A stretch of 64,000 nucleotides of DNA. It comes from Deltaproteobacteria bacterium (lineage in GTDB: Bacteria; Myxococcota_A; Polyangia; Fen-1088). How positions within the stretch are numbered: position 1 is the first letter of the stretch; every line of letters begins with the position of its first letter. The notes beneath the pieces are model-generated. The model was not told the origin of the DNA, made no database searches, and saw only the letters and a program-made list of their open reading frames with translations. Below are positions 1-64,000 of the stretch, one piece after another. Made by a program: the position numbers and the translations under genes. The stretch is taken from NCBI GenBank assembly GCA_033763315.1, contig JANRKS010000032.1, positions 480,001 through 544,000 on the forward strand. The letters are read 5' to 3'.

Positions 1-465
1 CGGCACATTCTTCTTTCCGCGACCTCTGCGGTGACCTCTTTCGTTTTTGCGATGGGCGGGCGTCGTGCGCGCGCGGCTGACATCGATTTGGATGTCATTA
101 GCCACAAGGCAACCTCATTCGCGAAGCTATCGCGCCAGGAAGTGGCCGCGATCTTTACGCGCGCGATTCGCACGTGGCGCGGGGGTGAAATGTTGCGGCC
201 GTTCAATTTTCGCCCCGGCAGCGCCGAACGGTTGACGTTTGATCACGTGGTGCTTGATATGGATCCGGATCAGAGCGCCCAGTTTTGGATCGACAAACTG
301 GTTCGAGGCGAAGGCGAGCCGCCCCGCAAGGTCGGTGACGCGCGCACCATGCTCAAAGTGGTGGCGTCATTGCCTGGGGGCATCGGTTATGTGCCCGCAG
401 GCGTCGCCGATGGCACTGTGCGAGTGGTTGCGCGCATCCGCAAAGGCAAGGTGGAGTCGCCATGA
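1..465 (+). CDS. Periplasmic binding-protein-like (phosphate ABC SBP-like) protein, 5' truncated by the window edge
   Basis: Frame is open from base 1 (RHILLSATSAVTSFVFAMGGRRARA, signal-like); C-terminal VASLPGGIGYV motif typical of this small family; overlaps the porin gene by ATGA. Confidence 0.6.
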   Translation, partial: RHILLSATSAVTSFVFAMGGRRARAADIDLDVISHKATSFAKLSRQEVAAIFTRAIRTWRGGEMLRPFNFRPGSAERLTFDHVVLDMDPDQSAQFWIDKLVRGEGEPPRKVGDARTMLKVVASLPGGIGYVPAGVADGTVRVVARIRKGKVESP

Positions 466-1769
466 GAACACGCCCGCCATTCATCGTGTTCGCTGCTTTG
501 TTTGCGGCGCGTGTGGCTCACGCGCAGGATCTCGTGCCCGCTGCCGAGGCTGCGGCCACCACCGACGAAGCTGACAAGATCCTACGCGAAGTTGAGGCCG
601 AAGCAGACACCACGGCTGCCGACGCGGCCGTTGATTCCAAACTCTTGGTTTACGGGTTTTTAGATGCCGGCGCCCAACGGTATTTCCGAGCCGACCCGCA
701 AACGCAGGGGCTGCTTGCCACCCAGTCGTCGACGTTTGTCTCGGGCAACACCAACCTTTATTTCGACGCGCGGCCGGTGCGCGGCTGGCGGGGCTTGATA
801 GAAACGCGCCTGTCGCTGCTGCCCCAGGGCGATTACGATATTAGCCGCCTGGGCGCCGTGCCTCGCACCGATACCCGCAAGGTGGATGCCACGAGCCCAT
901 CGGGACGCAATAACGTTCAATTGGGCAGCGTGATCGTTGAACGCTCGCAGATCGAATACACGCACAACGACGCCGTGAATCTTCGCGTGGGGTATTTCTT
1001 CACGCCTTGGGGCATTTGGAACGTCGATCATGGCACACCCACGCTGATCTCCCTGATGATGCCGTCGTTCTTGGTGCAAGAGGCGGTGCCCCAGCGACAA
1101 ACAGGCGTGGAGTTCTACGGATCTTGGAACGGGCCGCCGTGGCAGATCGGTTATCACCTATACATATCGAACGGGCGCACGCGTACGTTGTTTGATCTCA
1201 GCGACGACAAGGCCGTGGGGGGCCGGTTGTTGGTGAGCCGGCAAGGCCGCGTTCGTTTCGCGTTGGGCTTTTCAGGTCTTTATGGGACCAGCAGCGACGA
1301 ATCCAAATCGATCACTCTCGATCCCGATGGCTACCCGGTGATCAACGCCAAGAAGCTTTACTCCTTTACGGAAAAGACGGTGGGCGCGGATCTGTCGCTT
1401 GACGCTGGCGGCTTCCGGTTGCGTGCCGAAGTTGTGCATCGACAGCAAATTTACGACAAAGGGTTTCACGAGCCGTCGACTCTGCGGCCGGGCGGCGTGC
1501 TGCCGAATTTCGCGGGGAACTTTGCCTATATCATCGGCGCTTACCGCTTCGCGCGGCACTATGAGCCCTACGTTTATGCGGAATGGGGCGACGGTGGATT
1601 GCGCAACAACATCATTGATTCTGGGTCTGTGTTCTCGGTAGGTCTGAACATCTATTTCACGCCATACACCCAGCTCAAAACGCAGTATGTTGAAAGCGTG
1701 TTCTCGAACTTCAGTGGTAACAATCATCATCTGGGGTTCTGGAGCGCTCGTTTGGTGTTGGCGTTTTGA
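462..1769 (+). CDS. Outer-membrane beta-barrel / porin-like protein
   Basis: Signal peptide, amphipathic beta strands, G.FFTPWGIWN motif, terminal Phe (LVLAF). Confidence 0.7.
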   Translation: MRTRPPFIVFAALFAARVAHAQDLVPAAEAAATTDEADKILREVEAEADTTAADAAVDSKLLVYGFLDAGAQRYFRADPQTQGLLATQSSTFVSGNTNLYFDARPVRGWRGLIETRLSLLPQGDYDISRLGAVPRTDTRKVDATSPSGRNNVQLGSVIVERSQIEYTHNDAVNLRVGYFFTPWGIWNVDHGTPTLISLMMPSFLVQEAVPQRQTGVEFYGSWNGPPWQIGYHLYISNGRTRTLFDLSDDKAVGGRLLVSRQGRVRFALGFSGLYGTSSDESKSITLDPDGYPVINAKKLYSFTEKTVGADLSLDAGGFRLRAEVVHRQQIYDKGFHEPSTLRPGGVLPNFAGNFAYIIGAYRFARHYEPYVYAEWGDGGLRNNIIDSGSVFSVGLNIYFTPYTQLKTQYVESVFSNFSGNNHHLGFWSARLVLAF

Positions 1770-2140
1770 ACATGAGGCGCGCGACGATGAAAGCGATGGT
1801 TGTGATCGGTGTGCTGTTGTCGTTTGCGGCCTGCAAGCCCGAACCTTGCGATCCCGGATACGAGCTGCGCGACGGGGTGTGTTGGTTGCCTGTGCCTGTG
1901 GGTGACGCCGGCACCGACACAGCAGCCGCGGGCCCTACGTTTGGCTCCTCCTGCTCTGACGGTGTGGGGCACAGCGATTGTGCCAGCCCAGCCAACGTGT
2001 GCTTGATCCAGCCAGGTCAGCCCACCGGGTTTTGCAGCGCCGTGGGGTGCGATCAAAACCCCAGCCTGTGCCCGGCCGGGTGGGCGTGTTTTGACCTGTC
2101 CCAGATCCAGCCAGGAGCGCCCTGGGGCTGTGTGCATTAG
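1766..2140 (+). CDS. Cys-rich lipoprotein, hypothetical
   Basis: Lipobox FAAC and many Cys; true start may be ATG 1772 or 1787. Confidence 0.65.
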   Translation: MNMRRATMKAMVVIGVLLSFAACKPEPCDPGYELRDGVCWLPVPVGDAGTDTAAAGPTFGSSCSDGVGHSDCASPANVCLIQPGQPTGFCSAVGCDQNPSLCPAGWACFDLSQIQPGAPWGCVH

Positions 2141-2284
2141 CCGCTCGTTCGGAGCACTTTCTGTTGATCTTTCCGTGCCAGCCGCTAAGTTGGTGGCCCT
2201 CGACCGCGATTGCCTCCGAAAGCGCGACCCGAAGTTGGGTCACAAACCTCGAAAGCATCGTAAGTCGCTGAAAAAACAGTGTTT

Positions 2285-2359
<75 letters not shown>

Positions 2360-2587
2360 AATAACTGTTGATTAGAGGGGACGCGCGGGCCCAAAACGGC
2401 CTGCCTCCCTCGACGCTCCACGCTCGGCGCGGCCTGCATCGTTACATCACCGTGGCCTTGCGTGGGGCTTTTGTGACGCCGAGTTCCCCGAAAATCTTCA
2501 GGAATTTCAGTGTTTTATCGGGTACCACCGTTATCCAAAGCCTGTCATTCTTTACGGGTTGGCTTTGCGATTTAAATTGGTGTTCGA

Positions 2588-2977
2588 ATGACGAGCGGTT
2601 CACATGGCTGGCCAGTGCTGGTGGTCGAAGACGACCACGAGATACGTGAGAGCTTGCTGGACATTCTTTTTGACCAGGGCATTGGGGCGGTGGGCGCTGT
2701 GAACGGCCGGGATGGCTTGACAAAGTTGGCGGCCGCCGGTGGTGAGATATCGCTTGTTCTATTGGACATGATGATGCCTGTGCTGGATGGCGACGGCTTC
2801 CGCGAAGAGCAGTTGCGTGAGCCTCGGTTCGCCGACGTGCCCGTGGTGGTGATGTCGGCTTACCGCGATGTGGCCAGCATGGCCGGGCGGTTGGGGGTGG
2901 CCGGTTACATGCGCAAACCGTTCAATGTGGCGGAAGTCTTAAACGTGGTGAACCTGCACCGGCGTCAGGTCCCTTAG
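2588..2977 (+). CDS. Single-domain response regulator (REC)
   Basis: VLVVEDD...LLDMMMP...MSA...KPF. Confidence 0.9.
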   Translation: MTSGSHGWPVLVVEDDHEIRESLLDILFDQGIGAVGAVNGRDGLTKLAAAGGEISLVLLDMMMPVLDGDGFREEQLREPRFADVPVVVMSAYRDVASMAGRLGVAGYMRKPFNVAEVLNVVNLHRRQVP

Positions 2978-3270
2978 AGGCTCGCCAGCAGCGTGTGCAG
3001 GGCCGCCAACGTGGCGCCCTTGATGTGAACGGTCTTCTTGCGGCCGGTGAGCCCACGGACGATCGTCACGTGACGTTTGGGCACGCCGAACAGATCCGCC
3101 AACGTCTGCACCAGCTCTTGGTTGGCGGCGCCGTCCACGGGAGGCGCCGCCAAGGCCACTTTCACGCGCTCGCCCAGCACGCCCACGATTGCACTGCGTG
3201 AGGCGCGCGGCTGCACCTGGACGTCCAAGTGCAGCTCGCCCTCATGCTCGCGCGCCGTCAGGGGTGACAC
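2974..3270 (-). CDS. DUF167/YggU family protein
   Basis: VQVQPRASR...APPVDGAAN...G.TGRKK. Confidence 0.9.
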   Translation of the reverse strand: MSPLTAREHEGELHLDVQVQPRASRSAIVGVLGERVKVALAAPPVDGAANQELVQTLADLFGVPKRHVTIVRGLTGRKKTVHIKGATLAALHTLLASL

Positions 3271-3271
3271 G

Positions 3272-5815
3272 CTAGGCGACCACGATGTTCACGATCTTGC
3301 CCGGAACGACCACGACCTTGCGCACCTCTTTACCCTCAATGTGCTTTTGCACATTTGGTTGCTGCAGTGCCAAGCGTTCGGCTTCTTCTTTCGCGATGGT
3401 GCGTGGCACATCGATGCTGCCACGCATTTTCCCGTTGACTTGGATCGCCATCGTCACCACATCGTCGATGGTCAAAGCGTCGTCGAACGTTGGCCACGGC
3501 TGTTCGATGAGGAACCCCTTTTCGCCCAACGCTTGCCACGCTTCGTCACCCACGTGAGGCGCGTATGGCCCCACAAGTTTTACCAGCGTGATTAGATCTT
3601 CGCGTGTCGCGCCTTTGCCGGTCAACCCATTGACGTATTCCATCATCGCGGCCACGGCCGTGTTGAATTGCATGCGATCGAGATCCGCCGTCACACGTTT
3701 GATCGTTTTGTGTCGCAAACGCAGATGCGGATCGTCTTGCGGCGCTGTCTCGGGCTTCCATTCTTCCACCAACCGCCACAAGCGACGCAAAAAGCGGCTA
3801 CAGCCCTCGATGGCGCGCGCGTCCCACGGTTTGGGCAGCTCGAACTCGCCCATGAACATCTCGTAAAGGCGCAGAACATCAGCGCCGTATTCGTTGACAA
3901 CGTCGTCTGGATTCACGCCATTGAGACGGCTCTTCGCCATCTTCTCAACCGTGACCTTCACCGCTTCGCCCGTGCTTTTTAGGAAGGCGCCTTCTGGCCG
4001 CAGATCAATGTTTTCGATCGGGTGGTAATGCTCGCCTTGATCTTGGTACGTGAACGCCAAGACGGTGCCTTGGTGGCGCAGCTTTTTGAATGGTTCGAGC
4101 GACGACACCTTGCCCAAATCGTAAAGCACCTTATGCCAAAAACGCGCGTAAAGCAGGTGCAAAACGGCATGTTCAGCGCCTCCCACGTAGAGATCCACGG
4201 GGCCCCAATACTTTTCTTTCTCCGAAGAAAAGATCTCATGGCTGTTCTGCGCGTCGATGTAGCGCAAGTAATACCAGCACGAACCCGCCCATTGCGGCAT
4301 CGTGTTGGTTTCGCGGGCAAACCACTGGCCGTCCTTTTGGAAGAAGCGCCAATCCACCGCTTTGACCAAAGCGCCTTGTGGATCGCCGGGGCGGTAATCA
4401 TCGATCTCAGGCAAACGCAGCGGCAGCTCGGCTTCGTCGACGGCGATCGGTTGGCTGTAATCGATCTCGAAGGCCGCCCCTTGGCGCGGATCACCATCGG
4501 TTTTCACGGGGAAGTAGATCGGAATGGGCTCGCCCCAGTAGCGTTGGCGCGAAAACACCCAATCGCGCAAGCGATACGTGACGGCGCCTTTGCCTTGCCC
4601 TTGCGCTTCGAGGCGTTTGATCATTTCACGCTTCGCCTCCGGGGTGGGCAGGCCGTCGAGCGGCCCAGAATGAACGGCCACGCCTTCGGCTGTGTAAGCC
4701 ACTGACAAGTCAATCGCTTGCCCGTCCGCAGGCGCAACCACTTGCTTGATCGGCAACCCGTACTTTGTGGCAAAGGCGTGATCGCGTTCGTCGTGCGCGG
4801 GCACCGCCATGATGGCGCCGGTGCCATAGCCGGCCAAAACATAATCAGCGATCCAGATGGGAATGCGCTCGCCATTGACCGGATTGATGGCGAACCCACC
4901 GGTGAAGGCGCCCGTCTTGACCTTGGTGAGTTCGGTGCGTTCAAGATCGCTTTTGCTGCGGGCGGCGTCTTGGTAGGCCTGCACTTGCGTGGCTTGTTCG
5001 GGCGTGGTGAGGCGAGCCACCAACGCGTGTTCAGGGGCCAACACCATGTATGTGGCACCGGCCAACGTATCGGGCCGCGTGGTGAACACACGCAATGCTT
5101 CATCAAGGCCATCCACCTTGAACACAACTTCGGCGCCTTCGGAACGGCCGATCCAATTGCGCTGCATGGCGAGCGTTGAGTCGGGCCAATCCACGTGCTC
5201 AAGATCAGACAACAAGCGATCGGCGTAGGCGGTGATCTTCAACATCCACTGGCGCAAGGGCTGGCGCACCACGGGGTGGCCGCCCACTTCGCTTTTGCCG
5301 CCGATGACTTCCTCGTTGGCCAACACTGTGCCCAAGGCAGGGCACCAGTTGACAGCGATCTCAGATTGATAGGCCAAGCCCATCTTGAACAGCTGCAAGA
5401 AGATCCACTGCGTCCACTTGAAGTAGGCTGGATCGGTGGTGTTGACCTCGCGATCCCAATCATACGCGAAGCCGACTGAATCGATCTGACGGCGAAAGTT
5501 CGCAATGGCCGTGTACGTGGTCTCGCGCGGGTGAATGCCCGTTTTGATCGCATAGTTCTCAGCCGGCAGGCCGAACGCGTCCCAACCCATGGGGTGCAGA
5601 ACATTGAAGCCCTGCATCCGCTTCCATCGTGTGATGATGTCTGTGGCGGTATAGCCCTCGCAATGCCCCACGTGCAGCCCGGCCCCCGAGGGGTAGGGGA
5701 ACATATCGAGTGCGTAGAACTTCGGGCGCGTGGGGTCGAAGGGCGTTTTGTGCAAGCCGGCTTCGGTCCAGCGGGCCTGCCATTTGGGTTCAATCGAGCG
5801 GTGGTCGTAGGGCAT
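3272..5815 (-). CDS. leuS: Leucine--tRNA ligase
   Basis: MFPYPSGAGLHVGH, editing-domain TTRPDT and GTGAIMAVPAHD, KMSKS-like KMAKS. Confidence 0.98.
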   Translation of the reverse strand: MPYDHRSIEPKWQARWTEAGLHKTPFDPTRPKFYALDMFPYPSGAGLHVGHCEGYTATDIITRWKRMQGFNVLHPMGWDAFGLPAENYAIKTGIHPRETTYTAIANFRRQIDSVGFAYDWDREVNTTDPAYFKWTQWIFLQLFKMGLAYQSEIAVNWCPALGTVLANEEVIGGKSEVGGHPVVRQPLRQWMLKITAYADRLLSDLEHVDWPDSTLAMQRNWIGRSEGAEVVFKVDGLDEALRVFTTRPDTLAGATYMVLAPEHALVARLTTPEQATQVQAYQDAARSKSDLERTELTKVKTGAFTGGFAINPVNGERIPIWIADYVLAGYGTGAIMAVPAHDERDHAFATKYGLPIKQVVAPADGQAIDLSVAYTAEGVAVHSGPLDGLPTPEAKREMIKRLEAQGQGKGAVTYRLRDWVFSRQRYWGEPIPIYFPVKTDGDPRQGAAFEIDYSQPIAVDEAELPLRLPEIDDYRPGDPQGALVKAVDWRFFQKDGQWFARETNTMPQWAGSCWYYLRYIDAQNSHEIFSSEKEKYWGPVDLYVGGAEHAVLHLLYARFWHKVLYDLGKVSSLEPFKKLRHQGTVLAFTYQDQGEHYHPIENIDLRPEGAFLKSTGEAVKVTVEKMAKSRLNGVNPDDVVNEYGADVLRLYEMFMGEFELPKPWDARAIEGCSRFLRRLWRLVEEWKPETAPQDDPHLRLRHKTIKRVTADLDRMQFNTAVAAMMEYVNGLTGKGATREDLITLVKLVGPYAPHVGDEAWQALGEKGFLIEQPWPTFDDALTIDDVVTMAIQVNGKMRGSIDVPRTIAKEEAERLALQQPNVQKHIEGKEVRKVVVVPGKIVNIVVA

Positions 5816-5881
5816 GGAAGGGCGGCATTTTACACGACCACACGCAGGCCGGGTTACGGATTCGCCGTCCCGGGCGCCAGC

Positions 5882-7120
5882 TTAGGATTCGAGGTAATTC
5901 AGGTCTTTTCCATACGTTTCGTGCAGCATCAGCAGGGCCCCCAACGCCAGCGCCAACGTCAAGGCGCCCACGGTGGCCGCGCTGCCCACGATGCCCAAAG
6001 GTTTCTCCAGGCTGCGGAACAGCCACGTCAAAAGGGGCACCGAGCCGCGAACGAAATTAGGCGCGGTGGTTGTGACGGTGGCACGGATGTTGGTGCCAAA
6101 CTGCTCGGCGGCGATGGTCATGAACACCGCCCAATAGCCCGTGGCCACGCCCAGCAGCGCGCAGCAAGCGTAAAAGGCGCCAAGCGACGTGTGGCCCACA
6201 GTGAAGTAGACAACGATGCTCACGGCTGTGAACACGATGAAGGCCGCCACAATCTTCTTGCGGGTCTTGAGCCACTGGCTCAAAAGGCCGCTGCCCAGAT
6301 CGCCGACCACCAAACCAGAATAAGCGAAAAGAATCGCTCGGCCCGCGCTGGGTGCCACCGGCATGCCGAGGGCCGAGCCCAACTCGGGTGACAGCACCAC
6401 CAACAGCGCGATCACGTACCAGATGGGCACGCCGATCAGGATGACCGCGAGGTACCGGCGCAGTTTCTTGCCGTCGCGGAACAGCATGAAGAATTCGCCG
6501 CGGCCGGTGTGGCTGGCTTTCGCGGCCTCAAACATGCCTGACTCCAGCACCCCCACACGCAGCAGCAGCAGAGCCAAGCCAAGGCCACCCCCGATGAAAT
6601 ACGCCACGCGCCAACTCCACAGCTCTCCCACCAGCGAAGCCACGATTGCACCCAAGATTCCCACCGAGGCCACGATGGCGGTGCCATAGCCGCGCGATTC
6701 CTTCTTCATAAGCTCGGCCACCAAAGTGATGCCAGCGCCCAATTCGCCCGCCAGGCCCAGCCCCGCAATGAAGCGGGCCACCGCGTATTGCGGGACCGTG
6801 GTCACAAAACCATTGGCGATGTTGGCCAGCGAATAGCAAATGATGGAGCCGAACAGGACCGAGAGCCGGCCCCGCTTGTCGCCGATGACGCCTGCGACGA
6901 TGCCGCCCACGAGCATCCCGTACATTTGCACGTCCAAAAGGAACAGGCCTGTCGTTTTGAGCGCGGCACCTGTGATGCCCAGGTCAGCCAAGCTCTTCAC
7001 GCGGATGATGCCAAACAACAATAGATCGTAGATGTCGACGAAATATCCGAGGGCGGCCACGAGTACGGCCATGGTTACAGCGGAACTCGCGCGCGTGGTG
7101 GGAGAAGGGGAGGACAACAT
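5882..7120 (-). CDS. MFS transporter
   Basis: About 12 TM segments, motif A-like GVIGDKRGR, GLAGELG. Confidence 0.92.
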   Translation of the reverse strand: MLSSPSPTTRASSAVTMAVLVAALGYFVDIYDLLLFGIIRVKSLADLGITGAALKTTGLFLLDVQMYGMLVGGIVAGVIGDKRGRLSVLFGSIICYSLANIANGFVTTVPQYAVARFIAGLGLAGELGAGITLVAELMKKESRGYGTAIVASVGILGAIVASLVGELWSWRVAYFIGGGLGLALLLLRVGVLESGMFEAAKASHTGRGEFFMLFRDGKKLRRYLAVILIGVPIWYVIALLVVLSPELGSALGMPVAPSAGRAILFAYSGLVVGDLGSGLLSQWLKTRKKIVAAFIVFTAVSIVVYFTVGHTSLGAFYACCALLGVATGYWAVFMTIAAEQFGTNIRATVTTTAPNFVRGSVPLLTWLFRSLEKPLGIVGSAATVGALTLALALGALLMLHETYGKDLNYLES

Positions 7121-7260
7121 GGGCGCGCATCATAGGTCACAGGCGCCCAGGCGGGGAGGTTTCGTTGCGCGAAAGTAGCGGCACTTTAGGTGTTGGACCG
7201 CTGCTGTTACGGAGCTTAGCGAAAGCGGTTCAAAGATGACGATGGCCGGCAATCTAGGCG

Positions 7261-7276
7261 TGGCCTGCTCTATGCA
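7261..7276 (+). promoter_or_regulatory. sigma54-like promoter TGGCCTGCTCTATGCA
   Basis: GG-N10-GC spacing, upstream of the 7313 gene and csbD. Confidence 0.5.
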
Positions 7277-7312
7277 TAAGTCACGAGGTGAACCCAATAA
7301 AGCAGGTGCAGG

Positions 7313-7831
7313 ATGGACCTTTTTACGGAATCAGCTCGTGGTGGCAACAACATAACAGGCTTGCGTAACTTCGCGTGCGTGGGTTTGTGCGTGGCCGCCT
7401 TAGGCGCTTGTGGCACAAGTGGAGCCGAACATAAACGCAGCGAATATGGGGCCACGATGTCATCCACCTGCCCGGCACCCATCAAGCGCAGCGTGGTGCG
7501 CGTTGTGTACGGACCACGGCAAGCCACGGCTGTGTGGATGTTGCCCGCAGGCATGCTTGGTTCAAAGTCGCCTCACGATCTTGCGGTGCTGCAACAACAC
7601 GTTGCTGACCTTGCGGAGCGCATGACGGCGGAGTCGGTCGGAACTGCCGATCGCATCGTTCGCTACGAACCCAGCGAATCCGGTGCCGCGATCACTGTTG
7701 AGGATTCGAACGTGGATCGTCTGGATACCACACGCGAAGAATTTGATCGTTACGCAGCTTTATCGAACCAAGGCGAATGCGCTACCACGGCCCTGCTCAA
7801 CGTTGCGGCCTCTGTAGCCTCCGCTGATTAA
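7313..7831 (+). CDS. Hypothetical lipoprotein
   Basis: Lipobox LGAC after a hydrophobic stretch; start uncertain. Confidence 0.55.
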   Translation: MDLFTESARGGNNITGLRNFACVGLCVAALGACGTSGAEHKRSEYGATMSSTCPAPIKRSVVRVVYGPRQATAVWMLPAGMLGSKSPHDLAVLQQHVADLAERMTAESVGTADRIVRYEPSESGAAITVEDSNVDRLDTTREEFDRYAALSNQGECATTALLNVAASVASAD

Positions 7832-7873
7832 CAACCCACGGCCCATAAGCGGCCCCACAGAAAGGTAAACGTC

Positions 7874-8071
7874 ATGAATTGGGACCATGTAGAAGGCAAA
7901 TGGAACGAGTTCAAAGGCCAATTGCGCTCCAAGTGGGCGAAGCTGACCGATGACGATTGGAACCAGATCGGTGGCAAGAAGGACCAACTTTTGGGTCGCT
8001 TGCAACAGCGCTATGGGTATCAGCGTGACGAAGCTGAACGCGAAGTTGATTCATTCATAAAGTCCATCTGA
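7874..8071 (+). CDS. CsbD/YjbJ family general stress protein
   Basis: MNWDHVEGKWNEFKGQLRSKWAKLTDDD...LQQRYG; RBS AAAGG. Confidence 0.95.
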   Translation: MNWDHVEGKWNEFKGQLRSKWAKLTDDDWNQIGGKKDQLLGRLQQRYGYQRDEAEREVDSFIKSI

Positions 8072-8092
8072 ACAATCAATAACTCAACATTT

Positions 8093-8127
8093 AAACGCCG
8101 GAGGGGATCATGCCTCTTCGGCGTTTT
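8093..8127 (+). terminator. Intrinsic terminator after csbD-like gene
   Basis: AAACGCCGGAGG...CCTCTTCGGCGTTTT hairpin followed by a T tract. Confidence 0.7.
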
Positions 8128-8274
8128 CCATTTTCTATTTCTCTCCCGGCATAGTCGCTCCTTTTCGTAGTGATCAAGGAACGCTTGCGCGGGCATGTTT
8201 CCAATATGTCCCGATCACGCGCCTCATACCCGAACAAACCCCAGATTTGTAACGATATCGCTGCGAGTTTCCTT

Positions 8275-8290
8275 CGGCACACTGCTTGCT
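8275..8290 (+). promoter_or_regulatory. sigma54-like promoter CGGCACACTGCTTGCT
   Basis: Near-consensus GGCAC-N5-TTGC. Confidence 0.7.
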
Positions 8291-8364
8291 GAGGGGGAAG
8301 ACAACAAAACGAGGAGCACAAGGGGTGTTCCGCAATATCGAAAGATAGGGACAGGAGATAAATT

Positions 8365-9084
8365 ATGAAGACCGCAATTTCGACTTTGGGTATGGGCGTT
8401 GTGATGTCGATTCTGGGTTTGCAAACCACGGCACAAGCACAGGTCGTTGTGCCCGATCCAGATCCAAACGGCACTCAGGTGGGAGCGGGTGCACCTTCTG
8501 AGGCATTGCCTCCTCCTCGGTCAGACAACGATGCACAGCCACCGGTGGCTGCACCTATGGCACCTGGCGTGGGTGTAACCAAGCAAGCTGGTGTTGGTGG
8601 GACGCAAGCGTACGGTCGTGCAGGCGTGCTGGAGTTGGGTGGCTCGGGTGGCTTCTCTATCTCTGATCGTTACAACCGCTTCGAATTGGCTCCTTCGGTT
8701 GGTTTGTTCATTGCTGACAACCTGGAGATCTCCGTGATTGGCGCTTACAGCCGGGTTCACGTGGACGGCCAAGGCACCTCGCCCGGTGCCACGGCCTCTG
8801 AGTTCAAGCTCCTTTTGGAGCCAAGCTACCACTTGCCATTCTCTGAGGTGCTCTTCGGGTTTTTCGGCTTGGGCGCGGGTGTGAAATACCTCTCGGGTCA
8901 AGACACTGGTTTCGCCTTGGCTCCTCGCTTGGGCTTAAACATCCTGATCGGTCGCTCAGGCATCCTCTCGCCTTCACTGAACGTCGATTACTCGACTGTT
9001 GACGTGATCAACACGCCAAGCGGAACTGTGGTGGGTGTTCAGACCTCATACGGGATGAACATTGGCTACACCGTGATGTGGTAA
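8365..9084 (+). CDS. Small outer-membrane beta-barrel protein
   Basis: Signal peptide, Pro-rich linker, amphipathic strands, terminal aromatic (YTVMW); RBS AGGAG. Confidence 0.75.
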   Translation: MKTAISTLGMGVVMSILGLQTTAQAQVVVPDPDPNGTQVGAGAPSEALPPPRSDNDAQPPVAAPMAPGVGVTKQAGVGGTQAYGRAGVLELGGSGGFSISDRYNRFELAPSVGLFIADNLEISVIGAYSRVHVDGQGTSPGATASEFKLLLEPSYHLPFSEVLFGFFGLGAGVKYLSGQDTGFALAPRLGLNILIGRSGILSPSLNVDYSTVDVINTPSGTVVGVQTSYGMNIGYTVMW

Positions 9085-9106
9085 CGCGAATCGAAGGGCT
9101 TAAACG

Positions 9107-9748
9107 ATGCGCTTACTTTTAATTTCGACTGTTCTGTGTGTGGGGTTCGGTTTAGGAGCATGCAAACGGCCAGCGGACAAAGATGTTGTTGAGCCAGGCA
9201 TGCAAGGACAACAGAACAGTATGGGCGGCATGGTGGGTGTTGTGGCAGGTGCGGCGGGTATGGGTGGGGCTGCGGCAGCAGCGGCAGGTGGCGAACCTCT
9301 GCATGCCGATGAGGTTCCGCAAGCCGGATCGAATGCGGCTGCCGTTCAAGGGGCGGGTGGGGCTGCGGTGGCAGCCTCAGCAGATGACGCAACACCAATG
9401 ACAGCAGAGGAAAGTGCGACTTACCACAAGCTGTGCCACTTCGTTCTCAAACGGATGGCGGCGTGTGCAAAGGATCCCGGCTTTCTCAAATACCAGGGCC
9501 GCTGGACAAGCAAGGGCGCACCAAAAGCGGGTGGTCCCAGTTTCGAGAAACGAATTATTTCTTGGGGCGCTGAGGGCGAGCGCGCCAACAGCTGTAAGAG
9601 TTGGTCGACACGTCCGGGCACGCGCGCTCACTTCGTAACGAAGGGCAAGCTTTCAAGCTTGAATGAAGACTCGAAGCTGTCGTGCGAAATGTTCGGGCAA
9701 GAGTTAGACGACGACGGTTGGTTCCCGGCGACGTTGAGCGACACATAG
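9107..9748 (+). CDS. Hypothetical lipoprotein
   Basis: Lipobox LGAC, Ala/Gly linker, C-terminal domain with 4 Cys. Confidence 0.65.
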   Translation: MRLLLISTVLCVGFGLGACKRPADKDVVEPGMQGQQNSMGGMVGVVAGAAGMGGAAAAAAGGEPLHADEVPQAGSNAAAVQGAGGAAVAASADDATPMTAEESATYHKLCHFVLKRMAACAKDPGFLKYQGRWTSKGAPKAGGPSFEKRIISWGAEGERANSCKSWSTRPGTRAHFVTKGKLSSLNEDSKLSCEMFGQELDDDGWFPATLSDT

Positions 9749-9798
9749 CCCATTCACTAAACTAACCACAGCTTAGACGTCTGCCTTCGGCATAGACG

Positions 9799-9835
9799 CG
9801 CAGAGAGGACGCCTCACAACGGCGTCCTCTCTGCG
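9799..9835. terminator. Perfect 15-bp hairpin, probable terminator
   Basis: CGCAGAGAGGACGCC-tcacaac-GGCGTCCTCTCTGCG; no strong U tract. Confidence 0.55.
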
Positions 9836-9925
9836 TATCGGACTCGTTGTTTCGACGATGTGGCGCTTGTGTGGAAACGGTGTCGAACAAAGCCCGTGAC
9901 ACGACGTGGAGTGGGAGAGTTCATG

Positions 9926-9941
9926 TGGCATGGGAGTTGCT
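9926..9941 (+). promoter_or_regulatory. sigma54-like promoter TGGCATGGGAGTTGCT
   Basis: Near-consensus; ends 26 nt before ATG 9967, which has a GGAGGA RBS. Confidence 0.75.
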
Positions 9942-9966
9942 GGAAATGTCAGGCGGAGGAAACACG

Positions 9967-10449
9967 ATGAATCCAGTGAAACTTGGACTGTTGGTTGGGA
10001 TCTTGGGAATGGGTTCTGTGGGCAACGTAGCGTTGGCTGCAGACAAAGCAGCGCAGAAGGATCGGATCGAGGATCGCGCTGACCAGAAAAAGGATCAGAT
10101 TGATCGCAACGCTGACCGGCAAAAGGCGAAGGTGGATGAGGACGCCGAGCGGGCCAAGGATCGCGTTGACGGCAAGGATCGTGATGGCAAGGTCACCGCA
10201 AACGAAAAGACGAGCGTGGGTGAGGAGGTGACCGACGCATGGATCACCACCAAGGTGAAAAGCAGCTTCATTGGAGAAGACGCTCTCAAGGGATCCGACA
10301 TCAGTGTGGACACGGAGAACAAGGGTGTGGTGGTGCTCACGGGCACGGCTCCCACGGTGGGTGCGCGCTTGCGTGCGGCTTCACTCGCGGCGTCCGTTAA
10401 GGGCGTGCGCAGCGTTCGCAATGACATCCGCATTGCGCCCGCACGTTAA
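9967..10449 (+). CDS. BON-domain (OsmY-like) exported protein
   Basis: Signal peptide; DAWITTKVKS...ISVDT..GVVVLTG...GVRSVRNDI; start moved to ATG 9967 on RBS evidence. Confidence 0.9.
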   Translation: MNPVKLGLLVGILGMGSVGNVALAADKAAQKDRIEDRADQKKDQIDRNADRQKAKVDEDAERAKDRVDGKDRDGKVTANEKTSVGEEVTDAWITTKVKSSFIGEDALKGSDISVDTENKGVVVLTGTAPTVGARLRAASLAASVKGVRSVRNDIRIAPAR

Positions 10450-10470
10450 TCGCTGAATCAACAAACAAGT

Positions 10471-10497
10471 CTCGGCCCTGCGGGGCCGAGGCCTTTT
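10471..10497 (+). terminator. Intrinsic terminator
   Basis: CTCGGCCC-TGCG-GGGCCGAG then GCCTTTT. Confidence 0.6.
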
Positions 10498-10524
10498 GGC
10501 TCGTTCATCAGGAAAGATCCGGCT

Positions 10525-11436
10525 ATGTGGATTGAGAACGTCCATTCGCACCACCAAGAGTCACCCACAGTGGCTCGGAAGCAGACGTTTCGTGCACTCG
10601 GCAAGATGTTGTGGGACGCCGCGAAGATGTGGCTCGACAAGAAATCGCCTCGCTTAGGCGCCTCGTTGTCGTACTACGCCGTGTTTTCAATTGCTCCGAC
10701 GCTGCTGGTGGCCCTTTCAATCGCGGGTCTGGTGCTGGGAAGCGACGCCGCTCAAGGGCGCGTGCTTGATGAATTGAAGACCGTGCTTGGCCCCGACGCC
10801 GCGCAACTGGTTCAAACGATGCTCGCCAAATCGTCCGAGCAAAAATCAGGCATCGTTGGCTCGATCGTGGGGATCGTCACTTTGATTCTAGGCGCCACTG
10901 CCGTGATGGTGGAACTGCAGGCGGCGCTCGACATCCTGTGGGATACGGCGCCGCGGACCTCGGGAATCAAAGCGTTGATCAAAGAGCGAATCCTATCGCT
11001 GGCGCTCGTATTGACTGTGGGCTTTTTGTTGGTGGTGTCGTTGTTGGTCAGTGCGGCCATGGTGGCGGTCTCGAATAGCCTTGGTCGGTACATGCCTGGC
11101 ATGGTGGTGCTGGGAACCATTCTGAACAACGTGGTGTCGTTCGGCGTGCTCACCGTGTTCTTTGCGTTGGTGTTTAAATATCTGCCAAACGCGAAGGTGG
11201 CTTGGAAGGACGTCTGGATGGGCGGTCTGCTCACTTCGGCGCTGTTCCAGTTAGGTCGTGCGCTCATTGCGCTTTACATTGGGCGTGCGGGCGTATCTTC
11301 GACGTTCGGTGCCGCCGGTTCGTTGGCTGTGTTGTTGGTTTGGGTTTACTACTCGTCGCAGATTGTTCTTATGGGGGCCGCTGTGACCCGGCTGTGGGCG
11401 GAGCGATTCGGTGGCGGCGCGCCGCGTGGCACGTAA
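10525..11436 (+). CDS. YihY/BrkB family membrane protein
   Basis: GASLSYYAVFSIAP...FGAAGSLAVLLVWVYYSSQI. Confidence 0.92.
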   Translation: MWIENVHSHHQESPTVARKQTFRALGKMLWDAAKMWLDKKSPRLGASLSYYAVFSIAPTLLVALSIAGLVLGSDAAQGRVLDELKTVLGPDAAQLVQTMLAKSSEQKSGIVGSIVGIVTLILGATAVMVELQAALDILWDTAPRTSGIKALIKERILSLALVLTVGFLLVVSLLVSAAMVAVSNSLGRYMPGMVVLGTILNNVVSFGVLTVFFALVFKYLPNAKVAWKDVWMGGLLTSALFQLGRALIALYIGRAGVSSTFGAAGSLAVLLVWVYYSSQIVLMGAAVTRLWAERFGGGAPRGT

Positions 11437-11509
11437 CGCCATCGCACCCCCGGTTACGTCTTTGTGACCGAAATCGTCGTAAATCCTGGGTGCGGAAACA
11501 GGCGTTTTG

Positions 11510-11525
11510 CGGCGTGGGATTTGCA
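11510..11525 (+). promoter_or_regulatory. sigma54-like promoter CGGCGTGGGATTTGCA
   Basis: GG-N10-GC, heads the kinase-cheR-cheB operon; GTAAC-N15-GTTAC upstream at 11433-11457. Confidence 0.55.
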
Positions 11526-11545
11526 AGTCGTTGCGAAATACCCTT

Positions 11546-13276
11546 ATGCCTTCTCCAATTCCGGCGGCCACCCAAAGCCCAACTCCGGCCCCAGCGGCCA
11601 AGGCGGCTGTTTTACTGGTGGACGATAACCCGCACAACTTGGCTGCATTCGAGGCGTCGCTCGATGGCATAGACGCGGAGCTCATCAAATCAACCTCCGG
11701 TGAGCATGCGCTTAGGCAACTGTTGTCGCGCAACGACTTTGCGGTGGTGGTGCTCGACGTTCAGATGCCCATGATGGACGGGTTCGAGACGGCGCGCCTG
11801 ATGCGCTCGCGGCAGCGCAACCAGCAAACGCCCATCATCTTCGTGACCGCATACTCCCGCGACGACGTGCAGGTTCTTGAGGCCTATAAAATGGGCGCCG
11901 TCGACTTCTTGTTTAAGCCCATCACGCCCGAGGTTTTGCGCGCGAAAACGTCGGTGTTTATCGATCTGCACAAACGCTCGGAACAAGTGCGGATGCAGTC
12001 TGAGCTGCTGCGGGAGCACGAACGCCGCGAACATGAGCGGCTGTTGGAAGAAGAGAAGCGCGCTTGGGACGAATCAGCCATGCGCGGACGCCTTGAAGAA
12101 CTGGCGCGATCCGATCAACGCAAGGATGAGTTTCTTGCGATGTTGGGACACGAGTTGCGTACGCCTTTGGCGCCCATCGTGACGGCGCTTCATCTGCTCA
12201 AAGAACGGTTGGGCAACGCTGAGGACGTGGGCTCGCCCGAAGGGAAGATCTTGGCGACCGTGGAACGGCAGATGTCGCATCTGCGTCGTTTGGTCGACGA
12301 TCTGCTTGATATTTCGCGGATCAATTCAGGAAAGATCGAACTTAACCTCGTTGAGGTGTGTCTTGCGGCCCTGGTGAACGAGGTCGTGCAGGGGCTCATG
12401 CCCGCCGCGCAAGAAAGACAACACACACTTGAAGTTGAAATGCCGAGTGAACCTTTGGTGGTCAAAGGTGACGCCGTTCGGCTGACTCAGATCGCGACGA
12501 ACCTGCTGCAGAACGCGTTCCGTTATACAGAGCCGGGCGGACGCATCCGGGTGGGCGTGGTCCGACGCGGCAACGCGGTTGAACTTTACGTCACGGACAA
12601 TGGCACAGGCATTGAGCCGCAATTGCTTTCGGGGGTGTTCGACATGTTCGTGCAGCGGCGCTCGGGCGCCAATGGCGGACTTGGCGTGGGATTGACGCTG
12701 GTGCGGCGTTTGGTGGAGTTACACAGCGGCACGGTGCTGGCATCGAGTGAGGGGCTTGGCAAAGGCAGCCAGTTCACAGTGACGCTGCCCCTGCTTTACG
12801 CCGGCATCCGCGCCAAGGAAAACTGCGAGCACGCTGAAGCGCACGGCGTGGCGCAAGAGCCTCCCCAACTGACGAGCAGCGCTGACTTGCCTGTCGTCGC
12901 CGCCGCGGGAGACTCGGGTACGGTGGCGGTGATCGATGACAACGAAGACATTCGCGAAACCTTGCGCGAATTGCTGGAAGCTTGGAACTACAGCGTGCGC
13001 TGTGCAGGCGATGGCATTGAAGGCGTGGCTTTGATCCTTGAACACAAGCCCGTTGTGTCGTTCGTCGACGTTGGCATGCCACGCATGGATGGCTTCGCCT
13101 TGGCGAGGGAAATTCGCGGACGCTTAGGCGCCGCACCCACGCTGGTGGCGATGACAGGTTTTGGCCGGCCAAGCGATTTCGCTGAGGCCGCCGCCTCAGG
13201 TTTCAACGGCTATTTGGTCAAGCCCATCGACGTCAAAGATCTGCGCAAATTTCTGCCGGCCCCACCCAAAACATGA
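11546..13276 (+). CDS. Hybrid kinase REC-HisKA-HATPase-REC
   Basis: N-terminal REC (LDVQMP), H box [10 protein letters not shown] boxes, C-terminal REC; start set at ATG 11546. Confidence 0.9.
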
Positions 13277-16200
13277 CAACCACGTCCACCCCCAAAACCG
13301 CCTCCACAAAAGTACGTTCGGCTTCCAACGGCAACGGCGCCTCGCACGCCTCGCCCGTCTTGGACAAAGCATCAGACAAGGCATTCGAGAAAGCCATTCT
13401 CGCTGGTTTGCGGCGTTTGCAGCGCGGCGAATTCGACGCGCGCTTGCCACTTGACCTTGTGGGTACGCAGGGACAAATCGCCGAATCATTCAACGAGGTG
13501 GCCAGCCTTTTGTCTGCACAGGTGGCAGATATGCGCGCGCTGCGCTCCGAGGTGGCTGAGGAAGGGCGCCTGCACAAACGCATGCAGCGGGGCAGCGCCA
13601 AAGGCGGATGGTTGCAGCTGGCAAGCGACACCAACGCCCTGTTGGAGTCGTTGACAGAGCATACGGCCGACGTCATGCGCGTGGTGACGGCGCTTGGCAA
13701 GGGCGATTTCTCGCAACAAGTCGATCCCGACGGGCGCGACGGACCGCTCAAAGGCGATTTCCTGCGGCACGCCCGCGTGCTCAATGGCTTCACTTTGCAA
13801 CTGGTGAATCTCACCGAGGAGATCACAAAAGCGGCTGACTCGATTGCTGTGGAAGGCAAGCTTGGCACGCGTGTGCATGCACGCGGGGTGGCGGGTGCTT
13901 GGAAGGAATTGACAGCAGGCTTCAACCGCGTGGCCAGCAACCTTTCGGAACAGGTGCGCGAGATCGCTGAAGTCACAACTTTGGTGGCGCAAGGCGATCT
14001 GTCTAAGACAGTGAGCGTTGAAGCCAAGGGCGAGATGCTGGCGCTCAAAAAGACAATCAACACGATGGTGGCGCAGCTGGAAGCTTTTGCGTCCGAGGTG
14101 TCGCGTGTGGCGCGCGAGGTGGGCACCGAAGGCATTCTCGGCGGGCAAGCCCGCGTGCGGGGCGTTTCAGGTATTTGGCAAGAGTTGACCGAGAACGTCA
14201 ATTCGATGGCGCACAACCTGACGTCGCAGGTGCGCAACATCTCTGAAGTTTCAAGCGCCATTGCGCGCGGCGATCTGTCGCGAAAGATCTCGGTTGAAGT
14301 CAAAGGCGAGCTTCTTGACCTCAAGAACACCATCAACACAACGGTGGATCGCTTGGGCGCCTTCGCCGCGGAAGTGACGCGTGTGGCACGCGAGGTGGGC
14401 ACCGAAGGCGTGCTGGGCGGGCAGGCCACAGTTAACGGCGTCTCGGGCGTGTGGCGCGAGCTCACCGAGAGCGTCAATGGCATGGCCAACAACCTGACCA
14501 TGCAGGTGCGCAACATCGCCGAGGTGGTGACGGCGATCGCGCAAGGCGATCTGCGCCACAAGATCACCGTGGAAGCGCGTGGTGAAATCCAAACCTTGAA
14601 GGCAACGATCAACACGACGGTGGATAAGCTCAACCGTTTCGCGGCGCAGGTGTCGCGCGTGGCTCGATTGGTGGGCACCGAAGGCACGCTCGGTGTGCAA
14701 GCCGAAGTGTCGGAAGTCTCGGGCGTGTGGCGTGAACTCACCGACAACGTGAATCAAATGGGCCGCAACCTGACGAACCAGGTGCGCGACATTGCCACGG
14801 TCACAACGGCTGTGGCCAACGGCGATCTGACCAAGAAGATCACAGTGGAGGTTCGTGGTGAGTTGCTGCAGCTGAAAAACACCATCAACACGATGGTGGA
14901 TCAACTGAGCACGTTCGCTGATCAGGTTACGCGGTTGGCCACCGAAGTGGGCACCGAAGGCAAGCTGGGCGGGCAAGCCGACGTGCGCGGCGCTGCCGGC
15001 ACGTGGCGCCACCTGACCGATGCCGTCAACTCGATGGCGAACAATCTGACCCTGCAGGTGCGAAATATCTCGCAAGCCGCCACCGCGATCGCGGCCGGCG
15101 ATCTCACGCGCAAGATTGAGGTCGAAGCGCGTGGCGAAGTGTTGGAAGTGAAGAACACCTTCAATGCGATGCTTGACCAACTGGGTGCGTTCGCGGCGGA
15201 AGTGAGCCGTGTGGCACGCGAGGTGGGGATGGACGGCCGCCTGGGCGCGCAAGCTTCAGTGGCTGGCGTGCGCGGCATCTGGAAGGAGCTCACCGACAAC
15301 GTCAACCTGTTGGCCAGCAACCTCACCAGCCAGGTGCGTGACATCGCGCAGGTGGCCTCGGCCATCGCCCAAGGCGATTTAAGCCGCAAAGTGACCGTGG
15401 AAGTGCGGGGCGAAATTTTTGAACTCAAGAGCACGATCAACACCATGGTGGATCAGCTGAGCAGCTTCGCGGCCGAAGTGACGCGCGTGTCAAGAGACGT
15501 GGGCGTCGAAGGGGTCTTGGGGGGGCAGGCCGCGGTACGGGGCGTCTCCGGCGTGTGGCGTGAGCTCACGGACAACGTGAACTTAATGGCCAGCAACCTA
15601 ACCAATCAGGTGCGCGACATCGCTGAAGTCACGACCGCTGTGGCGAACGGTGATCTGACCCGCAAGATCACGGTGGAGGTGCGCGGCGAATTGGCCGAGC
15701 TGAAGAAGACCATCAACACGATGGTGGATCAGCTCAATGCCTTCGGCGCCGAAGTGAGCCGTGTGGCGCGCGAGGTCGGCACCGAAGGCGTCCTGGGTGG
15801 GCAAGCCAATGTGCCGGGCATTTCCGGGGTCTGGAAAGAGCTCACAGACAACGTGAACTTGATGGCCCGCAACCTGACGGCGCAGGTGGGCGGTATCGCG
15901 CGCGTCGTGACCGCGGTGGCACGCGGGGATCTTACCCAGAAGCTGGCGCTTGAGGCGCGCGGCGAGATTGCGTCTTTGGTCGATACGATCAACGGCATGA
16001 TTGATACGCTTTCGGTGTTTGCACAACAGGTCACCGGCGTGGCCAGGGACGTGGGTGTCGAAGGGCGCTTGGGGGGGCAAGCGGATGTGCCGGGCGCCGC
16101 AGGCCTGTGGCGCGATCTCACCAACAACGTGAACGAACTCGCCGGCAACCTCACGCGACAGGTGCGCGCCATTGGTGACGTGGCTACGGCCGTGACGAAG

Positions 16201-19032
16201 GGCGATTTGACCCAATCCATCACGGTCGACGCCCGCGGCGAAGTTGCGCAGCTCAAGGACAACATCAACCAGATGATCCGCACGCTGGCGGACACCACCA
16301 CCACCAACCAACAACAGGATTGGTTAAAGACCAACCTGGCACGTTTTACCCGCATGCTGCAGGGCCAGCGCGATCTCGGGGCTCTGGCCAACCAAGTGTT
16401 AAGCGAATTGGCGCCCGTTGTGGGCGCGCAGCACGGCACGTTCTTCTTGGCCGAAACGCATGACGGCAAGACGCAGCTCAAACTGTTTGCGTCCTACGCT
16501 TACCGTGAGCGCAAGGGCGTGGCGAACGTTTTTGGCATTGGCGAAGGTGTGGTGGGGCAGGCGGCCCGCGAATTGCGACGCATCACCATCACCGAAGTTC
16601 CTGACGACTACGTCAAGATATCGTCTTCGCTCGGTGAAGCCACGCCACGGTGTGTGGTGGTCGTGCCGATTGTGTTCGAGGGCCTGATCAAGGGCGCGCT
16701 TGAGTTCGCGTCGTTTACGGATTTCACACCCATTCAGCTGGCGCTTTTGGATCAGCTGGTCGAAAGCTTGGGCATCGTGGTGGCCGCCGTGGAAGCCACC
16801 ATGCGTACTGACGATCTGTTGCGCAAGTCGCAAGGTATGGCTGAAGAGCTGCAAACGCAACAGGAAGAGCTGCAGCAAACCAACGAAGAGCTGGAGGAAA
16901 AGGCCAGCCAGTTGACCGAGCAGAAGTCAGAGGTTGAGCGCAAGAACCGAGAAGTGGAGCTGGCCCGCCAAGAGCTGGAGGAGAAGGCGGAACAGCTCAC
17001 CCTGACCTCGCGGTATAAGTCCGAATTCCTTGCCAACATGTCGCACGAGCTGCGAACGCCCCTTAACAGCTTGTTGATACTTTCGCGGCAACTTGCGGAG
17101 AACCGCGCTGGGAACCTATCTGAAAAGCAGGTGGAGTTTGCGCGCACAATCAACCAAGCCGGCGCCGACCTGCTGTCATTGATCAACGAAATCTTGGATC
17201 TCGCCAAGGTTGAGTCGGGAACGCTTGAACTCGATTTTTCGCGTGTTGCGATCAGTGACCTGCAAGACTACGTGCTGCGGACGTTTGAGCCGATGGCCAG
17301 CGAAAAGCACCTGACGTTCAAGGTCAATGTGGCACTTGACGTGCCGTCGCACTTGAACACAGACGACATGCGTCTTAAGCAGATCCTGCGCAATCTTCTG
17401 TCGAACGCACTCAAGTTCACCGAGAAGGGAAGCGTTTCCCTGACGCTCGAAAAGGCCGGGGTCCCGTATGCCGGGGGCGGGGCCGTGGCGTTCCACGTGA
17501 GCGATACAGGCATCGGCATTCCACGCGACAAACAGCGCATCGTCTTCGAGGCCTTCCAACAAGCCGATGGCAGCACCAGTCGCAAATTTGGTGGCACCGG
17601 CCTCGGCTTGGCGATTAGCCGTGAGATCGCCACGCTGCTGGGAGGCGAGATTCGCTTAAGCAGTGAACCAGGTGTGGGCAGCACGTTCTCGCTTTACCTG
17701 CCTGTCGATTCGTCGCAGGTGGCGCGACGTCCAATGCCCGTGGCCCGGCCGTTGGCACCAGATCCACGCCCGTTGCCGCCCGCGGAAGCGCCGGCGTCTG
17801 TCCCCCGCCGCGGGCTCTCGTCCAACGTGCAGGACGATCGACGCGACTTGAGTTCGGGCGATCGCAGCGTGCTCATCGTGGAGGACGATGAAGTGTTCTC
17901 GCAACTCTTGGTTGGCCTCGCGCGCGAGCGTGGCTTCAAAGCCGTGGTTGCCGCTGCAGGGGCAGACGCGTTTGAATTGGCCAAAGAACTGCAACCGGAC
18001 GCGGTGACCCTGGACCTCGGTCTGCCTGACATGGACGGGTGGGTGTTGTTGGATCAGCTCAAGCATCACCCTCAAACGCGGCACATTCCGGTTCACGTGA
18101 TCAGCGGCACTGAGGCATCCAAGCGAGGCCTTGAACAAGGGGCGTTGCAGGTTTTGCAAAAGCCCGTCTCTGCGGACGCCCTCAACGGCCTGTTTTCGAG
18201 CATGCAAACGTTCCTCGAAAAGCGCGTGAAGAACCTTCTGATTGTGGAAGACGATGCCAACCAACGCAGCAGCATCGTTGAACTCATCGGCGAGGGCGAC
18301 GTGAGTACCACCGCGGTGGGGTCGGCCAAAGAAGCCTTGGCGGAGCTAGAAAGCAAGCCCTACGACTGCATGGTTCTGGATCTCCGTCTGCCGGATATGA
18401 CGGGTTTCGAATTGATCCGTGAACTCAAAGAGCGCCCTAACCTGCGCCGCGTGCCGATCGTGGTGTATACAGGGAAAGAACTAACGCGCCCGGAGGAGCT
18501 TGAGCTGCGGCGGCTGGCCGATAGCATCATCGTCAAAGATGCGCGCTCGCCCGAACGCCTGCTTGATGAAACTGCGTTGTTCTTGCACCGGGTGGAGGCA
18601 CAATTGCCGCCGCCCAAGCGCGAAATCTTGCGTCGCTTGGCCGAAACCGATCCGGCTTTGGCGGGCAAACATGTGCTGGTGGTGGACGACGACGCTCGCA
18701 ATCTGTTTGCCATCACCACGCTCCTTGAACAACACGACATGCGCGTGTCGTTCGCAGAAAACGGTAAAGAGGCACTGGCGAAGCTTTCCACTTTGGATGA
18801 CGTCAACGTTGTGTTGATGGACATCATGATGCCTGAAATGAACGGCTATGAAGCCACCCAAGCGATTCGGAAGATGCCCGAGTACGCGAACCTGCCCGTG
18901 ATTGCCCTGACGGCCAAGGCAATGAAGGGCGACCGCGAGAAGTGCTTGGAAGCGGGCGCCTCGGATTACATCACCAAACCCGTGGACCCCGATCAATTGG
19001 TGTCGTTGTTGCGCGTGTGGCTTTACAAGTAA
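13273..19032 (+). CDS. Cytoplasmic poly-HAMP-GAF hybrid histidine kinase with three REC domains (OsaA / fungal group III-like)
   Basis: Ten ~92-aa repeats (GxWxELTxxVNxMAxNLT), [19 protein letters not shown], three REC domains; no TM segment. Confidence 0.93.
13560..16300 (+). repeat. Intragenic ~276-bp tandem repeats encoding the poly-HAMP array
   Basis: For example GGCGTTTCAGGTATTTGG at 14161 vs GGCGTCTCGGGCGTGTGG at 14437; synonymous divergence between units; boundaries approximate. Confidence 0.85.
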
Positions 19033-19050
19033 CCGGAAAGGGGGAGGGCC

Positions 19051-19881
19051 GTGCGGGCTGACGCCAACTTGCGCGAAATCGAAATCGACCTGCTCCTTGA
19101 GGGCATTTTTCGCCTTTACGGTTACGATTTTCGCGACTACGCGCGGCCTTCGTTGTTTCGACGCATCAACCGGACCCTCGAACGCGAGGGACTAGAGCGT
19201 TTTACGCAGCTTTTGGATCGTGTGCTTACCGATCCGATGGCGATGACCCGTCTCATCGAATCCATTTCGGTTCACACCACTTCGATGTTTCGTGACCCAG
19301 AGGTTTATGCGGCCATCCGCGAAAAGGTGGTGCCCATCTTGCGGACGTATCCGTTTGCGCGCATCTGGGTCACGGGCTGCTCCTCGGGCGAAGAAGTCTA
19401 TTCGCTGGCGATCTTGCTTACCGAGGAGGGCGTTTATGATCGGGTGCGCATCTACGCCACGGATATCAGTGACCCCATCTTGGATCGCGCGCGGCAAGGC
19501 ATCATGCCGCTTCATAACATGCGTGAGTATACGCATGCCTACCAGCTGGCAGGAGGCCGCGAGGACTTTTCCCAATACTACCTAACCGATGCGTCACACG
19601 CCATTATGCGCAGTCACCTGAGGCGCAATGTCGTGTTTTCGCAGCACAACTTGGCCAGCGACCAAGCGTTTAATGAATTTCATTTGGTGATGTGTCGCAA
19701 CGTGAACATCTATTTTGCGGAGCCGTTGCAGCGCAAAGTGTTCTCGCTGATACACCAAAGTCTTGCGCCGTTTGGTGTTTTGGTGCTGGGCAAGAAGGAA
19801 AGCCTGCGAGGCAGCCCGAACGCCGCGGAATACGAAGAGCTCGTGCCCAGTCACCGCATCTACAAGAAGAAGGGAAAGTGA
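19051..19881 (+). CDS. cheR: CheR-type protein-glutamate methyltransferase
   Basis: YGYDFRDY, TSMFRD, IWVTGCSSGEEVYS, ATDI, CRNVNIYF. Confidence 0.92.
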   Translation: MRADANLREIEIDLLLEGIFRLYGYDFRDYARPSLFRRINRTLEREGLERFTQLLDRVLTDPMAMTRLIESISVHTTSMFRDPEVYAAIREKVVPILRTYPFARIWVTGCSSGEEVYSLAILLTEEGVYDRVRIYATDISDPILDRARQGIMPLHNMREYTHAYQLAGGREDFSQYYLTDASHAIMRSHLRRNVVFSQHNLASDQAFNEFHLVMCRNVNIYFAEPLQRKVFSLIHQSLAPFGVLVLGKKESLRGSPNAAEYEELVPSHRIYKKKGK

Positions 19882-19882
19882 G

Positions 19883-20482
19883 ATGCGGTTGGTAGCCGTG
19901 GGGGTGTCTCTCGGGGGCTTAGACGCGGTTCGAAGACTGCTGCGGGCGTTGCCTGCACAAGTGCGTGATCCGATCGTATTGGTGCAACACAGGCGCCACG
20001 ATGTGGGGGCCGGCCCTTTGGTTTCGCTGCTGGCTGAGTGCACCAAGCGCGTGGTGGTAGAGCCTGAGGACAAAACGCCATTGCAGGAGTGGCACGTTTT
20101 TGTAGCGCCGGCTGGTTATCACTTGCTTGTGGGCTTAAAGGAGTTGTCGTTGTCTATGGAACCACCCGTGCGGTACGCGCGGCCTTCCATTGACGTGCTG
20201 TTTGAATCGGCGGCGGTCTCGTTTGGAGAAGATCTCACCGCTGTGGTTTTAACGGGCGCCTCGGACGATGGGGCTGCCGGCGCCGCGATGGTTCGAAAAT
20301 GTGGCGGTCGTGTGTTTGTGCAGACGCCTGCGTTGTCAGAAAGCGCTGTGGCACCCTTGGCGACAAAGGCGAGGCTGTTGCCCGACCTGGAGGGTGACAT
20401 CGAAGTCCTTGCGCAGGGCCTGCTTCGCGAGGTGGAGTCTCCGCGCGTACGCCGCGGGCGCCGGATGGCACGAGACTTGTAG
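19883..20482 (+). CDS. cheB: CheB-type methylesterase (catalytic domain only)
   Basis: Catalytic Ser (GVSLGG), His (VQH) and Asp (LTGASDDG); RPSIDVLFES; no REC domain; start ATG 19883. Confidence 0.88.
   Translation: MRLVAVGVSLGGLDAVRRLLRALPAQVRDPIVLVQHRRHDVGAGPLVSLLAECTKRVVVEPEDKTPLQEWHVFVAPAGYHLLVGLKELSLSMEPPVRYARPSIDVLFESAAVSFGEDLTAVVLTGASDDGAAGAAMVRKCGGRVFVQTPALSESAVAPLATKARLLPDLEGDIEVLAQGLLREVESPRVRRGRRMARDL
20466..20481 (+). promoter_or_regulatory. sigma54-like promoter TGGCACGAGACTTGTA inside the cheB 3' end
   Basis: Perfect -24 element, -12 GT variant; ends 24 nt before ATG 20505. Confidence 0.6.
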
Positions 20483-20504
20483 TGCTTCTGTGCAAGGGCG
20501 GACC

Positions 20505-20825
20505 ATGAAAAGCGATAGACATGACGACGCGGACGCCTTCATTCGTGAGGATGAAGCAGGCAAAGCCGGCGACGATTTGGCCGAGATGTTGGCCGAAGAG
20601 TTCCTAGAGAACGCCACGAGCGGCGAAAGCACGAACAACGATGTTCATGACGAACTCATTACAGAAGAGATGGGCGGACCGTTTGTGATTACGGCCGCAC
20701 GCACTGAATTTGGCGACACCGTGAATCAAGACGACGACGACGAAACGGCAGAGCAGGACGGCATCGAGAAAGAAAGCTTTCCGCAAGCCAACGCGCCGCT
20801 GATCGTGAAGCCACGTCGCAAGTAG
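20505..20825 (+). CDS. Acidic hypothetical protein
   Basis: ATG 20505; D/E-rich 106 aa (DDLAEMLAEEFLENATSGE...EEMGGPFV) with a basic tail. Confidence 0.7.
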   Translation: MKSDRHDDADAFIREDEAGKAGDDLAEMLAEEFLENATSGESTNNDVHDELITEEMGGPFVITAARTEFGDTVNQDDDDETAEQDGIEKESFPQANAPLIVKPRRK

Positions 20826-20911
20826 CGACGCGGTTGCGTCCTGTTCCATGCGCGGAACCCATGCATGCGTTCTGCCGAAATTGAAGAGCCTCGCACGCAA
20901 AGAGGGGCACT

Positions 20912-20927
20912 TGGCACATCGCTTGAA
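20912..20927 (+). promoter_or_regulatory. sigma54-like promoter TGGCACATCGCTTGAA
   Basis: Strong -24 element, -12 GA variant. Confidence 0.6.
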
Positions 20928-20950
20928 GAACAAAGAATTCGGAGGATCAC

Positions 20951-21403
20951 ATGGAAAACACGAATAGCCGAGACTCGATCGATAAGCTCAATGAGCTTTT
21001 GCGTGGCGAATTGTCCGCGGTTGAAACATACAGCCAGGCCCTGCAAAAAATTGAAGAGCCATTTTCTGCGCGTGAAGAGCTGCAAAGGTGCCACGCCGCC
21101 CATCTTTCACGCGTGAATTTGCTTCGCCAAGCAGTCATCAACCTGGGTGGTGATCCGGCTGCAAGCTCGGGCGCGTGGGGAAGTTTTGCCAAGTTGGTGG
21201 AGGGCACGGCGACCCCGCTTGGCGCCAAGATGGCAATCGCGGCCCTCGAAGAGGGCGAAGATCACGGCCTCAACGAATACAATGAGGCCCTCAATGACCT
21301 GGATGCGGCGAGCCGCGCCTTGGTGGATCGGGATCTGTTGCCTGGGCAACAGGCAACGCATCGTGCGTTGAGTACTTTGAAGCGGCAGATGTCTGCCGCC
21401 TGA
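20951..21403 (+). CDS. PA2169/DUF2383 ferritin-like four-helix-bundle protein
   Basis: LNELLRGELSAVETY...LEEGEDHG..EY; RBS GGAGGA. Confidence 0.88.
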   Translation: MENTNSRDSIDKLNELLRGELSAVETYSQALQKIEEPFSAREELQRCHAAHLSRVNLLRQAVINLGGDPAASSGAWGSFAKLVEGTATPLGAKMAIAALEEGEDHGLNEYNEALNDLDAASRALVDRDLLPGQQATHRALSTLKRQMSAA

Positions 21404-21460
21404 ATTTTGGGTGGGGTAGGGAGGCAAACGCAGACACGTGGGGCTTTCATGGGGCCAGCC

Positions 21461-22861
21461 TCACGTGTCTGCGAGGGGTGGTATGCCAAACGCCCTTTGC
21501 ATTGTGCTGTCGAACTGTTCGGCCGTTAGAAGCCCTTCGCGAAGCACCACATCTCGCAACGTTACGTCTTCAGCCTGAGCGAGCTTGGCAAGGCGCGCGG
21601 CCGCGTCGTATCCGATGAGCGGAGACAACGCCGTGGCGGTCATGAGGGTGCGTTCCACGAAGTGCGCCGTGGCCTGCGCATTCACTTGCAATCCGTCAAC
21701 GCATCGTTGGCGGAACGAATTCATCGCTTGCGCGAGGAGGCCACCAGACTCAAGCAAGCACAGCGCTAGCAATGGCTTGGCCACATTTAACTGCAGCGCC
21801 CCAGACGAAGCGGCGAGATACGCGCAAGCATGATTGCCAGCGACCCGCATACACACCATCACAAGCGCTTCGGCTTGTGATGGGTTGACCTTGCCAGGCA
21901 TAATTGAACTGCCTGGTTCGTTGGCGGGCAATTGCAGCTCACCAAGGCCGCAGCGGGGGCCCGAAGATAGCCAGCGAATGTCGTTCGCCATTTTGGTTAA
22001 TGCCGCCGCCAGCCGGGCGTAGGCACCCATCACAAACAGCAGCCCATCGTGGCTGCTGACCGCGGCAAACTTGTTGCTGGCGCTGGATAGGGGCAGGTTC
22101 AAATCACGTGACAAAGCGGCCGCCATAGCCTCGCCCCAGTGTGCAGGTGCGTTGAGCCCTGTGCCGATGGCTGTCGCGCCGATGGCAAGCTCCGTTAGTC
22201 GCGTCGCTGCCTGTGCAATGTCCTCGGCAGCGGCACTCAGTTGTGCAGCCCACGCGCCCGCTTCCTGGCCCGAGGTCATAGGTGTGGCATCCATGAGATG
22301 CGTGCGTCCGACCTTTGCCATCGATCGCCACCGCTGTTCCAGCTTCTCGAACGCGGCCGCCAACGCTTGCGTGGCTGGAACCACATCCTGCAGCGCCTGT
22401 TGTGCTCCTGCAATGTAGACAGCCGAGGGAAAGGCATCATTGGACGATTGCGCCATGTTGACGTGATCGTTCGGATGCACCGGCTTATGGCTGCCGCGCA
22501 TGCCCCCCAGCAGCTCGCTTGCCCGGTTGGCGATGACTTCATTCACATTCATGTTTGTGTGCGTGCCGCTACCGGTTTGCCAAACACTGAGGGGGAACTC
22601 ATCAGCATGTTGACCCGCCAAGATCTCTTCACACGCAGCGATGATCGCTTTGCTAACCTCGACTGGAAGCGCGCCTCGTTCCGCGTTCAAAATCGCAGCG
22701 GCGCGCTTGATGGACACAAGAGCCAGAATCACCGAGCGTGGCACCGCATGATCGCCGATAGGAAAGTTATGCAATGAGCGCTCGGTCTGGGCGCCCCACA
22801 GACGTTCTGCAGACACCCAAACCTCACCCAGCGAATCACTTTCCTTGCGCCGCTCGGCCAT
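21461..22861 (-). CDS. fumC: Class II fumarate hydratase
   Basis: WGAQTERS, VWQTGSGT, HPNDHVN, GRTHLMDATP, GSSIMPGKVNP signature. Confidence 0.92.
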   Translation of the reverse strand: MAERRKESDSLGEVWVSAERLWGAQTERSLHNFPIGDHAVPRSVILALVSIKRAAAILNAERGALPVEVSKAIIAACEEILAGQHADEFPLSVWQTGSGTHTNMNVNEVIANRASELLGGMRGSHKPVHPNDHVNMAQSSNDAFPSAVYIAGAQQALQDVVPATQALAAAFEKLEQRWRSMAKVGRTHLMDATPMTSGQEAGAWAAQLSAAAEDIAQAATRLTELAIGATAIGTGLNAPAHWGEAMAAALSRDLNLPLSSASNKFAAVSSHDGLLFVMGAYARLAAALTKMANDIRWLSSGPRCGLGELQLPANEPGSSIMPGKVNPSQAEALVMVCMRVAGNHACAYLAASSGALQLNVAKPLLALCLLESGGLLAQAMNSFRQRCVDGLQVNAQATAHFVERTLMTATALSPLIGYDAAARLAKLAQAEDVTLRDVVLREGLLTAEQFDSTMQRAFGIPPLADT

Positions 22862-22864
22862 ACT

Positions 22865-23359
22865 TCAAAGTTCAGATGTGGCGATGCGGCGGGCGTTGTG
22901 CTTGCGCAGCATCTGGCGGATAAGGTTCTGGCTGGCTTCGTCTTCGACCCCCACATTCAGCACAACCTTTTGTCCGCGCACGCGCGTGGCCAGCACTTGC
23001 AGGTTCCGATCGGGAAACGCGCGACCGATCAGCGCTCCCGCCAGGCCACTCAGAATCGCGCCGCAAACGCCGCCCGTGAGCATCGCGACTCCCACGCTGG
23101 AGCCGGATAGGTGTAAGCCTGCGGTAAAGAGCGCCCCTAAGAGCGCGCCAAGTCCTGCGCCCACCATCATGCCGAACCGACCGGTGGCAAAGACAGAGCG
23201 CTCGCTGCTTTCAGTCTTTTTGTCACCAACGGGCACCCACGGCTCAACACGGATGGCCGCCTGGTACTTACCATCCAATTCTTTGCGTTCGCTCAATCCC
23301 TGCAAGGCACGGCGCGCGTCAGTTTCGGTGGGGAACAATGCAAAAAGGTTCTGTGCCAT
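22865..23359 (-). CDS. Membrane protein with Gly-zipper hairpin (general-stress-protein-like)
   Basis: ATG 23359 with GAGGA RBS; two Gly-rich TM segments. Confidence 0.6.
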   Translation of the reverse strand: MAQNLFALFPTETDARRALQGLSERKELDGKYQAAIRVEPWVPVGDKKTESSERSVFATGRFGMMVGAGLGALLGALFTAGLHLSGSSVGVAMLTGGVCGAILSGLAGALIGRAFPDRNLQVLATRVRGQKVVLNVGVEDEASQNLIRQMLRKHNARRIATSEL

Positions 23360-23384
23360 GGTTTCATCCTCGCCTTTTTGGATG

Positions 23385-23400
23385 TGCACAAACCGAGCCA
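23385..23400 (-). promoter_or_regulatory. sigma54-like promoter TGGCTCGGTTTGTGCA
   Basis: GG-N10-GC upstream of the 23359-fumC unit. Confidence 0.55.
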
Positions 23401-23534
23401 GCGGGTGGTGTAACGTTTTAGTGACGGTGTCGGCTTGGATGATCTGTTTCAAACCCGCGCCTTGAAAGCTAGTATTTCGGCTTACGGCGCTTGCAGGGCA
23501 TGCTGTAAGTCCAACGCCAAATGCCGACTTCCCT

Positions 23535-24755
23535 ATGAGTCTATTTGAGAGCCTCGACAGTTATTTTTCACAAGCGGCCTTCATGCCGCACGGCCATTGT
23601 TATCTGTGGCGGCCGGCGCTGGTTTGGACCCATGTGATCACCGATCTATTGATCGGTTCAGCCTATGTTGGCATTTCGGTTACTCTCTATGTGTTGATCC
23701 GCAAGATTCGGTTGCCGTTCTCGGCGATGGTCTTGGCCTTCGGCATCTTCATTGCGGCCTGTGGCGCCACACATTTCATGGAAGTGTGGAATTTGTGGCA
23801 AGCCGACTATTGGACGGCGGCCCTTGTTAAGGCTCTCACCGCGGCGGCTTCTGTGGCCACTTGCTTGTGGCTTGTGCAGTTGCGGCCGCAGATATTCGCG
23901 GTGGCAGAATCCGCTCGGCTATCGGAGCAGCGTCGCGAAGCGCTTGAGCTGATCAACCTTGAGCTTGAACGAAGAACCGGCGAATTGCAGCGGACCAACG
24001 AAGCGCTGGCCGAGCAGCAAAAGCTGCTGGCGCATTCGGCGAAGATGTCGGCCCTGGGTGAGATGGCGGGAGGGATCGCCCACGAGATCAATTCGCCACT
24101 GGCGATTATCACGATTCGAGCCAAGGTACTGGCCCGGCTATGCCAAAGGGGTGGGCTTACGCCTCAGGTGGTGGAACGCGAAGCCGAGTTGCTGGCGAAG
24201 ACAGCCATGCGTATTGGCGACATCATAAAAGGGCTTCGCGCGTTTGCGAGAGAGGGCTCGCACGACGCGTTCGAGTTTGCGAGTGTGAAGTCAATGATCG
24301 AAGACGCTTTGGTCTTGTGCCAAACGAGGTTTAAGAACCGCGACGTTCTTCTCGAGGTGGGTGACGTGTCCGATGACGTATCGGCGCATTGCCGACCAGT
24401 GCAAATCACGCAGGTGATTTTGAACCTGCTTAGCAACGCATTCGATGCTGTTGTGGAAGCGAACGGCGAGCGCTGGGTGAAAGTCAGTGTGGAGCAACGG
24501 GACGCCCACATCGAGATAGCGGTGACCGACAGTGGCCTTGGCATACCCCGAGACTTGCAGCAAAAGATAATGCAGCCCTTCTTTACCACCAAAGAGGTGG
24601 GCAAAGGCACGGGTCTAGGGCTGAGCATCTCGAAGGGCATCGCCGAGTCGCACCGCGGAAGCCTAGAGCTGGATACGATGTCGCCACATACGCGTTTTGT
24701 TTTGCGTCTACCCAAGTCGATGGCAATGGAGGGGGCAGATGAAGAATCCAGCTAG
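23535..24755 (+). CDS. Histidine kinase with N-terminal ETR1-type ethylene-binding-like domain
   Basis: FMPHGHCYLW..., TDLLIGSAYVGI, FIAACGATH, three TM helices; AHEINSPL; GKGTGLGL. Confidence 0.85.
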   Translation: MSLFESLDSYFSQAAFMPHGHCYLWRPALVWTHVITDLLIGSAYVGISVTLYVLIRKIRLPFSAMVLAFGIFIAACGATHFMEVWNLWQADYWTAALVKALTAAASVATCLWLVQLRPQIFAVAESARLSEQRREALELINLELERRTGELQRTNEALAEQQKLLAHSAKMSALGEMAGGIAHEINSPLAIITIRAKVLARLCQRGGLTPQVVEREAELLAKTAMRIGDIIKGLRAFAREGSHDAFEFASVKSMIEDALVLCQTRFKNRDVLLEVGDVSDDVSAHCRPVQITQVILNLLSNAFDAVVEANGERWVKVSVEQRDAHIEIAVTDSGLGIPRDLQQKIMQPFFTTKEVGKGTGLGLSISKGIAESHRGSLELDTMSPHTRFVLRLPKSMAMEGADEESS

Positions 24756-25503
24756 CTTGGTCGGCAAGACCGTCCTGATCGTGGAGGATGAAGACGAGCT
24801 TCGTGAGCCGCTGGCCCTCGAGTTCGAAAGTTTGGGCTCGCACGTGTTTCAAGCGAGCAATGGCGTGCAAGGCTATGACATCATAACCCAGCAAGACATC
24901 GATGTTGTGATCTCAGACATTCGAATGCCCGGCGGCGACGGCATCGAGATGCTGTCGAAGATCAAGGCTTTGCCGCGCCGTACGCCGGTGGTTATGTTGA
25001 TCACCGGCTTCTCGGATGTGTCACTCGAAGAAACCTACGCACGCGGCGCCGAGGCGATTTTGGCCAAGCCTTTTGATCTCGACGACATCGAGACCACCGT
25101 GGAGCGGCTTCTCACGCCGCCTGCGGAACGCTGGGCTGCGCCCTTTGCACCACCAGAGCGCATCAAGCGTCACCTTGAGCGGACCTGTGAGAGTCTTGAG
25201 GCGGCTGCGCGCGAGGGCGTTTTGTCGCTAGGCAAAGGTGGTTTCTTCTTGGGCCGCCCGCAGCCACATGAGAAAACCAACGTTGGCAACCTTGTGTCCT
25301 TTCACGTGACGTTCGAGAAAGGCGAGGCCCTCGTTTTCGAGGGCACGGGAATTTTACGCTGGATGCGGCCTCAAGAGACCGCCGAGCTTCAATCAGGTTG
25401 CGGCATCGAGTTCTGTTCTTTGGCGCCTAACACGCGCGACGCGGTTTTGCGGCTGGTAGAAAAGTTACCTTCGCCTTCCTACCTGCCGCGAAACGCGCCT
25501 TGA
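24739..25503 (+). CDS. Response regulator, REC plus PilZ-like C-terminal domain
   Basis: REC (ISDIRMP); C-terminal SLGKGGFF...G.LRW...GCGIEF resembles a PilZ barrel; start ATG 24739. Confidence 0.8.
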   Translation: MKNPASLVGKTVLIVEDEDELREPLALEFESLGSHVFQASNGVQGYDIITQQDIDVVISDIRMPGGDGIEMLSKIKALPRRTPVVMLITGFSDVSLEETYARGAEAILAKPFDLDDIETTVERLLTPPAERWAAPFAPPERIKRHLERTCESLEAAAREGVLSLGKGGFFLGRPQPHEKTNVGNLVSFHVTFEKGEALVFEGTGILRWMRPQETAELQSGCGIEFCSLAPNTRDAVLRLVEKLPSPSYLPRNAP

Positions 25504-25507
25504 TTGC

Positions 25508-26476
25508 CTATTGCGCTTGTTGCATCGACAATTGATCGCGGTGAGGCACGATCACTTCAACGCGGCGGTTGTTTGCGCGCCCTTCAGGTGAGCTGTTTGC
25601 CGCCACGGGTTCGGATTCGCCCTTGCCCACCGCCACCACGGCCGCTGGTGGCACACCATTTTCGATCAGGTAAACACGCACCGATTCGGCGCGTGCCTGC
25701 GAAAGTTGTTGATTAAACGAGTCACTGCCGCGGTCGTCCGTGTGTCCTTGGATCACCACGGGGTCCCCCGACTTATAGTTCCGCAAGGCTGTGGCCAAAG
25801 GCTGCATCTTTTCTTTGGCTGTGCCAAGCAAGACGCTCTTGCCCGACTCAAACAACACGCTGCCCGCGAAAGTGATGACCAGTCGTTCGCGATCTTGCTT
25901 AACGGCTGCCATCGCTTGCAAGTCTTTGAGCGCCGCGTCCGCGCGCGCTTCGGCTTCTTGCCGCGCCTGCGTCTCTGCAGCCAATGCCTGTTCCTTCTGA
26001 GTCAGCTGTTGGTTCGCTTGGTTAAGCCGCGCCTGATCCTGCTGCGCCGCCGCCTGCGTTGTTTCAAGCTTGCCGGTCGTGCGAACGAGATCCAACTCCT
26101 TCTTGTTGTTCTCCTCTTTCAAATCGGCCGATCGACGTTCAAGCGTGGTCGTGTAGGCCTCCTGGTTCTTTTCGCGTTCAAGGCGTGCCTGCTCGGCTTG
26201 CGCGTGGGCAACCGCTGTCAGCGTCTTGCGGTGTGCGAGGTAGGCATAGTGTGTCTCGTCTCCAGAGCGGGGATCGTCCTTGTGTGCGGCCTCGGCCTTT
26301 GCCAGCAGCTTCTGGGCTTCGTAGAGGTCTTTCGGGGCGTATGTCGACGCGCGTGCCTGGTCGGCGGACTGCATCGCGGTTCGCGCCTGCACGAGTTGGC
26401 TTGACGGCTGGTTGGAGCCGCAACCCAGCATCAACGTGGTCACAGAAATGAAACCAAAACCTAATAGCGTTTTCAT
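25508..26476 (-). CDS. OmpA-family lipoprotein with DUF4398-like coiled coil
   Basis: Lipobox MLGC; GHTDDRG...NQQLSQARA...NRRVEV. Confidence 0.9.
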   Translation of the reverse strand: MKTLLGFGFISVTTLMLGCGSNQPSSQLVQARTAMQSADQARASTYAPKDLYEAQKLLAKAEAAHKDDPRSGDETHYAYLAHRKTLTAVAHAQAEQARLEREKNQEAYTTTLERRSADLKEENNKKELDLVRTTGKLETTQAAAQQDQARLNQANQQLTQKEQALAAETQARQEAEARADAALKDLQAMAAVKQDRERLVITFAGSVLFESGKSVLLGTAKEKMQPLATALRNYKSGDPVVIQGHTDDRGSDSFNQQLSQARAESVRVYLIENGVPPAAVVAVGKGESEPVAANSSPEGRANNRRVEVIVPHRDQLSMQQAQ

Positions 26477-26494
26477 TGGGGTACCCTCCACCGG

Positions 26495-26851
26495 CTAGAA
26501 ACGGCCGTCTTGCAGTTGCTGCACGCGCGCGGCCGCTTGCTGCGCACTTTCCTTTTCGCCTTCAGCTTTCGCCACGGCGATGGCCACTTCAGCGTCGGCT
26601 TTCGCACGCTCAAGCACGCGCGCGGCCTTTTCCTGTTCGCCGTCTTTCATCAGCTTTTCGGCGCTAGCAATCTGTTGCTTGGCCAGATCCAGGTACAGGG
26701 CCGATTGCGGCACACCCTCTGCGCCCACTTCTTCGGCCGCGCGCACCGCGGCTTTGGTGTCGGTTTCTTTCTCCACGGGCCGCGAGGCGCCACAGGCAAG
26801 GATGCCGAGCGGCAAACCCAGCATCAACATTCCAGGGATCGTTCTTCTCAT
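26495..26851 (-). CDS. DUF4398-like lipoprotein
   Basis: Lipobox ILAC; AVRAAEEVGA...RAKADAEVA; RBS GGAGGA. Confidence 0.8.
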   Translation of the reverse strand: MRRTIPGMLMLGLPLGILACGASRPVEKETDTKAAVRAAEEVGAEGVPQSALYLDLAKQQIASAEKLMKDGEQEKAARVLERAKADAEVAIAVAKAEGEKESAQQAAARVQQLQDGRF

Positions 26852-26884
26852 GTCGTCCTCCAATGGTTTCGACATAAGAAAAGC

Positions 26885-26900
26885 AGCACGAATCGTGCCA
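26885..26900 (-). promoter_or_regulatory. sigma54-like promoter TGGCACGATTCGTGCT
   Basis: Near-consensus. Confidence 0.75.
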
Positions 26901-26913
26901 CCAAGCGACGGCC

Positions 26914-28359
26914 CTAAGCGGGAAGGTGTGTGCGGGGTAATGTGATCTTAAAGCGCGTGCCGTCTTGTGGGGTGGATGTCAATTCCATTTTGCCGCCGTG
27001 CAAACGGATGATCTCATCCGCGATGAACAACCCCAGGCCCAGGCCCTGGCGCGACGATGAAGCACCCCGTCGAAACGGCTTAAGCAGATCCGGCATCACG
27101 TCTTCGGGGATGGCTCCGCCGTTGCTAACCTCGATCACCACTTGATCGTTCGTTGTGCCGTTGATGGAAACAACAACCGGGGCGGCCGCGTCTCCGTGAA
27201 CCAAAGCGTTTGACAGCAGATTGGAAAACACCTGCCCCAGTCGATCGCGATCCCATGTGCCTACCATGGCGCCATCACGCGAAAAAGTGAGCGTGCGCTG
27301 GCTGTGCGCCGCACGTAACTCCTCAACAAGGTCGGCGATCAGTTCCGCCAGATCAAAGGCCGACGGCCGTACCTCCAATCCCACGCCTAGCCGCACCCGG
27401 GTAAAGTCGAGCAACTGTTCGATCATGCGTGTCATGCGGTCAGCGCTGTTGGCGATGCGTGTGCCTATCTTCTGCACACGATCCGCGGGCGCGTTGGCGG
27501 GCGTCATGGAAAGCATCTGCGCACCCATTTTGATTGCACTGAGTGGATTGCGCAGATCGTGGCCCAAGATGCCGATGAAAACCTGGGCAAAGTGTGCAAC
27601 GCGTTCAGCTTCTATGCGTGCGCCGCGTTCACGTTCAAAAGCGCTTTGCACGCTTTGAATGTTGGTGGCGGTGCCATACCATCGCGAAACCTCTCCCTTG
27701 GTATCGCGTATGCCGACGGCGCGGCTTACGTGCCATTCATACGAGCCATCCGCGCGCAGCAGGCGATGCTTCATTTCATAGACGGAATCTCCGTCGCCCG
27801 GGGTGTTGGCCTGCAGCCAGGCTGCCGATGTTGCGGCGCGATCTTCGGAATGCACAAGAGGCCGCCAGTCCAAAACTTGGCCGTCCGGGTTTGCGTACTC
27901 GCGTCTGCGGTCGTTATAATAGTCAACGTGGCCATCCCCAGTGGCGCTCCAAACCAACTGAGGCATCGTGTTGGCGAGTTCTTTTAGATGTTCTTCGGCC
28001 TGTTTGCGTTCACTGATATCTAAAACCGTGAACCCCACGCATGGCTGTGCGCCGGGAATGGGAAAAACGGAAATATGCCAACACGCAAATTGAAAGCGTC
28101 CCTGCGGCGTAGGCACAGACACCTCTTCGTGAACCACGGTGTTGGTCGCATGAACTTGCTTGATAAGTTCAATCGTCTTCGCGCCGAAGGTGGCTGCCAC
28201 CTCGGCCACGGGCCGTCCCTCGTGTTGGTTCACGGGAACGCCGTCCATCACGGCCAGCGCGGCGTTGACACGCGTAAAGCAAAGATTGGCGTCGACAATC
28301 GCCATCCCGAGGTGCGTGTGATCGAAGAACGCATCTAACAAATGTCGTTCGCTCGTCAA
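26914..28359 (-). CDS. PAS-PAS sensor histidine kinase
   Basis: Two PAS domains, LGHDLRNPL, GLGLGLF. Confidence 0.9.
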   Translation of the reverse strand: MTSERHLLDAFFDHTHLGMAIVDANLCFTRVNAALAVMDGVPVNQHEGRPVAEVAATFGAKTIELIKQVHATNTVVHEEVSVPTPQGRFQFACWHISVFPIPGAQPCVGFTVLDISERKQAEEHLKELANTMPQLVWSATGDGHVDYYNDRRREYANPDGQVLDWRPLVHSEDRAATSAAWLQANTPGDGDSVYEMKHRLLRADGSYEWHVSRAVGIRDTKGEVSRWYGTATNIQSVQSAFERERGARIEAERVAHFAQVFIGILGHDLRNPLSAIKMGAQMLSMTPANAPADRVQKIGTRIANSADRMTRMIEQLLDFTRVRLGVGLEVRPSAFDLAELIADLVEELRAAHSQRTLTFSRDGAMVGTWDRDRLGQVFSNLLSNALVHGDAAAPVVVSINGTTNDQVVIEVSNGGAIPEDVMPDLLKPFRRGASSSRQGLGLGLFIADEIIRLHGGKMELTSTPQDGTRFKITLPRTHLPA

Positions 28360-28523
28360 AGCTTCGCCTCCAAGTTGCGCGGATTCGCCATTTGTCGCAG
28401 AGCTTGTGCCCTATCGGTCAAGGGGTCAAGCGCCAGCAGAGTGGACAACATGTGTCGCCGGTTACTCGCCTGTAACCGATGGGGAATATTCGCTTTCAAA
28501 GCGTCTGGCTTTGCATCCACTGT

Positions 28524-28539
28524 TGGCATCGCTCTTGAA
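28524..28539 (+). promoter_or_regulatory. sigma54-like promoter TGGCATCGCTCTTGAA
   Basis: -12 GA variant; palindrome CGGTTAC-N6-GTAACCG upstream at 28459-28478. Confidence 0.6.
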
Positions 28540-28563
28540 TGCAACCGCTGCGGAGGCCCGAAG

Positions 28564-29118
28564 ATGAAAAAGGCGAATCGAGAATCCACAGAGGCGGTTG
28601 ACCCGTCTTTGTACAACGCGAAGACCGTGAAAACGAACATCGTTCCCGTGATGACGGAACAGGTGATGGCAAGCGTGAAGGACATAATGACACCCGAGGT
28701 GGTGGCGGTGGAAGGAAGCCTCCCTGTTGCTTTCGCGGCACAGCTCATGCGCGACAACGACGTGGGCATTTTGCCAGTTGTGAATGAAGAAGGTGCCGTG
28801 GTGGGGTGTGTGACGGATCGCGATCTTGCCATCCGCGCTTTGACTCCGGATGTCTCCAGCCCGCAAGCGTTGGTGGTTCGGGACGTCATGTCCGAGAACG
28901 CTTGGTGCGCCAGCAGCGACGACAGCGTGGAAGATGTCTTGAATGCGATGGGTAAGTACCGCGTGCGACGGATACCTGTTGTGGATGAGGGCAAAAAGCT
29001 CATTGGCATTATCTCGATCGGGGATGCGGCGGTGCGGGCCGATAGGGACGAAGCGTTGCAGAGGGTGCTTGAGAAGATTTCGCGACACGAAGGGTTCTGG
29101 CAAACCGCGTGGCGGTAG
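28564..29118 (+). CDS. CBS-domain pair protein
   Basis: VKDIMT...LPVV...VTDRDLAIR...RRIPVVD; start ATG 28564 with GGAGG RBS. Confidence 0.9.
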   Translation: MKKANRESTEAVDPSLYNAKTVKTNIVPVMTEQVMASVKDIMTPEVVAVEGSLPVAFAAQLMRDNDVGILPVVNEEGAVVGCVTDRDLAIRALTPDVSSPQALVVRDVMSENAWCASSDDSVEDVLNAMGKYRVRRIPVVDEGKKLIGIISIGDAAVRADRDEALQRVLEKISRHEGFWQTAWR

Positions 29119-29130
29119 CAGGCGTGAAGC

Positions 29131-29164
29131 GGTGGCGGACGGCCCATATTCGCCGCCCGCCACC
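29131..29164. terminator. GC-rich hairpin between convergent genes
   Basis: GGTGGCGGACGGC-N8-GCCGCCCGCCACC. Confidence 0.5.
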
Positions 29165-29179
29165 GAATGGTGGCCCGCC

Positions 29180-31408
29180 TCACCAGCGGAGCAGGTCGGC
29201 GTTGATTCGTCGCCACACCTGAACCGAACGCCCCGGCAGGTCAAGTTTATCTCCCGGTGCCAGCGTGATGGAAGGCGCGCATTGCCCATCTGCCGTATCG
29301 AAGTCTTTCACGAAAAGTCCGCCGCCGAGCGCCGCGGGTAAAACGAACGGCAGCGGATCCCAGTGCGCGTTGAACAGCAGATAAAAGTCATCGTCCACCA
29401 CCTTGAACCCACGTTCGTCGGTTGATTGAATGCCACGCCCATTCAAAAATACGCCCAGGCTCTTTGCGAAGGACGCGTTCCAGTCGTCCTCGGACATCAA
29501 AGAGCCATCGGCTCTGAACCAGCCGATGTCTTGCAGGCCTGTGCCCCGGATGTTCTTGCCCTCAAACCAACGTCGGCGGGTGAACACGGGATGTTGCTGC
29601 CGATAAGCGATCAGCGCCCGTGTGAAGACCAGCAGGTCTTTGTCGAGCTTTGACCATTGGATCCAAGCCGTCTCGTTGTCTTGGCAGTATACGTTGTTGT
29701 TGCCTCCTTGCGTTCTGCCGAGCTCGTCGCCATGAAGCAACATCGGTACGCCCTGCGAGAGCATGAGCGTTACCAAGAAATTGCGCCTTTGCTGCTGGCG
29801 GAGCTGTTTGACGGCAGCATCGTCAGTGGGACCCTCCACTCCGCAGTTCCACGATCGGTTGTTGCTTTCACCGTCGCGGTTGCCTTCGCCGTTGGCGTCG
29901 TTGTGCTTTTCGTTGTACGAAACCAAATCATTGAGCGTGAAGCCGTCGTGCGCAGTGATGAAGTTGATCGAAGCGTGAGGACGTCGTCCGTTGCTCAGAT
30001 AAAGGTGTGAACTGCCCGTGAAACAACCCGCAAAGTGAGGCAGCGTTTGTTCGTTGCCCTGCCAGAACGAACGCATGCAATCGCGGTAATCGCCATTCCA
30101 CTCGCTCCACACCGGCGGAAACTTGCCGACTTGATAGCCGCCATCACCCACGTCCCATGGCTCCGCGATGAGCTTTGTTTGGCTGATTACAGGATCTTGC
30201 TGAATGAGATGAAAGAAGGTTGAAAGGCGGTCCACCGCGTGAAGCTCTCGGGCCAGCACCGAGGCCAGATCAAAGCGGAACCCATCAACGTGCATCTCAA
30301 GCACCCAATAGCGCAAAGAATCCATGATCATTTGCATCACGTGGGGATGCTTCATGTTCAAGCTATTGCCCGTCCCGGTGTAGTCCATATAGAATTCGGG
30401 CGCTTCGGGCGAAAGCTTGTAATAGGCGGCGTTGTCGATGCCACGCCAGCACAGCGTGGGCCCTTTGTGGTTGCCCTCGCAGGTGTGGTTGTAGACCACG
30501 TCAAGAATGACTTCGATACCCGCTTGGTGCAGAGCCTTCACCATGCTTTTGAATTCTTGCACCTGCTGGCCGCGGGTTCCCGCGCTGCAATACTCTTGAT
30601 GGGGCGCAAAGTAGGAGAGCGTGTTGTACCCCCAATAGTTGCGGAGCCCCTGGTCCAAGAGGTGGCCGTCGTGCAAGAACTCATGCACAGGCATCAGTTC
30701 CACCGCCGTAATGCCCAACCGCATGAGATAATCAATGGATTCCGGATGAGCGACGCCAGCGTAGGTGCCCCGCAGAGCCTCGGGTATGCGAGGGTTCAGC
30801 GCCGTGAAACCTTTGACGTGCATCTCGTAGATCACGGTCTCGTTCATCGGTGTGCGCGCGGCTCGATCGTTGGCCCAATCAAAGTACGGGTTGATCACAA
30901 CCGAGCGCGGCGCGAACGGCGCACTGTCACGTCCCTCCGGTCCGACGGACTGCAACGCTTCGTTGGGGATCACCAAGCCGTCGATGGCCTTGCTGTACGG
31001 ATCCAACAACAGCTTGCTGCTGTCGCAACGTTGACCTTGCACGGGGTTCCACGGGCCGTGAACCCGATAGCCGTATCGCTGGCCTGGTCCCACACGAGGC
31101 AAATACGCGTGCCAACAGTTCGCCGTCATTTCGGGCAGGCGAATGCGGGTTTCCTTGTTGTCTTCATCAAATAGACATAGATCCACCGCTTCGGCTATTT
31201 CCGAGAACAACGAGAAGTTTGTTCCGCTACCGTCGAAGGTGGCGCCCAGCGGAAATGGCTTTCCTGGCCACACTTCACTTGCGGTCTGAGGGCGCAACCG
31301 CGGGGCACGCGCCTCCGTCGGGGCTTTCGAAGTCTTGGGCTGAGCCGAAACCTCGGGTGGGCTCTCTTCGTGAATCTTCTCTTTAATTGGTTTTGTGGGT
31401 GAGTTCAT
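29180..31408 (-). CDS. glgX: Glycogen debranching enzyme / isoamylase
   Basis: WPGKPFPLGAT, NYWGYNT, DVVYNHT, DGFRFDLA, IAEPWD, AHDGFTL; start set at ATG 31408. Confidence 0.95.
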   Translation of the reverse strand: MNSPTKPIKEKIHEESPPEVSAQPKTSKAPTEARAPRLRPQTASEVWPGKPFPLGATFDGSGTNFSLFSEIAEAVDLCLFDEDNKETRIRLPEMTANCWHAYLPRVGPGQRYGYRVHGPWNPVQGQRCDSSKLLLDPYSKAIDGLVIPNEALQSVGPEGRDSAPFAPRSVVINPYFDWANDRAARTPMNETVIYEMHVKGFTALNPRIPEALRGTYAGVAHPESIDYLMRLGITAVELMPVHEFLHDGHLLDQGLRNYWGYNTLSYFAPHQEYCSAGTRGQQVQEFKSMVKALHQAGIEVILDVVYNHTCEGNHKGPTLCWRGIDNAAYYKLSPEAPEFYMDYTGTGNSLNMKHPHVMQMIMDSLRYWVLEMHVDGFRFDLASVLARELHAVDRLSTFFHLIQQDPVISQTKLIAEPWDVGDGGYQVGKFPPVWSEWNGDYRDCMRSFWQGNEQTLPHFAGCFTGSSHLYLSNGRRPHASINFITAHDGFTLNDLVSYNEKHNDANGEGNRDGESNNRSWNCGVEGPTDDAAVKQLRQQQRRNFLVTLMLSQGVPMLLHGDELGRTQGGNNNVYCQDNETAWIQWSKLDKDLLVFTRALIAYRQQHPVFTRRRWFEGKNIRGTGLQDIGWFRADGSLMSEDDWNASFAKSLGVFLNGRGIQSTDERGFKVVDDDFYLLFNAHWDPLPFVLPAALGGGLFVKDFDTADGQCAPSITLAPGDKLDLPGRSVQVWRRINADLLRW

Positions 31409-31423
31409 CTCGCGCGTCACAGA

Positions 31424-31439
31424 AGCAAAACGAGTACCA
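31424..31439 (-). promoter_or_regulatory. sigma54-like promoter TGGTACTCGTTTTGCT
   Basis: GG-N10-GC upstream of glgX. Confidence 0.65.
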
Positions 31440-31588
31440 AACGTGGGGTGCACTTGGGAACTCACCAGCGCCACGCGCAGGGCAAAGATCGTAACCCGCG
31501 TTTCTGTGTCCGCCCGCTGCGATCGCCACAACGTCTCAGCGTCGCGCTGGCGCCAACTCCGACGGCCCGTTTGGTCATCGCAGTTTTC

Positions 31589-31604
31589 CGGCACGACTAT
31601 TGAA
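31589..31604 (+). promoter_or_regulatory. sigma54-like promoter CGGCACGACTATTGAA
   Basis: -12 GA variant; divergent from the glgX promoter. Confidence 0.6.
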
Positions 31605-31651
31605 TAGAGACGCTGTGAATTGTTGCGGAATACTTTGCAAGGAGAACACGT

Positions 31652-31915
31652 ATGAAACTGGAAGATCTGAAATCACTTTCTAAAGACGACATCCTCGGCG
31701 CGCTGGGCCTCGAGACCAAGCGCTCCACCTCGGGTGTTGTCGCGAGTAGCCTTGCCGTGTTCGGTATGGGCTTGGTGGTTGGCGCTGCCGCTGCGTTGAT
31801 GATGGCACCCAAGACGGGCCGAGAATTGCGCGACGACGTCAGCTCTCGCTTGCGGTCGTTCACCGGTAAGGAAGGCGCCAAGCCCAATGATGGTGAAGTC
31901 TCGGCGCTAACGTAA
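31652..31915 (+). CDS. YtxH-domain protein
   Basis: GLVVGAAAALMMAPKTGRELR; RBS AGGAG. Confidence 0.88.
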   Translation: MKLEDLKSLSKDDILGALGLETKRSTSGVVASSLAVFGMGLVVGAAAALMMAPKTGRELRDDVSSRLRSFTGKEGAKPNDGEVSALT

Positions 31916-31954
31916 GCGTTTCCTTTAACTTAATACATCGTAGGAGAGAACAAC

Positions 31955-32239
31955 ATGAAGCGGATGATTCTAGGGTTGTGCGGGCTGTTGGGTGTAGCTG
32001 TGGCGGGATGTGATGAGGCAGACAAGATCTTCGATTGCCAAAGCGTCTGCGATCGTTACAAGAGCTGTTTCAACAACTCCTACGATGTGGGCGCCTGTCG
32101 CGATCGTTGCAAATCGAAGGCTGACGCCGATAAAGACTTCGAGAAGAAGGCGGATGCCTGCGAGTCATGCATCGATGATAGGTCGTGCACATCCGCGACG
32201 TTTAATTGCGCGACTGAATGCGCCTCTATCGTTCCCTAA
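31955..32239 (+). CDS. Cys-rich lipoprotein
   Basis: Lipobox VAGC, repeated CxxxC/CxxC; RBS AGGAG. Confidence 0.75.
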   Translation: MKRMILGLCGLLGVAVAGCDEADKIFDCQSVCDRYKSCFNNSYDVGACRDRCKSKADADKDFEKKADACESCIDDRSCTSATFNCATECASIVP

Positions 32240-32254
32240 TTGCGAGGTGACGTG

Positions 32255-32407
32255 ATGCTTTGGACAGTAGCTGTAATCTTGTTGGTCCTTTGGGCCTTAG
32301 GCATGGTGACCTCATACACTGTGGGCGGGTTCGTCCACATTCTTTTGGTCGCCGCCGTGATCGTGGTCTTGGTGCGTTTGATTCAGGGCCGCGCACCGTT
32401 AAGATGA
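32255..32407 (+). CDS. lmo0937-family small membrane protein (50 aa, absent from the ORF track)
   Basis: MLWTVAVILLVLWALGMVTSYTVGGFVHILLVAAVIVVLVRLIQGRAPLR; RBS GAGGTG. Confidence 0.88.
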   Translation: MLWTVAVILLVLWALGMVTSYTVGGFVHILLVAAVIVVLVRLIQGRAPLR

Positions 32408-32420
32408 AGAGCCAAAGATG

Positions 32421-32465
32421 AAAGAGAAAGGCCGCCTTGGGAACTCCAAAGCGGCCTTTCTCTTT
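32421..32465. terminator. Bidirectional intrinsic terminator
   Basis: AAAGAGAAAGGCCGC...GCGGCCTTTCTCTTT between convergent operons. Confidence 0.8.
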
Positions 32466-32491
32466 ACCACCAAGCCGAACAACCAAAGGGC

Positions 32492-32725
32492 TCAGTGACG
32501 GCGCCTGCCGCCCATGTGCCCCACGGCCCAGCCCACCATCACCCCGCCTAACAGCGCGCGCCAGGGCATACGAGCCACCCACATGCGCCAGCTTCCGAGG
32601 TCTTCGACGTGCGTCTTCAGCAACGTCACCGATTCGGTGAATCGCTTGCGATGAATGTCCACCTCGTCTTCGATTCGCTTAAGTTCCTGGTTCTGTGTCA
32701 GAAACAGATTGTCTGCGTCGCTCAT
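32492..32725 (-). CDS. Small tail-anchored protein (YqjK/DUF3618-like)
   Basis: Coiled coil plus C-terminal TM segment and basic tail. Confidence 0.6.
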   Translation of the reverse strand: MSDADNLFLTQNQELKRIEDEVDIHRKRFTESVTLLKTHVEDLGSWRMWVARMPWRALLGGVMVGWAVGHMGGRRRH

Positions 32726-32736
32726 CGTTTTCCCCT

Positions 32737-33129
32737 TTAACGCGCGGTTGAGACCGCTGCCTCAACTTGACGCACGCTTTCGTTCACTGAAGCGCGTGTT
32801 TGATCCATGGGAGCGATGTGTTTGAGTTGCGACAGTGTGAGCAAGGCACCAACGATCCCCACCACGGCGTTAGCCGCGGCCACGATTGCTAGCCCCCAGC
32901 CCCAACCTAACAAACGCGCCAACCCGGCGGCTGCCGCTGCGCACCCAAACAAATAGGCCACGGCCACAAGGGGAGCAAACAAAGCGAGTTTGGCCGCGCG
33001 TTTAATAAAATTCCGCGCGTCCAAAGTGATCTCGGTTTTGGCCAAACGAATTTGCGCGCCAACCAGATCAACCAGCGACTCCAATGTATGTCGCGTCAGC
33101 GACGCCACCCCAGATTCTTGTTCTCTCAT
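32737..33129 (-). CDS. YqjE-like ('holin-like') membrane protein
   Basis: LVGAQIRLAKTEI followed by two TM segments; alternative start GTG 33156. Confidence 0.75.
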   Translation of the reverse strand: MREQESGVASLTRHTLESLVDLVGAQIRLAKTEITLDARNFIKRAAKLALFAPLVAVAYLFGCAAAAAGLARLLGWGWGLAIVAAANAVVGIVGALLTLSQLKHIAPMDQTRASVNESVRQVEAAVSTAR

Positions 33130-33152
33130 CGCTCTTTCGGACACGGCTAACC

Positions 33153-33470
33153 TCACTCTGTGGCAGGTTCGCGTTGGCGTCCGTTCTGCGCGAACAGCTG
33201 TCCGCCCAGCTCCATGCCCCCACGAACAATCACGGGCAACGACACCGCTCGCAACGCAAAGCGCGTGGCCGTTCCCAACACGCGTGCGGTCAAGCTGGAA
33301 AACAATCCGCCGCCCAGCACGTAACCAACGCCCACGCCGATCAGCGTTGTGCGAATGGGGTTCTCTTCAACCTCCTTGCGCACGTATTGCTGAACTTCAT
33401 CCCATGTCTTGCGCGGTGAATTCATCAAGGCGGTGCTCCCTCGCTTGCCCTTGCCAACTTGCTCACGCAT
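33153..33470 (-). CDS. ElaB/YqjD-like hypothetical protein
   Basis: EVEENPIRTTLIGVGVGYVLG; start ATG 33470 or 33425. Confidence 0.6.
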   Translation of the reverse strand: MREQVGKGKRGSTALMNSPRKTWDEVQQYVRKEVEENPIRTTLIGVGVGYVLGGGLFSSLTARVLGTATRFALRAVSLPVIVRGGMELGGQLFAQNGRQREPATE

Positions 33471-33690
33471 AGCGGGCCACCTTTGCCAAAAGGAAACCAA
33501 CGGCAAACGCACCAATCAAGCAGGTGCCTGGCTTTTCCCGGATGAGCGTCTCAGCCTTGGCCTTCCAATCGTTGGCAACGTCACGGGCTTCTTCCATGCG
33601 CTTTGGGAAGTCTTCCGCAAAAGACTGCACGGTCTCCGTGGCCTCTTTGACCTTGTCGCCAACTGAATTCTTTGTTTCGTTAAATCCCAT
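33463..33690 (-). CDS. ElaB/YqjD (DUF883)-like protein
   Basis: C-terminal IREKP..CLIGAFAVGFLLA; RBS AAGGA. Confidence 0.75.
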   Translation of the reverse strand: MGFNETKNSVGDKVKEATETVQSFAEDFPKRMEEARDVANDWKAKAETLIREKPGTCLIGAFAVGFLLAKVARYA

Positions 33691-33724
33691 GGTGTTCCTT
33701 TCGTGAGTTGCAAGCGAACACCGC

Positions 33725-33740
33725 TACAAGACCTGTGCCA
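33725..33740 (-). promoter_or_regulatory. sigma54-like promoter TGGCACAGGTCTTGTA
   Basis: Strong -24 element, -12 GT variant. Confidence 0.6.
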
Positions 33741-33870
33741 AGCGCGGGCGGGCGGGCGCAGCCCCAACGCGTCCCGCCGTGGTTACCAGGATGAACCGTT
33801 GCGCTGTGGTGGTTACACTCCGCGCTCGCTATATGCTCTGCGAAAGTCGCCGGCCCTTTATGGAGCTTGG

Positions 33871-33886
33871 TGGCCTGTAACGTGCA
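33871..33886 (+). promoter_or_regulatory. sigma54-like promoter TGGCCTGTAACGTGCA
   Basis: GG-N10-GC immediately upstream of the AI-2E pair. Confidence 0.5.
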
Positions 33887-33899
33887 TTGTAGGTAACCA

Positions 33900-35120
33900 G
33901 TGGCCAGTTGGAAATTTGCTTGGGTAACGTGGCGACGAACACTGCTTTTGCTGCTGATCTTGCTGTCTGGAATAGGCATCGCGTGGCTGTTGGTGCTCTC
34001 CGCCCAAATGCTGTTGGCGGTGTTCCTGGGCCTCATCCTTGCCGTCGCCATCCGGCCGGTGACTGAACTGCTCACCAAGGCCGGCTTGTCGCGCGCGTTG
34101 GCCACGGGCGCCGTATTTTTGGTTTTGGGAGCGGCTTTGGTCTTTGCCGTGGTGTTGGCGATGCCGTTGGTAGAAGCGCAGGCCGAATCATTTTGGGCCT
34201 CGGCGCCGGCTGCCTGCAGACGCACCGCCACGTGGCTTCCCACCAGTCTCTTGGGCGAAAGCCGCATTCATGAGGTGGCCACGGCTTGTACAGCGCTTGT
34301 CAGGCGCAAAAACGCGCCTTCACAGGTTGCGGTGTCGTATCTTGCCACGCTGCCTCATGTGGCTTGGACGTTGACCATCATCCTCGGCGTGGCGTTTGTG
34401 TGGACGCGCGATCGAGAGAACCTCCTTCGTTCGTTCACGATGTTCGCCAACGAGTCGCGCCGGGACGCGTGGCGCACGTTTTGTGAGCTGGTGGAGGCCC
34501 GTTTGGGTGCCTTCTTACGTGCCCAGTTGGCGCTGTCGGGTCTCGTGGCGGTGGTCGTGGGCGCTTTCTGTTGGTCGCTCGGCATTCCCAATGTGCTGCT
34601 GGTGATGGCGTTGGCGGCGGTGGGCGAGGCGTTTCCCGTCGTTGGGCCTTTGGTGGTGGGCGGGTTGATGTTGGCGTCGGTGGTGGGGCCGCAGCCGCAC
34701 CTGGTGGTGGCGGTGATTGTGTTCTGCGTGGTGCTGCGCGGCTTTGTGGATTATCTCTTCATGCCGCTGTTGGTTCGACGCACGGCCGACGTAAACCCCT
34801 TGCTGCTGTTGCTATGCATCTTGGGTTTGGGCGCGGCCAGTGGGTTTTTAGGCGTGGCTGCGGCCGCTCCCGCGGCGGCGATCATTCAACTGGTGTTGTC
34901 ATTGTCGATGGAAACCACGCGCAGCACAAAGGAGGGCGGCGATCGCGGTCATTGGGCGGTGCTTGGCTACCAAGCGCACGTCACGGCGCTGTCAGCCCGC
35001 CGTCTAGGGCGCGATCGTATTGCGAAAGGCCAAGAAGCCTCGCTTGAGGACGCGTTGGAATCGCTGGCCATGGACCTCCGTAAGGATGTGGCGGCGCGGG
35101 CGGAAGGGATCCGGTCGTGA
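33900..35120 (+). CDS. AI-2E family transporter
   Basis: LAVAIRPV..L, GAFLRAQL, FPVVGP, VNPLLLL. Confidence 0.85.
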   Translation: MASWKFAWVTWRRTLLLLLILLSGIGIAWLLVLSAQMLLAVFLGLILAVAIRPVTELLTKAGLSRALATGAVFLVLGAALVFAVVLAMPLVEAQAESFWASAPAACRRTATWLPTSLLGESRIHEVATACTALVRRKNAPSQVAVSYLATLPHVAWTLTIILGVAFVWTRDRENLLRSFTMFANESRRDAWRTFCELVEARLGAFLRAQLALSGLVAVVVGAFCWSLGIPNVLLVMALAAVGEAFPVVGPLVVGGLMLASVVGPQPHLVVAVIVFCVVLRGFVDYLFMPLLVRRTADVNPLLLLLCILGLGAASGFLGVAAAAPAAAIIQLVLSLSMETTRSTKEGGDRGHWAVLGYQAHVTALSARRLGRDRIAKGQEASLEDALESLAMDLRKDVAARAEGIRS

Positions 35121-36244
35121 AGGCCACGCTCCAGTCAGTGATGGTTGTGGCGTTAACGCTTTCGGGGTTGATGCTGCTTTACGCGCTTTTGCCGCTGCTG
35201 GTGACGTGTTTGGTGGCCCTTGCCTTGGCGTCCACAGCGGAGACGATCGTGCGAGGCTGGACGCGCCGAGGCGTGGGGCGCGGCCTGGCGGTCCTTATGA
35301 CGTATGTTTTGGGCATCGCCGTCGTGGCTCTGCTGGCGGTGGCGATTGTGCCAACGTTAAGCGCGGAGCTGTCCGCGTTGGCCAAAAACGCCGTTCCGCT
35401 TTATGCCGACTTTGTGAATGATTGGCATGCACGGGGCGGGCTGTTGGCGCTTATCGCAACGGCGCTGCCTGGCAAGCTCGTCGTGGAGCAGGCGTTGGCG
35501 TTTCACTGGCAAGACGTATTTAAAAGCCTGCTGTTGTTTGGTGAATCCACGGCTTCGGCGGTGGTGGTGCTGGTGCTGGCGGTCTACTGGTCGATTCACC
35601 GCGCACACTTAACGGCCGCCGTGCATGGTTTGTGGCCCGCGCAACACCGGGCCATCGTGCGCAGGACTTTGGGGCAGGTGGAGGTGGCCTTGGGCTTTCA
35701 CGTCGTGGTCGAGGCCGTCGCTTCGCTGATTACATTGACCATGGTGTTCTCGGTTGCCGCCGCTCAAGGGCTGCATTACCCGGTGTTGCTGAGCGTGGCG
35801 GTCGCCTTGCTGCGCTTGATTCCGTTTTTGGGGCCACCGTTGTGCATCGTGTGCGGCATCGTCGCTGGCCAAGGGGCAAATTCCACGGCGGCCATCGTTT
35901 CGCCGTTGGCCATCTTGGCCATTGAACGTTTGTCCAATGCACTGGCCAATAACATGCTGGGGCACCGCAAACACAACGCTTTCCTCGTGTTGATCCTCTG
36001 CGTGGCGGCCGTTCGCCTTGAGGGTTGGGTTGGCCTGCTGATGGCGCCCGCCCTGGCCAGCGTTGTAGAGGTGATGGCCGCTTTGTGGCGCACGCCGAAG
36101 CACAACCTGCTTGAAGGGGAAACGTTATCACAGCGGCTTGAGGCTCTGGAGGCGGCCGTGGAACGCGAAGGCGGAGCGCGCGCACGCAAACTGGCGCCGC
36201 TTGTCAGCCGTTTGTCCTCGTTGATCAGCCTGCAAAGAGACTGA
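35117..36244 (+). CDS. AI-2E family transporter (divergent)
   Basis: GVGRGLAV, LIPFLGP, GWVGLLMAP; GTGA overlap with the upstream gene. Confidence 0.8.
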   Translation: MKATLQSVMVVALTLSGLMLLYALLPLLVTCLVALALASTAETIVRGWTRRGVGRGLAVLMTYVLGIAVVALLAVAIVPTLSAELSALAKNAVPLYADFVNDWHARGGLLALIATALPGKLVVEQALAFHWQDVFKSLLLFGESTASAVVVLVLAVYWSIHRAHLTAAVHGLWPAQHRAIVRRTLGQVEVALGFHVVVEAVASLITLTMVFSVAAAQGLHYPVLLSVAVALLRLIPFLGPPLCIVCGIVAGQGANSTAAIVSPLAILAIERLSNALANNMLGHRKHNAFLVLILCVAAVRLEGWVGLLMAPALASVVEVMAALWRTPKHNLLEGETLSQRLEALEAAVEREGGARARKLAPLVSRLSSLISLQRD

Positions 36245-37382
36245 TGCGGTTCGCGATTGCGGAGAACCACGCCCGCGCGTGCGTTTGAACCGATTCCCAC
36301 CGCACATCGAAGCGGCTCAAAAGCACCCAACTCGTGATGGCACCCACGGCCAATCCCAAAATGGCCAGGCCGAACCCATTCCAAAGCGACGCGCGGCGCG
36401 AGCGCACGTTCACCGTTGTCTCGAAACTGCGCTGCGGGCCAATGCGGATCGCGCGAATGGACTCCATCGGCTCCAACGACGTGGCCGTGAGATCGACAGA
36501 CGCGTTGATTGCGTCTTCCAGAGCTTGGGCGAACGCCATAACCGTGGCATAGCGATCGTCGGGCAATTTCGACAACGCCCGCGAAATAACGCTGGCCACC
36601 GATTGCGGCACCGAGGCCGGAAAAGGTCGGATGGGGCTGTTCACCACGGCGTAAAGCACGGCCACTGGCGTTTGCGCGTCGAACGGCAGGTCACCGGTTA
36701 AAAGCAAGTAGGCCATGATCGCCAGCGAGAACTGATCCGAGCGACCGTCGATCTCGCGCTGCCCTTGGGCTTGCTCTGGTGACATGAAGTGCGGGGTTCC
36801 CATGAGAACTTCATGCGCCGTCACACGCGAGGTTTTGTGGCTGATCGAAATGCCGAAGTCGATGACCTTAACAAAGTTGTCCTGGCCGGGGGCGCTGATC
36901 AGCACCACGTTCTCAGGCTTAAGATCTCTGTGCACAATACCCACGTCGTGCGCCGCTTGCAGAGCCGAAGCCACTTGCTTGATGATGCGCGCCGTGCGTC
37001 GGGGGCCAAAAGGCTTGCGTGGTTCAACGAACACGCTGAGATCTTCGCCGTCCAGATACTCCATCACCAAATAGGGAGCACCGGAGGGCGTGAAGTTAAA
37101 GTCGATGACCTGAACAACGTTCGGGTGTCGTAAAGTGGCGAGAATCTCAGCTTCGCGACGAAAGCGCGCGTAGTTCTCGTCTGAGTTATTCAACTCTTTG
37201 GTCAACACCTTGGCCACGTAGTGACCAGGCAAACGCGTGTGTCGGCAAAGATAAACCTCTCCCATGCCACCCACCGCCAGCCGGCGCTTGACGCGATAAG
37301 AGCCACCCAACACTTCGCCGGGGCCGAACGTCCAGTCCGGCTCCTTCGGTGTTTCGTGTTTCGTCTGCTGCTTGGAGGCCAT
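36225..37382 (-). CDS. Hanks-type Ser/Thr protein kinase with C-terminal TM
   Basis: GGMGEVY, HRDLKPEN, DFG, GTPHFMSPEQ; ATG 37382 overlaps the upstream stop (TGATG). Confidence 0.93.
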   Translation of the reverse strand: MASKQQTKHETPKEPDWTFGPGEVLGGSYRVKRRLAVGGMGEVYLCRHTRLPGHYVAKVLTKELNNSDENYARFRREAEILATLRHPNVVQVIDFNFTPSGAPYLVMEYLDGEDLSVFVEPRKPFGPRRTARIIKQVASALQAAHDVGIVHRDLKPENVVLISAPGQDNFVKVIDFGISISHKTSRVTAHEVLMGTPHFMSPEQAQGQREIDGRSDQFSLAIMAYLLLTGDLPFDAQTPVAVLYAVVNSPIRPFPASVPQSVASVISRALSKLPDDRYATVMAFAQALEDAINASVDLTATSLEPMESIRAIRIGPQRSFETTVNVRSRRASLWNGFGLAILGLAVGAITSWVLLSRFDVRWESVQTHARAWFSAIANRISLFAG

Positions 37383-37555
37383 CACAACTCAACCTCTTCA
37401 GCAGTCACAGGGTGTTTCGGGCGCACCACCAGGCTCGCGCACGCCGTTGCCACCGCAACGGCTAAGAAGGCGTGAACAAACCCGTGGAACGCATGCGATG
37501 ACAGCACCGCAACAACCCAGATTGTGAACATAACCGCGCTAATGGCCCACGACAT
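37382..37555 (-). CDS. Small membrane protein, lmo0937-like (57 aa, absent from the ORF track)
   Basis: MSWAISAVMFTIWVVAVLSSHAFHGFVHAFLAVAVATACASLVVRPKHPVTAEEVEL; RBS GAGGA. Confidence 0.7.
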   Translation of the reverse strand: MSWAISAVMFTIWVVAVLSSHAFHGFVHAFLAVAVATACASLVVRPKHPVTAEEVEL

Positions 37556-37581
37556 GTGAAAGATTCCTCAATCGTGGGTGA

Positions 37582-37597
37582 TACAAGAACGAGGCCA
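37582..37597 (-). promoter_or_regulatory. sigma54-like promoter TGGCCTCGTTCTTGTA
   Basis: -12 GT variant upstream of the small protein and kinase. Confidence 0.5.
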
Positions 37598-37678
37598 ATC
37601 ACAAAGGGGCGCTTTTTGCCCGGAATAATGAAGGATTTTGGCCCTTGCCACTACGCCAGTTACCAGCCCGTGCCAGCG

Positions 37679-39088
37679 CTAGCGAAGCTTTTCCCACAGT
37701 GTTTTGCGGGCGATGCCGAGCAGGTCAGCGGCCTTGGCGCGCTTGCCGCCGGTGGCGGTCAACGCACGGCCCAGGTATTCACGCTCGAATTCACGAACAG
37801 CCACAGCCAACGGTTTTAGTTCTCCCGAGGCGCCTTCCACGGCGGCAAACTGCGCTGAACGCGGTCGCACGGCTTCAGTGATGCTCACGGGCAGGTGATT
37901 GAAATCAATCGTCTGTCCGCCAGCGAGCACCGTCGCGTGTTCGATGGCATGTTGGAACTCACGCACGTTGCCAGGAAACTCGTATTGCTTTAGAGCCATC
38001 CACGCCGCCGGCGTCAACGTTGGCAACTCGGAGCCGGGCGGCTTAAAGCGCTCGAGCAAGTGTCGCAACAGCAGCGGCATGTCGCCGGGACGTTCGCGCA
38101 ACGGTGGCAACGGAATCTCGATGACGTTGATCCGGTAGAATAAGTCTTCGCGGAACGCGCCGGTCTTGGTCAGATCGCGCAGCGTACGGTGCGTGGCAGA
38201 AACGATTCGCACGTCCACCTTCACGGTGATGTTCGTGCCCAAGGGTTCAAACGTTCCTTCCTGTAGCACGCGCAACAGTTTTGCTTGTGCATGCAAAGGC
38301 AACTCACCGATTTCGTCCAAGAACAGCGTTCCACCATCGGCGGCTTTGAATCGCCCATCACGCTTCTTGACGGCGCCCGTAAATGCGCCACGTTCGTGGC
38401 CGAACAACTCAGCTTCGATCAGGTTCTCAGCCAGCGCGCCGCAGTTAACGGCGACGAACGGCCCCTTTGAACGCGGGGAACCTTCGTGGATCATGCGCGC
38501 CACAAGTTCTTTGCCGGTGCCGCTTTCGCCCGTGATGAGGACGGGGGCATCGCTTTGCGACACCATGCGTACCATCTCCTTCACGCGGCGGATGGGGGGC
38601 GACTCACCGACCAACGTGGTGCCGCCCGTCACCTGACCGGTGGCCAGTTGCGACCGGATCTGTTCAAGTTCGGACTTGAGTCCCAGGTGTTCGCTGATAT
38701 GCGTCAGCTGAATGAGAAGTTCTTCGATGTCGAAGGGCTTGGTCAGATAGTCGTAGGCGCCTTCCTTGAGGGCAGCCACGGCGTCAGTGACCTGGCCATA
38801 AGCCGTCATCATGATGACCTTCGTTTGAGGGGATTCACTACGCACGTGTCTTAGAAGCGATAGCCCCTCAACTTTGGGCAGTCTCACATCGGTAATCACA
38901 ACGTCGAAGACATTGTGTTCCAGTTGCCCGAGGGCCTCAGACCCATCGGCAGCCGTTTCGACCACGTATCCTGCTTCTCGCAGAGCGTCCTCAAGGACAC
39001 CTCGTAACTCAGGTTCGTCGTCAACCAATAGGATTCGCAATGATTTCCCCTGCGCTTCGGCGGGTTGAGAGAGTTTTGCTTGGGTCAT
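37679..39088 (-). CDS. NtrC-family sigma54 enhancer-binding response regulator (REC-AAA+-HTH)
   Basis: GESGTGKE, GAFTGA, LFLDEIGE, PGNVRE, Fis-type HTH; real start about ATG 39088. Confidence 0.95.
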   Translation of the reverse strand: MTQAKLSQPAEAQGKSLRILLVDDEPELRGVLEDALREAGYVVETAADGSEALGQLEHNVFDVVITDVRLPKVEGLSLLRHVRSESPQTKVIMMTAYGQVTDAVAALKEGAYDYLTKPFDIEELLIQLTHISEHLGLKSELEQIRSQLATGQVTGGTTLVGESPPIRRVKEMVRMVSQSDAPVLITGESGTGKELVARMIHEGSPRSKGPFVAVNCGALAENLIEAELFGHERGAFTGAVKKRDGRFKAADGGTLFLDEIGELPLHAQAKLLRVLQEGTFEPLGTNITVKVDVRIVSATHRTLRDLTKTGAFREDLFYRINVIEIPLPPLRERPGDMPLLLRHLLERFKPPGSELPTLTPAAWMALKQYEFPGNVREFQHAIEHATVLAGGQTIDFNHLPVSITEAVRPRSAQFAAVEGASGELKPLAVAVREFEREYLGRALTATGGKRAKAADLLGIARKTLWEKLR

Positions 39089-39180
39089 TCTGTCGGCCTC
39101 GATGATACTTTTCGGTAACGCCAGGTACCGATGTGGTAACACTCTGAATCCGTTCCGGCGCGTTTGCCGGCGATTTCTCC

Positions 39181-39196
39181 TGGCACACCGCTTGTA
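39181..39196 (+). promoter_or_regulatory. sigma54-like promoter TGGCACACCGCTTGTA
   Basis: Strong -24 element, -12 GT variant; GGTAAC twice upstream (39114, 39135). Confidence 0.6.
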
Positions 39197-39259
39197 ACTA
39201 CAAGAACCGTGCCTTTTTTCTCCCACTCCCACGTCGATGACGTCGCGCATGAGGAACGC

Positions 39260-41050
39260 GTGCCGCGTATCAGTTCCATCCGGCGTGGCCTTCTGCGTGA
39301 GACATGGCTGGCGTACGTGGTGTTTGCCGCCGCGCTTTTGATCACCGTACTTTTGACCAGCGCGTTTTTGAAGGGCGAGCAGGAGCGCCAGGCCTTGGAG
39401 GCACAGAAGCAGGCCATCGACGTTCAGAACCGCTTCGCGACGAGGATGGGTCGCAATATGACAGCGCTCGTCGGCGGCGCGGCGTTGTTTGGTGTGGATG
39501 CCCGTTTGACGCCCGCGGAATTCAGAAATTTCGCTCGCAGTTTGCAGCGCTTCGGCGCCCTTGATGGCGTTCTCGCGTTGGGCTTTTGCCCCCGCGTGAC
39601 GGCGCAAGAGCTGCCGGGGTATTGGGCAACCGTCAAACAGCGCGTGCCCGGCTTTCACGTGTGGCCCGAGGACGCTCGCGATGAGTACTTCCCTGTTGAG
39701 CTCATCGAACCGTTGACGGAGCAGAACCGTAAAGTGATTGGCTACAACATGCACGCCGAAGCCGTGCGCAAAGCAGCCGTGGAGTTCGCCAGAAAGCATG
39801 GTGAGCCCGCCGCTTCGGGACGCTTGTCGCTGTTGCAAGATCAAGGCAAACAGGGCCGCTTCGGCTTCGTAATCTATGTGCCCATTTATCAGCGCGGCGT
39901 AGAGCCGGGCTCTGCCGACGAGCGTGGCGCCGGGCTGGTGGGGTTCATCTTTGCGGCCTACCGGGCGGATGATCTTGTTGCTTGGATCCTATCCGCTGCC
40001 GAGCGCGCCACTTTCGCCGTGCAGTTGTTCACGGGGCCGAGGGACGCCGCCGAAGCGCTTTACCAAAGCCCTTTGCCTGAAGGCAGCGAGCTGATTTCAA
40101 GCCGCTCACTCGGAGTGGGCGGGCGCGATCTAACCTTGAGCCTTTACCTTAAACCACACGCGGTCTCTGCTTGGGATTCGGAGTTGATCGTCAGCGCTGC
40201 GTTGGGCGTCATCGTTAGCTTGCTGTTATTCTTGGTGCTGCGAACTCAAGTGCAGGCTCGGCTCAAGGCTGTCACAAACGCGGCTCATCTGCGCGAAGCG
40301 CGAGCGACGGCCGTGCGCAACTTGCGCGCGCGTGAAACCTTTCTGTCTGTGGCGTCGCATGAATTGAAGACGCCTTTGACCGCGTTGCAGCTGCAGGTTG
40401 ATTCGCTCGCCATGTCCTTGGCGAACGCTGCGCCCGTGGACCTTGATCGACTGCGCGCTCGCGCCGACAACATTGGCCGCCAAACAAAAAGGTTGGGGTC
40501 ACTGGTTGAGGATCTGCTGGATGTCTCGCAGGTCAGCGCCTCACCCCTATCGCTGCAGTTGGAGAACACAAGCCTTGTACCACTGATTCAAGACGTCATA
40601 GATTCATTCGCTACGGCGGCGAAGCAAGCGCACAGCGAGGTGCGGTTCGAGGCCGATGACGATGCCTTGTCCGGTATGTGGGACCGGCGACGGTTGCAGA
40701 AGGTGATCTCGACCCTGGTGTCGAACGCCATCAAATACGGTTGTGGACGTCCCATCGTGCTGACTGCCAAGCGAGAAGACGCGAACGCAGTGATCACTGT
40801 GAGCGACCATGGCATCGGCATCGCGCAAGCGGATCAAGAGCGCATCTTCGGCCGGTTTGAACGGGCCGTTTCGCCAAAGCACTTCGGCGGCATGGGCCTC
40901 GGCCTTTGGATTGCTCGCGCGATTGTGGAATCCATGGGCGGAACGATTCGCGTGGCCAGCTCACCCGGCGCGGGCGCCACCTTTGTGGTTTCGTTACCAG
41001 CAGCCTCGGCCGATTTGCAGGCCTCAGGCGATGCGATGGGCGCCGCGTAA
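39260..41050 (+). CDS. CHASE-domain sensor histidine kinase
   Basis: TM-CHASE (YFPVELIEP..NRKVIGYNM...SGRLSLLQD...FVIYVPIY)-TM, ASHELKTPL, GMGLGL; GTG 39260 with GAGGA RBS. Confidence 0.88.
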   Translation: MPRISSIRRGLLRETWLAYVVFAAALLITVLLTSAFLKGEQERQALEAQKQAIDVQNRFATRMGRNMTALVGGAALFGVDARLTPAEFRNFARSLQRFGALDGVLALGFCPRVTAQELPGYWATVKQRVPGFHVWPEDARDEYFPVELIEPLTEQNRKVIGYNMHAEAVRKAAVEFARKHGEPAASGRLSLLQDQGKQGRFGFVIYVPIYQRGVEPGSADERGAGLVGFIFAAYRADDLVAWILSAAERATFAVQLFTGPRDAAEALYQSPLPEGSELISSRSLGVGGRDLTLSLYLKPHAVSAWDSELIVSAALGVIVSLLLFLVLRTQVQARLKAVTNAAHLREARATAVRNLRARETFLSVASHELKTPLTALQLQVDSLAMSLANAAPVDLDRLRARADNIGRQTKRLGSLVEDLLDVSQVSASPLSLQLENTSLVPLIQDVIDSFATAAKQAHSEVRFEADDDALSGMWDRRRLQKVISTLVSNAIKYGCGRPIVLTAKREDANAVITVSDHGIGIAQADQERIFGRFERAVSPKHFGGMGLGLWIARAIVESMGGTIRVASSPGAGATFVVSLPAASADLQASGDAMGAA

Positions 41051-41097
41051 GCAGCGCCCATCGTGGTCGCGGTCGTTCTTAGCGTATCTTAAGGCTT

Positions 41098-41625
41098 TCA
41101 AACGTTTGGCGAAGGGCGTTTGATGGTCTTCGCCCGGCCGTTGCGTGCTTTGCCGCTCGTCTCTTGCAAGTCCGTCAGACGCTCGCGCATTTGTTCCGCC
41201 AGTCGATCCAACTCGTCTGATGATAGGTCCTGCGACACTTGAGGAAACAGCGACTGCTCTTCCTCTTCCACATGGTGTTCCACTTGCTCCTGAAGAACGC
41301 TTACGGTGGCTTTGAGCATTTCGTCGCCGGCGCTCATGGCTTCGACGTCCGCGATCAGGCGCTTCACAGACAAGTGTTCAACCGCGGCTTCAGCCACAAG
41401 ATCCTCCGTGTCTTGCGTGCGTGCGGCTGGGTAAAAGATCTCCTCTTCGATCACGGCGTGTTGCGTGAGCCGATCACAAATCGTTCGCGCCGCCAGATAC
41501 GCGTTCTCACTGGCCGGATCATCCTCTGCAAGTTCATCGAATTGATCGAACAGCTCTTCCACCTCACGGTGTTGGGCCTCCAGCATGTCGATGGCACTCA
41601 CGTTGTCGTTCTGTTGCTTTTTCAT
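41098..41625 (-). CDS. Hemerythrin/HHE-domain protein
   Basis: QHREVE, HAVIEEEIFYP, EH, HHVEEEE..LFP. Confidence 0.9.
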   Translation of the reverse strand: MKKQQNDNVSAIDMLEAQHREVEELFDQFDELAEDDPASENAYLAARTICDRLTQHAVIEEEIFYPAARTQDTEDLVAEAAVEHLSVKRLIADVEAMSAGDEMLKATVSVLQEQVEHHVEEEEQSLFPQVSQDLSSDELDRLAEQMRERLTDLQETSGKARNGRAKTIKRPSPNV

Positions 41626-41650
41626 CGTCGTTTCCCCCAGCGGTCATCCG

Positions 41651-41666
41651 TGCAACCGCCGTTCCA
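41651..41666 (-). promoter_or_regulatory. sigma54-like promoter TGGAACGGCGGTTGCA
   Basis: Near-consensus. Confidence 0.7.
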
Positions 41667-41783
41667 GCGGCGCGGGCGGACGTGCCACCGAATTCATGTG
41701 CTGGCGGTAACGGTTTGGGCCTCGCGGTGTAAAACGAGTAACCGTCCGGTGAGTTTGAAGAATGAAAAGCGCTGCACAAACTT

Positions 41784-41799
41784 TGGCACGTTTCTCGAA
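41784..41799 (+). promoter_or_regulatory. sigma54-like promoter TGGCACGTTTCTCGAA
   Basis: Perfect -24 element, weak -12. Confidence 0.5.
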
Positions 41800-41816
41800 A
41801 GGGACGCGTGGCCATT

Positions 41817-44645
41817 ATGGCTGATTCCGCTCCCGTACTCACGTATCGCATTCAAGTGAGCCGCGCCTTTGACCTAAGGCGTGTTGGCGATCTGCTTCCG
41901 TACTTGCATAAGCTCGGCGTCAGTCACCTGCACCTTTCGCCGCTGTATAAAGCGATGCCCGGTAGCAACCACGGTTACGATGTTATCGATCACAGTTGTT
42001 TGAACCCCGACGTTGGCACCGAAGAGGAGCTACAAAAAGTGGCTGAAGGCGCCCAACAACTTCAGATGGGGTTGATCTTAGATTTGGTGCCCAATCACAT
42101 GTGCATTGCCAGCGCTGCGAACCGGCAGTGGCAGGATGTGCTCGAAAACGGCCCCAGCGCTGCAGCCGCAGCCTTTTTCGACATCGATTGGGGGCCCCCG
42201 AAAGCTGAACTTGTGAACAAGGTGCTGCTGCCGATCCTTGGCGCTCAATTTGGATTCGAGCTTGAGCGTGGCGCCCTGGAAGTGATCGAGCAGGCGGGTG
42301 TGTTTGTGTTGCGGTACGGCAGTTTGATGCTGCCGTTGGCGCCGCCCTCCTGGCAGCTCATCCTGCAGCCGTGGTGGAAAGCTGTGCGGGCCCAAGAGGG
42401 CCAAGATGGTCCCAACGCCATCGAAATTGAAAGCATCCTGCGCGCCGTCACCCACTGGCCCACAGACGGCGGCCCGCGCGCGTGGCGACACGAACGCGAG
42501 GCGATGGCACGCCGGATCACGCAGCTGTGCCAAGACGATCAGGTGGCGCAAGAGCTTGAACGGCAGCTGGTGCTCATCAACGGCACGCCTGGCGAACCTT
42601 CGAGTTTCGATCGGTTGGAACAGCTCATCGGCCTGCAACACTATCGTTTGGCGAACTGGCGGGTGGCGGCGCACGAGATCAACTACAGGCGCTTCTTTGA
42701 CGTGGACGCGCTCGCAGCGATCCGCGTGGATGACGACGCCGTCTTCGATGCGGTTCACGCCTTACCGCAGCGTTGGCTCGCCAACGGATGGCTCAGTGGT
42801 TTTAGAATCGATCACGTGGATGGCCTTCGCGAGCCACAAGCGTACCTAGATCGGCTGCGCGACCTTGTGCCGCACAAGACGCCTTACGTGGTCGTGGAGA
42901 AGATCTTAAGCCCCGGCGAATCACTGCCTGATTCTTGGAGCGCTTCGGGAACCACCGGATACGAACACCTGGCCTCTGTGGCGAATGTGTTGGTGGACGT
43001 GGAGCAAGCGTGGCGCGTGCGCGAAGCCTGGCGAACGCTGACAGGCTCCGAGGCGGGCTACAAGGACGTGGCTTATGAATCGAAGCGCCTCATCTTGGGC
43101 AGCAGCTTTGCAGGTGAGCTCACTGTGTTGGGGCGACGTTTGGACCGCTTGTCAGAGCAGCATCGTTACAGCCGTGACTTCACCTTGGCGAGCCTTACGG
43201 ATTGCTTGCGCGAGGTGATCGCTTGCTTTCCCGTGTACCGAACCTATGTCACCGAGAGCACGAGCGACGTCACGGATCGCGACGCCCGCATGATCACGCT
43301 GGCCCTCGAAGAGGCGCAACGACGCAACCCCGTCACAAACCAAAGTCTGTTCGATTTCATGCGCGACGTTTTGATGTTGCGTGATCCGGGAGGGCTGACC
43401 GCCGATCAAATGCAAGAGCGCAAGGACTTCGTGCTGCGCTTCCAACAGCTGACCGGACCCGTGACGGCCAAAGGCCTCGAAGATACGGCGTTCTATCGAT
43501 ACTTTCCGCTTTTGGGGCTATCTGAGGTGGGCGTGAATCCAGACCACCTGGGCGTGTCTGTGGATGAATTTCATTTCGTGCAGCGGTTGCGCGCCGAAAC
43601 GCGCCCCAAGGGCTTATCGGCGTCGGCCACACACGACACCAAGCGGGGCGAAGACGCTCGGGCGAGGCTGTGCGTTTTGTCGGAGATTGCCCCCGAATGG
43701 GTGCAAACTGTGTTGCGCTGGCGGGAGCTGAACGCGCCTTTGCGAGTTCACCACGCAGGCAAGTATGCGCCCGACGACATCACCGAGACTTTCATTTATC
43801 AATCGCTGCTTGGCGGCTGCCCACCGGAAGGGTTGGATGTGTCCGGTGATTTTCCCTCGCGCTTTAAGGCTTCGTTGCATAAGGCCCTTGCGGAAGCCAA
43901 ACGCGACACAAGCTGGACCAACCCTGACAAAGCCTATGAGGCCGCGATCGATCGCTATGTTGACGCCTTATTGTCCGAGGAGAAGAGCACCGCTTTCTTG
44001 GCCGATTTTCGCGCCTTCTTTCTGCGCCTGAAAGTGCCAGGCGTGCTCAACAGCTTGGCGCAGGTGATCTTGAAATTTGCGTGCCCCGGCGTACCCGAGC
44101 TTTACCAAGGCACTGAAGGCTGGGATCATTCCTTCGTCGATCCGGACAACCGTCGTCCCGTGGCTTTCGAAACTCTGGGCGCGCGGTTGTCAGCCGTTGC
44201 CGACGCCCCTGTGTCTGCCGAACAGGTGGCCATGTGGCTGCAGAAGCCGGACGATGGCTTGATAAAAATGCTGGTCACCCAGCGCTGCGCGCAGCTTCGG
44301 CACCAGCGCGCGGCTGCGTTAGAAAGCCACCGCTATGAAGTTTGTCGCGTATGGGGGCCACTGGCTCGTCACGTGGTGGCGTTTGCGCGTGGCTACCCGG
44401 GGCAAAGGGTGATCGCCTTGGTGGGGCGGTTGTTTGGCGAGCTGTCGAAAGACGGAGTGGTGCCGACGGGGAAGGCCTGGTCTGAAACGTTCGTGGATGT
44501 TGCCGAACTTATACCGCAGGCTCGGTACGTGAACGTGTTAACCGGCGAAGCGATCATCCCTGGAACGAACAATGGTGCCCAAGGTTTCGCTCTTGACCAA
44601 ACCTTCACGACGCTACCGTTCGCGCTCATCCGCGAAGAAACGTGA
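41817..44645 (+). CDS. treY: Malto-oligosyltrehalose synthase
   Basis: TYRIQ, GSNHGYDV, DLVPNHM, INYRRFFD, RIDHVDGL, VEKIL, ATHDTKRGED, LYQG. Confidence 0.95.
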   Translation: MADSAPVLTYRIQVSRAFDLRRVGDLLPYLHKLGVSHLHLSPLYKAMPGSNHGYDVIDHSCLNPDVGTEEELQKVAEGAQQLQMGLILDLVPNHMCIASAANRQWQDVLENGPSAAAAAFFDIDWGPPKAELVNKVLLPILGAQFGFELERGALEVIEQAGVFVLRYGSLMLPLAPPSWQLILQPWWKAVRAQEGQDGPNAIEIESILRAVTHWPTDGGPRAWRHEREAMARRITQLCQDDQVAQELERQLVLINGTPGEPSSFDRLEQLIGLQHYRLANWRVAAHEINYRRFFDVDALAAIRVDDDAVFDAVHALPQRWLANGWLSGFRIDHVDGLREPQAYLDRLRDLVPHKTPYVVVEKILSPGESLPDSWSASGTTGYEHLASVANVLVDVEQAWRVREAWRTLTGSEAGYKDVAYESKRLILGSSFAGELTVLGRRLDRLSEQHRYSRDFTLASLTDCLREVIACFPVYRTYVTESTSDVTDRDARMITLALEEAQRRNPVTNQSLFDFMRDVLMLRDPGGLTADQMQERKDFVLRFQQLTGPVTAKGLEDTAFYRYFPLLGLSEVGVNPDHLGVSVDEFHFVQRLRAETRPKGLSASATHDTKRGEDARARLCVLSEIAPEWVQTVLRWRELNAPLRVHHAGKYAPDDITETFIYQSLLGGCPPEGLDVSGDFPSRFKASLHKALAEAKRDTSWTNPDKAYEAAIDRYVDALLSEEKSTAFLADFRAFFLRLKVPGVLNSLAQVILKFACPGVPELYQGTEGWDHSFVDPDNRRPVAFETLGARLSAVADAPVSAEQVAMWLQKPDDGLIKMLVTQRCAQLRHQRAAALESHRYEVCRVWGPLARHVVAFARGYPGQRVIALVGRLFGELSKDGVVPTGKAWSETFVDVAELIPQARYVNVLTGEAIIPGTNNGAQGFALDQTFTTLPFALIREET

Positions 44646-44657
44646 CGTAGAGGTACC

Positions 44658-44673
44658 CGGCACGAATCATGCT
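44658..44673 (+). promoter_or_regulatory. sigma54-like promoter CGGCACGAATCATGCT
   Basis: GG-N10-GC; supports a start at 44702 rather than 44669. Confidence 0.7.
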
Positions 44674-44701
44674 TATTGAGCTTGGACGCAGGAGGTCCCT
44701 C

Positions 44702-45640
44702 ATGAAAGCAGTGCCAGCCAAGACGCGAAACCTTTGGGCGATTGTTTTAGCCGGCGGCAAGGGCGCTCGCATTTCGCCCTTGAGTCGCAAGCTTATTGGG
44801 CAAGAGGTGCCGAAGCAGTACCTGCCTTTGTTGAGCTCGAAACGCAGCCTTTTGCAAGAAACCCAGGATCGCTTGGCGTCGTTGGTGCCGCAGGAGCGCA
44901 CCGTGGTGGTGGTGGCGAAAGAATGGGCTTCGTTGGCCGCCAAGCAGCTGCAAGAATACCCTGGTGTGCGCATTGTGCCCCAGCCTGCTGATCGCGGCAC
45001 CACAGCCGGGATCATGTTGCCGCTGTGCCACGTGTTGGCGCATGATCCTCAGGCCGAGGTGCTCATTTCACCGTCGGACCATCACATCGAGCGCCCCGAA
45101 GCCTTGTATGAAGCTGTCGCGCAGATTCGCCAAACAATTCAAGAGTCGCCGCGTGACATCGGCATCTTGGGCATCAAGGCCGAGCACCCCGCGACTGATC
45201 TGGGGTGGATTGAGCCTGGCCAACCTGTGCAGAATTGCCGACGCATCAAAGGGTTTATAGAGAAGCCCGACAGCGAAACGGCGCGCGCGCTTTATAAGGC
45301 ACAGGCCCTATGGAATACCATGATCTTAATGGGCCGCGCCTCGTCTCTTTGGGCCACCGTGTTGCGTGGCAATGAAACGATTCCCTCTTTGTTCGAGCCT
45401 TACATTCAGCAGTTGGTGCAATCGCCATTGTCCGCTGTGGGCTTTGCTGATCGCATTTACGAGCAGATGCCCAACGTTGATTTCAGTTCGGGCGTGCTTG
45501 AGAGGGCCGACAACTTGTTTGTGGCAACCTTAGAGAGGGCAGGGTGGTTCGATTGTGGAACCCCTGAGCGCTTGTTCGACTGGCTACGGCGGACACCAAG
45601 CAGCGACAGTCCGTTTCGGCGTTTGATGGATGCCGCATAG
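44702..45640 (+). CDS. Mannose-1-phosphate guanylyltransferase-like nucleotidyltransferase
   Basis: VLAGGKGAR, PKQY, PSDH, FIEKP, WNT, DFS..VL, W.DCG; RBS AGGAGG. Confidence 0.85.
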   Translation: MKAVPAKTRNLWAIVLAGGKGARISPLSRKLIGQEVPKQYLPLLSSKRSLLQETQDRLASLVPQERTVVVVAKEWASLAAKQLQEYPGVRIVPQPADRGTTAGIMLPLCHVLAHDPQAEVLISPSDHHIERPEALYEAVAQIRQTIQESPRDIGILGIKAEHPATDLGWIEPGQPVQNCRRIKGFIEKPDSETARALYKAQALWNTMILMGRASSLWATVLRGNETIPSLFEPYIQQLVQSPLSAVGFADRIYEQMPNVDFSSGVLERADNLFVATLERAGWFDCGTPERLFDWLRRTPSSDSPFRRLMDAA

Positions 45641-45649
45641 CCAAAGACG

Positions 45650-45963
45650 TGTGCGTCCTCCGCTACAGGTGTCACCACTTCGTAGCGTCAGGAGCTCTAA
45701 GCGCAGTCGCTGACCATTCCACGCGCAGGCTCATCTGGAGGGGCCCATCCCCCCGACAAAACACTGGGCCGTCGCCTGCGTCATCGTGTTTTCGAAAACG
45801 CTGGACGCCGAGGCGGTGCACCCCGGCGTCCTCACTCAAACCCGTCGCCTCTACCCCACCGCCAAACTCCCACGCCACCCAATCCCTTTACACCGCCCAG
45901 CCACACCTACCGTACCCCTGCACCTAACCCCCAGTCCTCCCCATCACCATCCCCGTTTCGTGC
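45650..45963 (-). ncRNA. Candidate sigma54-driven G-rich structured small RNA
   Basis: Promoter 45974-45989(-) points into a segment with no recognisable gene, a G-rich 5' half and nested hairpins in the 3' half; ends are estimates. Confidence 0.4.
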
Positions 45964-45973
45964 CCTCCTAATA

Positions 45974-45989
45974 TTCAAGTCACATGCCA
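45974..45989 (-). promoter_or_regulatory. sigma54-like promoter TGGCATGTGACTTGAA
   Basis: Same GA-variant form as the sites at 20912, 28524 and 52964. Confidence 0.6.
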
Positions 45990-46099
45990 ACGCAACGCCC
46001 GCCGTTTGGGTCGACAAAAGCCGCTCATTCAACGGAGCGCCGTCCCAAAGCCGTTACGCGCATCGTGGTTCGGTAACGTCGTGCACCTCCGCAGATCGT

Positions 46100-46115
46100 C
46101 GGCATACGCCCTGCA
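46100..46115 (+). promoter_or_regulatory. sigma54-like promoter CGGCATACGCCCTGCA
   Basis: GG-N10-GC upstream of tspO-tamA-tamB. Confidence 0.55.
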
Positions 46116-46133
46116 CATACGATTGCCGAGGCA

Positions 46134-46640
46134 ATGAAGACAGTGAACAACACATCGGAAACAACTCGCAAACGCAGCTGGGTTTGGGGCGCAGCGGCCG
46201 TGGTGGGAGCCACCATCGGAGCTGCTGCTTTGGGTGCAACAACGTCTCGCCCCGGCTTGTGGTATCACCAGTTAAGGAAGCCGGTGGGAACACCACCCAA
46301 CGCCGCTTTTGGTCCGGTGTGGACTTTGCTCTACATGGGCATCGCCTATGCCGGTGTCCGTTTGGTGAGAGCCCCCGCCTCACCTGAGCGCAGCAAAGCG
46401 CTCGCGTGGTGGAGCACACAGCTCGCGCTCAACGCCGCTTGGTCGCCAGTGTTCTTCGGCGTGAAACAGCCAGCGGCCGCGATGGTGATCATCGGTGCTT
46501 TGGTGCCTGCGATTGCCGCCACAACAAATGCCGCCCGTAAGGTGGATGGTCCCAGCGCCGTGTTGATGTTGCCGTACTTGGCGTGGACCTCGTACGCAAC
46601 GTATTTGAACGCCGGCATCTTGCTGAAGAACCACGTCTAG
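46134..46640 (+). CDS. tspO: TspO/MBR tryptophan-rich sensory protein
   Basis: WYHQLRKP..TPP...FGPVWTLLY, QLALNAAWSPVFF, LPYLAW. Confidence 0.93.
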   Translation: MKTVNNTSETTRKRSWVWGAAAVVGATIGAAALGATTSRPGLWYHQLRKPVGTPPNAAFGPVWTLLYMGIAYAGVRLVRAPASPERSKALAWWSTQLALNAAWSPVFFGVKQPAAAMVIIGALVPAIAATTNAARKVDGPSAVLMLPYLAWTSYATYLNAGILLKNHV

Positions 46641-46642
46641 CA

Positions 46643-48730
46643 ATGCCTGCTGATCCCTCGAAGCCCGCTCGACGTGGCTGCGGCCCCGGCTTGCTCCTCG
46701 TCCTCCTTACATTGACGCTGATTGGCTGTGCCCAGAAGCAAACGCCTGCGGGGCCGCAGGTGAAGGCGCTTGATATCGAGGGCAACAAGGCCGTAAGCGA
46801 TCGCGCGATCAAAAAGAAGATCGTCATGGAAGCCACGGGCTGGTGGCCCTTTGCAAAGAAAAAGTACTTCGACCCTGTTAGCTGGCACAAAGACAAAGAG
46901 CGCATCAAACGTTTCTATGAAACCCAGGGGTTTTATAAGGCGGAAGTGAGCGTGTCTGATGTGCCGCCCGCCACCCGGCGCGACACGAACGAAAAGGTGG
47001 CCTTGCAAGCCAAAGTGGCTGAAGGGCCACGCTTCGTTTTGGAGACGTTGGCGATCGAAGGCCTCGACGGCGTGCCACCCAAGGTGAAAACGCTTCTGAC
47101 CGAGGATCTTCCTTTGGTGAAGGGCAAGCCGTTCACGGAGGCGGCGTGGGCCGAAGCGAAGAATTCACTGCTTCATGGTCTGCGCAACGCCGGGTTTGGC
47201 GAAGCCGAAGTCAAGGGTATGGCACGCGTGGATTTGGACACGAACGCCGTGCACGCGACGATCCGCGTGGCACCTGGAACCAGTTACAAGTTTGCCGCTC
47301 CTGTTGTGGTGCCCGAATCGCATCCCAAGGTGGATCCCGAATTCATCCGTCAACAGGTGCTGTTGGCCGCGCCTGTGGGTGCACCTTACTCGGAAGAAGA
47401 CGTGGAGGAAGCCACGAGCCGCGTGGCCGCGATGGGCGTGTTCTCGCGCGCGGAAGTGCACCCCGATTTTGAACACGCGTCGCAGGGCGCCGTGCCTCTG
47501 CGGGTGGAGACAGATACAGCGCCGTTTCACACGCTACGCCTGGGTGGTGGCGCGGGGTTTGATCAGGTGCGCAATGAGTTGAGGTTGATCAGCGACTGGT
47601 CCGATCGCAATTTCCTAGGCGGCTTGCGCATCTTGCGCATCCAATCGAAAGTGGGTTGGGCGTTCCTTCCAGACGTGCTTACCAACGTCAGAGGCGATAA
47701 GGCGCTCACCGTGCGCAGCGGCCCCATCGCAAGCTTGCGAACCGAGTTTGAACAACCCCGCTTTTTGGGTAAGCCATCGCTGAAGCTCACCGTGCGCGCG
47801 GAGGGTGAGCGTCAGTTGCAGGAGGCATTCAAGGCATCGACAGGTCGGGCCGGCCCCGAAGTGCAGTGGTTGATCCGATCCAAGTTGCGCTTGTCGGTGG
47901 GGTACACGCTTGATGGCTCTTACCTGGAGACGTTGGCGGCCATCAATCCGATCTCGGCACCGATCGTTTTAGGCTGCGACAATGAAGAAACAAAGTGTTT
48001 GCGATGGCTATCGTTCGTGTCCCAGCGCCTGGTTTACGATCGACGAGACAACCCCCTTGAACCCAAACGAGGTTTCTTTGCAGACTTCGAGCTTCAAGAA
48101 GGTGGCGGGCCCCTGCAAGGCAATTTCACGTATCTGCGCGCCATTCTTGATCTGCGGGTCTATGAGACGTGGGACGATTTTACGCTGTCGGCGCGCTTTC
48201 AGGCTGGATCGCTTTGGAACCCCGCCAACGATCCCGACAAGACGCCCATCTCGCAGCGCTTGTTCGCGGGTGGCGGTATGTCAATGCGCGGCTTCGGGTA
48301 CCGGCGATTCTCGCCGTTGTTGCCCGTGTTTGAAACACCGACCAGCGAGGACGCGGCGTACGTGCCGATTGGTGGGAACGGACTTGTTTTGGGGGCGCTG
48401 GAGGCGCGCTATGGCATGACCGAAGTCCTGGGACTCGCCACGTTCTACGACGCCGCCAACGTCACGCACAAGGCGTTGACCGTGGAAGGCATCGGATCGT
48501 TTCAGCACGCGCTCGGCATTGGTTTGCGGTGGAAAACGCCCGTGGGGCTGTTTCGTTTCGATGTGGCCCGTCGCTTGCCGGGTGGCGTGGTGCGGGACGT
48601 GATTGGGCCCGAGGCGGCGCGCGTGGGCACGGTTAGCGAGGACAGCAGCTGCTTTGGCATCGGCGGAGGCGGCAGCACGCTGCCCGATGGTGCGTGCCAG
48701 ATCCACCTTTCGATTGGAGAGTCATTCTGA
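46643..48730 (+). CDS. Omp85/TamA-family outer-membrane protein, predicted lipoprotein
   Basis: Lipobox LIGC, POTRA-like repeats, FAGGGMSMRGF lid motif, TPVGLFRFD, C-terminal SIGESF. Confidence 0.88.
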   Translation: MPADPSKPARRGCGPGLLLVLLTLTLIGCAQKQTPAGPQVKALDIEGNKAVSDRAIKKKIVMEATGWWPFAKKKYFDPVSWHKDKERIKRFYETQGFYKAEVSVSDVPPATRRDTNEKVALQAKVAEGPRFVLETLAIEGLDGVPPKVKTLLTEDLPLVKGKPFTEAAWAEAKNSLLHGLRNAGFGEAEVKGMARVDLDTNAVHATIRVAPGTSYKFAAPVVVPESHPKVDPEFIRQQVLLAAPVGAPYSEEDVEEATSRVAAMGVFSRAEVHPDFEHASQGAVPLRVETDTAPFHTLRLGGGAGFDQVRNELRLISDWSDRNFLGGLRILRIQSKVGWAFLPDVLTNVRGDKALTVRSGPIASLRTEFEQPRFLGKPSLKLTVRAEGERQLQEAFKASTGRAGPEVQWLIRSKLRLSVGYTLDGSYLETLAAINPISAPIVLGCDNEETKCLRWLSFVSQRLVYDRRDNPLEPKRGFFADFELQEGGGPLQGNFTYLRAILDLRVYETWDDFTLSARFQAGSLWNPANDPDKTPISQRLFAGGGMSMRGFGYRRFSPLLPVFETPTSEDAAYVPIGGNGLVLGALEARYGMTEVLGLATFYDAANVTHKALTVEGIGSFQHALGIGLRWKTPVGLFRFDVARRLPGGVVRDVIGPEAARVGTVSEDSSCFGIGGGGSTLPDGACQIHLSIGESF

Positions 48731-51700
48731 TGCGTGTGTTGCGCTGGTTGGGCTTAGGCGTGTTGTTGTTGATTGTGTTGGTGGCCGGCGCCGCGGCGTA
48801 CGCGGTATCGCATCACGGGCTCAACACACTGGCGCAATGGGGGCTCAAGAGATACAACGCCACCTTCGTGGGGCAAGTGCAAGTGCGTGAACTGCAGCGC
48901 CACGGCACGGCGCTCACGCTTCTTGATGTTTCGGTTCTCTACAACGGTGTTGTGGTTGCGCACGTAGATCAAGTGAAGGTGCAGCCTCACTGGAAGACGC
49001 TGCGGCCACAGAACATCAGCATCGATACGTTCGATCTGTTGCGACCAACCTTGTTGCTGCAGAAGGATGCAGCGGACGGAAAGTTCACGGTGGCCAAGGC
49101 CCTGGAGCCTAAGCAGGAAGAACCCAAGAAAGACTCCAGTCACAAGAAGAGCAACCCGCCGAAGGTCACTCTGGGGCGCCTACACGTAGAAAATGCGGCT
49201 GTCCGCTATGTGGGGCCGCCCCAAGAACTGGCGGTGGCCAAGATTGATTTAGATGTTCACGCGAGTGTAGCGTGGCCTCGCATCGAAGCGCTGACCGTGA
49301 GTGTGGCTGGCCAACTTGAAAAGCCCGACAGGCTTCCCTTCCGCCTGCGCGCGGAGGCGCAAGGGTTAGCACCCGAGGGGCTAAACGGGCACGTGGCGTT
49401 GTCTGTGGACAATGGCGTCGTGCAAGGCATCGCGTTCAAAGACGTGGCGATCGATGCCGCCGTGAAAGATGGCATCGCCACCATCGCTCGTTTGCAAGCC
49501 AATGTGGATGGAAACGAGCTGCGTGTATCAGGACGCGCAGGGCCATGGAAGACGCTTCTCACGCCGTTCGCTGTAAACGCGTCCGTTGAGCTTGCTGATC
49601 TTGCGGGGACGGCAAGCCGGCTTCGCACGTTTGGCGTTGATGTGCCGCCGCTGGCTGGATCGGGCGAACTTACGGTGAACGCCGAAGGAACACCGCTTGC
49701 GCCCGTGGTAAAGGCCACAGGAAAGTTTGCGCAACTGCAGGCCGACACCATGCGCGTCGAAGCGCTGGCCCTGTCACCAATAACGGGCGGCAAGCTGCAA
49801 AACGAACACCGTTTGGTGTTGCAGGGTGTGCAAGTGGACAAGCAGGCCTTAGGTACGTTGACGGTGCAGGCAGGGCTTCTTAAGGGGATGACGCTGCAAG
49901 GAACGCTCTTGGTGCAACACCCCGGTGCGAACGTGCAAGCCAGGTATGAGCTCCCGCTCTTGGCTTTGAAGGCGGACAACACCGTGCCGCTGCCGTTAAG
50001 CTTCGACGTCACCGCCACCGTCCCCTCAATCACAAAAGCGGCGCGCGCGTTCGGCGTCCGCGGCCCACCGCTTGAGGGCAATGTCCAGGCGACGCTGTCA
50101 GTAAGCGGCACCTTGGGCGGTCCCGCCTTTCCTGACGTGAATGTGAAGGTAGAAGCCAGGCGCCTCCGTCTTGGGCAGCAATCCCTAGGCGATGTGGCCG
50201 CCACGGTTCTCATGCCAGCGGGGCAAAGCCTGGCGGCCGAGGTGGATTTCACAAACCCGCAGGCGATCCAGCGCTCTCACATACGCTTGCGGGGACGATG
50301 GCGTCGCCCCCTCGACGTTCGCGATGCACAAGCGTGGCGCGCCGCGATCATGCGGATGACGTTCGACACCGATGTGGATGTGAAAGGTGCCGACCTCGCT
50401 GCTTTGAAAACGTTGGCGCAGCCCTCGCTTCCGCCAACATCCTTGGCCGCCTTTGAAGGCTTACAGGGCGATGCGGCTTTGCAGATGCACGCGAAGGGAT
50501 CGATGACCAGCGTGCAGGGCCAACTGGACCTCGTGGTGCACGAAGTGCGCACGAATCGGTTTCCCGCCACCAACATTACGTTGCAAACGAACATCATGCC
50601 AGCCCGTTCAAACTTGGACCTGCGCGTGGACACTGTGGCCAAGGTGAACAACCTCCAACTGGCGGAACGTTCAGACGTTCGTTTTCGCGGCCGATGGCGG
50701 ACGCCCGGCAACCTGCAGAACCCGAACGCCTGGCGCGCCGCCATTATGCGCATGACGTATGACGCCGACGTTGACGTCAAAGGCGTTGACCTTGCTGTGC
50801 TCAAAACACTGGCGGCGGCAACGGCACGCCCAGGGGCTTTGGCAGCCTTGGAAGGGCTGAAAGGCCGCGCGGGGCTGCAAGCTCATGCGAAGGGATCTTT
50901 GCAATCGGCCCAAGGCACCTTGAGCCTGCTCGTGGACCGTGCGCGCACGAACCGCTTCCCAGCGACGAACGTGAATTTGCAGGCAAACCTCACAACGACG
51001 GATGCGAACCTGTCTTTACGGATAGACACCGTTGCCAAAGGCAACGCCGCGCGTTTGGTGATGTTGACCGCGCAAGGCAGGCCCGCGGGCCGCATGCTTG
51101 ATGTGAAGGCTTGGCAGCACGCAGACGTGCAGTGGCAAGCGGAGCTTGGGCCCCTGCGCATGCAGCAGATCCAGTCGTTCGCGCCAGAGCCATCGCAGTT
51201 CACGATGGAACCAATGCAGGGACGGTTTCATGCGTTGATGAGTGGCAAGGGAACCTTGCCGGCGCCCAACGCGCACGTCGAGGTCACAGTGTCGCAAATC
51301 AAGCGCGGTACGCGCGCGCTGGGCGAGATCGATATCAAGGCTGACTACGAAAAGATGATCCCTAAGCTAGTGGCCCACCTAACCAGCGCCAATGGTGGCA
51401 CCTTTGACGTGAACGTTCACACCACGAGACCTTTGCCATTGGCACCCCTGCCGGCGCGTGAAGCTTTGCCCCCCACGAATGTGAACGTGACGGCCACGGC
51501 GTTCAACCTGGCCCTGTTCGACGGCTGGATCGAGAGCTTGCGTGGCGTGGGCGGCATGATGAATGGACACCTCAACGTCGGTGGCACCATGGCGGCGCCC
51601 AAATTCGAGGGCAACCTATCGGTAAAAGATGGATCGGTCGAGGTCATAGAAGTCGCCCGCTTCGAAGACATTGATGTACGGATGAAAGCCGCGCCGGGGC

Positions 51701-52860
51701 AGTTGATTCTTGAAGCTTTCAATTTTGAAAGTGGTGCGGGGCGGGGTGAGATGACGGCCAAACTTGAACGCACGGGTAAGGACGCTATGGCGCTCACAGG
51801 CGCGTTGAAGCTGCGCCGGTTTCCTTTGCAGGCGCCGCAACGAAAGTTGGGCGAGCTTGACCTCAACGCCGGCTGGAAAGGCACCGTTACCTTGAGCAAG
51901 CTCACGATCGAGCCTTTGCATATTCGAGAAGCGCGGGTCTATGCCGAGCGCGCCAAAGCAAAAGCCCTGCAGGATCTCGATCGACCCGACGACCTGGTGT
52001 TGTTCAATGGCGGGCAACCCGCCACGAAGGCCGAGCGCAAAAAGTATGCTGGCCTCGTCGCCAAAGAGGCCGTGAGGGACGATCAGGCGAACGCGGTGGC
52101 GCCTGCGGGCCTCGCGCTGCCTGCGTTGGGATCGTATCCCATGTTCATCCACGTCAAAGCGCCGCGCAACATATGGGTTCGCGGCGATGACGGTTCGCTT
52201 GAGTTGGGGCTAGGCGACAACTTCCGCATCGAGCGTGAGGACGGTCTTGAGATCTATGGCTCCGTCTTCGTGAGGCGCGGCCGTGTGAGTGTGCTGGGCC
52301 GCGCTTTCGAGATCCGCGATACGTCTGAAGTGAAGTTCATGGGAGAACCGGGCAACCCACAGTTGGATTGCACCGTTGACCACTTCAACGACCAAGAGCA
52401 AGTGCAGATTACGATCACAGTGAAAGGCAGGGCCGAGAATTTGAACGTGAAATTCACGTCGAATCCGCCGTTGGCGCAGACCGAGATCCTTTCTATTTTA
52501 CTTACGGGCCGCAGGGAACCTGTGGGCGCGGGCGGCGCGCGAGGGGGTGGGGGCCAGCCCCAGCAGCAGGCGGCCGCTTTGGCCGGCGGCATGTTGGCTT
52601 CCAAACTGCGCGGAACGATTCTCCGCCGTTTGCCGGTGGATGTTCTTTCGATCAGCGCCAATGCAATTGAGGCCGGGACGTACGTCACCGATCGGCTGTA
52701 TGTTGGGTATGTCCGCCGTCTTCTGGCGCAGCCTTGGCGTTATGAGAACCAAAACGCTCTGCACCTTGAATATCAACTGACGCCGCGCTGGAGCTTCGAA
52801 GGTGAATACGGCGACGTTGGTTCAGGCAGCGGCGATTTGGTGTGGAAGAAAAACTATTGA
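48730..52860 (+). CDS. TamB/AsmA-like translocation and assembly module protein
   Basis: N-terminal TM anchor, long beta-rich body, DUF490-like C-terminus; TGATG coupling to the tamA-like gene. Confidence 0.85.
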   Translation: MRVLRWLGLGVLLLIVLVAGAAAYAVSHHGLNTLAQWGLKRYNATFVGQVQVRELQRHGTALTLLDVSVLYNGVVVAHVDQVKVQPHWKTLRPQNISIDTFDLLRPTLLLQKDAADGKFTVAKALEPKQEEPKKDSSHKKSNPPKVTLGRLHVENAAVRYVGPPQELAVAKIDLDVHASVAWPRIEALTVSVAGQLEKPDRLPFRLRAEAQGLAPEGLNGHVALSVDNGVVQGIAFKDVAIDAAVKDGIATIARLQANVDGNELRVSGRAGPWKTLLTPFAVNASVELADLAGTASRLRTFGVDVPPLAGSGELTVNAEGTPLAPVVKATGKFAQLQADTMRVEALALSPITGGKLQNEHRLVLQGVQVDKQALGTLTVQAGLLKGMTLQGTLLVQHPGANVQARYELPLLALKADNTVPLPLSFDVTATVPSITKAARAFGVRGPPLEGNVQATLSVSGTLGGPAFPDVNVKVEARRLRLGQQSLGDVAATVLMPAGQSLAAEVDFTNPQAIQRSHIRLRGRWRRPLDVRDAQAWRAAIMRMTFDTDVDVKGADLAALKTLAQPSLPPTSLAAFEGLQGDAALQMHAKGSMTSVQGQLDLVVHEVRTNRFPATNITLQTNIMPARSNLDLRVDTVAKVNNLQLAERSDVRFRGRWRTPGNLQNPNAWRAAIMRMTYDADVDVKGVDLAVLKTLAAATARPGALAALEGLKGRAGLQAHAKGSLQSAQGTLSLLVDRARTNRFPATNVNLQANLTTTDANLSLRIDTVAKGNAARLVMLTAQGRPAGRMLDVKAWQHADVQWQAELGPLRMQQIQSFAPEPSQFTMEPMQGRFHALMSGKGTLPAPNAHVEVTVSQIKRGTRALGEIDIKADYEKMIPKLVAHLTSANGGTFDVNVHTTRPLPLAPLPAREALPPTNVNVTATAFNLALFDGWIESLRGVGGMMNGHLNVGGTMAAPKFEGNLSVKDGSVEVIEVARFEDIDVRMKAAPGQLILEAFNFESGAGRGEMTAKLERTGKDAMALTGALKLRRFPLQAPQRKLGELDLNAGWKGTVTLSKLTIEPLHIREARVYAERAKAKALQDLDRPDDLVLFNGGQPATKAERKKYAGLVAKEAVRDDQANAVAPAGLALPALGSYPMFIHVKAPRNIWVRGDDGSLELGLGDNFRIEREDGLEIYGSVFVRRGRVSVLGRAFEIRDTSEVKFMGEPGNPQLDCTVDHFNDQEQVQITITVKGRAENLNVKFTSNPPLAQTEILSILLTGRREPVGAGGARGGGGQPQQQAAALAGGMLASKLRGTILRRLPVDVLSISANAIEAGTYVTDRLYVGYVRRLLAQPWRYENQNALHLEYQLTPRWSFEGEYGDVGSGSGDLVWKKNY
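50272..51045 (+). repeat. Internal tandem duplication (396 bp / 132 aa period) in the tamB-like gene
   Basis: RGRWR...AWRAAIMRMT.D.DVDVKG.DLA.LKTLA...HAKGS...RTNRFPATN...DTVAK occurs twice (units start 50272 and 50668). Confidence 0.9.
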
Positions 52861-52963
52861 TGGTTGTGTAACGGCAGACCCGCCCGTTACCGCCCTGACA
52901 CGCATTTTCTGAAAATCGAAGGCCATCTGAGTGTAAGTGGGGCCGATGCACATGTGTCGCAAG

Positions 52964-52979
52964 TGGCACGAGACTTGAA
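52964..52979 (+). promoter_or_regulatory. sigma54-like promoter TGGCACGAGACTTGAA
   Basis: Perfect -24 element; GTAAC-N13-GTTAC upstream at 52868-52890. Confidence 0.65.
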
Positions 52980-53033
52980 TTAGTGCAGGTCGTTCACATC
53001 GACAAAACGACACTCTAACAGGAGCAAAGAGCT

Positions 53034-53306
53034 ATGAATCCAGCGTACGGCATCATCATGTGGGTCATTATTGGGGCATTGGCAGGTTGGATCGGCAGCA
53101 AGATCATGGGTACCGACGCTCGCCAAGGTGGTTTGGCCAACATCATCATCGGCATCATCGGCGCTGTGGTTGGTGGCTTCATTGCCCGCGCTGTCTTCGG
53201 TGATAGTTCGTCAAACAACGGATTCATCGCCAGCACGGTTGTGGCGCTGTTGGGCTCCATCATCGTCATCGGCATTTGGAAAGCGTTGTCACGACGCACA
53301 GCCTGA
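53034..53306 (+). CDS. GlsB/YeaQ/YmgE family stress-response membrane protein
   Basis: WVIIGALAGWIGSKIM...NIIIGIIGAVVGGFI. Confidence 0.92.
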   Translation: MNPAYGIIMWVIIGALAGWIGSKIMGTDARQGGLANIIIGIIGAVVGGFIARAVFGDSSSNNGFIASTVVALLGSIIVIGIWKALSRRTA

Positions 53307-53349
53307 GCCGGTGATTATCTTTATTTAGAAAAGCTTATTTTGGGGGCGG

Positions 53350-54492
53350 GTGGCGATGTCACGAGGCGGACGAAGGGCGTTAATCGCGCTGGGGGTGGTT
53401 ATAGGTGTCTGCCTTTTGATTCGGGTGGTTCTTGACCCGCTGGCGACGTGGGCGATTCGTCGCCAGCTCAAGAAAACACCTGGTATGGATGGCGTTATTG
53501 CCGGTGCGCACGTTTCAATTGTGCCGCCGGGTTTGACGATTGATCGCCTAAAGTTGATCGAAGTGCCTGGCGGTTCGTGGAAAGAGCCGCTGTTCTACGC
53601 AGAACGCATTGAGGGCGGTTTGTTGTGGCGCGCCCTGTTTGAGGGCGATTTGGTGATGAAGGCACGAATCGAGAAGCCGAAGGTTGTGGTTTACCGCCGT
53701 GCCAAATCGAAGGCCAGCAAAGGCATTGATCTGGCAACCATGCTCGAGAAGCAAGCGCCCGTGAAGGTGGCACGCATTGAAGTGGTTGATGGCGAGCTGA
53801 CGCTTGCAGCGGGCGAAGGCAAGGACAACCCCACTATATGGCTGCATGATTTTGAGATCGTGGCGCAGAACCTGGCTTCGCGAAAAGATCTGGGCGAAGG
53901 GCGTCCTGCCACGGTAATGGCGCGCGGAAAGCTGCAACGCACGGCCACGGTCGAAATGTTCGCAACATTGGATCCGTGGAATAAGGGCCTCAATTTTTCT
54001 GGGCGTGCTTCCATGCGCGGCCTTGGCGGTTCGGACATCAATGGATTGCTTGCGGCCAAGGGCGATATGGTCCTTAAAGCAGGCACGGTTGATCTGTTCT
54101 CTGAATTCGACGTGCGCAAAGGTGTGATCTCGGGCGGCGTGAAACCCGTGCTCAAGAACATCGAAGTGCGCTCTGCCGATGACGGTTTGTGGAACCGTTT
54201 CAAGGCGTGGGTGGTGGATGAATCCTTGGACATTCTGTCTGACGACGTGCCAGGCAGGGACGCTGTGGCCACTGTGGTCCCCTTGAAGGGGCGCATCGAT
54301 GCGCCGGAGGCGCAAATTACGCCTGCGATCATCGGCGTCATTCGCAATGCATTTGTGGTGGGCCTGCGTTCTGGGTTTTCACATTTGCCGCCGCCGCAGG
54401 CCGGCGAAAAAGAATCCACCGTGAAACAGATCAAAGAGGGCCTCGATCGTAAGAAGGGGCCCCCAGAGGCACAACCAAGCAAGAAGTCATGA
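53350..54492 (+). CDS. DUF748-like AsmA-family protein
   Basis: N-terminal TM, beta-rich body, ISGGVKPVLKNIEV...VATVVPLKG...VIRNAFV. Confidence 0.7.
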   Translation: MAMSRGGRRALIALGVVIGVCLLIRVVLDPLATWAIRRQLKKTPGMDGVIAGAHVSIVPPGLTIDRLKLIEVPGGSWKEPLFYAERIEGGLLWRALFEGDLVMKARIEKPKVVVYRRAKSKASKGIDLATMLEKQAPVKVARIEVVDGELTLAAGEGKDNPTIWLHDFEIVAQNLASRKDLGEGRPATVMARGKLQRTATVEMFATLDPWNKGLNFSGRASMRGLGGSDINGLLAAKGDMVLKAGTVDLFSEFDVRKGVISGGVKPVLKNIEVRSADDGLWNRFKAWVVDESLDILSDDVPGRDAVATVVPLKGRIDAPEAQITPAIIGVIRNAFVVGLRSGFSHLPPPQAGEKESTVKQIKEGLDRKKGPPEAQPSKKS

Positions 54493-54914
54493 TGTACGCA
54501 TTTGTGAAACGCGCTCTGTTTATCGGATTGATGGTCATCGCGCCTGGGGCCTGCAGCCACACCAAAGAAGTGGAAAGCGGATCGGAGGCCAGCAAGGCAG
54601 CGAAGCCCGAGAAACAAGACAATGCCGCCACCTCATCGACCAGGGCCAAGCCGGCCTCGCGTGGCCGGGGAAACGACGACGTCCCGTTGGCCAGCGACCC
54701 GCTACGGATGCTGACACCCGAGGGCCAAAAGGCTTTGCGTGAAGAACTTAAGCGCCGCGACTTGTTGCAAGAGCAAGGGTCAGTGCCAGCGGCCCTGCGC
54801 AAGTTTCAAGCGTCGCAAGGCATTCCCGAGACGGGCATGCCCGACGATGAGACGCTCAAACGGTTGGGGCTTGATCCAAACGATGTGGTTGTGCGGGTGC
54901 GCCCCGCGACGTAG
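54489..54914 (+). CDS. Lipoprotein with peptidoglycan-binding domain
   Basis: Lipobox PGAC; ALRKFQASQGIPETGMPDDETLKRLG. Confidence 0.8.
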   Translation: MMYAFVKRALFIGLMVIAPGACSHTKEVESGSEASKAAKPEKQDNAATSSTRAKPASRGRGNDDVPLASDPLRMLTPEGQKALREELKRRDLLQEQGSVPAALRKFQASQGIPETGMPDDETLKRLGLDPNDVVVRVRPAT

Positions 54915-55938
54915 TTTTGCTTTTGGTCTCTGCGGTGTGGCCAGCGACCACGTCGTGAACAAAGCGCAGCTTGGCGATGGCCGCCGCTGACAACGCGAAG
55001 GGATACCAATCCAGGTGACCCATCGAACGGTTCAGCCCGTTGAGCGCGAACGTCAACGGATACCAGTAGGCCATCATCGCGTCGAATTTGTCGCCTGGAG
55101 CGGCGGGCAACTTCAGCTTCTCGGTGTCAGCGCCGGTTGTGGGATCCTTGCGCGGCCGCAATTGCACGCCGTATGAACGCCCGGTGTCCACGGCGTCAAC
55201 GATGTGAAGATAATGCGCCCATGTTTCCGCCCAGTCTTCCCAGGGGTGCATGGATGCATAGGCGCTCACGCAGCGGCTGCTCCAGTCAGGCGGCGCGCCC
55301 TCTGAATAGTGCCGCTTAAGCGCCTCATCATAGCTTACGCGTTCATCGCCAAACACCTCGCGAAATCCCGCCAAGCGGCTCTCTGAAGGCGCCACCAGCA
55401 AATCCCAATAATAGTGACCCACCTCGTGTCGCAGGTGGCCGAGCAGCGTTCGGTAAGGTTCACCAAGGCTCAACCGCAACGTCTCGCGAAAAGGGCTGTC
55501 AGCCTCCTTCACGTTAAGCGTGATGACGCCGTCGGCGTGTCCCGTGATCACAGGGGCTCCGTCTTGCGGCATCAACAGATCGAAGGTCAATCCCGATGGT
55601 GACTGCAGCTTTGATTGGATGGGCAGCTTCAGATCCAAAAGCTCGTACACCAAGCGCCGCTTGGCGGCTTCAATCTTCTGCCACCCTAACCGTGCATCTG
55701 CGTCGGCTTTGTTGGGAATGGTTCGGTTGAGGCTGCAACACACGCACAACGAATCTTCGGCGGGTGCCAGCCAATTGCAGCCCCCGTCCGCGAAGTTCGC
55801 ACAACGCTTGTGCTCCGTTGTCACCACAACCAATCCTGCGGCCGTCGGGTCAAACGCCAGAGAAGTTTGGCAATGCACGCATTGCACGTTCTCGAAATAG
55901 CTGACTTCTTCACACTGTGGACACGCAAAAAGCCTCAT
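54856..55938 (-). CDS. Zinc-ribbon plus putative zinc-binding metallopeptidase
   Basis: N-terminal CxxC pairs; HLRHEVGHYYW; HPWEDWAETWAHYLH; start ATG 55938. Confidence 0.88.
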   Translation of the reverse strand: MRLFACPQCEEVSYFENVQCVHCQTSLAFDPTAAGLVVVTTEHKRCANFADGGCNWLAPAEDSLCVCCSLNRTIPNKADADARLGWQKIEAAKRRLVYELLDLKLPIQSKLQSPSGLTFDLLMPQDGAPVITGHADGVITLNVKEADSPFRETLRLSLGEPYRTLLGHLRHEVGHYYWDLLVAPSESRLAGFREVFGDERVSYDEALKRHYSEGAPPDWSSRCVSAYASMHPWEDWAETWAHYLHIVDAVDTGRSYGVQLRPRKDPTTGADTEKLKLPAAPGDKFDAMMAYWYPLTFALNGLNRSMGHLDWYPFALSAAAIAKLRFVHDVVAGHTAETKSKTTSRGAPAQPHRLDQAPTV

Positions 55939-55953
55939 TGCGATGGGGGTGAG

Positions 55954-55969
55954 TGCAAGGCATGTGCCC
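55954..55969 (-). promoter_or_regulatory. sigma54-like promoter GGGCACATGCCTTGCA
   Basis: GGCAC-N5-TTGCA. Confidence 0.65.
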
Positions 55970-56094
55970 CCTCTATGTGACATTTCAAGTCGCCTAGGAA
56001 CGATCGCTGTATCGCCCGTGTTACGGTTGAGGACTCACGTGCATGGGCGGTAACGGTCCTTGGGCACCTCGCCTCATTTAGGCAACATCCAGAT

Positions 56095-56110
56095 TGGCAC
56101 GGACCTTGTT
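56095..56110 (+). promoter_or_regulatory. sigma54-like promoter TGGCACGGACCTTGTT
   Basis: Perfect -24 element, -12 GT variant. Confidence 0.6.
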
Positions 56111-56122
56111 ATCGGTGGTCAC

Positions 56123-58273
56123 ATGCGCCTTGAGCCAGGAAAAACCTGCTGGACCGTGGAGACCGGAAGCCAAGTGAAGCTGCTCGTTGATGCGGCCGCT
56201 TACTACGAAGACCTGCGGCGGTCCTGCACACGCGCGCGCCACAGCATTTATCTGCTGGGCTGGGACATCGATTCGCGAACGCCGCTGCACGGTGAGCGAC
56301 CGCCCGATGACGGACTGCCGGCGCAGTTGCTGCCGTTTCTTACGGCGCTACTCGAACGCACGCCCAGCCTGAACGTTTACATCCTCGCGTGGGACTTCGC
56401 GTTGTTGTACGTGTGGGAACGGCAAACCTTGCCCTCCTACCGCTTCGCATGGGAAGGTCACGAGCGGCTCACATTTCGGATGGATGATCATCACCCGCCA
56501 GGGGCCTCACATCATCAGAAGATGGTCGTCATCGACGATGCGGTGGCGTTTTGTGGCGGGATCGATCTAACACTGGCGCGGTGGGATACGAACGCGCACC
56601 TGGCGAACGACCCGCGGCGAACGACGCCCGACGGGAACACTCACCATCCCATGCACGACGCACAACTGGCGGTGTCGGGCCCCGCGGCCCGCAAGCTTGG
56701 AGACTTGTTTCGGGAACGTTGGCGCTGCGCTCAAGACACTTCGTTGCCCGCGCCGCCGCTGGGCCAGCTTGCCCTCGACCATGCGGAGCTGACGGACGTG
56801 AAGGTCGGGATTTGCCGAACCATGTGCCACGATGAAAGCCAATGCATCACCGAGGTGGAGGCGCTGACCGTCACCGCCATCCGCGAAGCCAAGGAACACA
56901 TTTACATCGAGAACCAATATCTCTCGTCGGCCGCCGTGGGTCGTGCCCTGCAGGAAAGTCTGAGCCAACCGCAGGGGCCCGAAATCCTCATCGTGCTGCC
57001 CAAGGCCGAATCCGGCTGGCTGGAACAAGAGTCGATGGGATTGCTTAAACAGCGGCTGTTGGCAGGCCTTCGTAAGGCCGACGTGGGAAAACGGCTGCGC
57101 GTGCTTTATCCATTTGTTCGTGCCGAAGACGGACGCGAGGTTGACGTTTACGTGCACAGCAAACTCGTGTTCGTGGATCACCAGTTCGCCAAAGTTGGAT
57201 CTTCGAATCTGAGCAATCGATCGATGCGGCTCGACAGCGAGTGTGACCTTGCCATCTTGGCCTACGGCAATGGCACTGTGAGCCGCGCCATCGCCGGGTG
57301 GCGCGCGCGCTTGTTGGCGGAGCACCTGGGGCTGACGGTTGAGCACGTTGAACAGGGCCTGCAGGAACAAGGCATGCTGGCCTTTATTGACACTCAGGCA
57401 AAGAACGAGCGCGGCCTTCGGCCGGTTCCTGAAACGGTGATCACGGATCCCAATTTTGATTTCAGCGTTTACGACGGCGTGTTCTCCGATCCTGAAAAGC
57501 CGCTCAGTGCCGAAGCTTTGTTGGGCGAAGCCATGCCCGAGCCGCAACGGCGCTTGGTGCGCAGCACGTTGGCGCTATACACCGTGGTGGCGCTCGTCAT
57601 CTTGGGCGGCCTAGTGGCCGCGAAGCTCGGCTGGCTGTCGCCGCAGGTCACGGCGGCTGCCGCCTGGTTTCACGCAAAGCTTGAGCCCTACCTGGACTCG
57701 CTGCCCGGTTGGATTGGCTTGGGCTTGGCCACAGCTTTGGTCACCAGCGTGTTTGTGCCGCTTAGTATAACGATGGCCACCGTGTGCGTGCTGACGCCCG
57801 GTTGGCCCGCCTTCGGCATTCTCTTTTCGGGCGCGCTCTCTGCTGCCCTTGGCACCTACTGGGTGGGGCGTTTGTTCCTGCAAGAGCTGCATATACCGTG
57901 GCTGCAGCGGCGCACCCAAAAGCTGCGGCCGCGCCTTCGCCATGGCGGCTTCCTGGCTGTGCTCATTGCACGCTTGGTGCCCGTCGGCAGCTTCACCTTG
58001 ATCAATCTCGTGGCCGGTGCCTTGCGTATTCCTTTTCCAGCGTACGCGTTAGCCAATGCCGTTGGCTTGTTACCGGGCATCACCTTGATGTCGCTGCTCT
58101 CCGGGAGGTTTGCGGCCTACTGGCAGCACGCCAACACACGCAACGCTGTGGTCGCGGGGTTGTCTGTGTGCCTTTTGTTGGGCGGCTTCGCTCTCATCGG
58201 CTACTTGGTGCGCCGACAACTGGGGGCCCGTCGATCACGTGGCGACGTGGCGCCTGTGCAGGAAGGTGCGTAG
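56123..58273 (+). CDS. Phospholipase D (two HKD motifs) fused to a VTT/DedA domain
   Basis: HHQKMVVID and HSKLVFVD; C-terminal ARLVPVGSFTLINLVAG; start ATG 56123. Confidence 0.9.
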   Translation: MRLEPGKTCWTVETGSQVKLLVDAAAYYEDLRRSCTRARHSIYLLGWDIDSRTPLHGERPPDDGLPAQLLPFLTALLERTPSLNVYILAWDFALLYVWERQTLPSYRFAWEGHERLTFRMDDHHPPGASHHQKMVVIDDAVAFCGGIDLTLARWDTNAHLANDPRRTTPDGNTHHPMHDAQLAVSGPAARKLGDLFRERWRCAQDTSLPAPPLGQLALDHAELTDVKVGICRTMCHDESQCITEVEALTVTAIREAKEHIYIENQYLSSAAVGRALQESLSQPQGPEILIVLPKAESGWLEQESMGLLKQRLLAGLRKADVGKRLRVLYPFVRAEDGREVDVYVHSKLVFVDHQFAKVGSSNLSNRSMRLDSECDLAILAYGNGTVSRAIAGWRARLLAEHLGLTVEHVEQGLQEQGMLAFIDTQAKNERGLRPVPETVITDPNFDFSVYDGVFSDPEKPLSAEALLGEAMPEPQRRLVRSTLALYTVVALVILGGLVAAKLGWLSPQVTAAAAWFHAKLEPYLDSLPGWIGLGLATALVTSVFVPLSITMATVCVLTPGWPAFGILFSGALSAALGTYWVGRLFLQELHIPWLQRRTQKLRPRLRHGGFLAVLIARLVPVGSFTLINLVAGALRIPFPAYALANAVGLLPGITLMSLLSGRFAAYWQHANTRNAVVAGLSVCLLLGGFALIGYLVRRQLGARRSRGDVAPVQEGA

Positions 58274-58275
58274 CG

Positions 58276-59001
58276 TTGGCTTGCTCGTTGCGGGTTGGGA
58301 CCTATAACGTCCACGGGTGCGTTGGCACCGACGGCGCGTTCTCTGTGGCACGGGTGGCCCAGGTCATCTGTGAGCTCAACGTGCATCTCATTGGTCTGCA
58401 GGAGATTCATTGTGCTTCGGCGTCGGAGCACCGCGAGCTTGATGAATTGGCGACGCTTACGGGCTTGTTGCCTGTCAACGGCGGCGTGCGCCTGAACCAC
58501 CGTGGTTACTACGGCAATGCGCTGCTTACCAAGTTGCCCGTCCTGTCCCAGGCACGCATTGACTTGACTGTGAAAGGGCGCGAGCCACGTGGTGCGTTGG
58601 ACGTGGTGTTGGCCGCTTCTGAAGGGCGGCAGTTGCGCGTGATCGTCACGCACCTCGGACTGGCCGCCTGGGAACGACGCGAACAAGCGCGGCGGTTGGT
58701 GTCGGCATTGGCCGCCACGGCGTCTACGCATGCGGCAACGATTTTGCTGGGTGATTTGAACGAATGGCTGCTGTGGGGTCGCCCCTTGCGGTGGCTACAC
58801 GCCGCTTTGGGCAAAAGCGCGCACCTCGGAACGTTTCCGTCGCACCTGCCCGTCTTGGCGCTGGATCGCATCTGGGTGAACCCACGGTCGGTGCTGCGCA
58901 AAACAACACGACGTTGGACGGCTAAGACGCGGGTGGCGTCCGATCATTTGCCGCTGGTGGGGGAGCTCACGTTGCCGGAGCATCCGACGAAGACAGCTTA
59001 G
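58276..59001 (+). CDS. Endonuclease/exonuclease/phosphatase family protein (YbhP-like)
   Basis: TYNVH, LQE, GNALL, THLGL, GDLNEW, LDRI, SDHLP; start probably TTG 58276. Confidence 0.88.
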   Translation: MACSLRVGTYNVHGCVGTDGAFSVARVAQVICELNVHLIGLQEIHCASASEHRELDELATLTGLLPVNGGVRLNHRGYYGNALLTKLPVLSQARIDLTVKGREPRGALDVVLAASEGRQLRVIVTHLGLAAWERREQARRLVSALAATASTHAATILLGDLNEWLLWGRPLRWLHAALGKSAHLGTFPSHLPVLALDRIWVNPRSVLRKTTRRWTAKTRVASDHLPLVGELTLPEHPTKTA

Positions 59002-60847
59002 CCAAAACTTCGTTGAGAGCGGCGAGTTCAACCGGTTTGACCAAATGATGATCAAACCCAGCCCCTTTGGACTGCCGCTTGTCCTCTTCACTGCCCCAGC
59101 CTGTCAACGCCACAAGCATCACATTGGCGAGCTGTGCATGGGCGCGCAACGCACGCCCAACGTCATAGCCGCTGATGCCTGGAAGTCCGATGTCGCAAAA
59201 CACCAGCTGTGGTTGAAACACGGCGGCTTTCTCAAGCGCCGCTTCGCCTGAGTAAACGGCCACACTGTGGTGCCCTAACCCTTCAAGCAACATGGCCAAC
59301 AGGTCCGCGCCATCCTCGTTGTCATCAACGACTAGCACGCGTAGAGCTGGCGACTGAGGCCGCACGCTTGGCTTGGTTGGGCTGCCATTCGGCTCGTCTA
59401 TGCTTAACAACGCCGGAAGGTTTACAATAAAGGTGCTGCCTTGTCCCAGGCCACCGCTGCGCGCTTCCACTTTGCCCCCATGCTTTTCCACCAGACGCTT
59501 TACCAAAGCGAGGCCGATGCCCAAGCCGCCTTGCGATCTATGCAACGTGCGGTTCACTTGCGCGAACATGGTAAAAACATCCGGCAGCAGCTCGGGCGGT
59601 ATCCCGTAGCCATTGTCCTGCACCTGCAACACAGCCGCGTCGTCTTGCCGCTGCAGGGTAAGATCGATGCGCCCACCTTCACTCGTGTATTTGGAGGCGT
59701 TGTTTAAGATGTTGCTCAACACTTGAGCCAGCCGTGTGGCGTCGCCATCGACCCACACGGGCGTGGGCGGTGTGGCCACCGTCAATGTGTGTTTGGCGGC
59801 GTCGATGAACGGCCGGCATCCCTCAACCGCAACGTCGATCACCTCGCGCAGGTCGATGCGCTGTTTCTTCAACACCACCTTGCCACTGGTGATGCGCGAG
59901 ACGTCCAGCAAATCATCAACCAGACGAATCAAGTGCGCCAACTGGCGCCCCATCATGGTGCGTACTCTTTCGCTTTCCTTCGCATCGGAGGTGGAGTTCA
60001 GAACCTCGAGGCCTGTGCGAATGGGCGCCAAAGGATTGCGAAGTTCATGAGCCAGCGTGGCCAAAAACTCATCTTTGCGTCGATCGGCGTCCCGCACCGC
60101 CTGTTCTGCAATCTTGCGAGCCGTGATGTCTTGAGTGACCGCCAACACGTTCTCAACTTCACCGTACGCATCGCGCTCCGGAACGATCCGTGAAGCAAAA
60201 TGGCACGGGCCTGCAGGCGTTGTGTAGCTGAATTCAAGGGAGCGTGGCGTGCCGGTTTCAAATACGGAGCCCAGGGCCTCCTCCCATAGATCGCAAAGAT
60301 CGCTGGGCATTCCCAGCTCGCGGTTCGTCTTGCCCAAAAAGGCTGAGGGCAGCAGGTTCGTGGCCTGCGTGACGGCAGAGCTGACGAAGAGATGTCTGAA
60401 ATGGCGATCAAAGCGCGCCAGCACATCAGGGCTCGTGTCTGTCAGCGCCTGCAACTCACGATCGCGTGCACGCAACCGCTCTTCGGCCGCCACTTGCTCG
60501 GTGATGTCCGTGTGCGTCCCGATCCACGCAACGATGGCGCCGCTTTCATCCCTGATGGGATTGGCAATGCTCAAAAATGGCCTGTACTTCCCATCGGAAC
60601 CCTGCAGGTGCAGAACTTTGCGCAAGGGTTGGCCGGTGCTCAATGATCGCCGCCAACGCTCAACCGTGTCGGCCAGTTCGTCAGGCCTGTGCACGGCTTG
60701 CCATGCCCAACCCAGTGACGATTCTTGGGTTTGCCCCGTGTACTCAAGCCACCGGTCATTAAACCAAAGCATGCCGCCGTTGGCGTCACCCATCCACGCC
60801 AATTGGGGAATGGCGTTGGCGAGCATGCGGAAGTTCAATGCGTCCAT
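58967..60847 (-). CDS. PAS-PAS hybrid histidine kinase with C-terminal REC
   Basis: LAHELRNPL, GGLGIGL, CDIGLP. Confidence 0.92.
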   Translation of the reverse strand: MDALNFRMLANAIPQLAWMGDANGGMLWFNDRWLEYTGQTQESSLGWAWQAVHRPDELADTVERWRRSLSTGQPLRKVLHLQGSDGKYRPFLSIANPIRDESGAIVAWIGTHTDITEQVAAEERLRARDRELQALTDTSPDVLARFDRHFRHLFVSSAVTQATNLLPSAFLGKTNRELGMPSDLCDLWEEALGSVFETGTPRSLEFSYTTPAGPCHFASRIVPERDAYGEVENVLAVTQDITARKIAEQAVRDADRRKDEFLATLAHELRNPLAPIRTGLEVLNSTSDAKESERVRTMMGRQLAHLIRLVDDLLDVSRITSGKVVLKKQRIDLREVIDVAVEGCRPFIDAAKHTLTVATPPTPVWVDGDATRLAQVLSNILNNASKYTSEGGRIDLTLQRQDDAAVLQVQDNGYGIPPELLPDVFTMFAQVNRTLHRSQGGLGIGLALVKRLVEKHGGKVEARSGGLGQGSTFIVNLPALLSIDEPNGSPTKPSVRPQSPALRVLVVDDNEDGADLLAMLLEGLGHHSVAVYSGEAALEKAAVFQPQLVFCDIGLPGISGYDVGRALRAHAQLANVMLVALTGWGSEEDKRQSKGAGFDHHLVKPVELAALNEVLAKLSSSDAPAT

Positions 60848-60964
60848 CGGAGCGCAGGCAGACTAGCATGGCCGTTTCTTGTGGACTACATGGCCAAAGG
60901 CGCGTGCCGAGTGCAAGCGCGTGGCGCCGGCATGACGCTATAGTATCTGCTGGCCCACCAAGGC

Positions 60965-63900
60965 ATGAGCAACGAGTTTTCCAACGGGTTACAAGTCTTT
61001 CACCCCGCCGTCCGGGACTGGTTCACGCGTTCCTTTGCCGCACCCACCCGGGCGCAGACGCTTGGTTGGCCTGCCATCGCTGCAGGGCAATGGACCTTGA
61101 TTTTCGCACCCACGGGCAGCGGAAAAACGTTGACGGCCTTTTTGTGGGCGCTCGATCGTTTGATGTTCACCCCGCGCCCTGCAAAGGAAAGGCGTTGCAG
61201 GGTTATCTATGTTTCGCCTCTGAAGGCCTTGGCCATCGACGTTGAGCGAAACTTGCGCGCGCCCTTGGCCGGCATCGCCAACGTTGCCACTGAACGTGGC
61301 GACGCGTTTACCATCCCGCAAATTGCCATACGCACAGGCGACACCCCGCAGTCAGAGCGGGCGCGGTTCCTCAGAGATCCGGCCGACATTCTGATCACGA
61401 CGCCGGAATCGCTTTACCTCATGATGACGTCGAACGCGCGCGACGTGTTGCAAGGCACAGAAACGATCATCATCGACGAAATTCACGCGCTGGTGCCCAA
61501 CAAACGTGGCGCGCACATGATGCTTTCGATTGAACGCTTGGCATTGCGATGCACTAAGCCGCCCCAGCGGCTGGGCCTATCGGCCACGCAACGGCCGTTG
61601 GATGAAGTGTCGCGCTTTCTGGCGGGTCCCACCCGTCCCGTCACGATCATCGACACGCAGGAGAAGAAGAAGCTTTCGCTGCAGGTGGAAGTGCCGATCG
61701 AAGATATGGCACGTTTGGCGGAAGCCACGCTGGTCAGCGGCCCGGCGGCGGCGGGGCCACGTTCACCATCGCTATGGCCCGCGATTCATCCGCGCTTGCT
61801 GGAGCTCATTCGCGCGCACACGTCGACCCTGATCTTTGTCAACTCGCGACGCTTGGCGGAACGCTTGGCCACCGCGCTCAATGAGTTGGCGGGTGAGCCG
61901 TTGGTCCAAGCGCACCATGGTTCCATCGCGCGTGCGCAGCGTGTCCTTATTGAAGATGCTCTAAAGTCGGGCCGGTTGCCTGCGCTCGTCGCCACGTCCT
62001 CGCTCGAATTGGGGATCGATATGGGCGCGATCGACCTTGTGATCCAGATCGAAGCGCCGCCCTCCATCGCTTCGGGATTGCAACGCATCGGGCGCGCCAG
62101 CCACCAGGTGGGCGCGCGGTCTGAAGGCATTTTGGTGCCAAAATTTAGGGGCGATCTGGTGGCGTGCGCCGCGGTGGTGGAGGCGATGCGTGAAGGCGCA
62201 ATCGAGCCCACCCGGTACTTGCGCAACCCGCTCGATGTGTTGGCGCAGCAGCTTGTGGCCATGGTGGCGATGGACCCTTGGTCTGTCGACGCGCTGTTTG
62301 AAGCCGTTCGTGCGACGGCGCCTTACGCCGACCTATCGCGCGGCAGTTTCGACGGCGTCCTCGACATGTTGTCCGGGCTCTATCCGTCAGACGAATTCGC
62401 TGAGCTGCGGCCACGTGTCACGTGGGATCGTGTGGCCGGCACGCTGACGGCACGGCAAAGCGCGAAGCGGGTGGCCATCATCAGTGGTGGCACCATTCCA
62501 GACCGTGGGCTCTACGGTGTGTTCTTGATGGGCGCCGAGAAACGCTCGCAGGCGCGGGTCGGTGAATTGGACGAAGAGATGGTGTTCGAATCGTCACCCG
62601 GCGATACATTCATGTTGGGCGCCTCCACATGGCGAATTGAAGAGATCACACACGACCGTGTGATGGTCACGCCGGCACCGGGGCAGCCTGGGAAGATGCC
62701 CTTTTGGAAAGCGGATGCGGCCGATCGAAGCGTTCCCTTTGGTGAAGCGATCGGCAAGCTCGTGCGAGAGATCGGAGAAGCGGCGCCCGAGGCCGCGTTG
62801 GCGCGGCTGACCACGCGCCACAACCTGGACATCAAGGCGGCGCACAATTTTTTGCAGTATCTGCGCGATCAGGTGGAAGCCACGGGTGTGGTGCCTGACG
62901 ATCGCACCATCGTCATCGAGCGTGTGAAAGACGATTTAGGCGATTGGCGCGTGTGCGTTCTGTCGCCGTGGGGTGGCAAGGTGCACGCGCCGTGGGCCAT
63001 GGCCGTCACCGCGAAGGTGCGCAATGAACTGCAGATCGAAGTGGAAACGATGTGGAGCGACGACGGCTTCATCGTGCGTTTCCCCGACACAGAAAACGCA
63101 CCGGCTGCTGACTTGTTGTTGCCAACGTCCGATGAAGTGGAAGGACTGGTGTTGCGTCAATTGGGTGCCAGTGCCCTGTTTGCCGCGAAGTTTCGCGAAG
63201 CCGCCGCGCGGGCCTTGTTGCTGCCGCGGGTGCGCATCGCTGGCCGGACGCCGCTGTGGCAACAGCGAAAAAAAGCCTACGATCTTTTGCAGGTCGCCTC
63301 TCGATTTGGGTCTTTCCCAATTTTGCTTGAAGCTTATCGCGAAACGCTGCGCGATGTGTTTGACGTCCAAGCGCTGGTTGAACTGACGAAGAAAATTGGC
63401 GCCCGCGTGATTCGCGTGCACACAGTGGACACACAAAAGCCTTCGCCGTTTGCGTCGTCGGTGCTGTTTCGATACGTCGCCAACTTTCTTTACGACGGCG
63501 ATGCGCCTTTGGCCGAACGCCGGGCCCAGACGCTGGCCATCGATCAGTCACAGCTGCGCGAACTGCTGGGGGAACCCGAGCTGCGTGAGTTGCTTGACGC
63601 AGATTCATTGACGCAAACGGAACTTGAGCTGCAACACCTGGCCGAAGGGCGCAAGATCACCAGCGCCGATGGCCTGCATGATTTGTTGATCCGCTTAGGT
63701 GATCTGAACGCAAGCGAGCTTCGCGCGCGCAGCTCGGTGGACGTGTCGCCATGGCTCGCTGAGCTGCAAAAGCAACGTCGCATCATCGAGGTGACGGTGG
63801 CAGCGCAACCACGGTTCATCGCCGTTGAAGACGCTTCCCGGTACCGAGATGCCTTGGGCACACCCTTGCCACCAGGGCTTGCCGATCGCTATCTGCAATC

Positions 63901-64000
63901 CGTTGACGATCCTGTGGCAGATCTCGTGTTGCGCTTCGCGCGCACGCACGGACCCTTCACGGCACAAGATCTGTCGAGCCGCTATGGGTTGGGGGTGGCC
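60965..64000 (+). CDS. lhr: Lhr-family SF2 helicase, 3' truncated by the window edge (absent from the ORF track)
   Basis: ATG 60965: FHPAVRDWF...APTGSGKT...YVSPLKAL...TTPES...DEIH...LSAT...HHGS...ATSSLELGID...QRIGRA. Confidence 0.93.
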   Translation, partial: MSNEFSNGLQVFHPAVRDWFTRSFAAPTRAQTLGWPAIAAGQWTLIFAPTGSGKTLTAFLWALDRLMFTPRPAKERRCRVIYVSPLKALAIDVERNLRAPLAGIANVATERGDAFTIPQIAIRTGDTPQSERARFLRDPADILITTPESLYLMMTSNARDVLQGTETIIIDEIHALVPNKRGAHMMLSIERLALRCTKPPQRLGLSATQRPLDEVSRFLAGPTRPVTIIDTQEKKKLSLQVEVPIEDMARLAEATLVSGPAAAGPRSPSLWPAIHPRLLELIRAHTSTLIFVNSRRLAERLATALNELAGEPLVQAHHGSIARAQRVLIEDALKSGRLPALVATSSLELGIDMGAIDLVIQIEAPPSIASGLQRIGRASHQVGARSEGILVPKFRGDLVACAAVVEAMREGAIEPTRYLRNPLDVLAQQLVAMVAMDPWSVDALFEAVRATAPYADLSRGSFDGVLDMLSGLYPSDEFAELRPRVTWDRVAGTLTARQSAKRVAIISGGTIPDRGLYGVFLMGAEKRSQARVGELDEEMVFESSPGDTFMLGASTWRIEEITHDRVMVTPAPGQPGKMPFWKADAADRSVPFGEAIGKLVREIGEAAPEAALARLTTRHNLDIKAAHNFLQYLRDQVEATGVVPDDRTIVIERVKDDLGDWRVCVLSPWGGKVHAPWAMAVTAKVRNELQIEVETMWSDDGFIVRFPDTENAPAADLLLPTSDEVEGLVLRQLGASALFAAKFREAAARALLLPRVRIAGRTPLWQQRKKAYDLLQVASRFGSFPILLEAYRETLRDVFDVQALVELTKKIGARVIRVHTVDTQKPSPFASSVLFRYVANFLYDGDAPLAERRAQTLAIDQSQLRELLGEPELRELLDADSLTQTELELQHLAEGRKITSADGLHDLLIRLGDLNASELRARSSVDVSPWLAELQKQRRIIEVTVAAQPRFIAVEDASRYRDALGTPLPPGLADRYLQSVDDPVADLVLRFARTHGPFTAQDLSSRYGLGVA

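Follow-up and report, generated by a model that had tools for sequence, protein, structure and literature searches.

The genomic region between positions 7261 and 59001 of the window (the whole 64-kb stretch of DNA analysed) raises the question of whether a 52-kb cluster of genes of stress-response type is served by sigma-54 instead of the usual stress sigma factors, as an earlier note had proposed from 23 promoter-like motifs. Promoters, their placement, a shared upstream repeat, the domains of an activator and the degree to which relatives keep each of these features were computed here, with gene starts called from ORFs and Pfam matches, without a trained gene finder. Most of the gene families named in the earlier note are found by Pfam (CsbD, BON, YtxH, Phage_holin_3_6 of the YqjE type, DUF5670, Transgly_assoc and TspO), together with hemerythrin, DUF2383 and CBS families. 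The trehalose and glycogen enzymes TreY (TIGR02401, 867 bits against a cut-off of 499) and GlgX (TIGR02100, 972 against 641) exceed the NCBIfam cut-offs. The label ElaB/YqjD is based only on the look of a 75-aa protein and finds no confirmation in Pfam (no DUF883 match at E≤1). From these gene families, the cluster would be induced by stress. The DNA probably comes from a myxobacterium within Myxococcota, near MAGs that carry the label Polyangia. No rpoN gene lies within the 64-kb window, and sigma-54 is presumed to be present because of a resident GAFTGA activator and of what is known of the phylum.

All 23 motifs are present where the earlier note had placed them, minus-strand sites being numbered by the 5' end of the motif. 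The literal motif used there, YGG-N10-G[ACT], fails as a discriminator (1343 matches vs 1225±31 in shuffles); despite this, the listed sites fit the full sigma-54 consensus. Sites were scored against an independent consensus of 12 positions, TGGCAC[GA]-N4-TTGC[AT], GG and the -13 G being obligatory, and the listed sites show scores of 11/12 (11 sites), 10 (six), 9 (five: 7261, 11510, 28524, 33871 and 46100) and 8 (37597, minus strand). Exact TGGCAC-N5-TTG shows nine matches vs 1.16±1.12 expected, and 54 vs 25.5±5.6 with at most one mismatch. The density comparison with shuffled DNA that the earlier note had called for favours the sites: 5,142 nt of non-coding DNA contain 17 matches of at least 10, vs 0.93±1.0 in 500 dinucleotide shuffles (maximum 5). 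The five listed sites of score 9 and the one of score 8 are weaker, the non-coding DNA holding 10 matches of exactly 9 vs about 4.8 by chance. The promoter zone (non-coding positions immediately ahead of a gene on the same strand) makes up 4.0% of strand-positions and holds 16 of the 32 window matches scoring at least 10 (binomial p 1.5e-14) and 10 of the 12 scoring at least 11; an 11th (20466) overlaps the final codons of cheB and is 24 nt ahead of the next gene. Among sites of at least 10 wholly within non-coding DNA, none is in the wrong orientation and only 45989(-) has no downstream gene. In agreement with the earlier note, a co-oriented ORF lies downstream of 22 of the 23 sites (here at 9-75 nt), five pairs are back to back (the motifs of a pair being 110-149 nt apart), and leuS, the MFS gene and lhr show no correctly oriented site of at least 9 upstream. 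The canonical C at -12 is found in only 12 of 24 aligned sites (A in six, T in six). Sequence, spacing, placement and orientation support the listed sites as sigma-54-type promoters, and two more were found beyond them: a promoter at 39199-39214 (-) and a candidate at 28396-28411 (-).

The promoter at 7261-7276 (+, TGGCCTGCTCTATGCA, 9/12) is ahead of a 172-aa ORF (7313-7831) and the CsbD gene (7874-8071), that at 8275-8290 (+, CGGCACACTGCTTGCT, 11/12) is ahead of ORFs of 239 aa (8365-9084) and 213 aa (9107-9748), and that at 9926-9941 (+, TGGCATGGGAGTTGCT, 11/12) is ahead of a BON-domain gene (9967-10449) and BrkB (10525-11436). The promoter at 11510-11525 (+, CGGCGTGGGATTTGCA, 9/12) precedes a signalling operon which encodes a hybrid kinase (11570-13276), a HAMP-array kinase (13273-19032), CheR (19051-19881) and CheB (to 20482). 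The promoter at 20466-20481 (+, TGGCACGAGACTTGTA, 11/12), inside the 3' end of cheB, is followed by an acidic 106-aa ORF (20505-20825), and that at 20912-20927 (+, TGGCACATCGCTTGAA, 11/12) by a DUF2383 gene (20951-21403). On the minus strand, 23385-23400 (TGGCTCGGTTTGTGCA, 10/12) precedes genes for a glycine-zipper protein (22865-23362) and a class II fumarase (21461-22861), and 26885-26900 (TGGCACGATTCGTGCT, 11/12) precedes a DUF4398 gene (26495-26830) and an OmpA-family gene (25508-26491). The site at 28396-28411 (-, GGGCACAAGCTCTGCG, 9/12), absent from the earlier list, is a candidate promoter for a PAS kinase gene (26914-28359); its score is weak, and its placement and a shared dyad speak for it. 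It is back to back with the promoter at 28524-28539 (+, TGGCATCGCTCTTGAA, 9/12), ahead of a CBS-pair protein gene (28564-29118). The promoter at 31424-31439 (-, TGGTACTCGTTTTGCT, 10/12) precedes the gene of the glycogen debranching enzyme GlgX (29180-31408).

Further downstream, the promoter at 31589-31604 (+, CGGCACGACTATTGAA, 10/12) is ahead of YtxH (31652-31915) and a 94-aa Cys-rich ORF (31955-32239). That at 33725-33740 (-, TGGCACAGGTCTTGTA, 11/12) heads a four-gene operon (33690-32492) encoding a tail-anchored protein of 75 aa, a membrane protein of 120 aa, a protein of the Phage_holin_3_6 (YqjE) type and one of 77 aa, and that at 33871-33886 (+, TGGCCTGTAACGTGCA, 9/12) heads two AI-2E-family transporter genes (33948-36244). 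A weak promoter at 37582-37597 (-, TGGCCTCGTTCTTGTA, 8/12) precedes a DUF5670 gene (37382-37555) and a Ser/Thr kinase gene (36225-37385). The promoter at 41651-41666 (-, TGGAACGGCGGTTGCA, 11/12) is ahead of a hemerythrin gene (41098-41625), that at 41784-41799 (+, TGGCACGTTTCTCGAA, 10/12) is ahead of the malto-oligosyltrehalose synthase TreY (ORF 41808-44645, whose true start is probably slightly downstream of 41808), and that at 44658-44673 (+, CGGCACGAATCATGCT, 10/12) is ahead of a sugar-phosphate nucleotidyltransferase gene (44702-45640). The promoter at 46100-46115 (+, CGGCATACGCCCTGCA, 9/12) is followed by TspO (46134-46640), Omp85-family (46691-48730) and TamB-family (48730-52860) genes, and that at 52964-52979 (+, TGGCACGAGACTTGAA, 11/12) by genes for Transgly_assoc of the GlsB/YeaQ type (53034-53306), DUF748 (53350-54492) and a PG-binding protein (54489-54914). 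The promoter at 55954-55969 (-, GGGCACATGCCTTGCA, 11/12) precedes a Peptidase_Mx zinc peptidase gene (ORF 54856-55983), with the start taken as 55920, downstream of the promoter, and that at 56095-56110 (+, TGGCACGGACCTTGTT, 11/12) precedes a PLD-VTT fusion (to 58273) and an endonuclease/exonuclease/phosphatase-family gene (to 59001). Just beyond the range of the earlier note, a possible promoter at 60968-60983 (-, TGGAAAACTCGTTGCT, 10/12) lies 121 nt ahead of a PAS kinase-receiver gene (58967-60847), with score and placement as its sole support.

The promoter at 45974-45989 (-, TGGCATGTGACTTGAA, 10/12), which the earlier note had placed at the head of a non-coding segment, is followed by G-rich DNA in which no ORF is convincing. 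Its candidate transcript, non-coding and some 165 nt long (45795-45962, -), G-rich and C-poor, may end at a hairpin, GGACGCCG...CGGCGTCC, followed by GCGTTTTCG; both of its ends are predicted from sequence. An Rfam search of this candidate gave no match, its fold is not more stable than shuffles (z +1.16), and the hairpin is not among the calls of a terminator scan.

The enhancer-binding protein encoded at 37679-39088 (-) is complete: it shows a receiver domain, an AAA+ sigma-54 interaction domain and a Fis-type HTH (Pfam REC, Sigma54_activat at E 4e-71, AAA_lid_14 and HTH_8), with the GAFTGA motif and the Walker A sequence GESGTGKE. It falls under the cut-off of every NCBIfam equivalog. The divergent gene encodes a histidine kinase with a CHASE domain (+, from a GTG at 39209 or 39260 to 41050), most likely the partner of the activator; relatives show other kinases at this position. 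The kinase promoter at 39181-39196 (+, TGGCACACCGCTTGTA, 11/12) and the newly found promoter at 39199-39214 (-, AGGCACGGTTCTTGTA, 10/12), 111 nt ahead of the activator gene, are face to face and form a near-palindrome. Both are kept in the related locus L001, where the minus-strand site is AGGCACGTTTCTTGAA.

A repeat, GTAAC/GTTAC, accompanies the promoters: more than half of its copies (29 of 56) are in non-coding DNA, which is 8.2% of the window (p 2e-17). Copies are about 11, 20 or 30 bp apart, and 10 pairs lie within 35 bp vs 1.7 expected (spacings 11, 16, 18, 20, 20, 21, 30, 30, 31 and 31). The sequence CGGTAACG occurs five times, always upstream of promoters. The only perfect GTTAC-N6-GTAAC dyad of the window (GTTACtcgcctGTAAC, 28461-28476) is between the 28411(-) and 28524(+) promoters. 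Other arrangements are GTAAC-N15-GTTAC (11433-11457) near the 11510 promoter, two GTTAC half-sites 30 bp apart (33782-33816) between 33740(-) and 33871(+), two GTAAC half-sites 31 bp apart (41707-41742) between 41666(-) and 41784(+), GTTAC-N15-GTAAC (46053-46077) between 45989(-) and 46100(+), GTAAC-N13-GTTAC (52868-52890) upstream of the 52964 promoter, and GTTAC and GTAAC 30 bp apart (56020-56054) between 55969(-) and 56095(+). The stretch separating the activator gene from the kinase promoter holds two degenerate dyads 21 bp apart, GATAC-N6-GTAAC and GTACC-N6-GTAAC (39104-39140), which keep their place in L001 amid diverged flanking sequence; these two dyads and the two face-to-face promoters are the only conserved blocks of the spacer. 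The activator's own promoter has its dyads downstream, in the leader, and not upstream.

Relatives of the activator were found in 27 loci (53-79% identity), in MAGs labelled mostly Myxococcota, Polyangia or Myxococcales, with neighbours homologous to YtxH, the 75-aa protein, YqjE-type, DUF2383, TreY, BON, Peptidase_Mx, fumarase, DUF4398/OmpA, DUF748 and BrkB. The conservation upstream of orthologues that the earlier note had asked about is seen in 11 of 22 usable rows, with a site of at least 10 within 250 nt (p 2e-10; 4.0% of 4,000 random windows show one). Sites of 11/12 precede the 75-aa gene in three of three orthologues (L006, L008, L010), the L024 orthologues behind the 8275 and 31589 promoters, the L011 orthologue for 26900(-), and an AI-2E gene of L011. 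DUF2383 shows score 10 in L008 and 11 in L024, and score-10 sites are found for 23400(-) in L011 and for the nucleotidyltransferase in L002 and L003. The 11 rows with no such site are BON (two), YtxH (five), Peptidase_Mx, TreY (L010) and, with a score of 9 in each case, the 106-aa ORF and a DUF2383 gene; some of the 11 are probably internal operon genes. At the place matching 37597(-), score-10 sites precede ORFs of 50-65 aa in L002, L003, L004 and L025; of the L002 and L004 ORFs, Pfam finds DUF5670 in L002 and no match in L004. For comparison with 11510 (9/12), a score-10 site and two GTWAC copies precede a REC-PAS-GAF kinase gene in L002, L004 and L025. Across the loci, 29 of 122 sites of at least 10 show at least two repeat copies within 150 nt upstream, compared with a background of 1.4% (p 3e-27), the commonest spacings being 11 and 20. 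Of the 27 loci, 12 contain the perfect dyad, which often stands ahead of the activator gene. Activator homologues show a site of at least 10 upstream in 12 of 32 rows and none in 20; in L002 and L003 one lies ahead of an NTP-transferase gene that precedes the activator gene in the same orientation. The same signals precede genes for Usp (L006, L016, L017, L019), two ferritin-like proteins, CDGSH and AI-2E (L011), BON (L009), YtxH (L024) and sigma-32-family factors (L003, L004, L010, L025). The link of activator, promoter type and stress genes therefore recurs in related genomes.

A repeat shared by most promoters, and by the activator gene in relatives, would be expected if they had a regulator in common. 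Within 160 nt of the 23 listed promoters, at least two copies are found at 12, one at six (7261 among them, with one GTWAC upstream) and none at five, including 9926, a coverage too incomplete to establish a single master regulator. Because sigma-32-family genes in relatives carry the same promoter and repeat, sigma-54 may act above another sigma factor instead of taking its place. Nor is the principle as unprecedented as the earlier note held: PMC9765219 describes sigma-54/EBP control of starvation-stress genes by Nla28 of Myxococcus xanthus. The earlier interpretation is partly supported, by the promoters, the activator, the recurrence in relatives and the shared repeat.

The cluster is likely a regulon of sigma-54-dependent operons with stress-protective, envelope and compatible-solute functions and much signalling machinery, comprising at least 24 promoters and probably 25-27. 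A stress signal (drying, osmotic upshift, starvation or dormancy) would lead a sensor kinase, most likely the divergent CHASE-domain kinase, to phosphorylate the receiver domain of the NtrC-family activator. The activator would then assemble on the GTAAC/GTTAC half-sites, to which it presumably binds, ideally as the dyad GTTAC-N6-GTAAC; these would lie on one helix face, some 45-110 nt ahead of the -24 element, and be common to back-to-back promoters. Through its GAFTGA loop and ATP, the AAA+ domain would open the closed complexes that sigma-54 RNA polymerase forms at TGGCAC-N5-TTG(C/A/T)(A/T) promoters, and the promoters of the activator and kinase genes themselves would provide feedback. In relatives, where the signals would drive Usp, ferritin-like and sigma-32-family genes, a sigma cascade may carry the response further. 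The cluster is thus probably a conserved, autoregulated two-component sigma-54 regulon of stress or dormancy, and its promoters before stress-protection genes, with a repeat and an activator gene that recur in relatives, suggest a general-stress-like response that would be driven by sigma-54 instead of the usual stress sigma factors.

The region between 7.2 and 59 kb of the window contains about 45 genes, called from ORFs, a codon-usage score and Pfam, and many of them belong to families typical of general stress regulons. Pfam assigns a CsbD protein (7874-8071), a BON protein (9967-10449), a DUF2383 protein (20951-21403), a YtxH protein (31652-31915), a four-gene operon including a Phage_holin_3_6 (YqjE-type) protein (32492-33690) and a Transgly_assoc protein (53034-53306), as well as a glycine-zipper protein, DUF4398, OmpA, a CBS pair, DUF5670, hemerythrin and TspO. 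TreY and GlgX reach NCBIfam equivalog level (TIGR02401, 866.8 bits, cut-off 498.65, and TIGR02100, 971.9 bits, cut-off 640.9, respectively). The stress-family labels of the earlier note hold for CsbD, BON, YtxH, the YqjE-type protein, Transgly_assoc, TspO, TreY and GlgX; its ElaB/YqjD label is not borne out by Pfam, with no DUF883 match at E<=1 in the 75-aa and 120-aa ORFs, and it is only by eye that the 75-aa protein shows an ElaB/YqjD-like layout (helical and charged towards the N-terminus, with a membrane anchor at the C-terminus). The 172-, 239-, 213-, 106-, 94-, 120- and 75-aa ORFs match no model of Pfam at E<=1 or of NCBIfam. As listed, the 75-aa and 120-aa ORFs overlap by 53 nt (33463-33515), which probably puts the real start of the 120-aa gene at a later position, and the GlgX, CHASE kinase and Peptidase_Mx genes must be shorter than listed, since their starts (31594, 39164 and 55983, respectively) lie upstream of their own promoters. 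Envelope genes encode BrkB, two AI-2E transporters, Omp85/TamB, DUF748, a PG-binding protein, Peptidase_Mx and a PLD-VTT fusion, and signalling genes encode seven histidine kinases, one Ser/Thr kinase, CheR and CheB (Pfam). The cluster is flanked by leuS, an MFS transporter gene, tRNA-Thr and lhr; tRNA-Thr is the only Rfam match over the whole window.

Among the 55 ORFs of the window scanned with Pfam, there are no sigma-70-family, anti-sigma, STAS or PhyR-like genes, and no partner-switching genes of the sigmaB or EcfG type were found at the locus; an rpoN gene is also absent from the 64 kb. The GC content is about 59%, ranging from 0.55 to 0.62 throughout the window without a compositional break, and no integrase or transposase domain is present in the scanned ORFs. 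On these two grounds the label of a foreign or mobile island was set aside, and "island" is to be read as a cluster. The operon behind the promoter at 11510 (11570-20482) encodes a REC-HisKA-HATPase-REC kinase, followed by a kinase of 1919 aa, in which nine HAMP matches are combined with GAF, HisKA/HATPase and three receiver domains, and by CheR and CheB. The sigmaB stress response of Bacillus cereus has a sensor, RsbK/RsbM, composed of a multi-domain hybrid kinase and a CheR-type methyltransferase, which the hybrid kinase and CheR of 11570-20482 recall by analogy. Within the HAMP-array kinase gene, the identical 16-mer TGGCACGCGAGGTGGG is found at 14384-14399 and 15212-15227, 828 nt apart; it was rejected as a pair of promoters and reflects internal repeats of the HAMP modules.

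The earlier note listed 23 sigma-54-type motifs in this region, and all of them are found at their positions. As it wrote the motif, YGG-N10-GH, the count is uninformative (1343 matches versus 1225 expected). Every window position was scored against the fixed textbook consensus TGGCAC[GA]-N4-TTGC[AT], chosen to avoid circularity, with 12 scored positions of which GG and the -13 G are obligatory. The 23 sites match this full consensus well: 11 score 11, six score 10, five score 9 and one scores 8, so that 22/23 reach at least 9 and 17/23 at least 10. Their placement before start codons is also confirmed, 22 of the 23 lying 9-75 nt ahead of a co-oriented ORF. The whole window contains 12 sites scoring at least 11, and 11 of them are just before a co-oriented gene; the one without a gene ahead (6079) is inside the MFS gene. 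At a threshold of 10, half of the sites in the window (16/32) fall in the non-coding, directly upstream, co-oriented zone, which makes up 4.0% of the strand-positions of the window (p = 1.5e-14). The 5,142 nt of non-coding DNA contain 17 sites of at least 10, where 500 dinucleotide shuffles of the same segments give 0.93+-1.0, and the exact core TGGCAC-N5-TTG has nine copies (1.16 expected). The local consensus is TGGCAC(G/A)-N3-CTTG(C/A/T)(A/T); it departs from the canon at the -12 "GC", where C is found in only 12 of 24 aligned sites, A in six and T in six.

The five back-to-back promoter pairs proposed by the earlier note are real, with 110-149 nt between partner motifs, and a probable sixth partner (28396-28411 (-), score 9) lies before a PAS kinase gene. 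Beyond the 23 sites, an extra promoter, AGGCACGGTTCTTGTA at 39199-39214 (-), belongs to the activator gene itself (37679-39088 (-)) and faces the promoter of the kinase gene at 39181, the pair forming a near-palindrome. The two promoters, face to face and 2 nt apart, constitute a near-perfect 34-bp palindrome (39181-39214, TGGCACACCGCTTGTA AC TACAAGAACCGTGCCT), and this arrangement is kept in the related locus L001 (533-567). There is no room for holoenzymes at both promoters together, so the activator and kinase genes may compete. Two weaker candidate sites are located at 58277 (+) and 60968-60983 (-). A palindromic pair of weak sigma-54-like motifs (GGGCACAGCGATTGTGCCA, 1967-1985, score 9 on each strand) lies in an 818-nt gap upstream of tRNA-Thr (2285-2359), distant from any ORF start.

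The promoter at 45974-45989 (-) heads a G-rich, C-poor stretch without a plausible ORF (45795-45962 (-)), which, read by eye, ends in a GC hairpin followed by a short T run. This stretch may represent a sigma-54-dependent small RNA, a candidate read from the sequence. Region 45600-46140 matches no Rfam family at E<=1, the fold of the candidate downstream of the promoter is no better than that of shuffles (z +1.16), and a simple terminator scan does not report the hairpin at its end.

An unbiased k-mer comparison, which set the 180 nt ahead of each promoter against all other sequence of the window, singled out GTAAC/GTTAC; CGGTAACG has five copies, all five in promoter-upstream regions. Non-coding DNA, 8.2% of the window, contains 29 of the 56 GTAAC/GTTAC copies (p = 2e-17). 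Pairs of the repeat within 35 bp number 10, with 1.7 expected, and show spacings of 11, 16, 18, 20, 20, 21, 30, 30, 31 and 31 bp, most of them near multiples of the helical turn. The copies lie about 45-110 nt upstream of the -24 element, and mid-way between the promoters in back-to-back pairs. Within 160 nt, 12 of the 23 promoters have at least two copies, six have one and five have none; hallmark stress families are accompanied by a common promoter type and an upstream repeat, yet five promoters lack the latter. There is one perfect dyad, GTTAC-N6-GTAAC, in the window (28461), and two degenerate dyads adjoin the activator gene (39104 and 39125). The seven promoters with no or one repeat that were compared share no second motif, no 8-mer being present in at least three of them.

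The activator shows a receiver domain (PF00072, E 2e-33), an AAA+ sigma-54 interaction domain (PF00158, E 4e-71) and a Fis-type HTH (PF02954, E 2.5e-13). It has the GAFTGA loop, the Walker A GESGTGKE and the sequence LFLDEIGE, and with its Walker A/B motifs, receiver and HTH it is an NtrC-type bacterial enhancer-binding protein. Among the best 25 of 119 NCBIfam matches, all named equivalogs (NtrC, AtoC, ZraR, GlrR, NtrX, PspF and others) stay below their cut-offs: the best is TIGR01818 ntrC, with 458.5 bits (cut-off 558.6), and the PspF model gives 254 bits (cut-off 444). A CHASE-domain histidine kinase is encoded divergently from the activator.

A scan of genome contigs with the activator returned 36 loci, none of which is a Myxococcus xanthus record, and 27 of them (L001-L027) form the comparison set. 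Their activator relatives show 53-79% identity and almost all are in metagenome-assembled genomes labelled Myxococcota, Polyangia or Myxococcales; judged by these best hits, the window probably comes from the same group. Synteny is not kept as a block. Neighbours of the relatives include homologues of the YtxH, 75-aa, YqjE-type, DUF2383, TreY, BON, Peptidase_Mx, fumarase, 106-aa and 239-aa ORFs, and also of the glycine-zipper protein, DUF4398/OmpA, DUF748 and BrkB. The conservation of the motif upstream of orthologues, which the earlier note had proposed as a check, was examined in 23 individual homologue genes, one of which was dropped because the gene runs past the end of its locus. A site of at least 10 is found within 250 nt upstream in 11 of the remaining 22 (p = 2e-10) and a site of at least 11 in seven (p = 2e-9); 4,000 random windows from the same loci give backgrounds of 4.0% and 1.05%, respectively. 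The genes without a site of at least 10 are two BON, five YtxH, Peptidase_Mx, TreY in L010, the 106-aa ORF and one DUF2383, the last two with a best score of 9. Several of these follow a same-strand cluster gene and may be internal to operons.

The repeat is conserved as well. In the relatives' loci, 29 of 122 sites of at least 10 carry at least two copies in the 150 nt ahead of them (background 1.4%, p = 3e-27), and the spacings peak at 11 and 20. The dominant forms, GTTAC-N6-GTAAC (n=12) and GTAAC-N15-GTTAC (n=14), correspond to two 16-bp dyads 31 bp apart, and a perfect dyad is present in 12 of the 27 loci. Activator homologues themselves have a site of at least 10 upstream in 12 of 32 cases, often with two to four copies of the repeat, and in L002 and L003 the activator gene is behind a co-oriented NTP-transferase gene bearing such a site. 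Between the window and L001, whose activators share 79% protein identity, the only conserved blocks in the activator-kinase spacer are the face-to-face promoters and two dyads. When a motif accompanies a regulator gene from genome to genome and also occurs at the promoter of that gene, comparative genomics usually argues that the regulator binds it, and on this ground we infer that the activator probably binds the GTAAC/GTTAC repeat. The wiring of the stress cluster to sigma-54, the central claim of the earlier note, is largely upheld by this independent comparative evidence (11/22 orthologous genes with a site, and the conserved repeat).

Several loci show particular arrangements. Two activator paralogues, with 61-67% identity to that of the window, are in tandem in L005 (8494-11347) and L009 (4654-7577), and two others in L008 (7941-12988) are separated by about 2.3 kb that include a Peptidase_Mx gene; in the three loci only the second copy has a site of at least 10 upstream. 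L012-L017 and L021 (56-61% identity) have the activator gene directly behind a kinase gene resembling that of the ETR1_N kinase of the window (23535-24755), and several also have a divergent sigma-54 site, accompanied by one to three repeat copies, ahead of genes encoding tandem-Usp (L016 and L017) or uncharacterised proteins; these seven loci may represent a sister subfamily with its own kinase. L027, a contig of 702,882 bases labelled Acidobacteriota, contains an activator homologue with 58% identity over 59% of the length, possibly interrupted, with a YtxH gene nearby. Upstream of this homologue there are three repeat copies and the site TGGCACATCGCTTGAA, identical to the 20912 site of the window. 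Either the system is found outside Myxococcota, or the contig is mislabelled, or the system was transferred.

ORFs behind sites of at least 11, or behind sites with at least one repeat copy, were taken from 119 candidates, activator genes being left aside, and 52 of the 67 such ORFs were scanned with Pfam. They encode Usp (L006, L016, L017 and L019), two ferritin-like proteins, a CDGSH protein and an AI-2E transporter (L011), BON (L009), DUF5670 (L002), YtxH (L024), CBS (L022), Ser/Thr kinases (L005 and L009) and several kinases and receivers; 23 of the 52 have no Pfam match. A sigma factor of the sigma-32 subfamily is encoded in four loci: L003 (14242-14916), L004 (14540-15712), L010 (3609-4571 (-)) and L025 (16753-17931). 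The ORF of L003 is cut by the contig end; the other three give 257.6 (L004), 263.8 (L025) and 232.9 bits (L010) against NF005143 (cut-off 241). All four are preceded by a sigma-54-type site and two or three repeat copies, with a perfect dyad in L003, L004 and L025, which suggests a cascade from sigma-54 to a sigma-32-like factor. The kinase adjoining the activator is of the CHASE type in the window and L001, MEDS-PAS in L003 and L025 and PAS in L006, so the input seems exchangeable and the output conserved.

Three other explanations were weighed. The motifs could be chance matches, or sites for another factor such as an ECF sigma factor or a palindrome-binding repressor; the literal YGG-N10-GH motif is about as frequent as chance predicts, half of the -12 elements depart from the canon and the 39181/39214 pair is near-palindromic. 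The spacers of -35/-10 promoters are of 16-18 nt, which the 10 nt between GG and G do not fit, and the enrichment, placement and orientation of the sites, their conservation upstream of orthologues and the presence of a GAFTGA activator gene within the cluster make this explanation highly improbable. It is also conceivable that the sigma-54 promoters are genuine and respond to several enhancer-binding proteins, the resident activator controlling only the repeat-bearing subset and the cluster being a meeting of several regulons. The promoters at 9926, 20466, 20912, 26900 and 44658 have no repeat within 160 nt and six more have one, seven histidine kinases and a Ser/Thr kinase are encoded in the window, L005, L008 and L009 have two activator paralogues each, and such activators are many in Myxococcota, 53 being reported for M. 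xanthus (PMC3162934). However, no alternative 8-mer unites at least three of the seven repeat-poor promoters compared, and orthologues of the genes without repeat adjoin the activator in relatives (DUF2383 in L008 and L024, DUF4398 in L011, NTP transferase in L002 and L003), where some of them do have the repeat, with three copies before DUF2383 (L024) and two before DUF4398 (L011). We consider a meeting of regulons rather unlikely.

A developmental or dormancy programme (maturation of a spore, cyst or resting cell), switched on once in differentiation and not by many stresses, was the third explanation, and we judge it somewhat unlikely. CsbD, BON, YtxH, Transgly_assoc, YqjE-type, Usp and ferritin-like proteins are general stress families of non-sporulating bacteria, and no known sporulation or fruiting-body gene was recognised by Pfam in the window. 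In its favour, TreY and GlgX are behind sigma-54-type promoters, the cluster contains envelope-remodelling genes (OmpA, Omp85/TamB, PLD, PG-binding, peptidase), and in relatives a sigma-32-family sigma factor gene is behind the same promoters; sporulation of M. xanthus is reported to induce treY, treS, otsAB, rpoN and the sigma-32-like sigB, and to require several enhancer-binding proteins (PMC2875238).

The reading that we put forward, tentatively and as a possibility, is that a Polyangia-like clade of Myxococcota runs its general stress or dormancy response on a fourth architecture, next to those of sigmaS, sigmaB and EcfG: one autoregulated activator of the two-component type, acting on dyads together with sigma-54, would directly switch about two dozen clustered operons for hallmark stress proteins, for trehalose synthesis and envelope remodelling, for several further sensor kinases and for a small G-rich RNA, and in relatives also a sigma-32-family sigma factor, sigma-54 thereby heading a cascade. 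In the mechanism proposed for the cluster, the activator would be phosphorylated by a sensor kinase, for which the CHASE kinase is the most likely candidate here; it would assemble on the phased GTAAC/GTTAC sites and, by ATP hydrolysis via its GAFTGA loop, open sigma-54 closed complexes at about 25 promoters, one enhancer being common to both promoters of a back-to-back pair. The activator and kinase genes would themselves be targets, giving feedback, and the dyads within the leader of the activator gene (window and L001) would also permit self-limitation. The outputs would be small stress proteins associated with the membrane or the ribosome, trehalose made from glycogen (GlgX and TreY), envelope remodelling, more sensors and the G-rich RNA without a convincing ORF (45962 to about 45795 (-)), to which the relatives would add the second sigma factor. 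The promoters, the repeat, the domains and their conservation are findings of the analysis; binding by the activator and its pairing with the kinase are presumed, as is, from the gene families, the stress signal; the physiological trigger could be that of a general stress response or of a dormancy programme.

Classical general stress responses are controlled by sigmaS in Enterobacteria, sigmaB in Firmicutes and EcfG/PhyR/NepR in Alphaproteobacteria, and CsbD, BON/OsmY, YtxH, Transgly_assoc (GlsB/YeaQ), YqjE-type proteins, trehalose synthesis, Usp and ferritin-like proteins are members of their regulons. The effector families of the window overlap with them, Usp and ferritin-like proteins only via the relatives, whereas the promoters of the window are of the -24/-12 type, needing an ATPase activator, and control would be exerted, as judged from the encoded domains, by a two-component phosphorelay instead of partner switching or proteolysis. 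The PspF/psp system of Escherichia coli also joins sigma-54 and an activator, for envelope stress. PspF is without a receiver domain, is restrained by PspA and controls two promoters; the activator of the window, in contrast, has a receiver domain and about 25 candidate promoters. Myxococcota rely heavily on sigma-54 and its activators. In M. xanthus, rpoN is essential alongside the 53 reported activators (PMC3162934, PMC12316311), and the nearest described systems are its Nla28 and NmpR regulons. Nla28 (like Nla6) is an NtrC-family activator of the same phylum with a partner kinase and an autoregulated gene; it is described as a starvation-stress regulator, for which up to 70 promoters and 140 genes are proposed, and, as in the window, its dozens of target promoters are of the -24/-12 type with tandem half-sites upstream (PMC9765219). 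Its half-site, CT[C/G]CG[C/G]AG, differs from GTAAC/GTTAC, its confirmed targets, for the most part regulators and pilA, are not reported to form a single cluster, and none of the hallmark general-stress families of the window is named among its targets in the accessible text of that source (PMC9765219). NmpR, which governs oxygen utilisation, is likewise an NtrC-like response regulator with dyad pairs upstream of sigma-54 promoters, and the genes it controls include those of a universal stress protein and of a CBS-domain protein; it differs in its dyad (GCGCA-N5-TGCGC), in the seven promoters reported as bound and in its respiration theme (PMC11841059). In Borrelia burgdorferi, the Rrp2-RpoN-RpoS cascade is known to place a stress sigma factor under sigma-54: a response-regulator activator and sigma-54 turn on a second, stress-type sigma gene (PMC2940757, PMC3037356). 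Essentially one sigma-54 promoter, that of rpoS, carries the response in Borrelia, whereas about two dozen effector operons would be read directly in the window; no sigma factor gene is present in the window, and the likeness comes via L003, L004, L010 and L025.

Unlike the members of named families, the window activator reaches no NCBIfam equivalog, and the system differs from the known ones in enhancer sequence, hallmark general-stress content, tight clustering and number of direct promoters. A description of such a regulon was not found in the literature searched, which lies outside subscription journals. In a cross-phylum survey of sigma-54 regulons from 2025, the main text contains neither "trehalose" nor "general stress", and the COG numbers taken for CsbD, YtxH, BON, GlsB and TreY are absent from the searched text of eight of its supplements (PMC12316311).

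The system is a well-defined one among the sigma-54/activator regulons. For these uncultured soil Myxococcota, it provides a concrete, testable regulon with promoter, upstream dyad, activator and candidate kinase. Its natural sigma-54 promoters, about 25 in number and served by a single candidate enhancer sequence, make up a compact set, which includes back-to-back and face-to-face pairs and many non-canonical -12 elements, useful for studies of promoter strength and silencing. Textbooks use general stress responses to illustrate how a dedicated alternative sigma factor, one of the sigma-70 family, takes control. Sigma-54 works in another way: its promoters give no expression before an ATPase activator has acted, so that expression would be tight, switch-like and gated by a signal. 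If the proposed architecture is true, the same effector set (CsbD, BON, YtxH, GlsB-type, Usp and ferritin-like proteins and trehalose synthesis) would have been recruited under a mechanistically different regime.

Follow-up and report, generated by a model that had tools for sequence, protein, structure and literature searches.

What does a sigma54-type promoter serve when no recognisable gene follows it? The question is raised by a 493-bp spacer between a nucleotidyl-transferase (NTP-transferase) gene (44669-45640, plus strand) and tspO (46134-46640, plus strand) in the window, i.e., the whole 64,000-nt stretch of DNA analysed here (G000:C32:480001-544000), which belongs to a genome of 7.63 Mb that is 90.85% complete. 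LeuRS of the window shares 66-69% identity with MAGs labelled Myxococcales/Polyangia, by which the source is probably an uncultured member of Myxococcota. An earlier note had read the minus strand of this spacer as an orphan sigma54 promoter followed by a G-rich, structured, non-coding segment. Our preferred reading, to which we assign a probability of about 0.42, is a trans-acting non-coding RNA (ncRNA) that would depend on sigma54 and an enhancer-binding protein, carry an open G-rich body, and act preferably by pairing. The spacer was compared with its counterpart on L012, a syntenic metagenome contig with the same gene order and a TspO that is 79% identical. From the tspO side towards the NTP-transferase gene, the following features were distinguished:

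46053 to 46077, no strand assigned: two GTWAC half-sites forming an enhancer-like (UAS) pair; their minus-strand sequences are GTTACCG (-88 relative to the promoter) and CGTAACGG (-68).
45973 to 45989, minus strand: -24/-12 promoter TGGCATGTGACTTGAAT of the sigma54 type, with the island variant of the -12 element, CTTGAAT; the genome has 23 such sites, of which the window contains 8.
45935 to 45963, minus strand: predicted 5' end (TSS ~45963) and conserved 5' block CACGAAACGGGGATGGTG; 45972-45935 is 71% identical to L012, as against 34-42% in the adjoining unconstrained segments.
45832 to 45934, minus strand: G-rich, C-poor body, predicted to be open, without ORF; 54% G and 9% C when the 5' block is counted in (132 nt).
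45803 to 45831, minus strand: terminal GC hairpin of 13 pairs (-26.8 kcal/mol), which may terminate the transcript or stabilise its 3' end.
45795 to 45798, minus strand: U4 tract 4 nt past the stem (AGCGUUUUCG); in L012, U4 follows after a 5-nt spacer.
45641 to 45794, no strand assigned: spacer up to the convergent NTP-transferase gene, outside the unit; 39% identity to L012, fold z -0.38 (minus strand), 68-aa ORF unconserved.

The promoter-like site TGGCATGTGACTTGAA(T) was verified at 45989-45973 on the minus strand, and it is of the same class as the other promoters of the surrounding island, whose gene content (Pfam) comprises BON, DUF2383, CBS, Transgly_assoc, trehalose-type amylases, hemerythrin, TspO, PLD, a Ser/Thr kinase and a REC-AAA+-HTH activator. 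When held against the sigma54 pattern (TGGCAC-N5-TTGCW, with GG at -24 and GC at -12, 10 nt apart), the TGGCAT element and the spacing fit, while the -12 block is TTGA and lacks the C. Since the -12 blocks of the island class are TTGA or TTGT in place of TTGC, we class the site as a variant form of the consensus. Family-wide, the CTTGWA variant gave 21 sites against 1 control match (four related genomes). For the loose motif TGGCAY-N5-TTG, the window has 13 matches (1.94 expected; as many as 13 in 0 of 100 shuffles), and 8 of the 23 genomic matches to the strict motif TGGCAY-N4-CTTGWW fall within these 64 kb, where ~0.19 would be expected. Behind the other seven strict sites of the window, ORFs start 6-56 nt downstream, five of them with Pfam families; they encode DUF2383, a CBS protein, a CHASE histidine kinase, Transgly_assoc, PLD/VTT and two small proteins without Pfam family (the 75-aa product behind the 33740 promoter has none). 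The absence of a recognisable gene behind the promoter studied here, already pointed out in the earlier note, was confirmed.

The two half-sites upstream lie at 46077-46073 (-88) and 46057-46053 (-68), a distance that would suit a minus-strand promoter, and their flanks have the form (C/G)GGTWAC(C/G)G at this promoter as at the others. At least two GTWAC words within -200..-20 were found at six of the eight island promoters (this one and five more), the probability for a random 180-bp window being 0.0071 (20,000 windows); the pair was absent at the three strict-class sites examined outside the window. Sigma54 machinery is represented by rpoN in the same genome (Sigma54_DBD, 219 bits), by an AAA+ activator nearby, namely an enhancer-binding protein of the type REC-Sigma54_activat-HTH_8 (37679-39844, minus strand) encoded 6 kb from the promoter, and by the shared upstream GTWAC pair. 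A CHASE kinase is also encoded near the G-rich unit (Pfam, window). Once activated, this response-regulator-type enhancer-binding protein of the island would bind the GTWAC pair at -68/-88 and then open sigma54-RNA polymerase at TGGCAT-N4-CTTGAAT, and by sigma54 geometry (start ~12 nt after the -12 element) transcription would begin at ~45963. Provided that there is a real ncRNA gene here, dependence on sigma54 and an activator is quite probable.

The DNA into which this promoter points is extreme in composition. A recount of the plus strand at 45841-45960 returned the 67 C and 11 G given in the earlier note (56% C and 9% G over 120 nt, unstructured), and the downstream G-C excess of 63 is the highest among 1862 loose -24/-12-like sites of the genome (mean 1.6, sd 10.5). 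The runner-up in skew, C11:123078, was rejected, as it lies in the Gly-rich linker of a cytochrome c and is therefore coding. Genome-wide, only five regions have an absolute G-C difference of at least 50 per 120 nt, two of these being poly-G contig ends. The four plus-strand runs of at least four C, which would be G runs in the RNA, are present as described (45951-45954, 45939-45942, 45928-45932 and 45915-45918, with loops of 8, 6 and 9 nt). A G-quadruplex had been proposed from them; the pattern of four G4+ runs with short loops is indeed there, but the run counts are what 54% G yields alone, with 10 G3+ runs against 9.5 expected (P 0.50) and 5 G4+ runs against 5.0 (P 0.63) in mononucleotide shuffles. 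The idea that the RNA as a whole is structured was not upheld, as the whole-transcript fold is no better than that of shuffles (z +0.42 and +0.26).

At the 3' side, the hairpin arms GGACGCCG/CGGCGTCC (45831-45803), the palindrome 45799-45788 and the nested arms 45780-45724 are all present, and among these listed hairpins 45831-45803 alone beats shuffles (z -3.92; 0 of 200 fold equally well). The 3' part 45641-45800 folds on a par with shuffles (z -0.38). A scan with a consensus terminator did not call the hairpin and its U4 tract, so that a role as intrinsic terminator is something we can only infer.

How far the unit extends was judged from L012, in which the promoter, the region of the GTWAC pair and the first hairpin are conserved next to tspO. 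Its promoter TGGCACGCACCTTGAAT stands at the aligned place with the -24 and -12 blocks kept and three of the four spacer bases different, the first GTWAC half-site is kept together with the CACGATGC spacer, and the hairpin differs in its loop but in neither arm. Along the intergenic region, identity to L012 is 73% in the tspO-proximal 44 bp, 58% in the UAS region, 34% in the spacer, 76% in the promoter, 71% in the 5' block, 42% with indels in the body, 71% in the hairpin and tail, and 39% in the region 3' of the hairpin; the body of L012 nevertheless stays G-rich (49% G, 8% C). The earlier note had drawn the unit down to 45650, which is not borne out: conservation ends with the U4 tract behind the hairpin (~45795), and the nested hairpins of 45724-45780 show neither conservation nor a fold beyond that of shuffles. 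Because everything 3' of the hairpin is unconserved in L012, we place the end at ~45795 instead of 45650, by which the conserved unit would run from the UAS to ~45795 and the RNA (45963 to ~45795) would measure ~170 nt, its 3' end lying at the hairpin 45831-45803 with U4 or just after. A close strain was met in contigs from DNA runs X1 and X2, of which a 155-nt contig (X2) corresponds to 45806-45962 and a 151-nt contig to 45994-46142, with depths of 2-3 and the promoter stretch 45963-45993 uncovered. Within the body only, the X2 contig differs by a 2-nt deletion and by three substitutions, which in RNA sense are C>U, A>G and A>U; at a depth of ~3 these strain differences are weak evidence and single ones may be errors.

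Beyond L012, homologues could not be traced by sequence. A covariance model of the window and L012 (R1, hairpin only) matched 0 of 88 other family genomes and gave only two matches, with E 0.5-0.7, in 100 further loci. A pattern scan of genome contigs was discarded, with at least 119 chance matches across phyla, none of them confirmed by R1. DNA searches in 40 relatives returned three 35-46-nt matches only (E 1e-5 to 9e-4), none at a comparable locus; the tspO loci of six GTDB relatives, where TspO is 47-56% identical, had no skewed tract and no divergent promoter, and relatives of the NTP-transferase are 24-47% identical and lie without synteny. As the covariance model found no further homologue, relatives were searched by promoter instead. 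In the same-genus genomes G001 and G002, 13 CTTGWAK sites were found, and a G excess of at least 33 over the next 150 nt occurs at three of them, which are exactly the three CTTGAAT sites: L274 (80 G, 21 C), L277 (81 G, 25 C) and L269 (62 G, 29 C). At the other ten the excess is at most 23 and ORFs follow. Across the whole family there are 20 CTTGAAT sites in 12 of 89 genomes, and at least 87 G with at most 34 C per 200 nt is seen only at the site in the window and at L274, L277 and L269. A further CTTGAAT site, L291, is ambiguous, with an ORF of 211 aa.

The architecture of promoter, G-rich ORF-less stretch and terminal hairpin thus recurs in the same genus. The bodies of L274, L277 and L269 measure 253-342 nt, have 47-55% G, 14-18% C and stops in all frames, and fold no better than shuffles (z +0.96, +0.18 and +0.28), while the units end in hairpins with z -6.5, -3.6 and -7.8; all four related units have an equivalent terminal hairpin (z -3.6 to -7.8). 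Over the five units, body lengths are 132, 166, 253, 288 and 342 nt, G content is 47-55%, and each unit has 10-26 G3+ runs. G001 holds two copies. Some 4 kb away from L274 are genes for a Pkinase, a REC-AAA+-HTH activator and a CHASE kinase, a block orthologous to that of the window. A DndB/ParB-like gene stands upstream of both L277 and L269, which are orthologues; promoter, GTAACC site and hairpin are common to the two, with a G-C pair turned into A-U by one compensatory change, and the body alignment shows many indels. The G6PD locus of the window's own genome has no L269-like unit, and no conserved seed is visible beyond the closest relative. The "family" therefore consists of five units from four related genomes and is defined by architecture and composition, not by alignable sequence; as the four genomes are kin, the five units are not independent samples. 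Similar units in relatives, as far as their sequences go, point to a new type of regulatory RNA.

Could the transcript instead be a messenger? The earlier note had offered as an alternative a long leader for a 68-aa GTG ORF (45878-45672), and the same reading can be widened to a gene of some small glycine- or tryptophan-rich protein. Both strands allow ORFs of 41-92 aa, and chance ORFs of 45-88 aa exist in L012, L274 and L269, but none is shared among the five units, in all of which every frame contains stops. In the window, stops occur in all three minus-strand frames and the ATG after the 5' block opens only 8 codons; the two window ATGs are TTG and CTT in L012, and the alignment with this close relative contains 1-nt, frame-breaking indels. 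The 68-aa ORF itself fails, as its counterpart in L012 gives no BLASTP alignment and lies in another frame relative to the hairpin, in a region that 3' of the hairpin is 39% identical. Pfam searches with the 68-, 92- and 61-aa ORFs gave no match. We consider a small protein extremely improbable.

The opposite strand deserves the same question, as the plus strand is rich in C, poor in G and unstructured, which is the textbook composition of a rut site, and rut sites are conserved in composition only. The C-rich strand might then be the functional one, a Rho-loading tract by which tspO would be shielded from transcription running on from the upstream operon. Yet the Rho RNA-binding domain was not found in the window's own genome (90.85% complete), in G001 and G002 (96% and 95% complete) or in 14 of 15 other family genomes searched; of 10 other families in the class, 8 yielded it. 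Such a tract would also leave unexplained why a conserved promoter and UAS point into the G-rich strand in five of five units, and at L274 there is no convergent gene. Hardly any credence can be given to this explanation.

The convergent arrangement itself suggests a different role, in which the promoter would drive cis-antisense or convergent transcription under stress against the TreY-like/NTP-transferase operon (G6PD in G002), the hairpin being a bidirectional terminator and the RNA a by-product. The unit converges with its neighbour gene in the window, in L012 and in L269 (G6PD), and the palindromic hairpin can fold on either strand (fold z -1.8 for the plus-strand 3' region that includes it). 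The next gene at L274 (a PAS kinase) is however co-directional, 130-340 nt of extreme G-richness are left unexplained, and the conserved hairpin, if it is a terminator, would halt the antisense RNA short of the gene. On this balance an antisense function appears quite improbable. There remains the thought that the unit is a relic, i.e., a sigma54 promoter that has lost its gene and is followed by functionless filler of odd composition, with which the absence of an ORF, of an Rfam family and of a detectable target would agree, as would the narrow distribution. Against decay stand the preservation of promoter, UAS and hairpin beside a flanking spacer no more alike than unaligned DNA, the same architecture at no fewer than two non-homologous loci in three genomes, and a skew that is the most extreme of the genome barring assembly artefacts and that neutral decay would erase, not keep. 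A relic is rated as very improbable, and a real, discrete ncRNA gene as probable.

If the RNA exists, what would it bind? Rfam covariance models found nothing at gathering score in the window, where only two chance snoRNA matches (E 4-8) appeared, and nothing relevant in L012, L274, L277 and L269, with Pxr, Qrr, CrcZ and GcvB among the models. The earlier note had favoured a protein sponge or SD mimic; neither a sponge of CsrA or Hfq type nor an SD mimic found support: GGA counts in the five units are 5, 4, 9, 9 and 11 against 6.3, 6.4, 9.4, 11.3 and 13.1 expected, i.e., at or below expectation, and CsrA (PF02599), Hfq (PF17209) and ProQ (PF04352) were not found in the 90.85%-complete genome. 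No word (G3+, G4+, GGA) is enriched over composition, with P 0.06-0.93 across units. One study reports that no Hfq homologue was detected in myxobacterial genomes (PMC5568312). Searches for targets within the own genome yielded no paralogues or long complements (E >= 1.5), pairing with the tspO 5' region was equalled by 28 of 40 and 32 of 40 shuffles, and the complementarity over 9 nt to the CHASE-kinase mRNA, at its C-rich 5' end, fell short of significance (P 0.10 in G000 and 0.22 in G001), with duplex energies matched by 23 of 200 and 13 of 200 shuffles.

In the reading that we prefer, the first ~130 nt of the RNA (54% G, 9% C) would be single-stranded and non-coding, and this open G/U-rich tract would pair with C-rich or pyrimidine-rich stretches of mRNAs, in the way of GcvB R1 and without Hfq. 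Acting in trans, the RNA might form the post-transcriptional arm of a stress regulon that includes the BON, DUF2383, CBS, Transgly_assoc, trehalose-type amylase, TspO and PLD genes. A rival reading shares the sigma54-driven ncRNA and differs in what the G-rich tract does, which would be by a bulk property: a decoy for a G-binding protein, or a K+-stabilised G-quadruplex array, possibly one that binds heme or porphyrin beside tspO. Composition alone is kept among the units, while sequence and length turn over (132-342 nt, 47-55% G), which is the typical pattern of sponge RNAs; such conservation of composition without sequence argues for a bulk mode and suits an RNA with a bulk property no less than one that pairs. 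The 10-26 G3+ runs of each unit, the bodies without Watson-Crick structure and the two copies in G001 agree with it too. Set against this, no repeated word rises above what composition predicts, CsrA, Hfq and ProQ were not found, and adjacency to tspO is seen only in the window and L012, not in L274, L277 and L269. We regard the bulk-property RNA, taken as a whole, as rather unlikely; as to the mode of action, pairing in preference to a bulk or sponge mode is about an even call, and in our analysis pairing with C-rich RNA would be favoured only narrowly over a bulk or G-quadruplex mode.

A bolder version would make the units a stress-induced, sigma54-driven class of RNA that acts by its guanine content. 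As K+ rises under osmotic or desiccation stress, such RNAs would form G-quadruplex arrays, or persistent R-loops on the C-rich template, and would be physical effectors that sequester proteins, heme or porphyrin (the unit being next to TspO) or C-rich RNA, in place of regulating by specific sequence. We hold this to be improbable. RNA G-quadruplex motifs are reportedly depleted in bacteria, and the guanine-content reading, if true, would make the units a selected exception.

Several sigma54-dependent sRNAs are known, among them Qrr, Pxr, CrcZ and GlmY, and to our knowledge all of them are folded and conserved in sequence. The Qrr RNAs are ~100 nt long, form stem-loops, carry a conserved seed and require Hfq. 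In Vibrio, the receiver-domain enhancer-binding protein LuxO~P, upstream sites and sigma54 drive Qrr1-5, which may occur in several copies per genome (PMC11407668). The promoter logic that we propose here resembles that of Qrr/LuxO, with a UAS pair, a -24/-12 site, a REC-AAA+-HTH activator nearby and two units in G001. Unlike Qrr, the G-rich unit has an unstructured body with 47-55% G and no genus-wide seed or Rfam match, and Hfq was not found in its genome.

Pxr, within Myxococcus/Cystobacterineae, is described as an intergenic sRNA with a sigma54 promoter, beside the gene of a sigma54 activator (PMC5568312), ~108 nt long with three stem-loops, of which SL1 and SL2 are conserved (PMC5568312; PMC5684412). 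With Pxr the G-rich unit would share the sigma54-driven transcription, and it has in common the intergenic position, the occurrence in Myxococcota and the lack of a detected Hfq; it differs by its single terminal hairpin and open G-rich body, and there is no Rfam match to Pxr at E <= 10.

GcvB is Hfq-dependent and is not known to be sigma54-driven. Its R1 region, an unstructured GU-rich tract, is the active surface that meets C/A-rich sites which targets carry close to their ribosome-binding sites (PMC3879156). R1 is the model for the pairing mechanism that we prefer, the likeness being an open G/U-rich tract. R1 is short and highly conserved, whereas here the whole 130-340-nt body is G-rich and unconserved in sequence. 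With the protein-sponge RNAs (CsrB/RsmZ, CrcZ) the units share variable length and fast sequence turnover. Such RNAs have their function in many short repeats, and CrcZ, which the earlier note named as an example of sigma54 dependence, is sigma54/CbrB-dependent. GGA and other words are by contrast unenriched in the units, and CsrA and Hfq were not found.

For a promoter that fires into a G-rich tract, the nearest case is the pilE G4-associated sRNA of Neisseria gonorrhoeae, where the act of transcription, in cis, allows a G4 to form on the G-rich DNA strand (PMC3547852). That system has one short G4 motif and is tied to pilin recombination; here, 130-340 nt are G-rich, a conserved hairpin follows, no recombination system lies nearby and the setting is a stress regulon. 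No comparable RNA was found in the open-access literature. If expressed, the RNA would provide an sRNA arm for a sigma54 regulon resembling a general stress response, in an uncultured, Polyangia-like lineage in which Hfq, ProQ, CsrA and Rho were not found (genome 90.85% complete), and it would pose the question of what an open, G-rich RNA binds. Compared with the sigma54-dependent sRNAs named above, its novelty would lie in what appears to be conserved, namely promoter, enhancer sites, the hairpin at the end and the base composition (~50% G, 8-18% C), around a body that turns over fast in sequence and length.

The intergenic region in front of tspO contains an 18-mer that is unchanged in the syntenic metagenome contig L012 despite diverged flanks:

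window 46098–46115, plus strand: GTCGGCATACGCCCTGCA, 18 nt upstream of the tspO ATG

This 18-mer reads as a predicted canonical GG-N10-GC sigma54 promoter (cGGCAT-N5-CTGCA). A single control region may thus drive divergent transcription of tspO and of the G-rich RNA, a predicted minus-strand unit. Upstream of the tspO homologues in two other genomes (G010 and G015), sites of the form GGCAC-N4-CTTGTAT were found.

Downstream of the sigma54-type promoter of the CHASE kinase, the predicted 5' end of the mRNA is C/U-rich and G-poor in this genome (G000) and in the same-genus genome G001 alike:

window 39205–39240, plus strand: CHASE-kinase mRNA tract of G000
L302 9475–9500, plus strand: corresponding tract of G001

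The local G-rich RNA has a perfect 9-nt complement to this tract in each genome, but with base composition taken into account neither complement reached significance (P 0.10 in G000 and 0.22 in G001). Among RNA-related proteins, Hfq, ProQ, and CsrA were not found in G000, nor was the Rho RNA-binding domain (PF07497). Elsewhere in the family, PF07497 was found in 1 of the 15 genomes searched; of the class's 10 other families, 8 yielded it. This distribution hints at a lineage-wide loss of Rho.

Other G-rich or G-skewed stretches, as well as the genes preceding two of the related units, were located as follows:

G000 C32:602169–602335, outside the window: second strongly G-skewed intergenic stretch, 97 G and 30 C in 167 nt
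G000 C8:190788–191077 and C19:12–237: poly-G/poly-C runs at contig ends
L277 1633–2787, minus strand, and L269 231–1373, plus strand: DndB/GmrSD_N (ParB-like) gene preceding a G-rich unit

The intergenic stretch on C32 has a gene end upstream and a hairpin-like inverted repeat downstream, and no -24/-12 site was seen upstream of it. The runs at contig ends look like sequencing or assembly artefacts. A second type of G-rich unit, present in the same-genus genomes G001 and G002, lies directly downstream of the DndB/GmrSD_N gene, which is without counterpart in G000. Outside the genus, a CTTGAAT site (oriented position 1501 of L291, genome G091) is followed by 89 G and 46 C in 200 nt, and a 211-aa ORF is also found downstream.

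Within the window, variant -24/-12 sites occur at seven positions:

20466, 20912, 28524, 33740 (minus strand), 39181, 52964, and 56095: sites with CTTGWA

Sigma54 with the variant -12 element CTTGWA and GTWAC enhancer-like sites appears to drive a general-stress-like regulon, whose genes include those for DUF2383, CBS, Transgly_assoc, and PLD proteins, the CHASE kinase, and a small protein of 75 aa, with BON, trehalose-type enzymes, and hemerythrin encoded nearby. The 75-aa protein, for which the Pfam search gave no match, is presumably ElaB-like.
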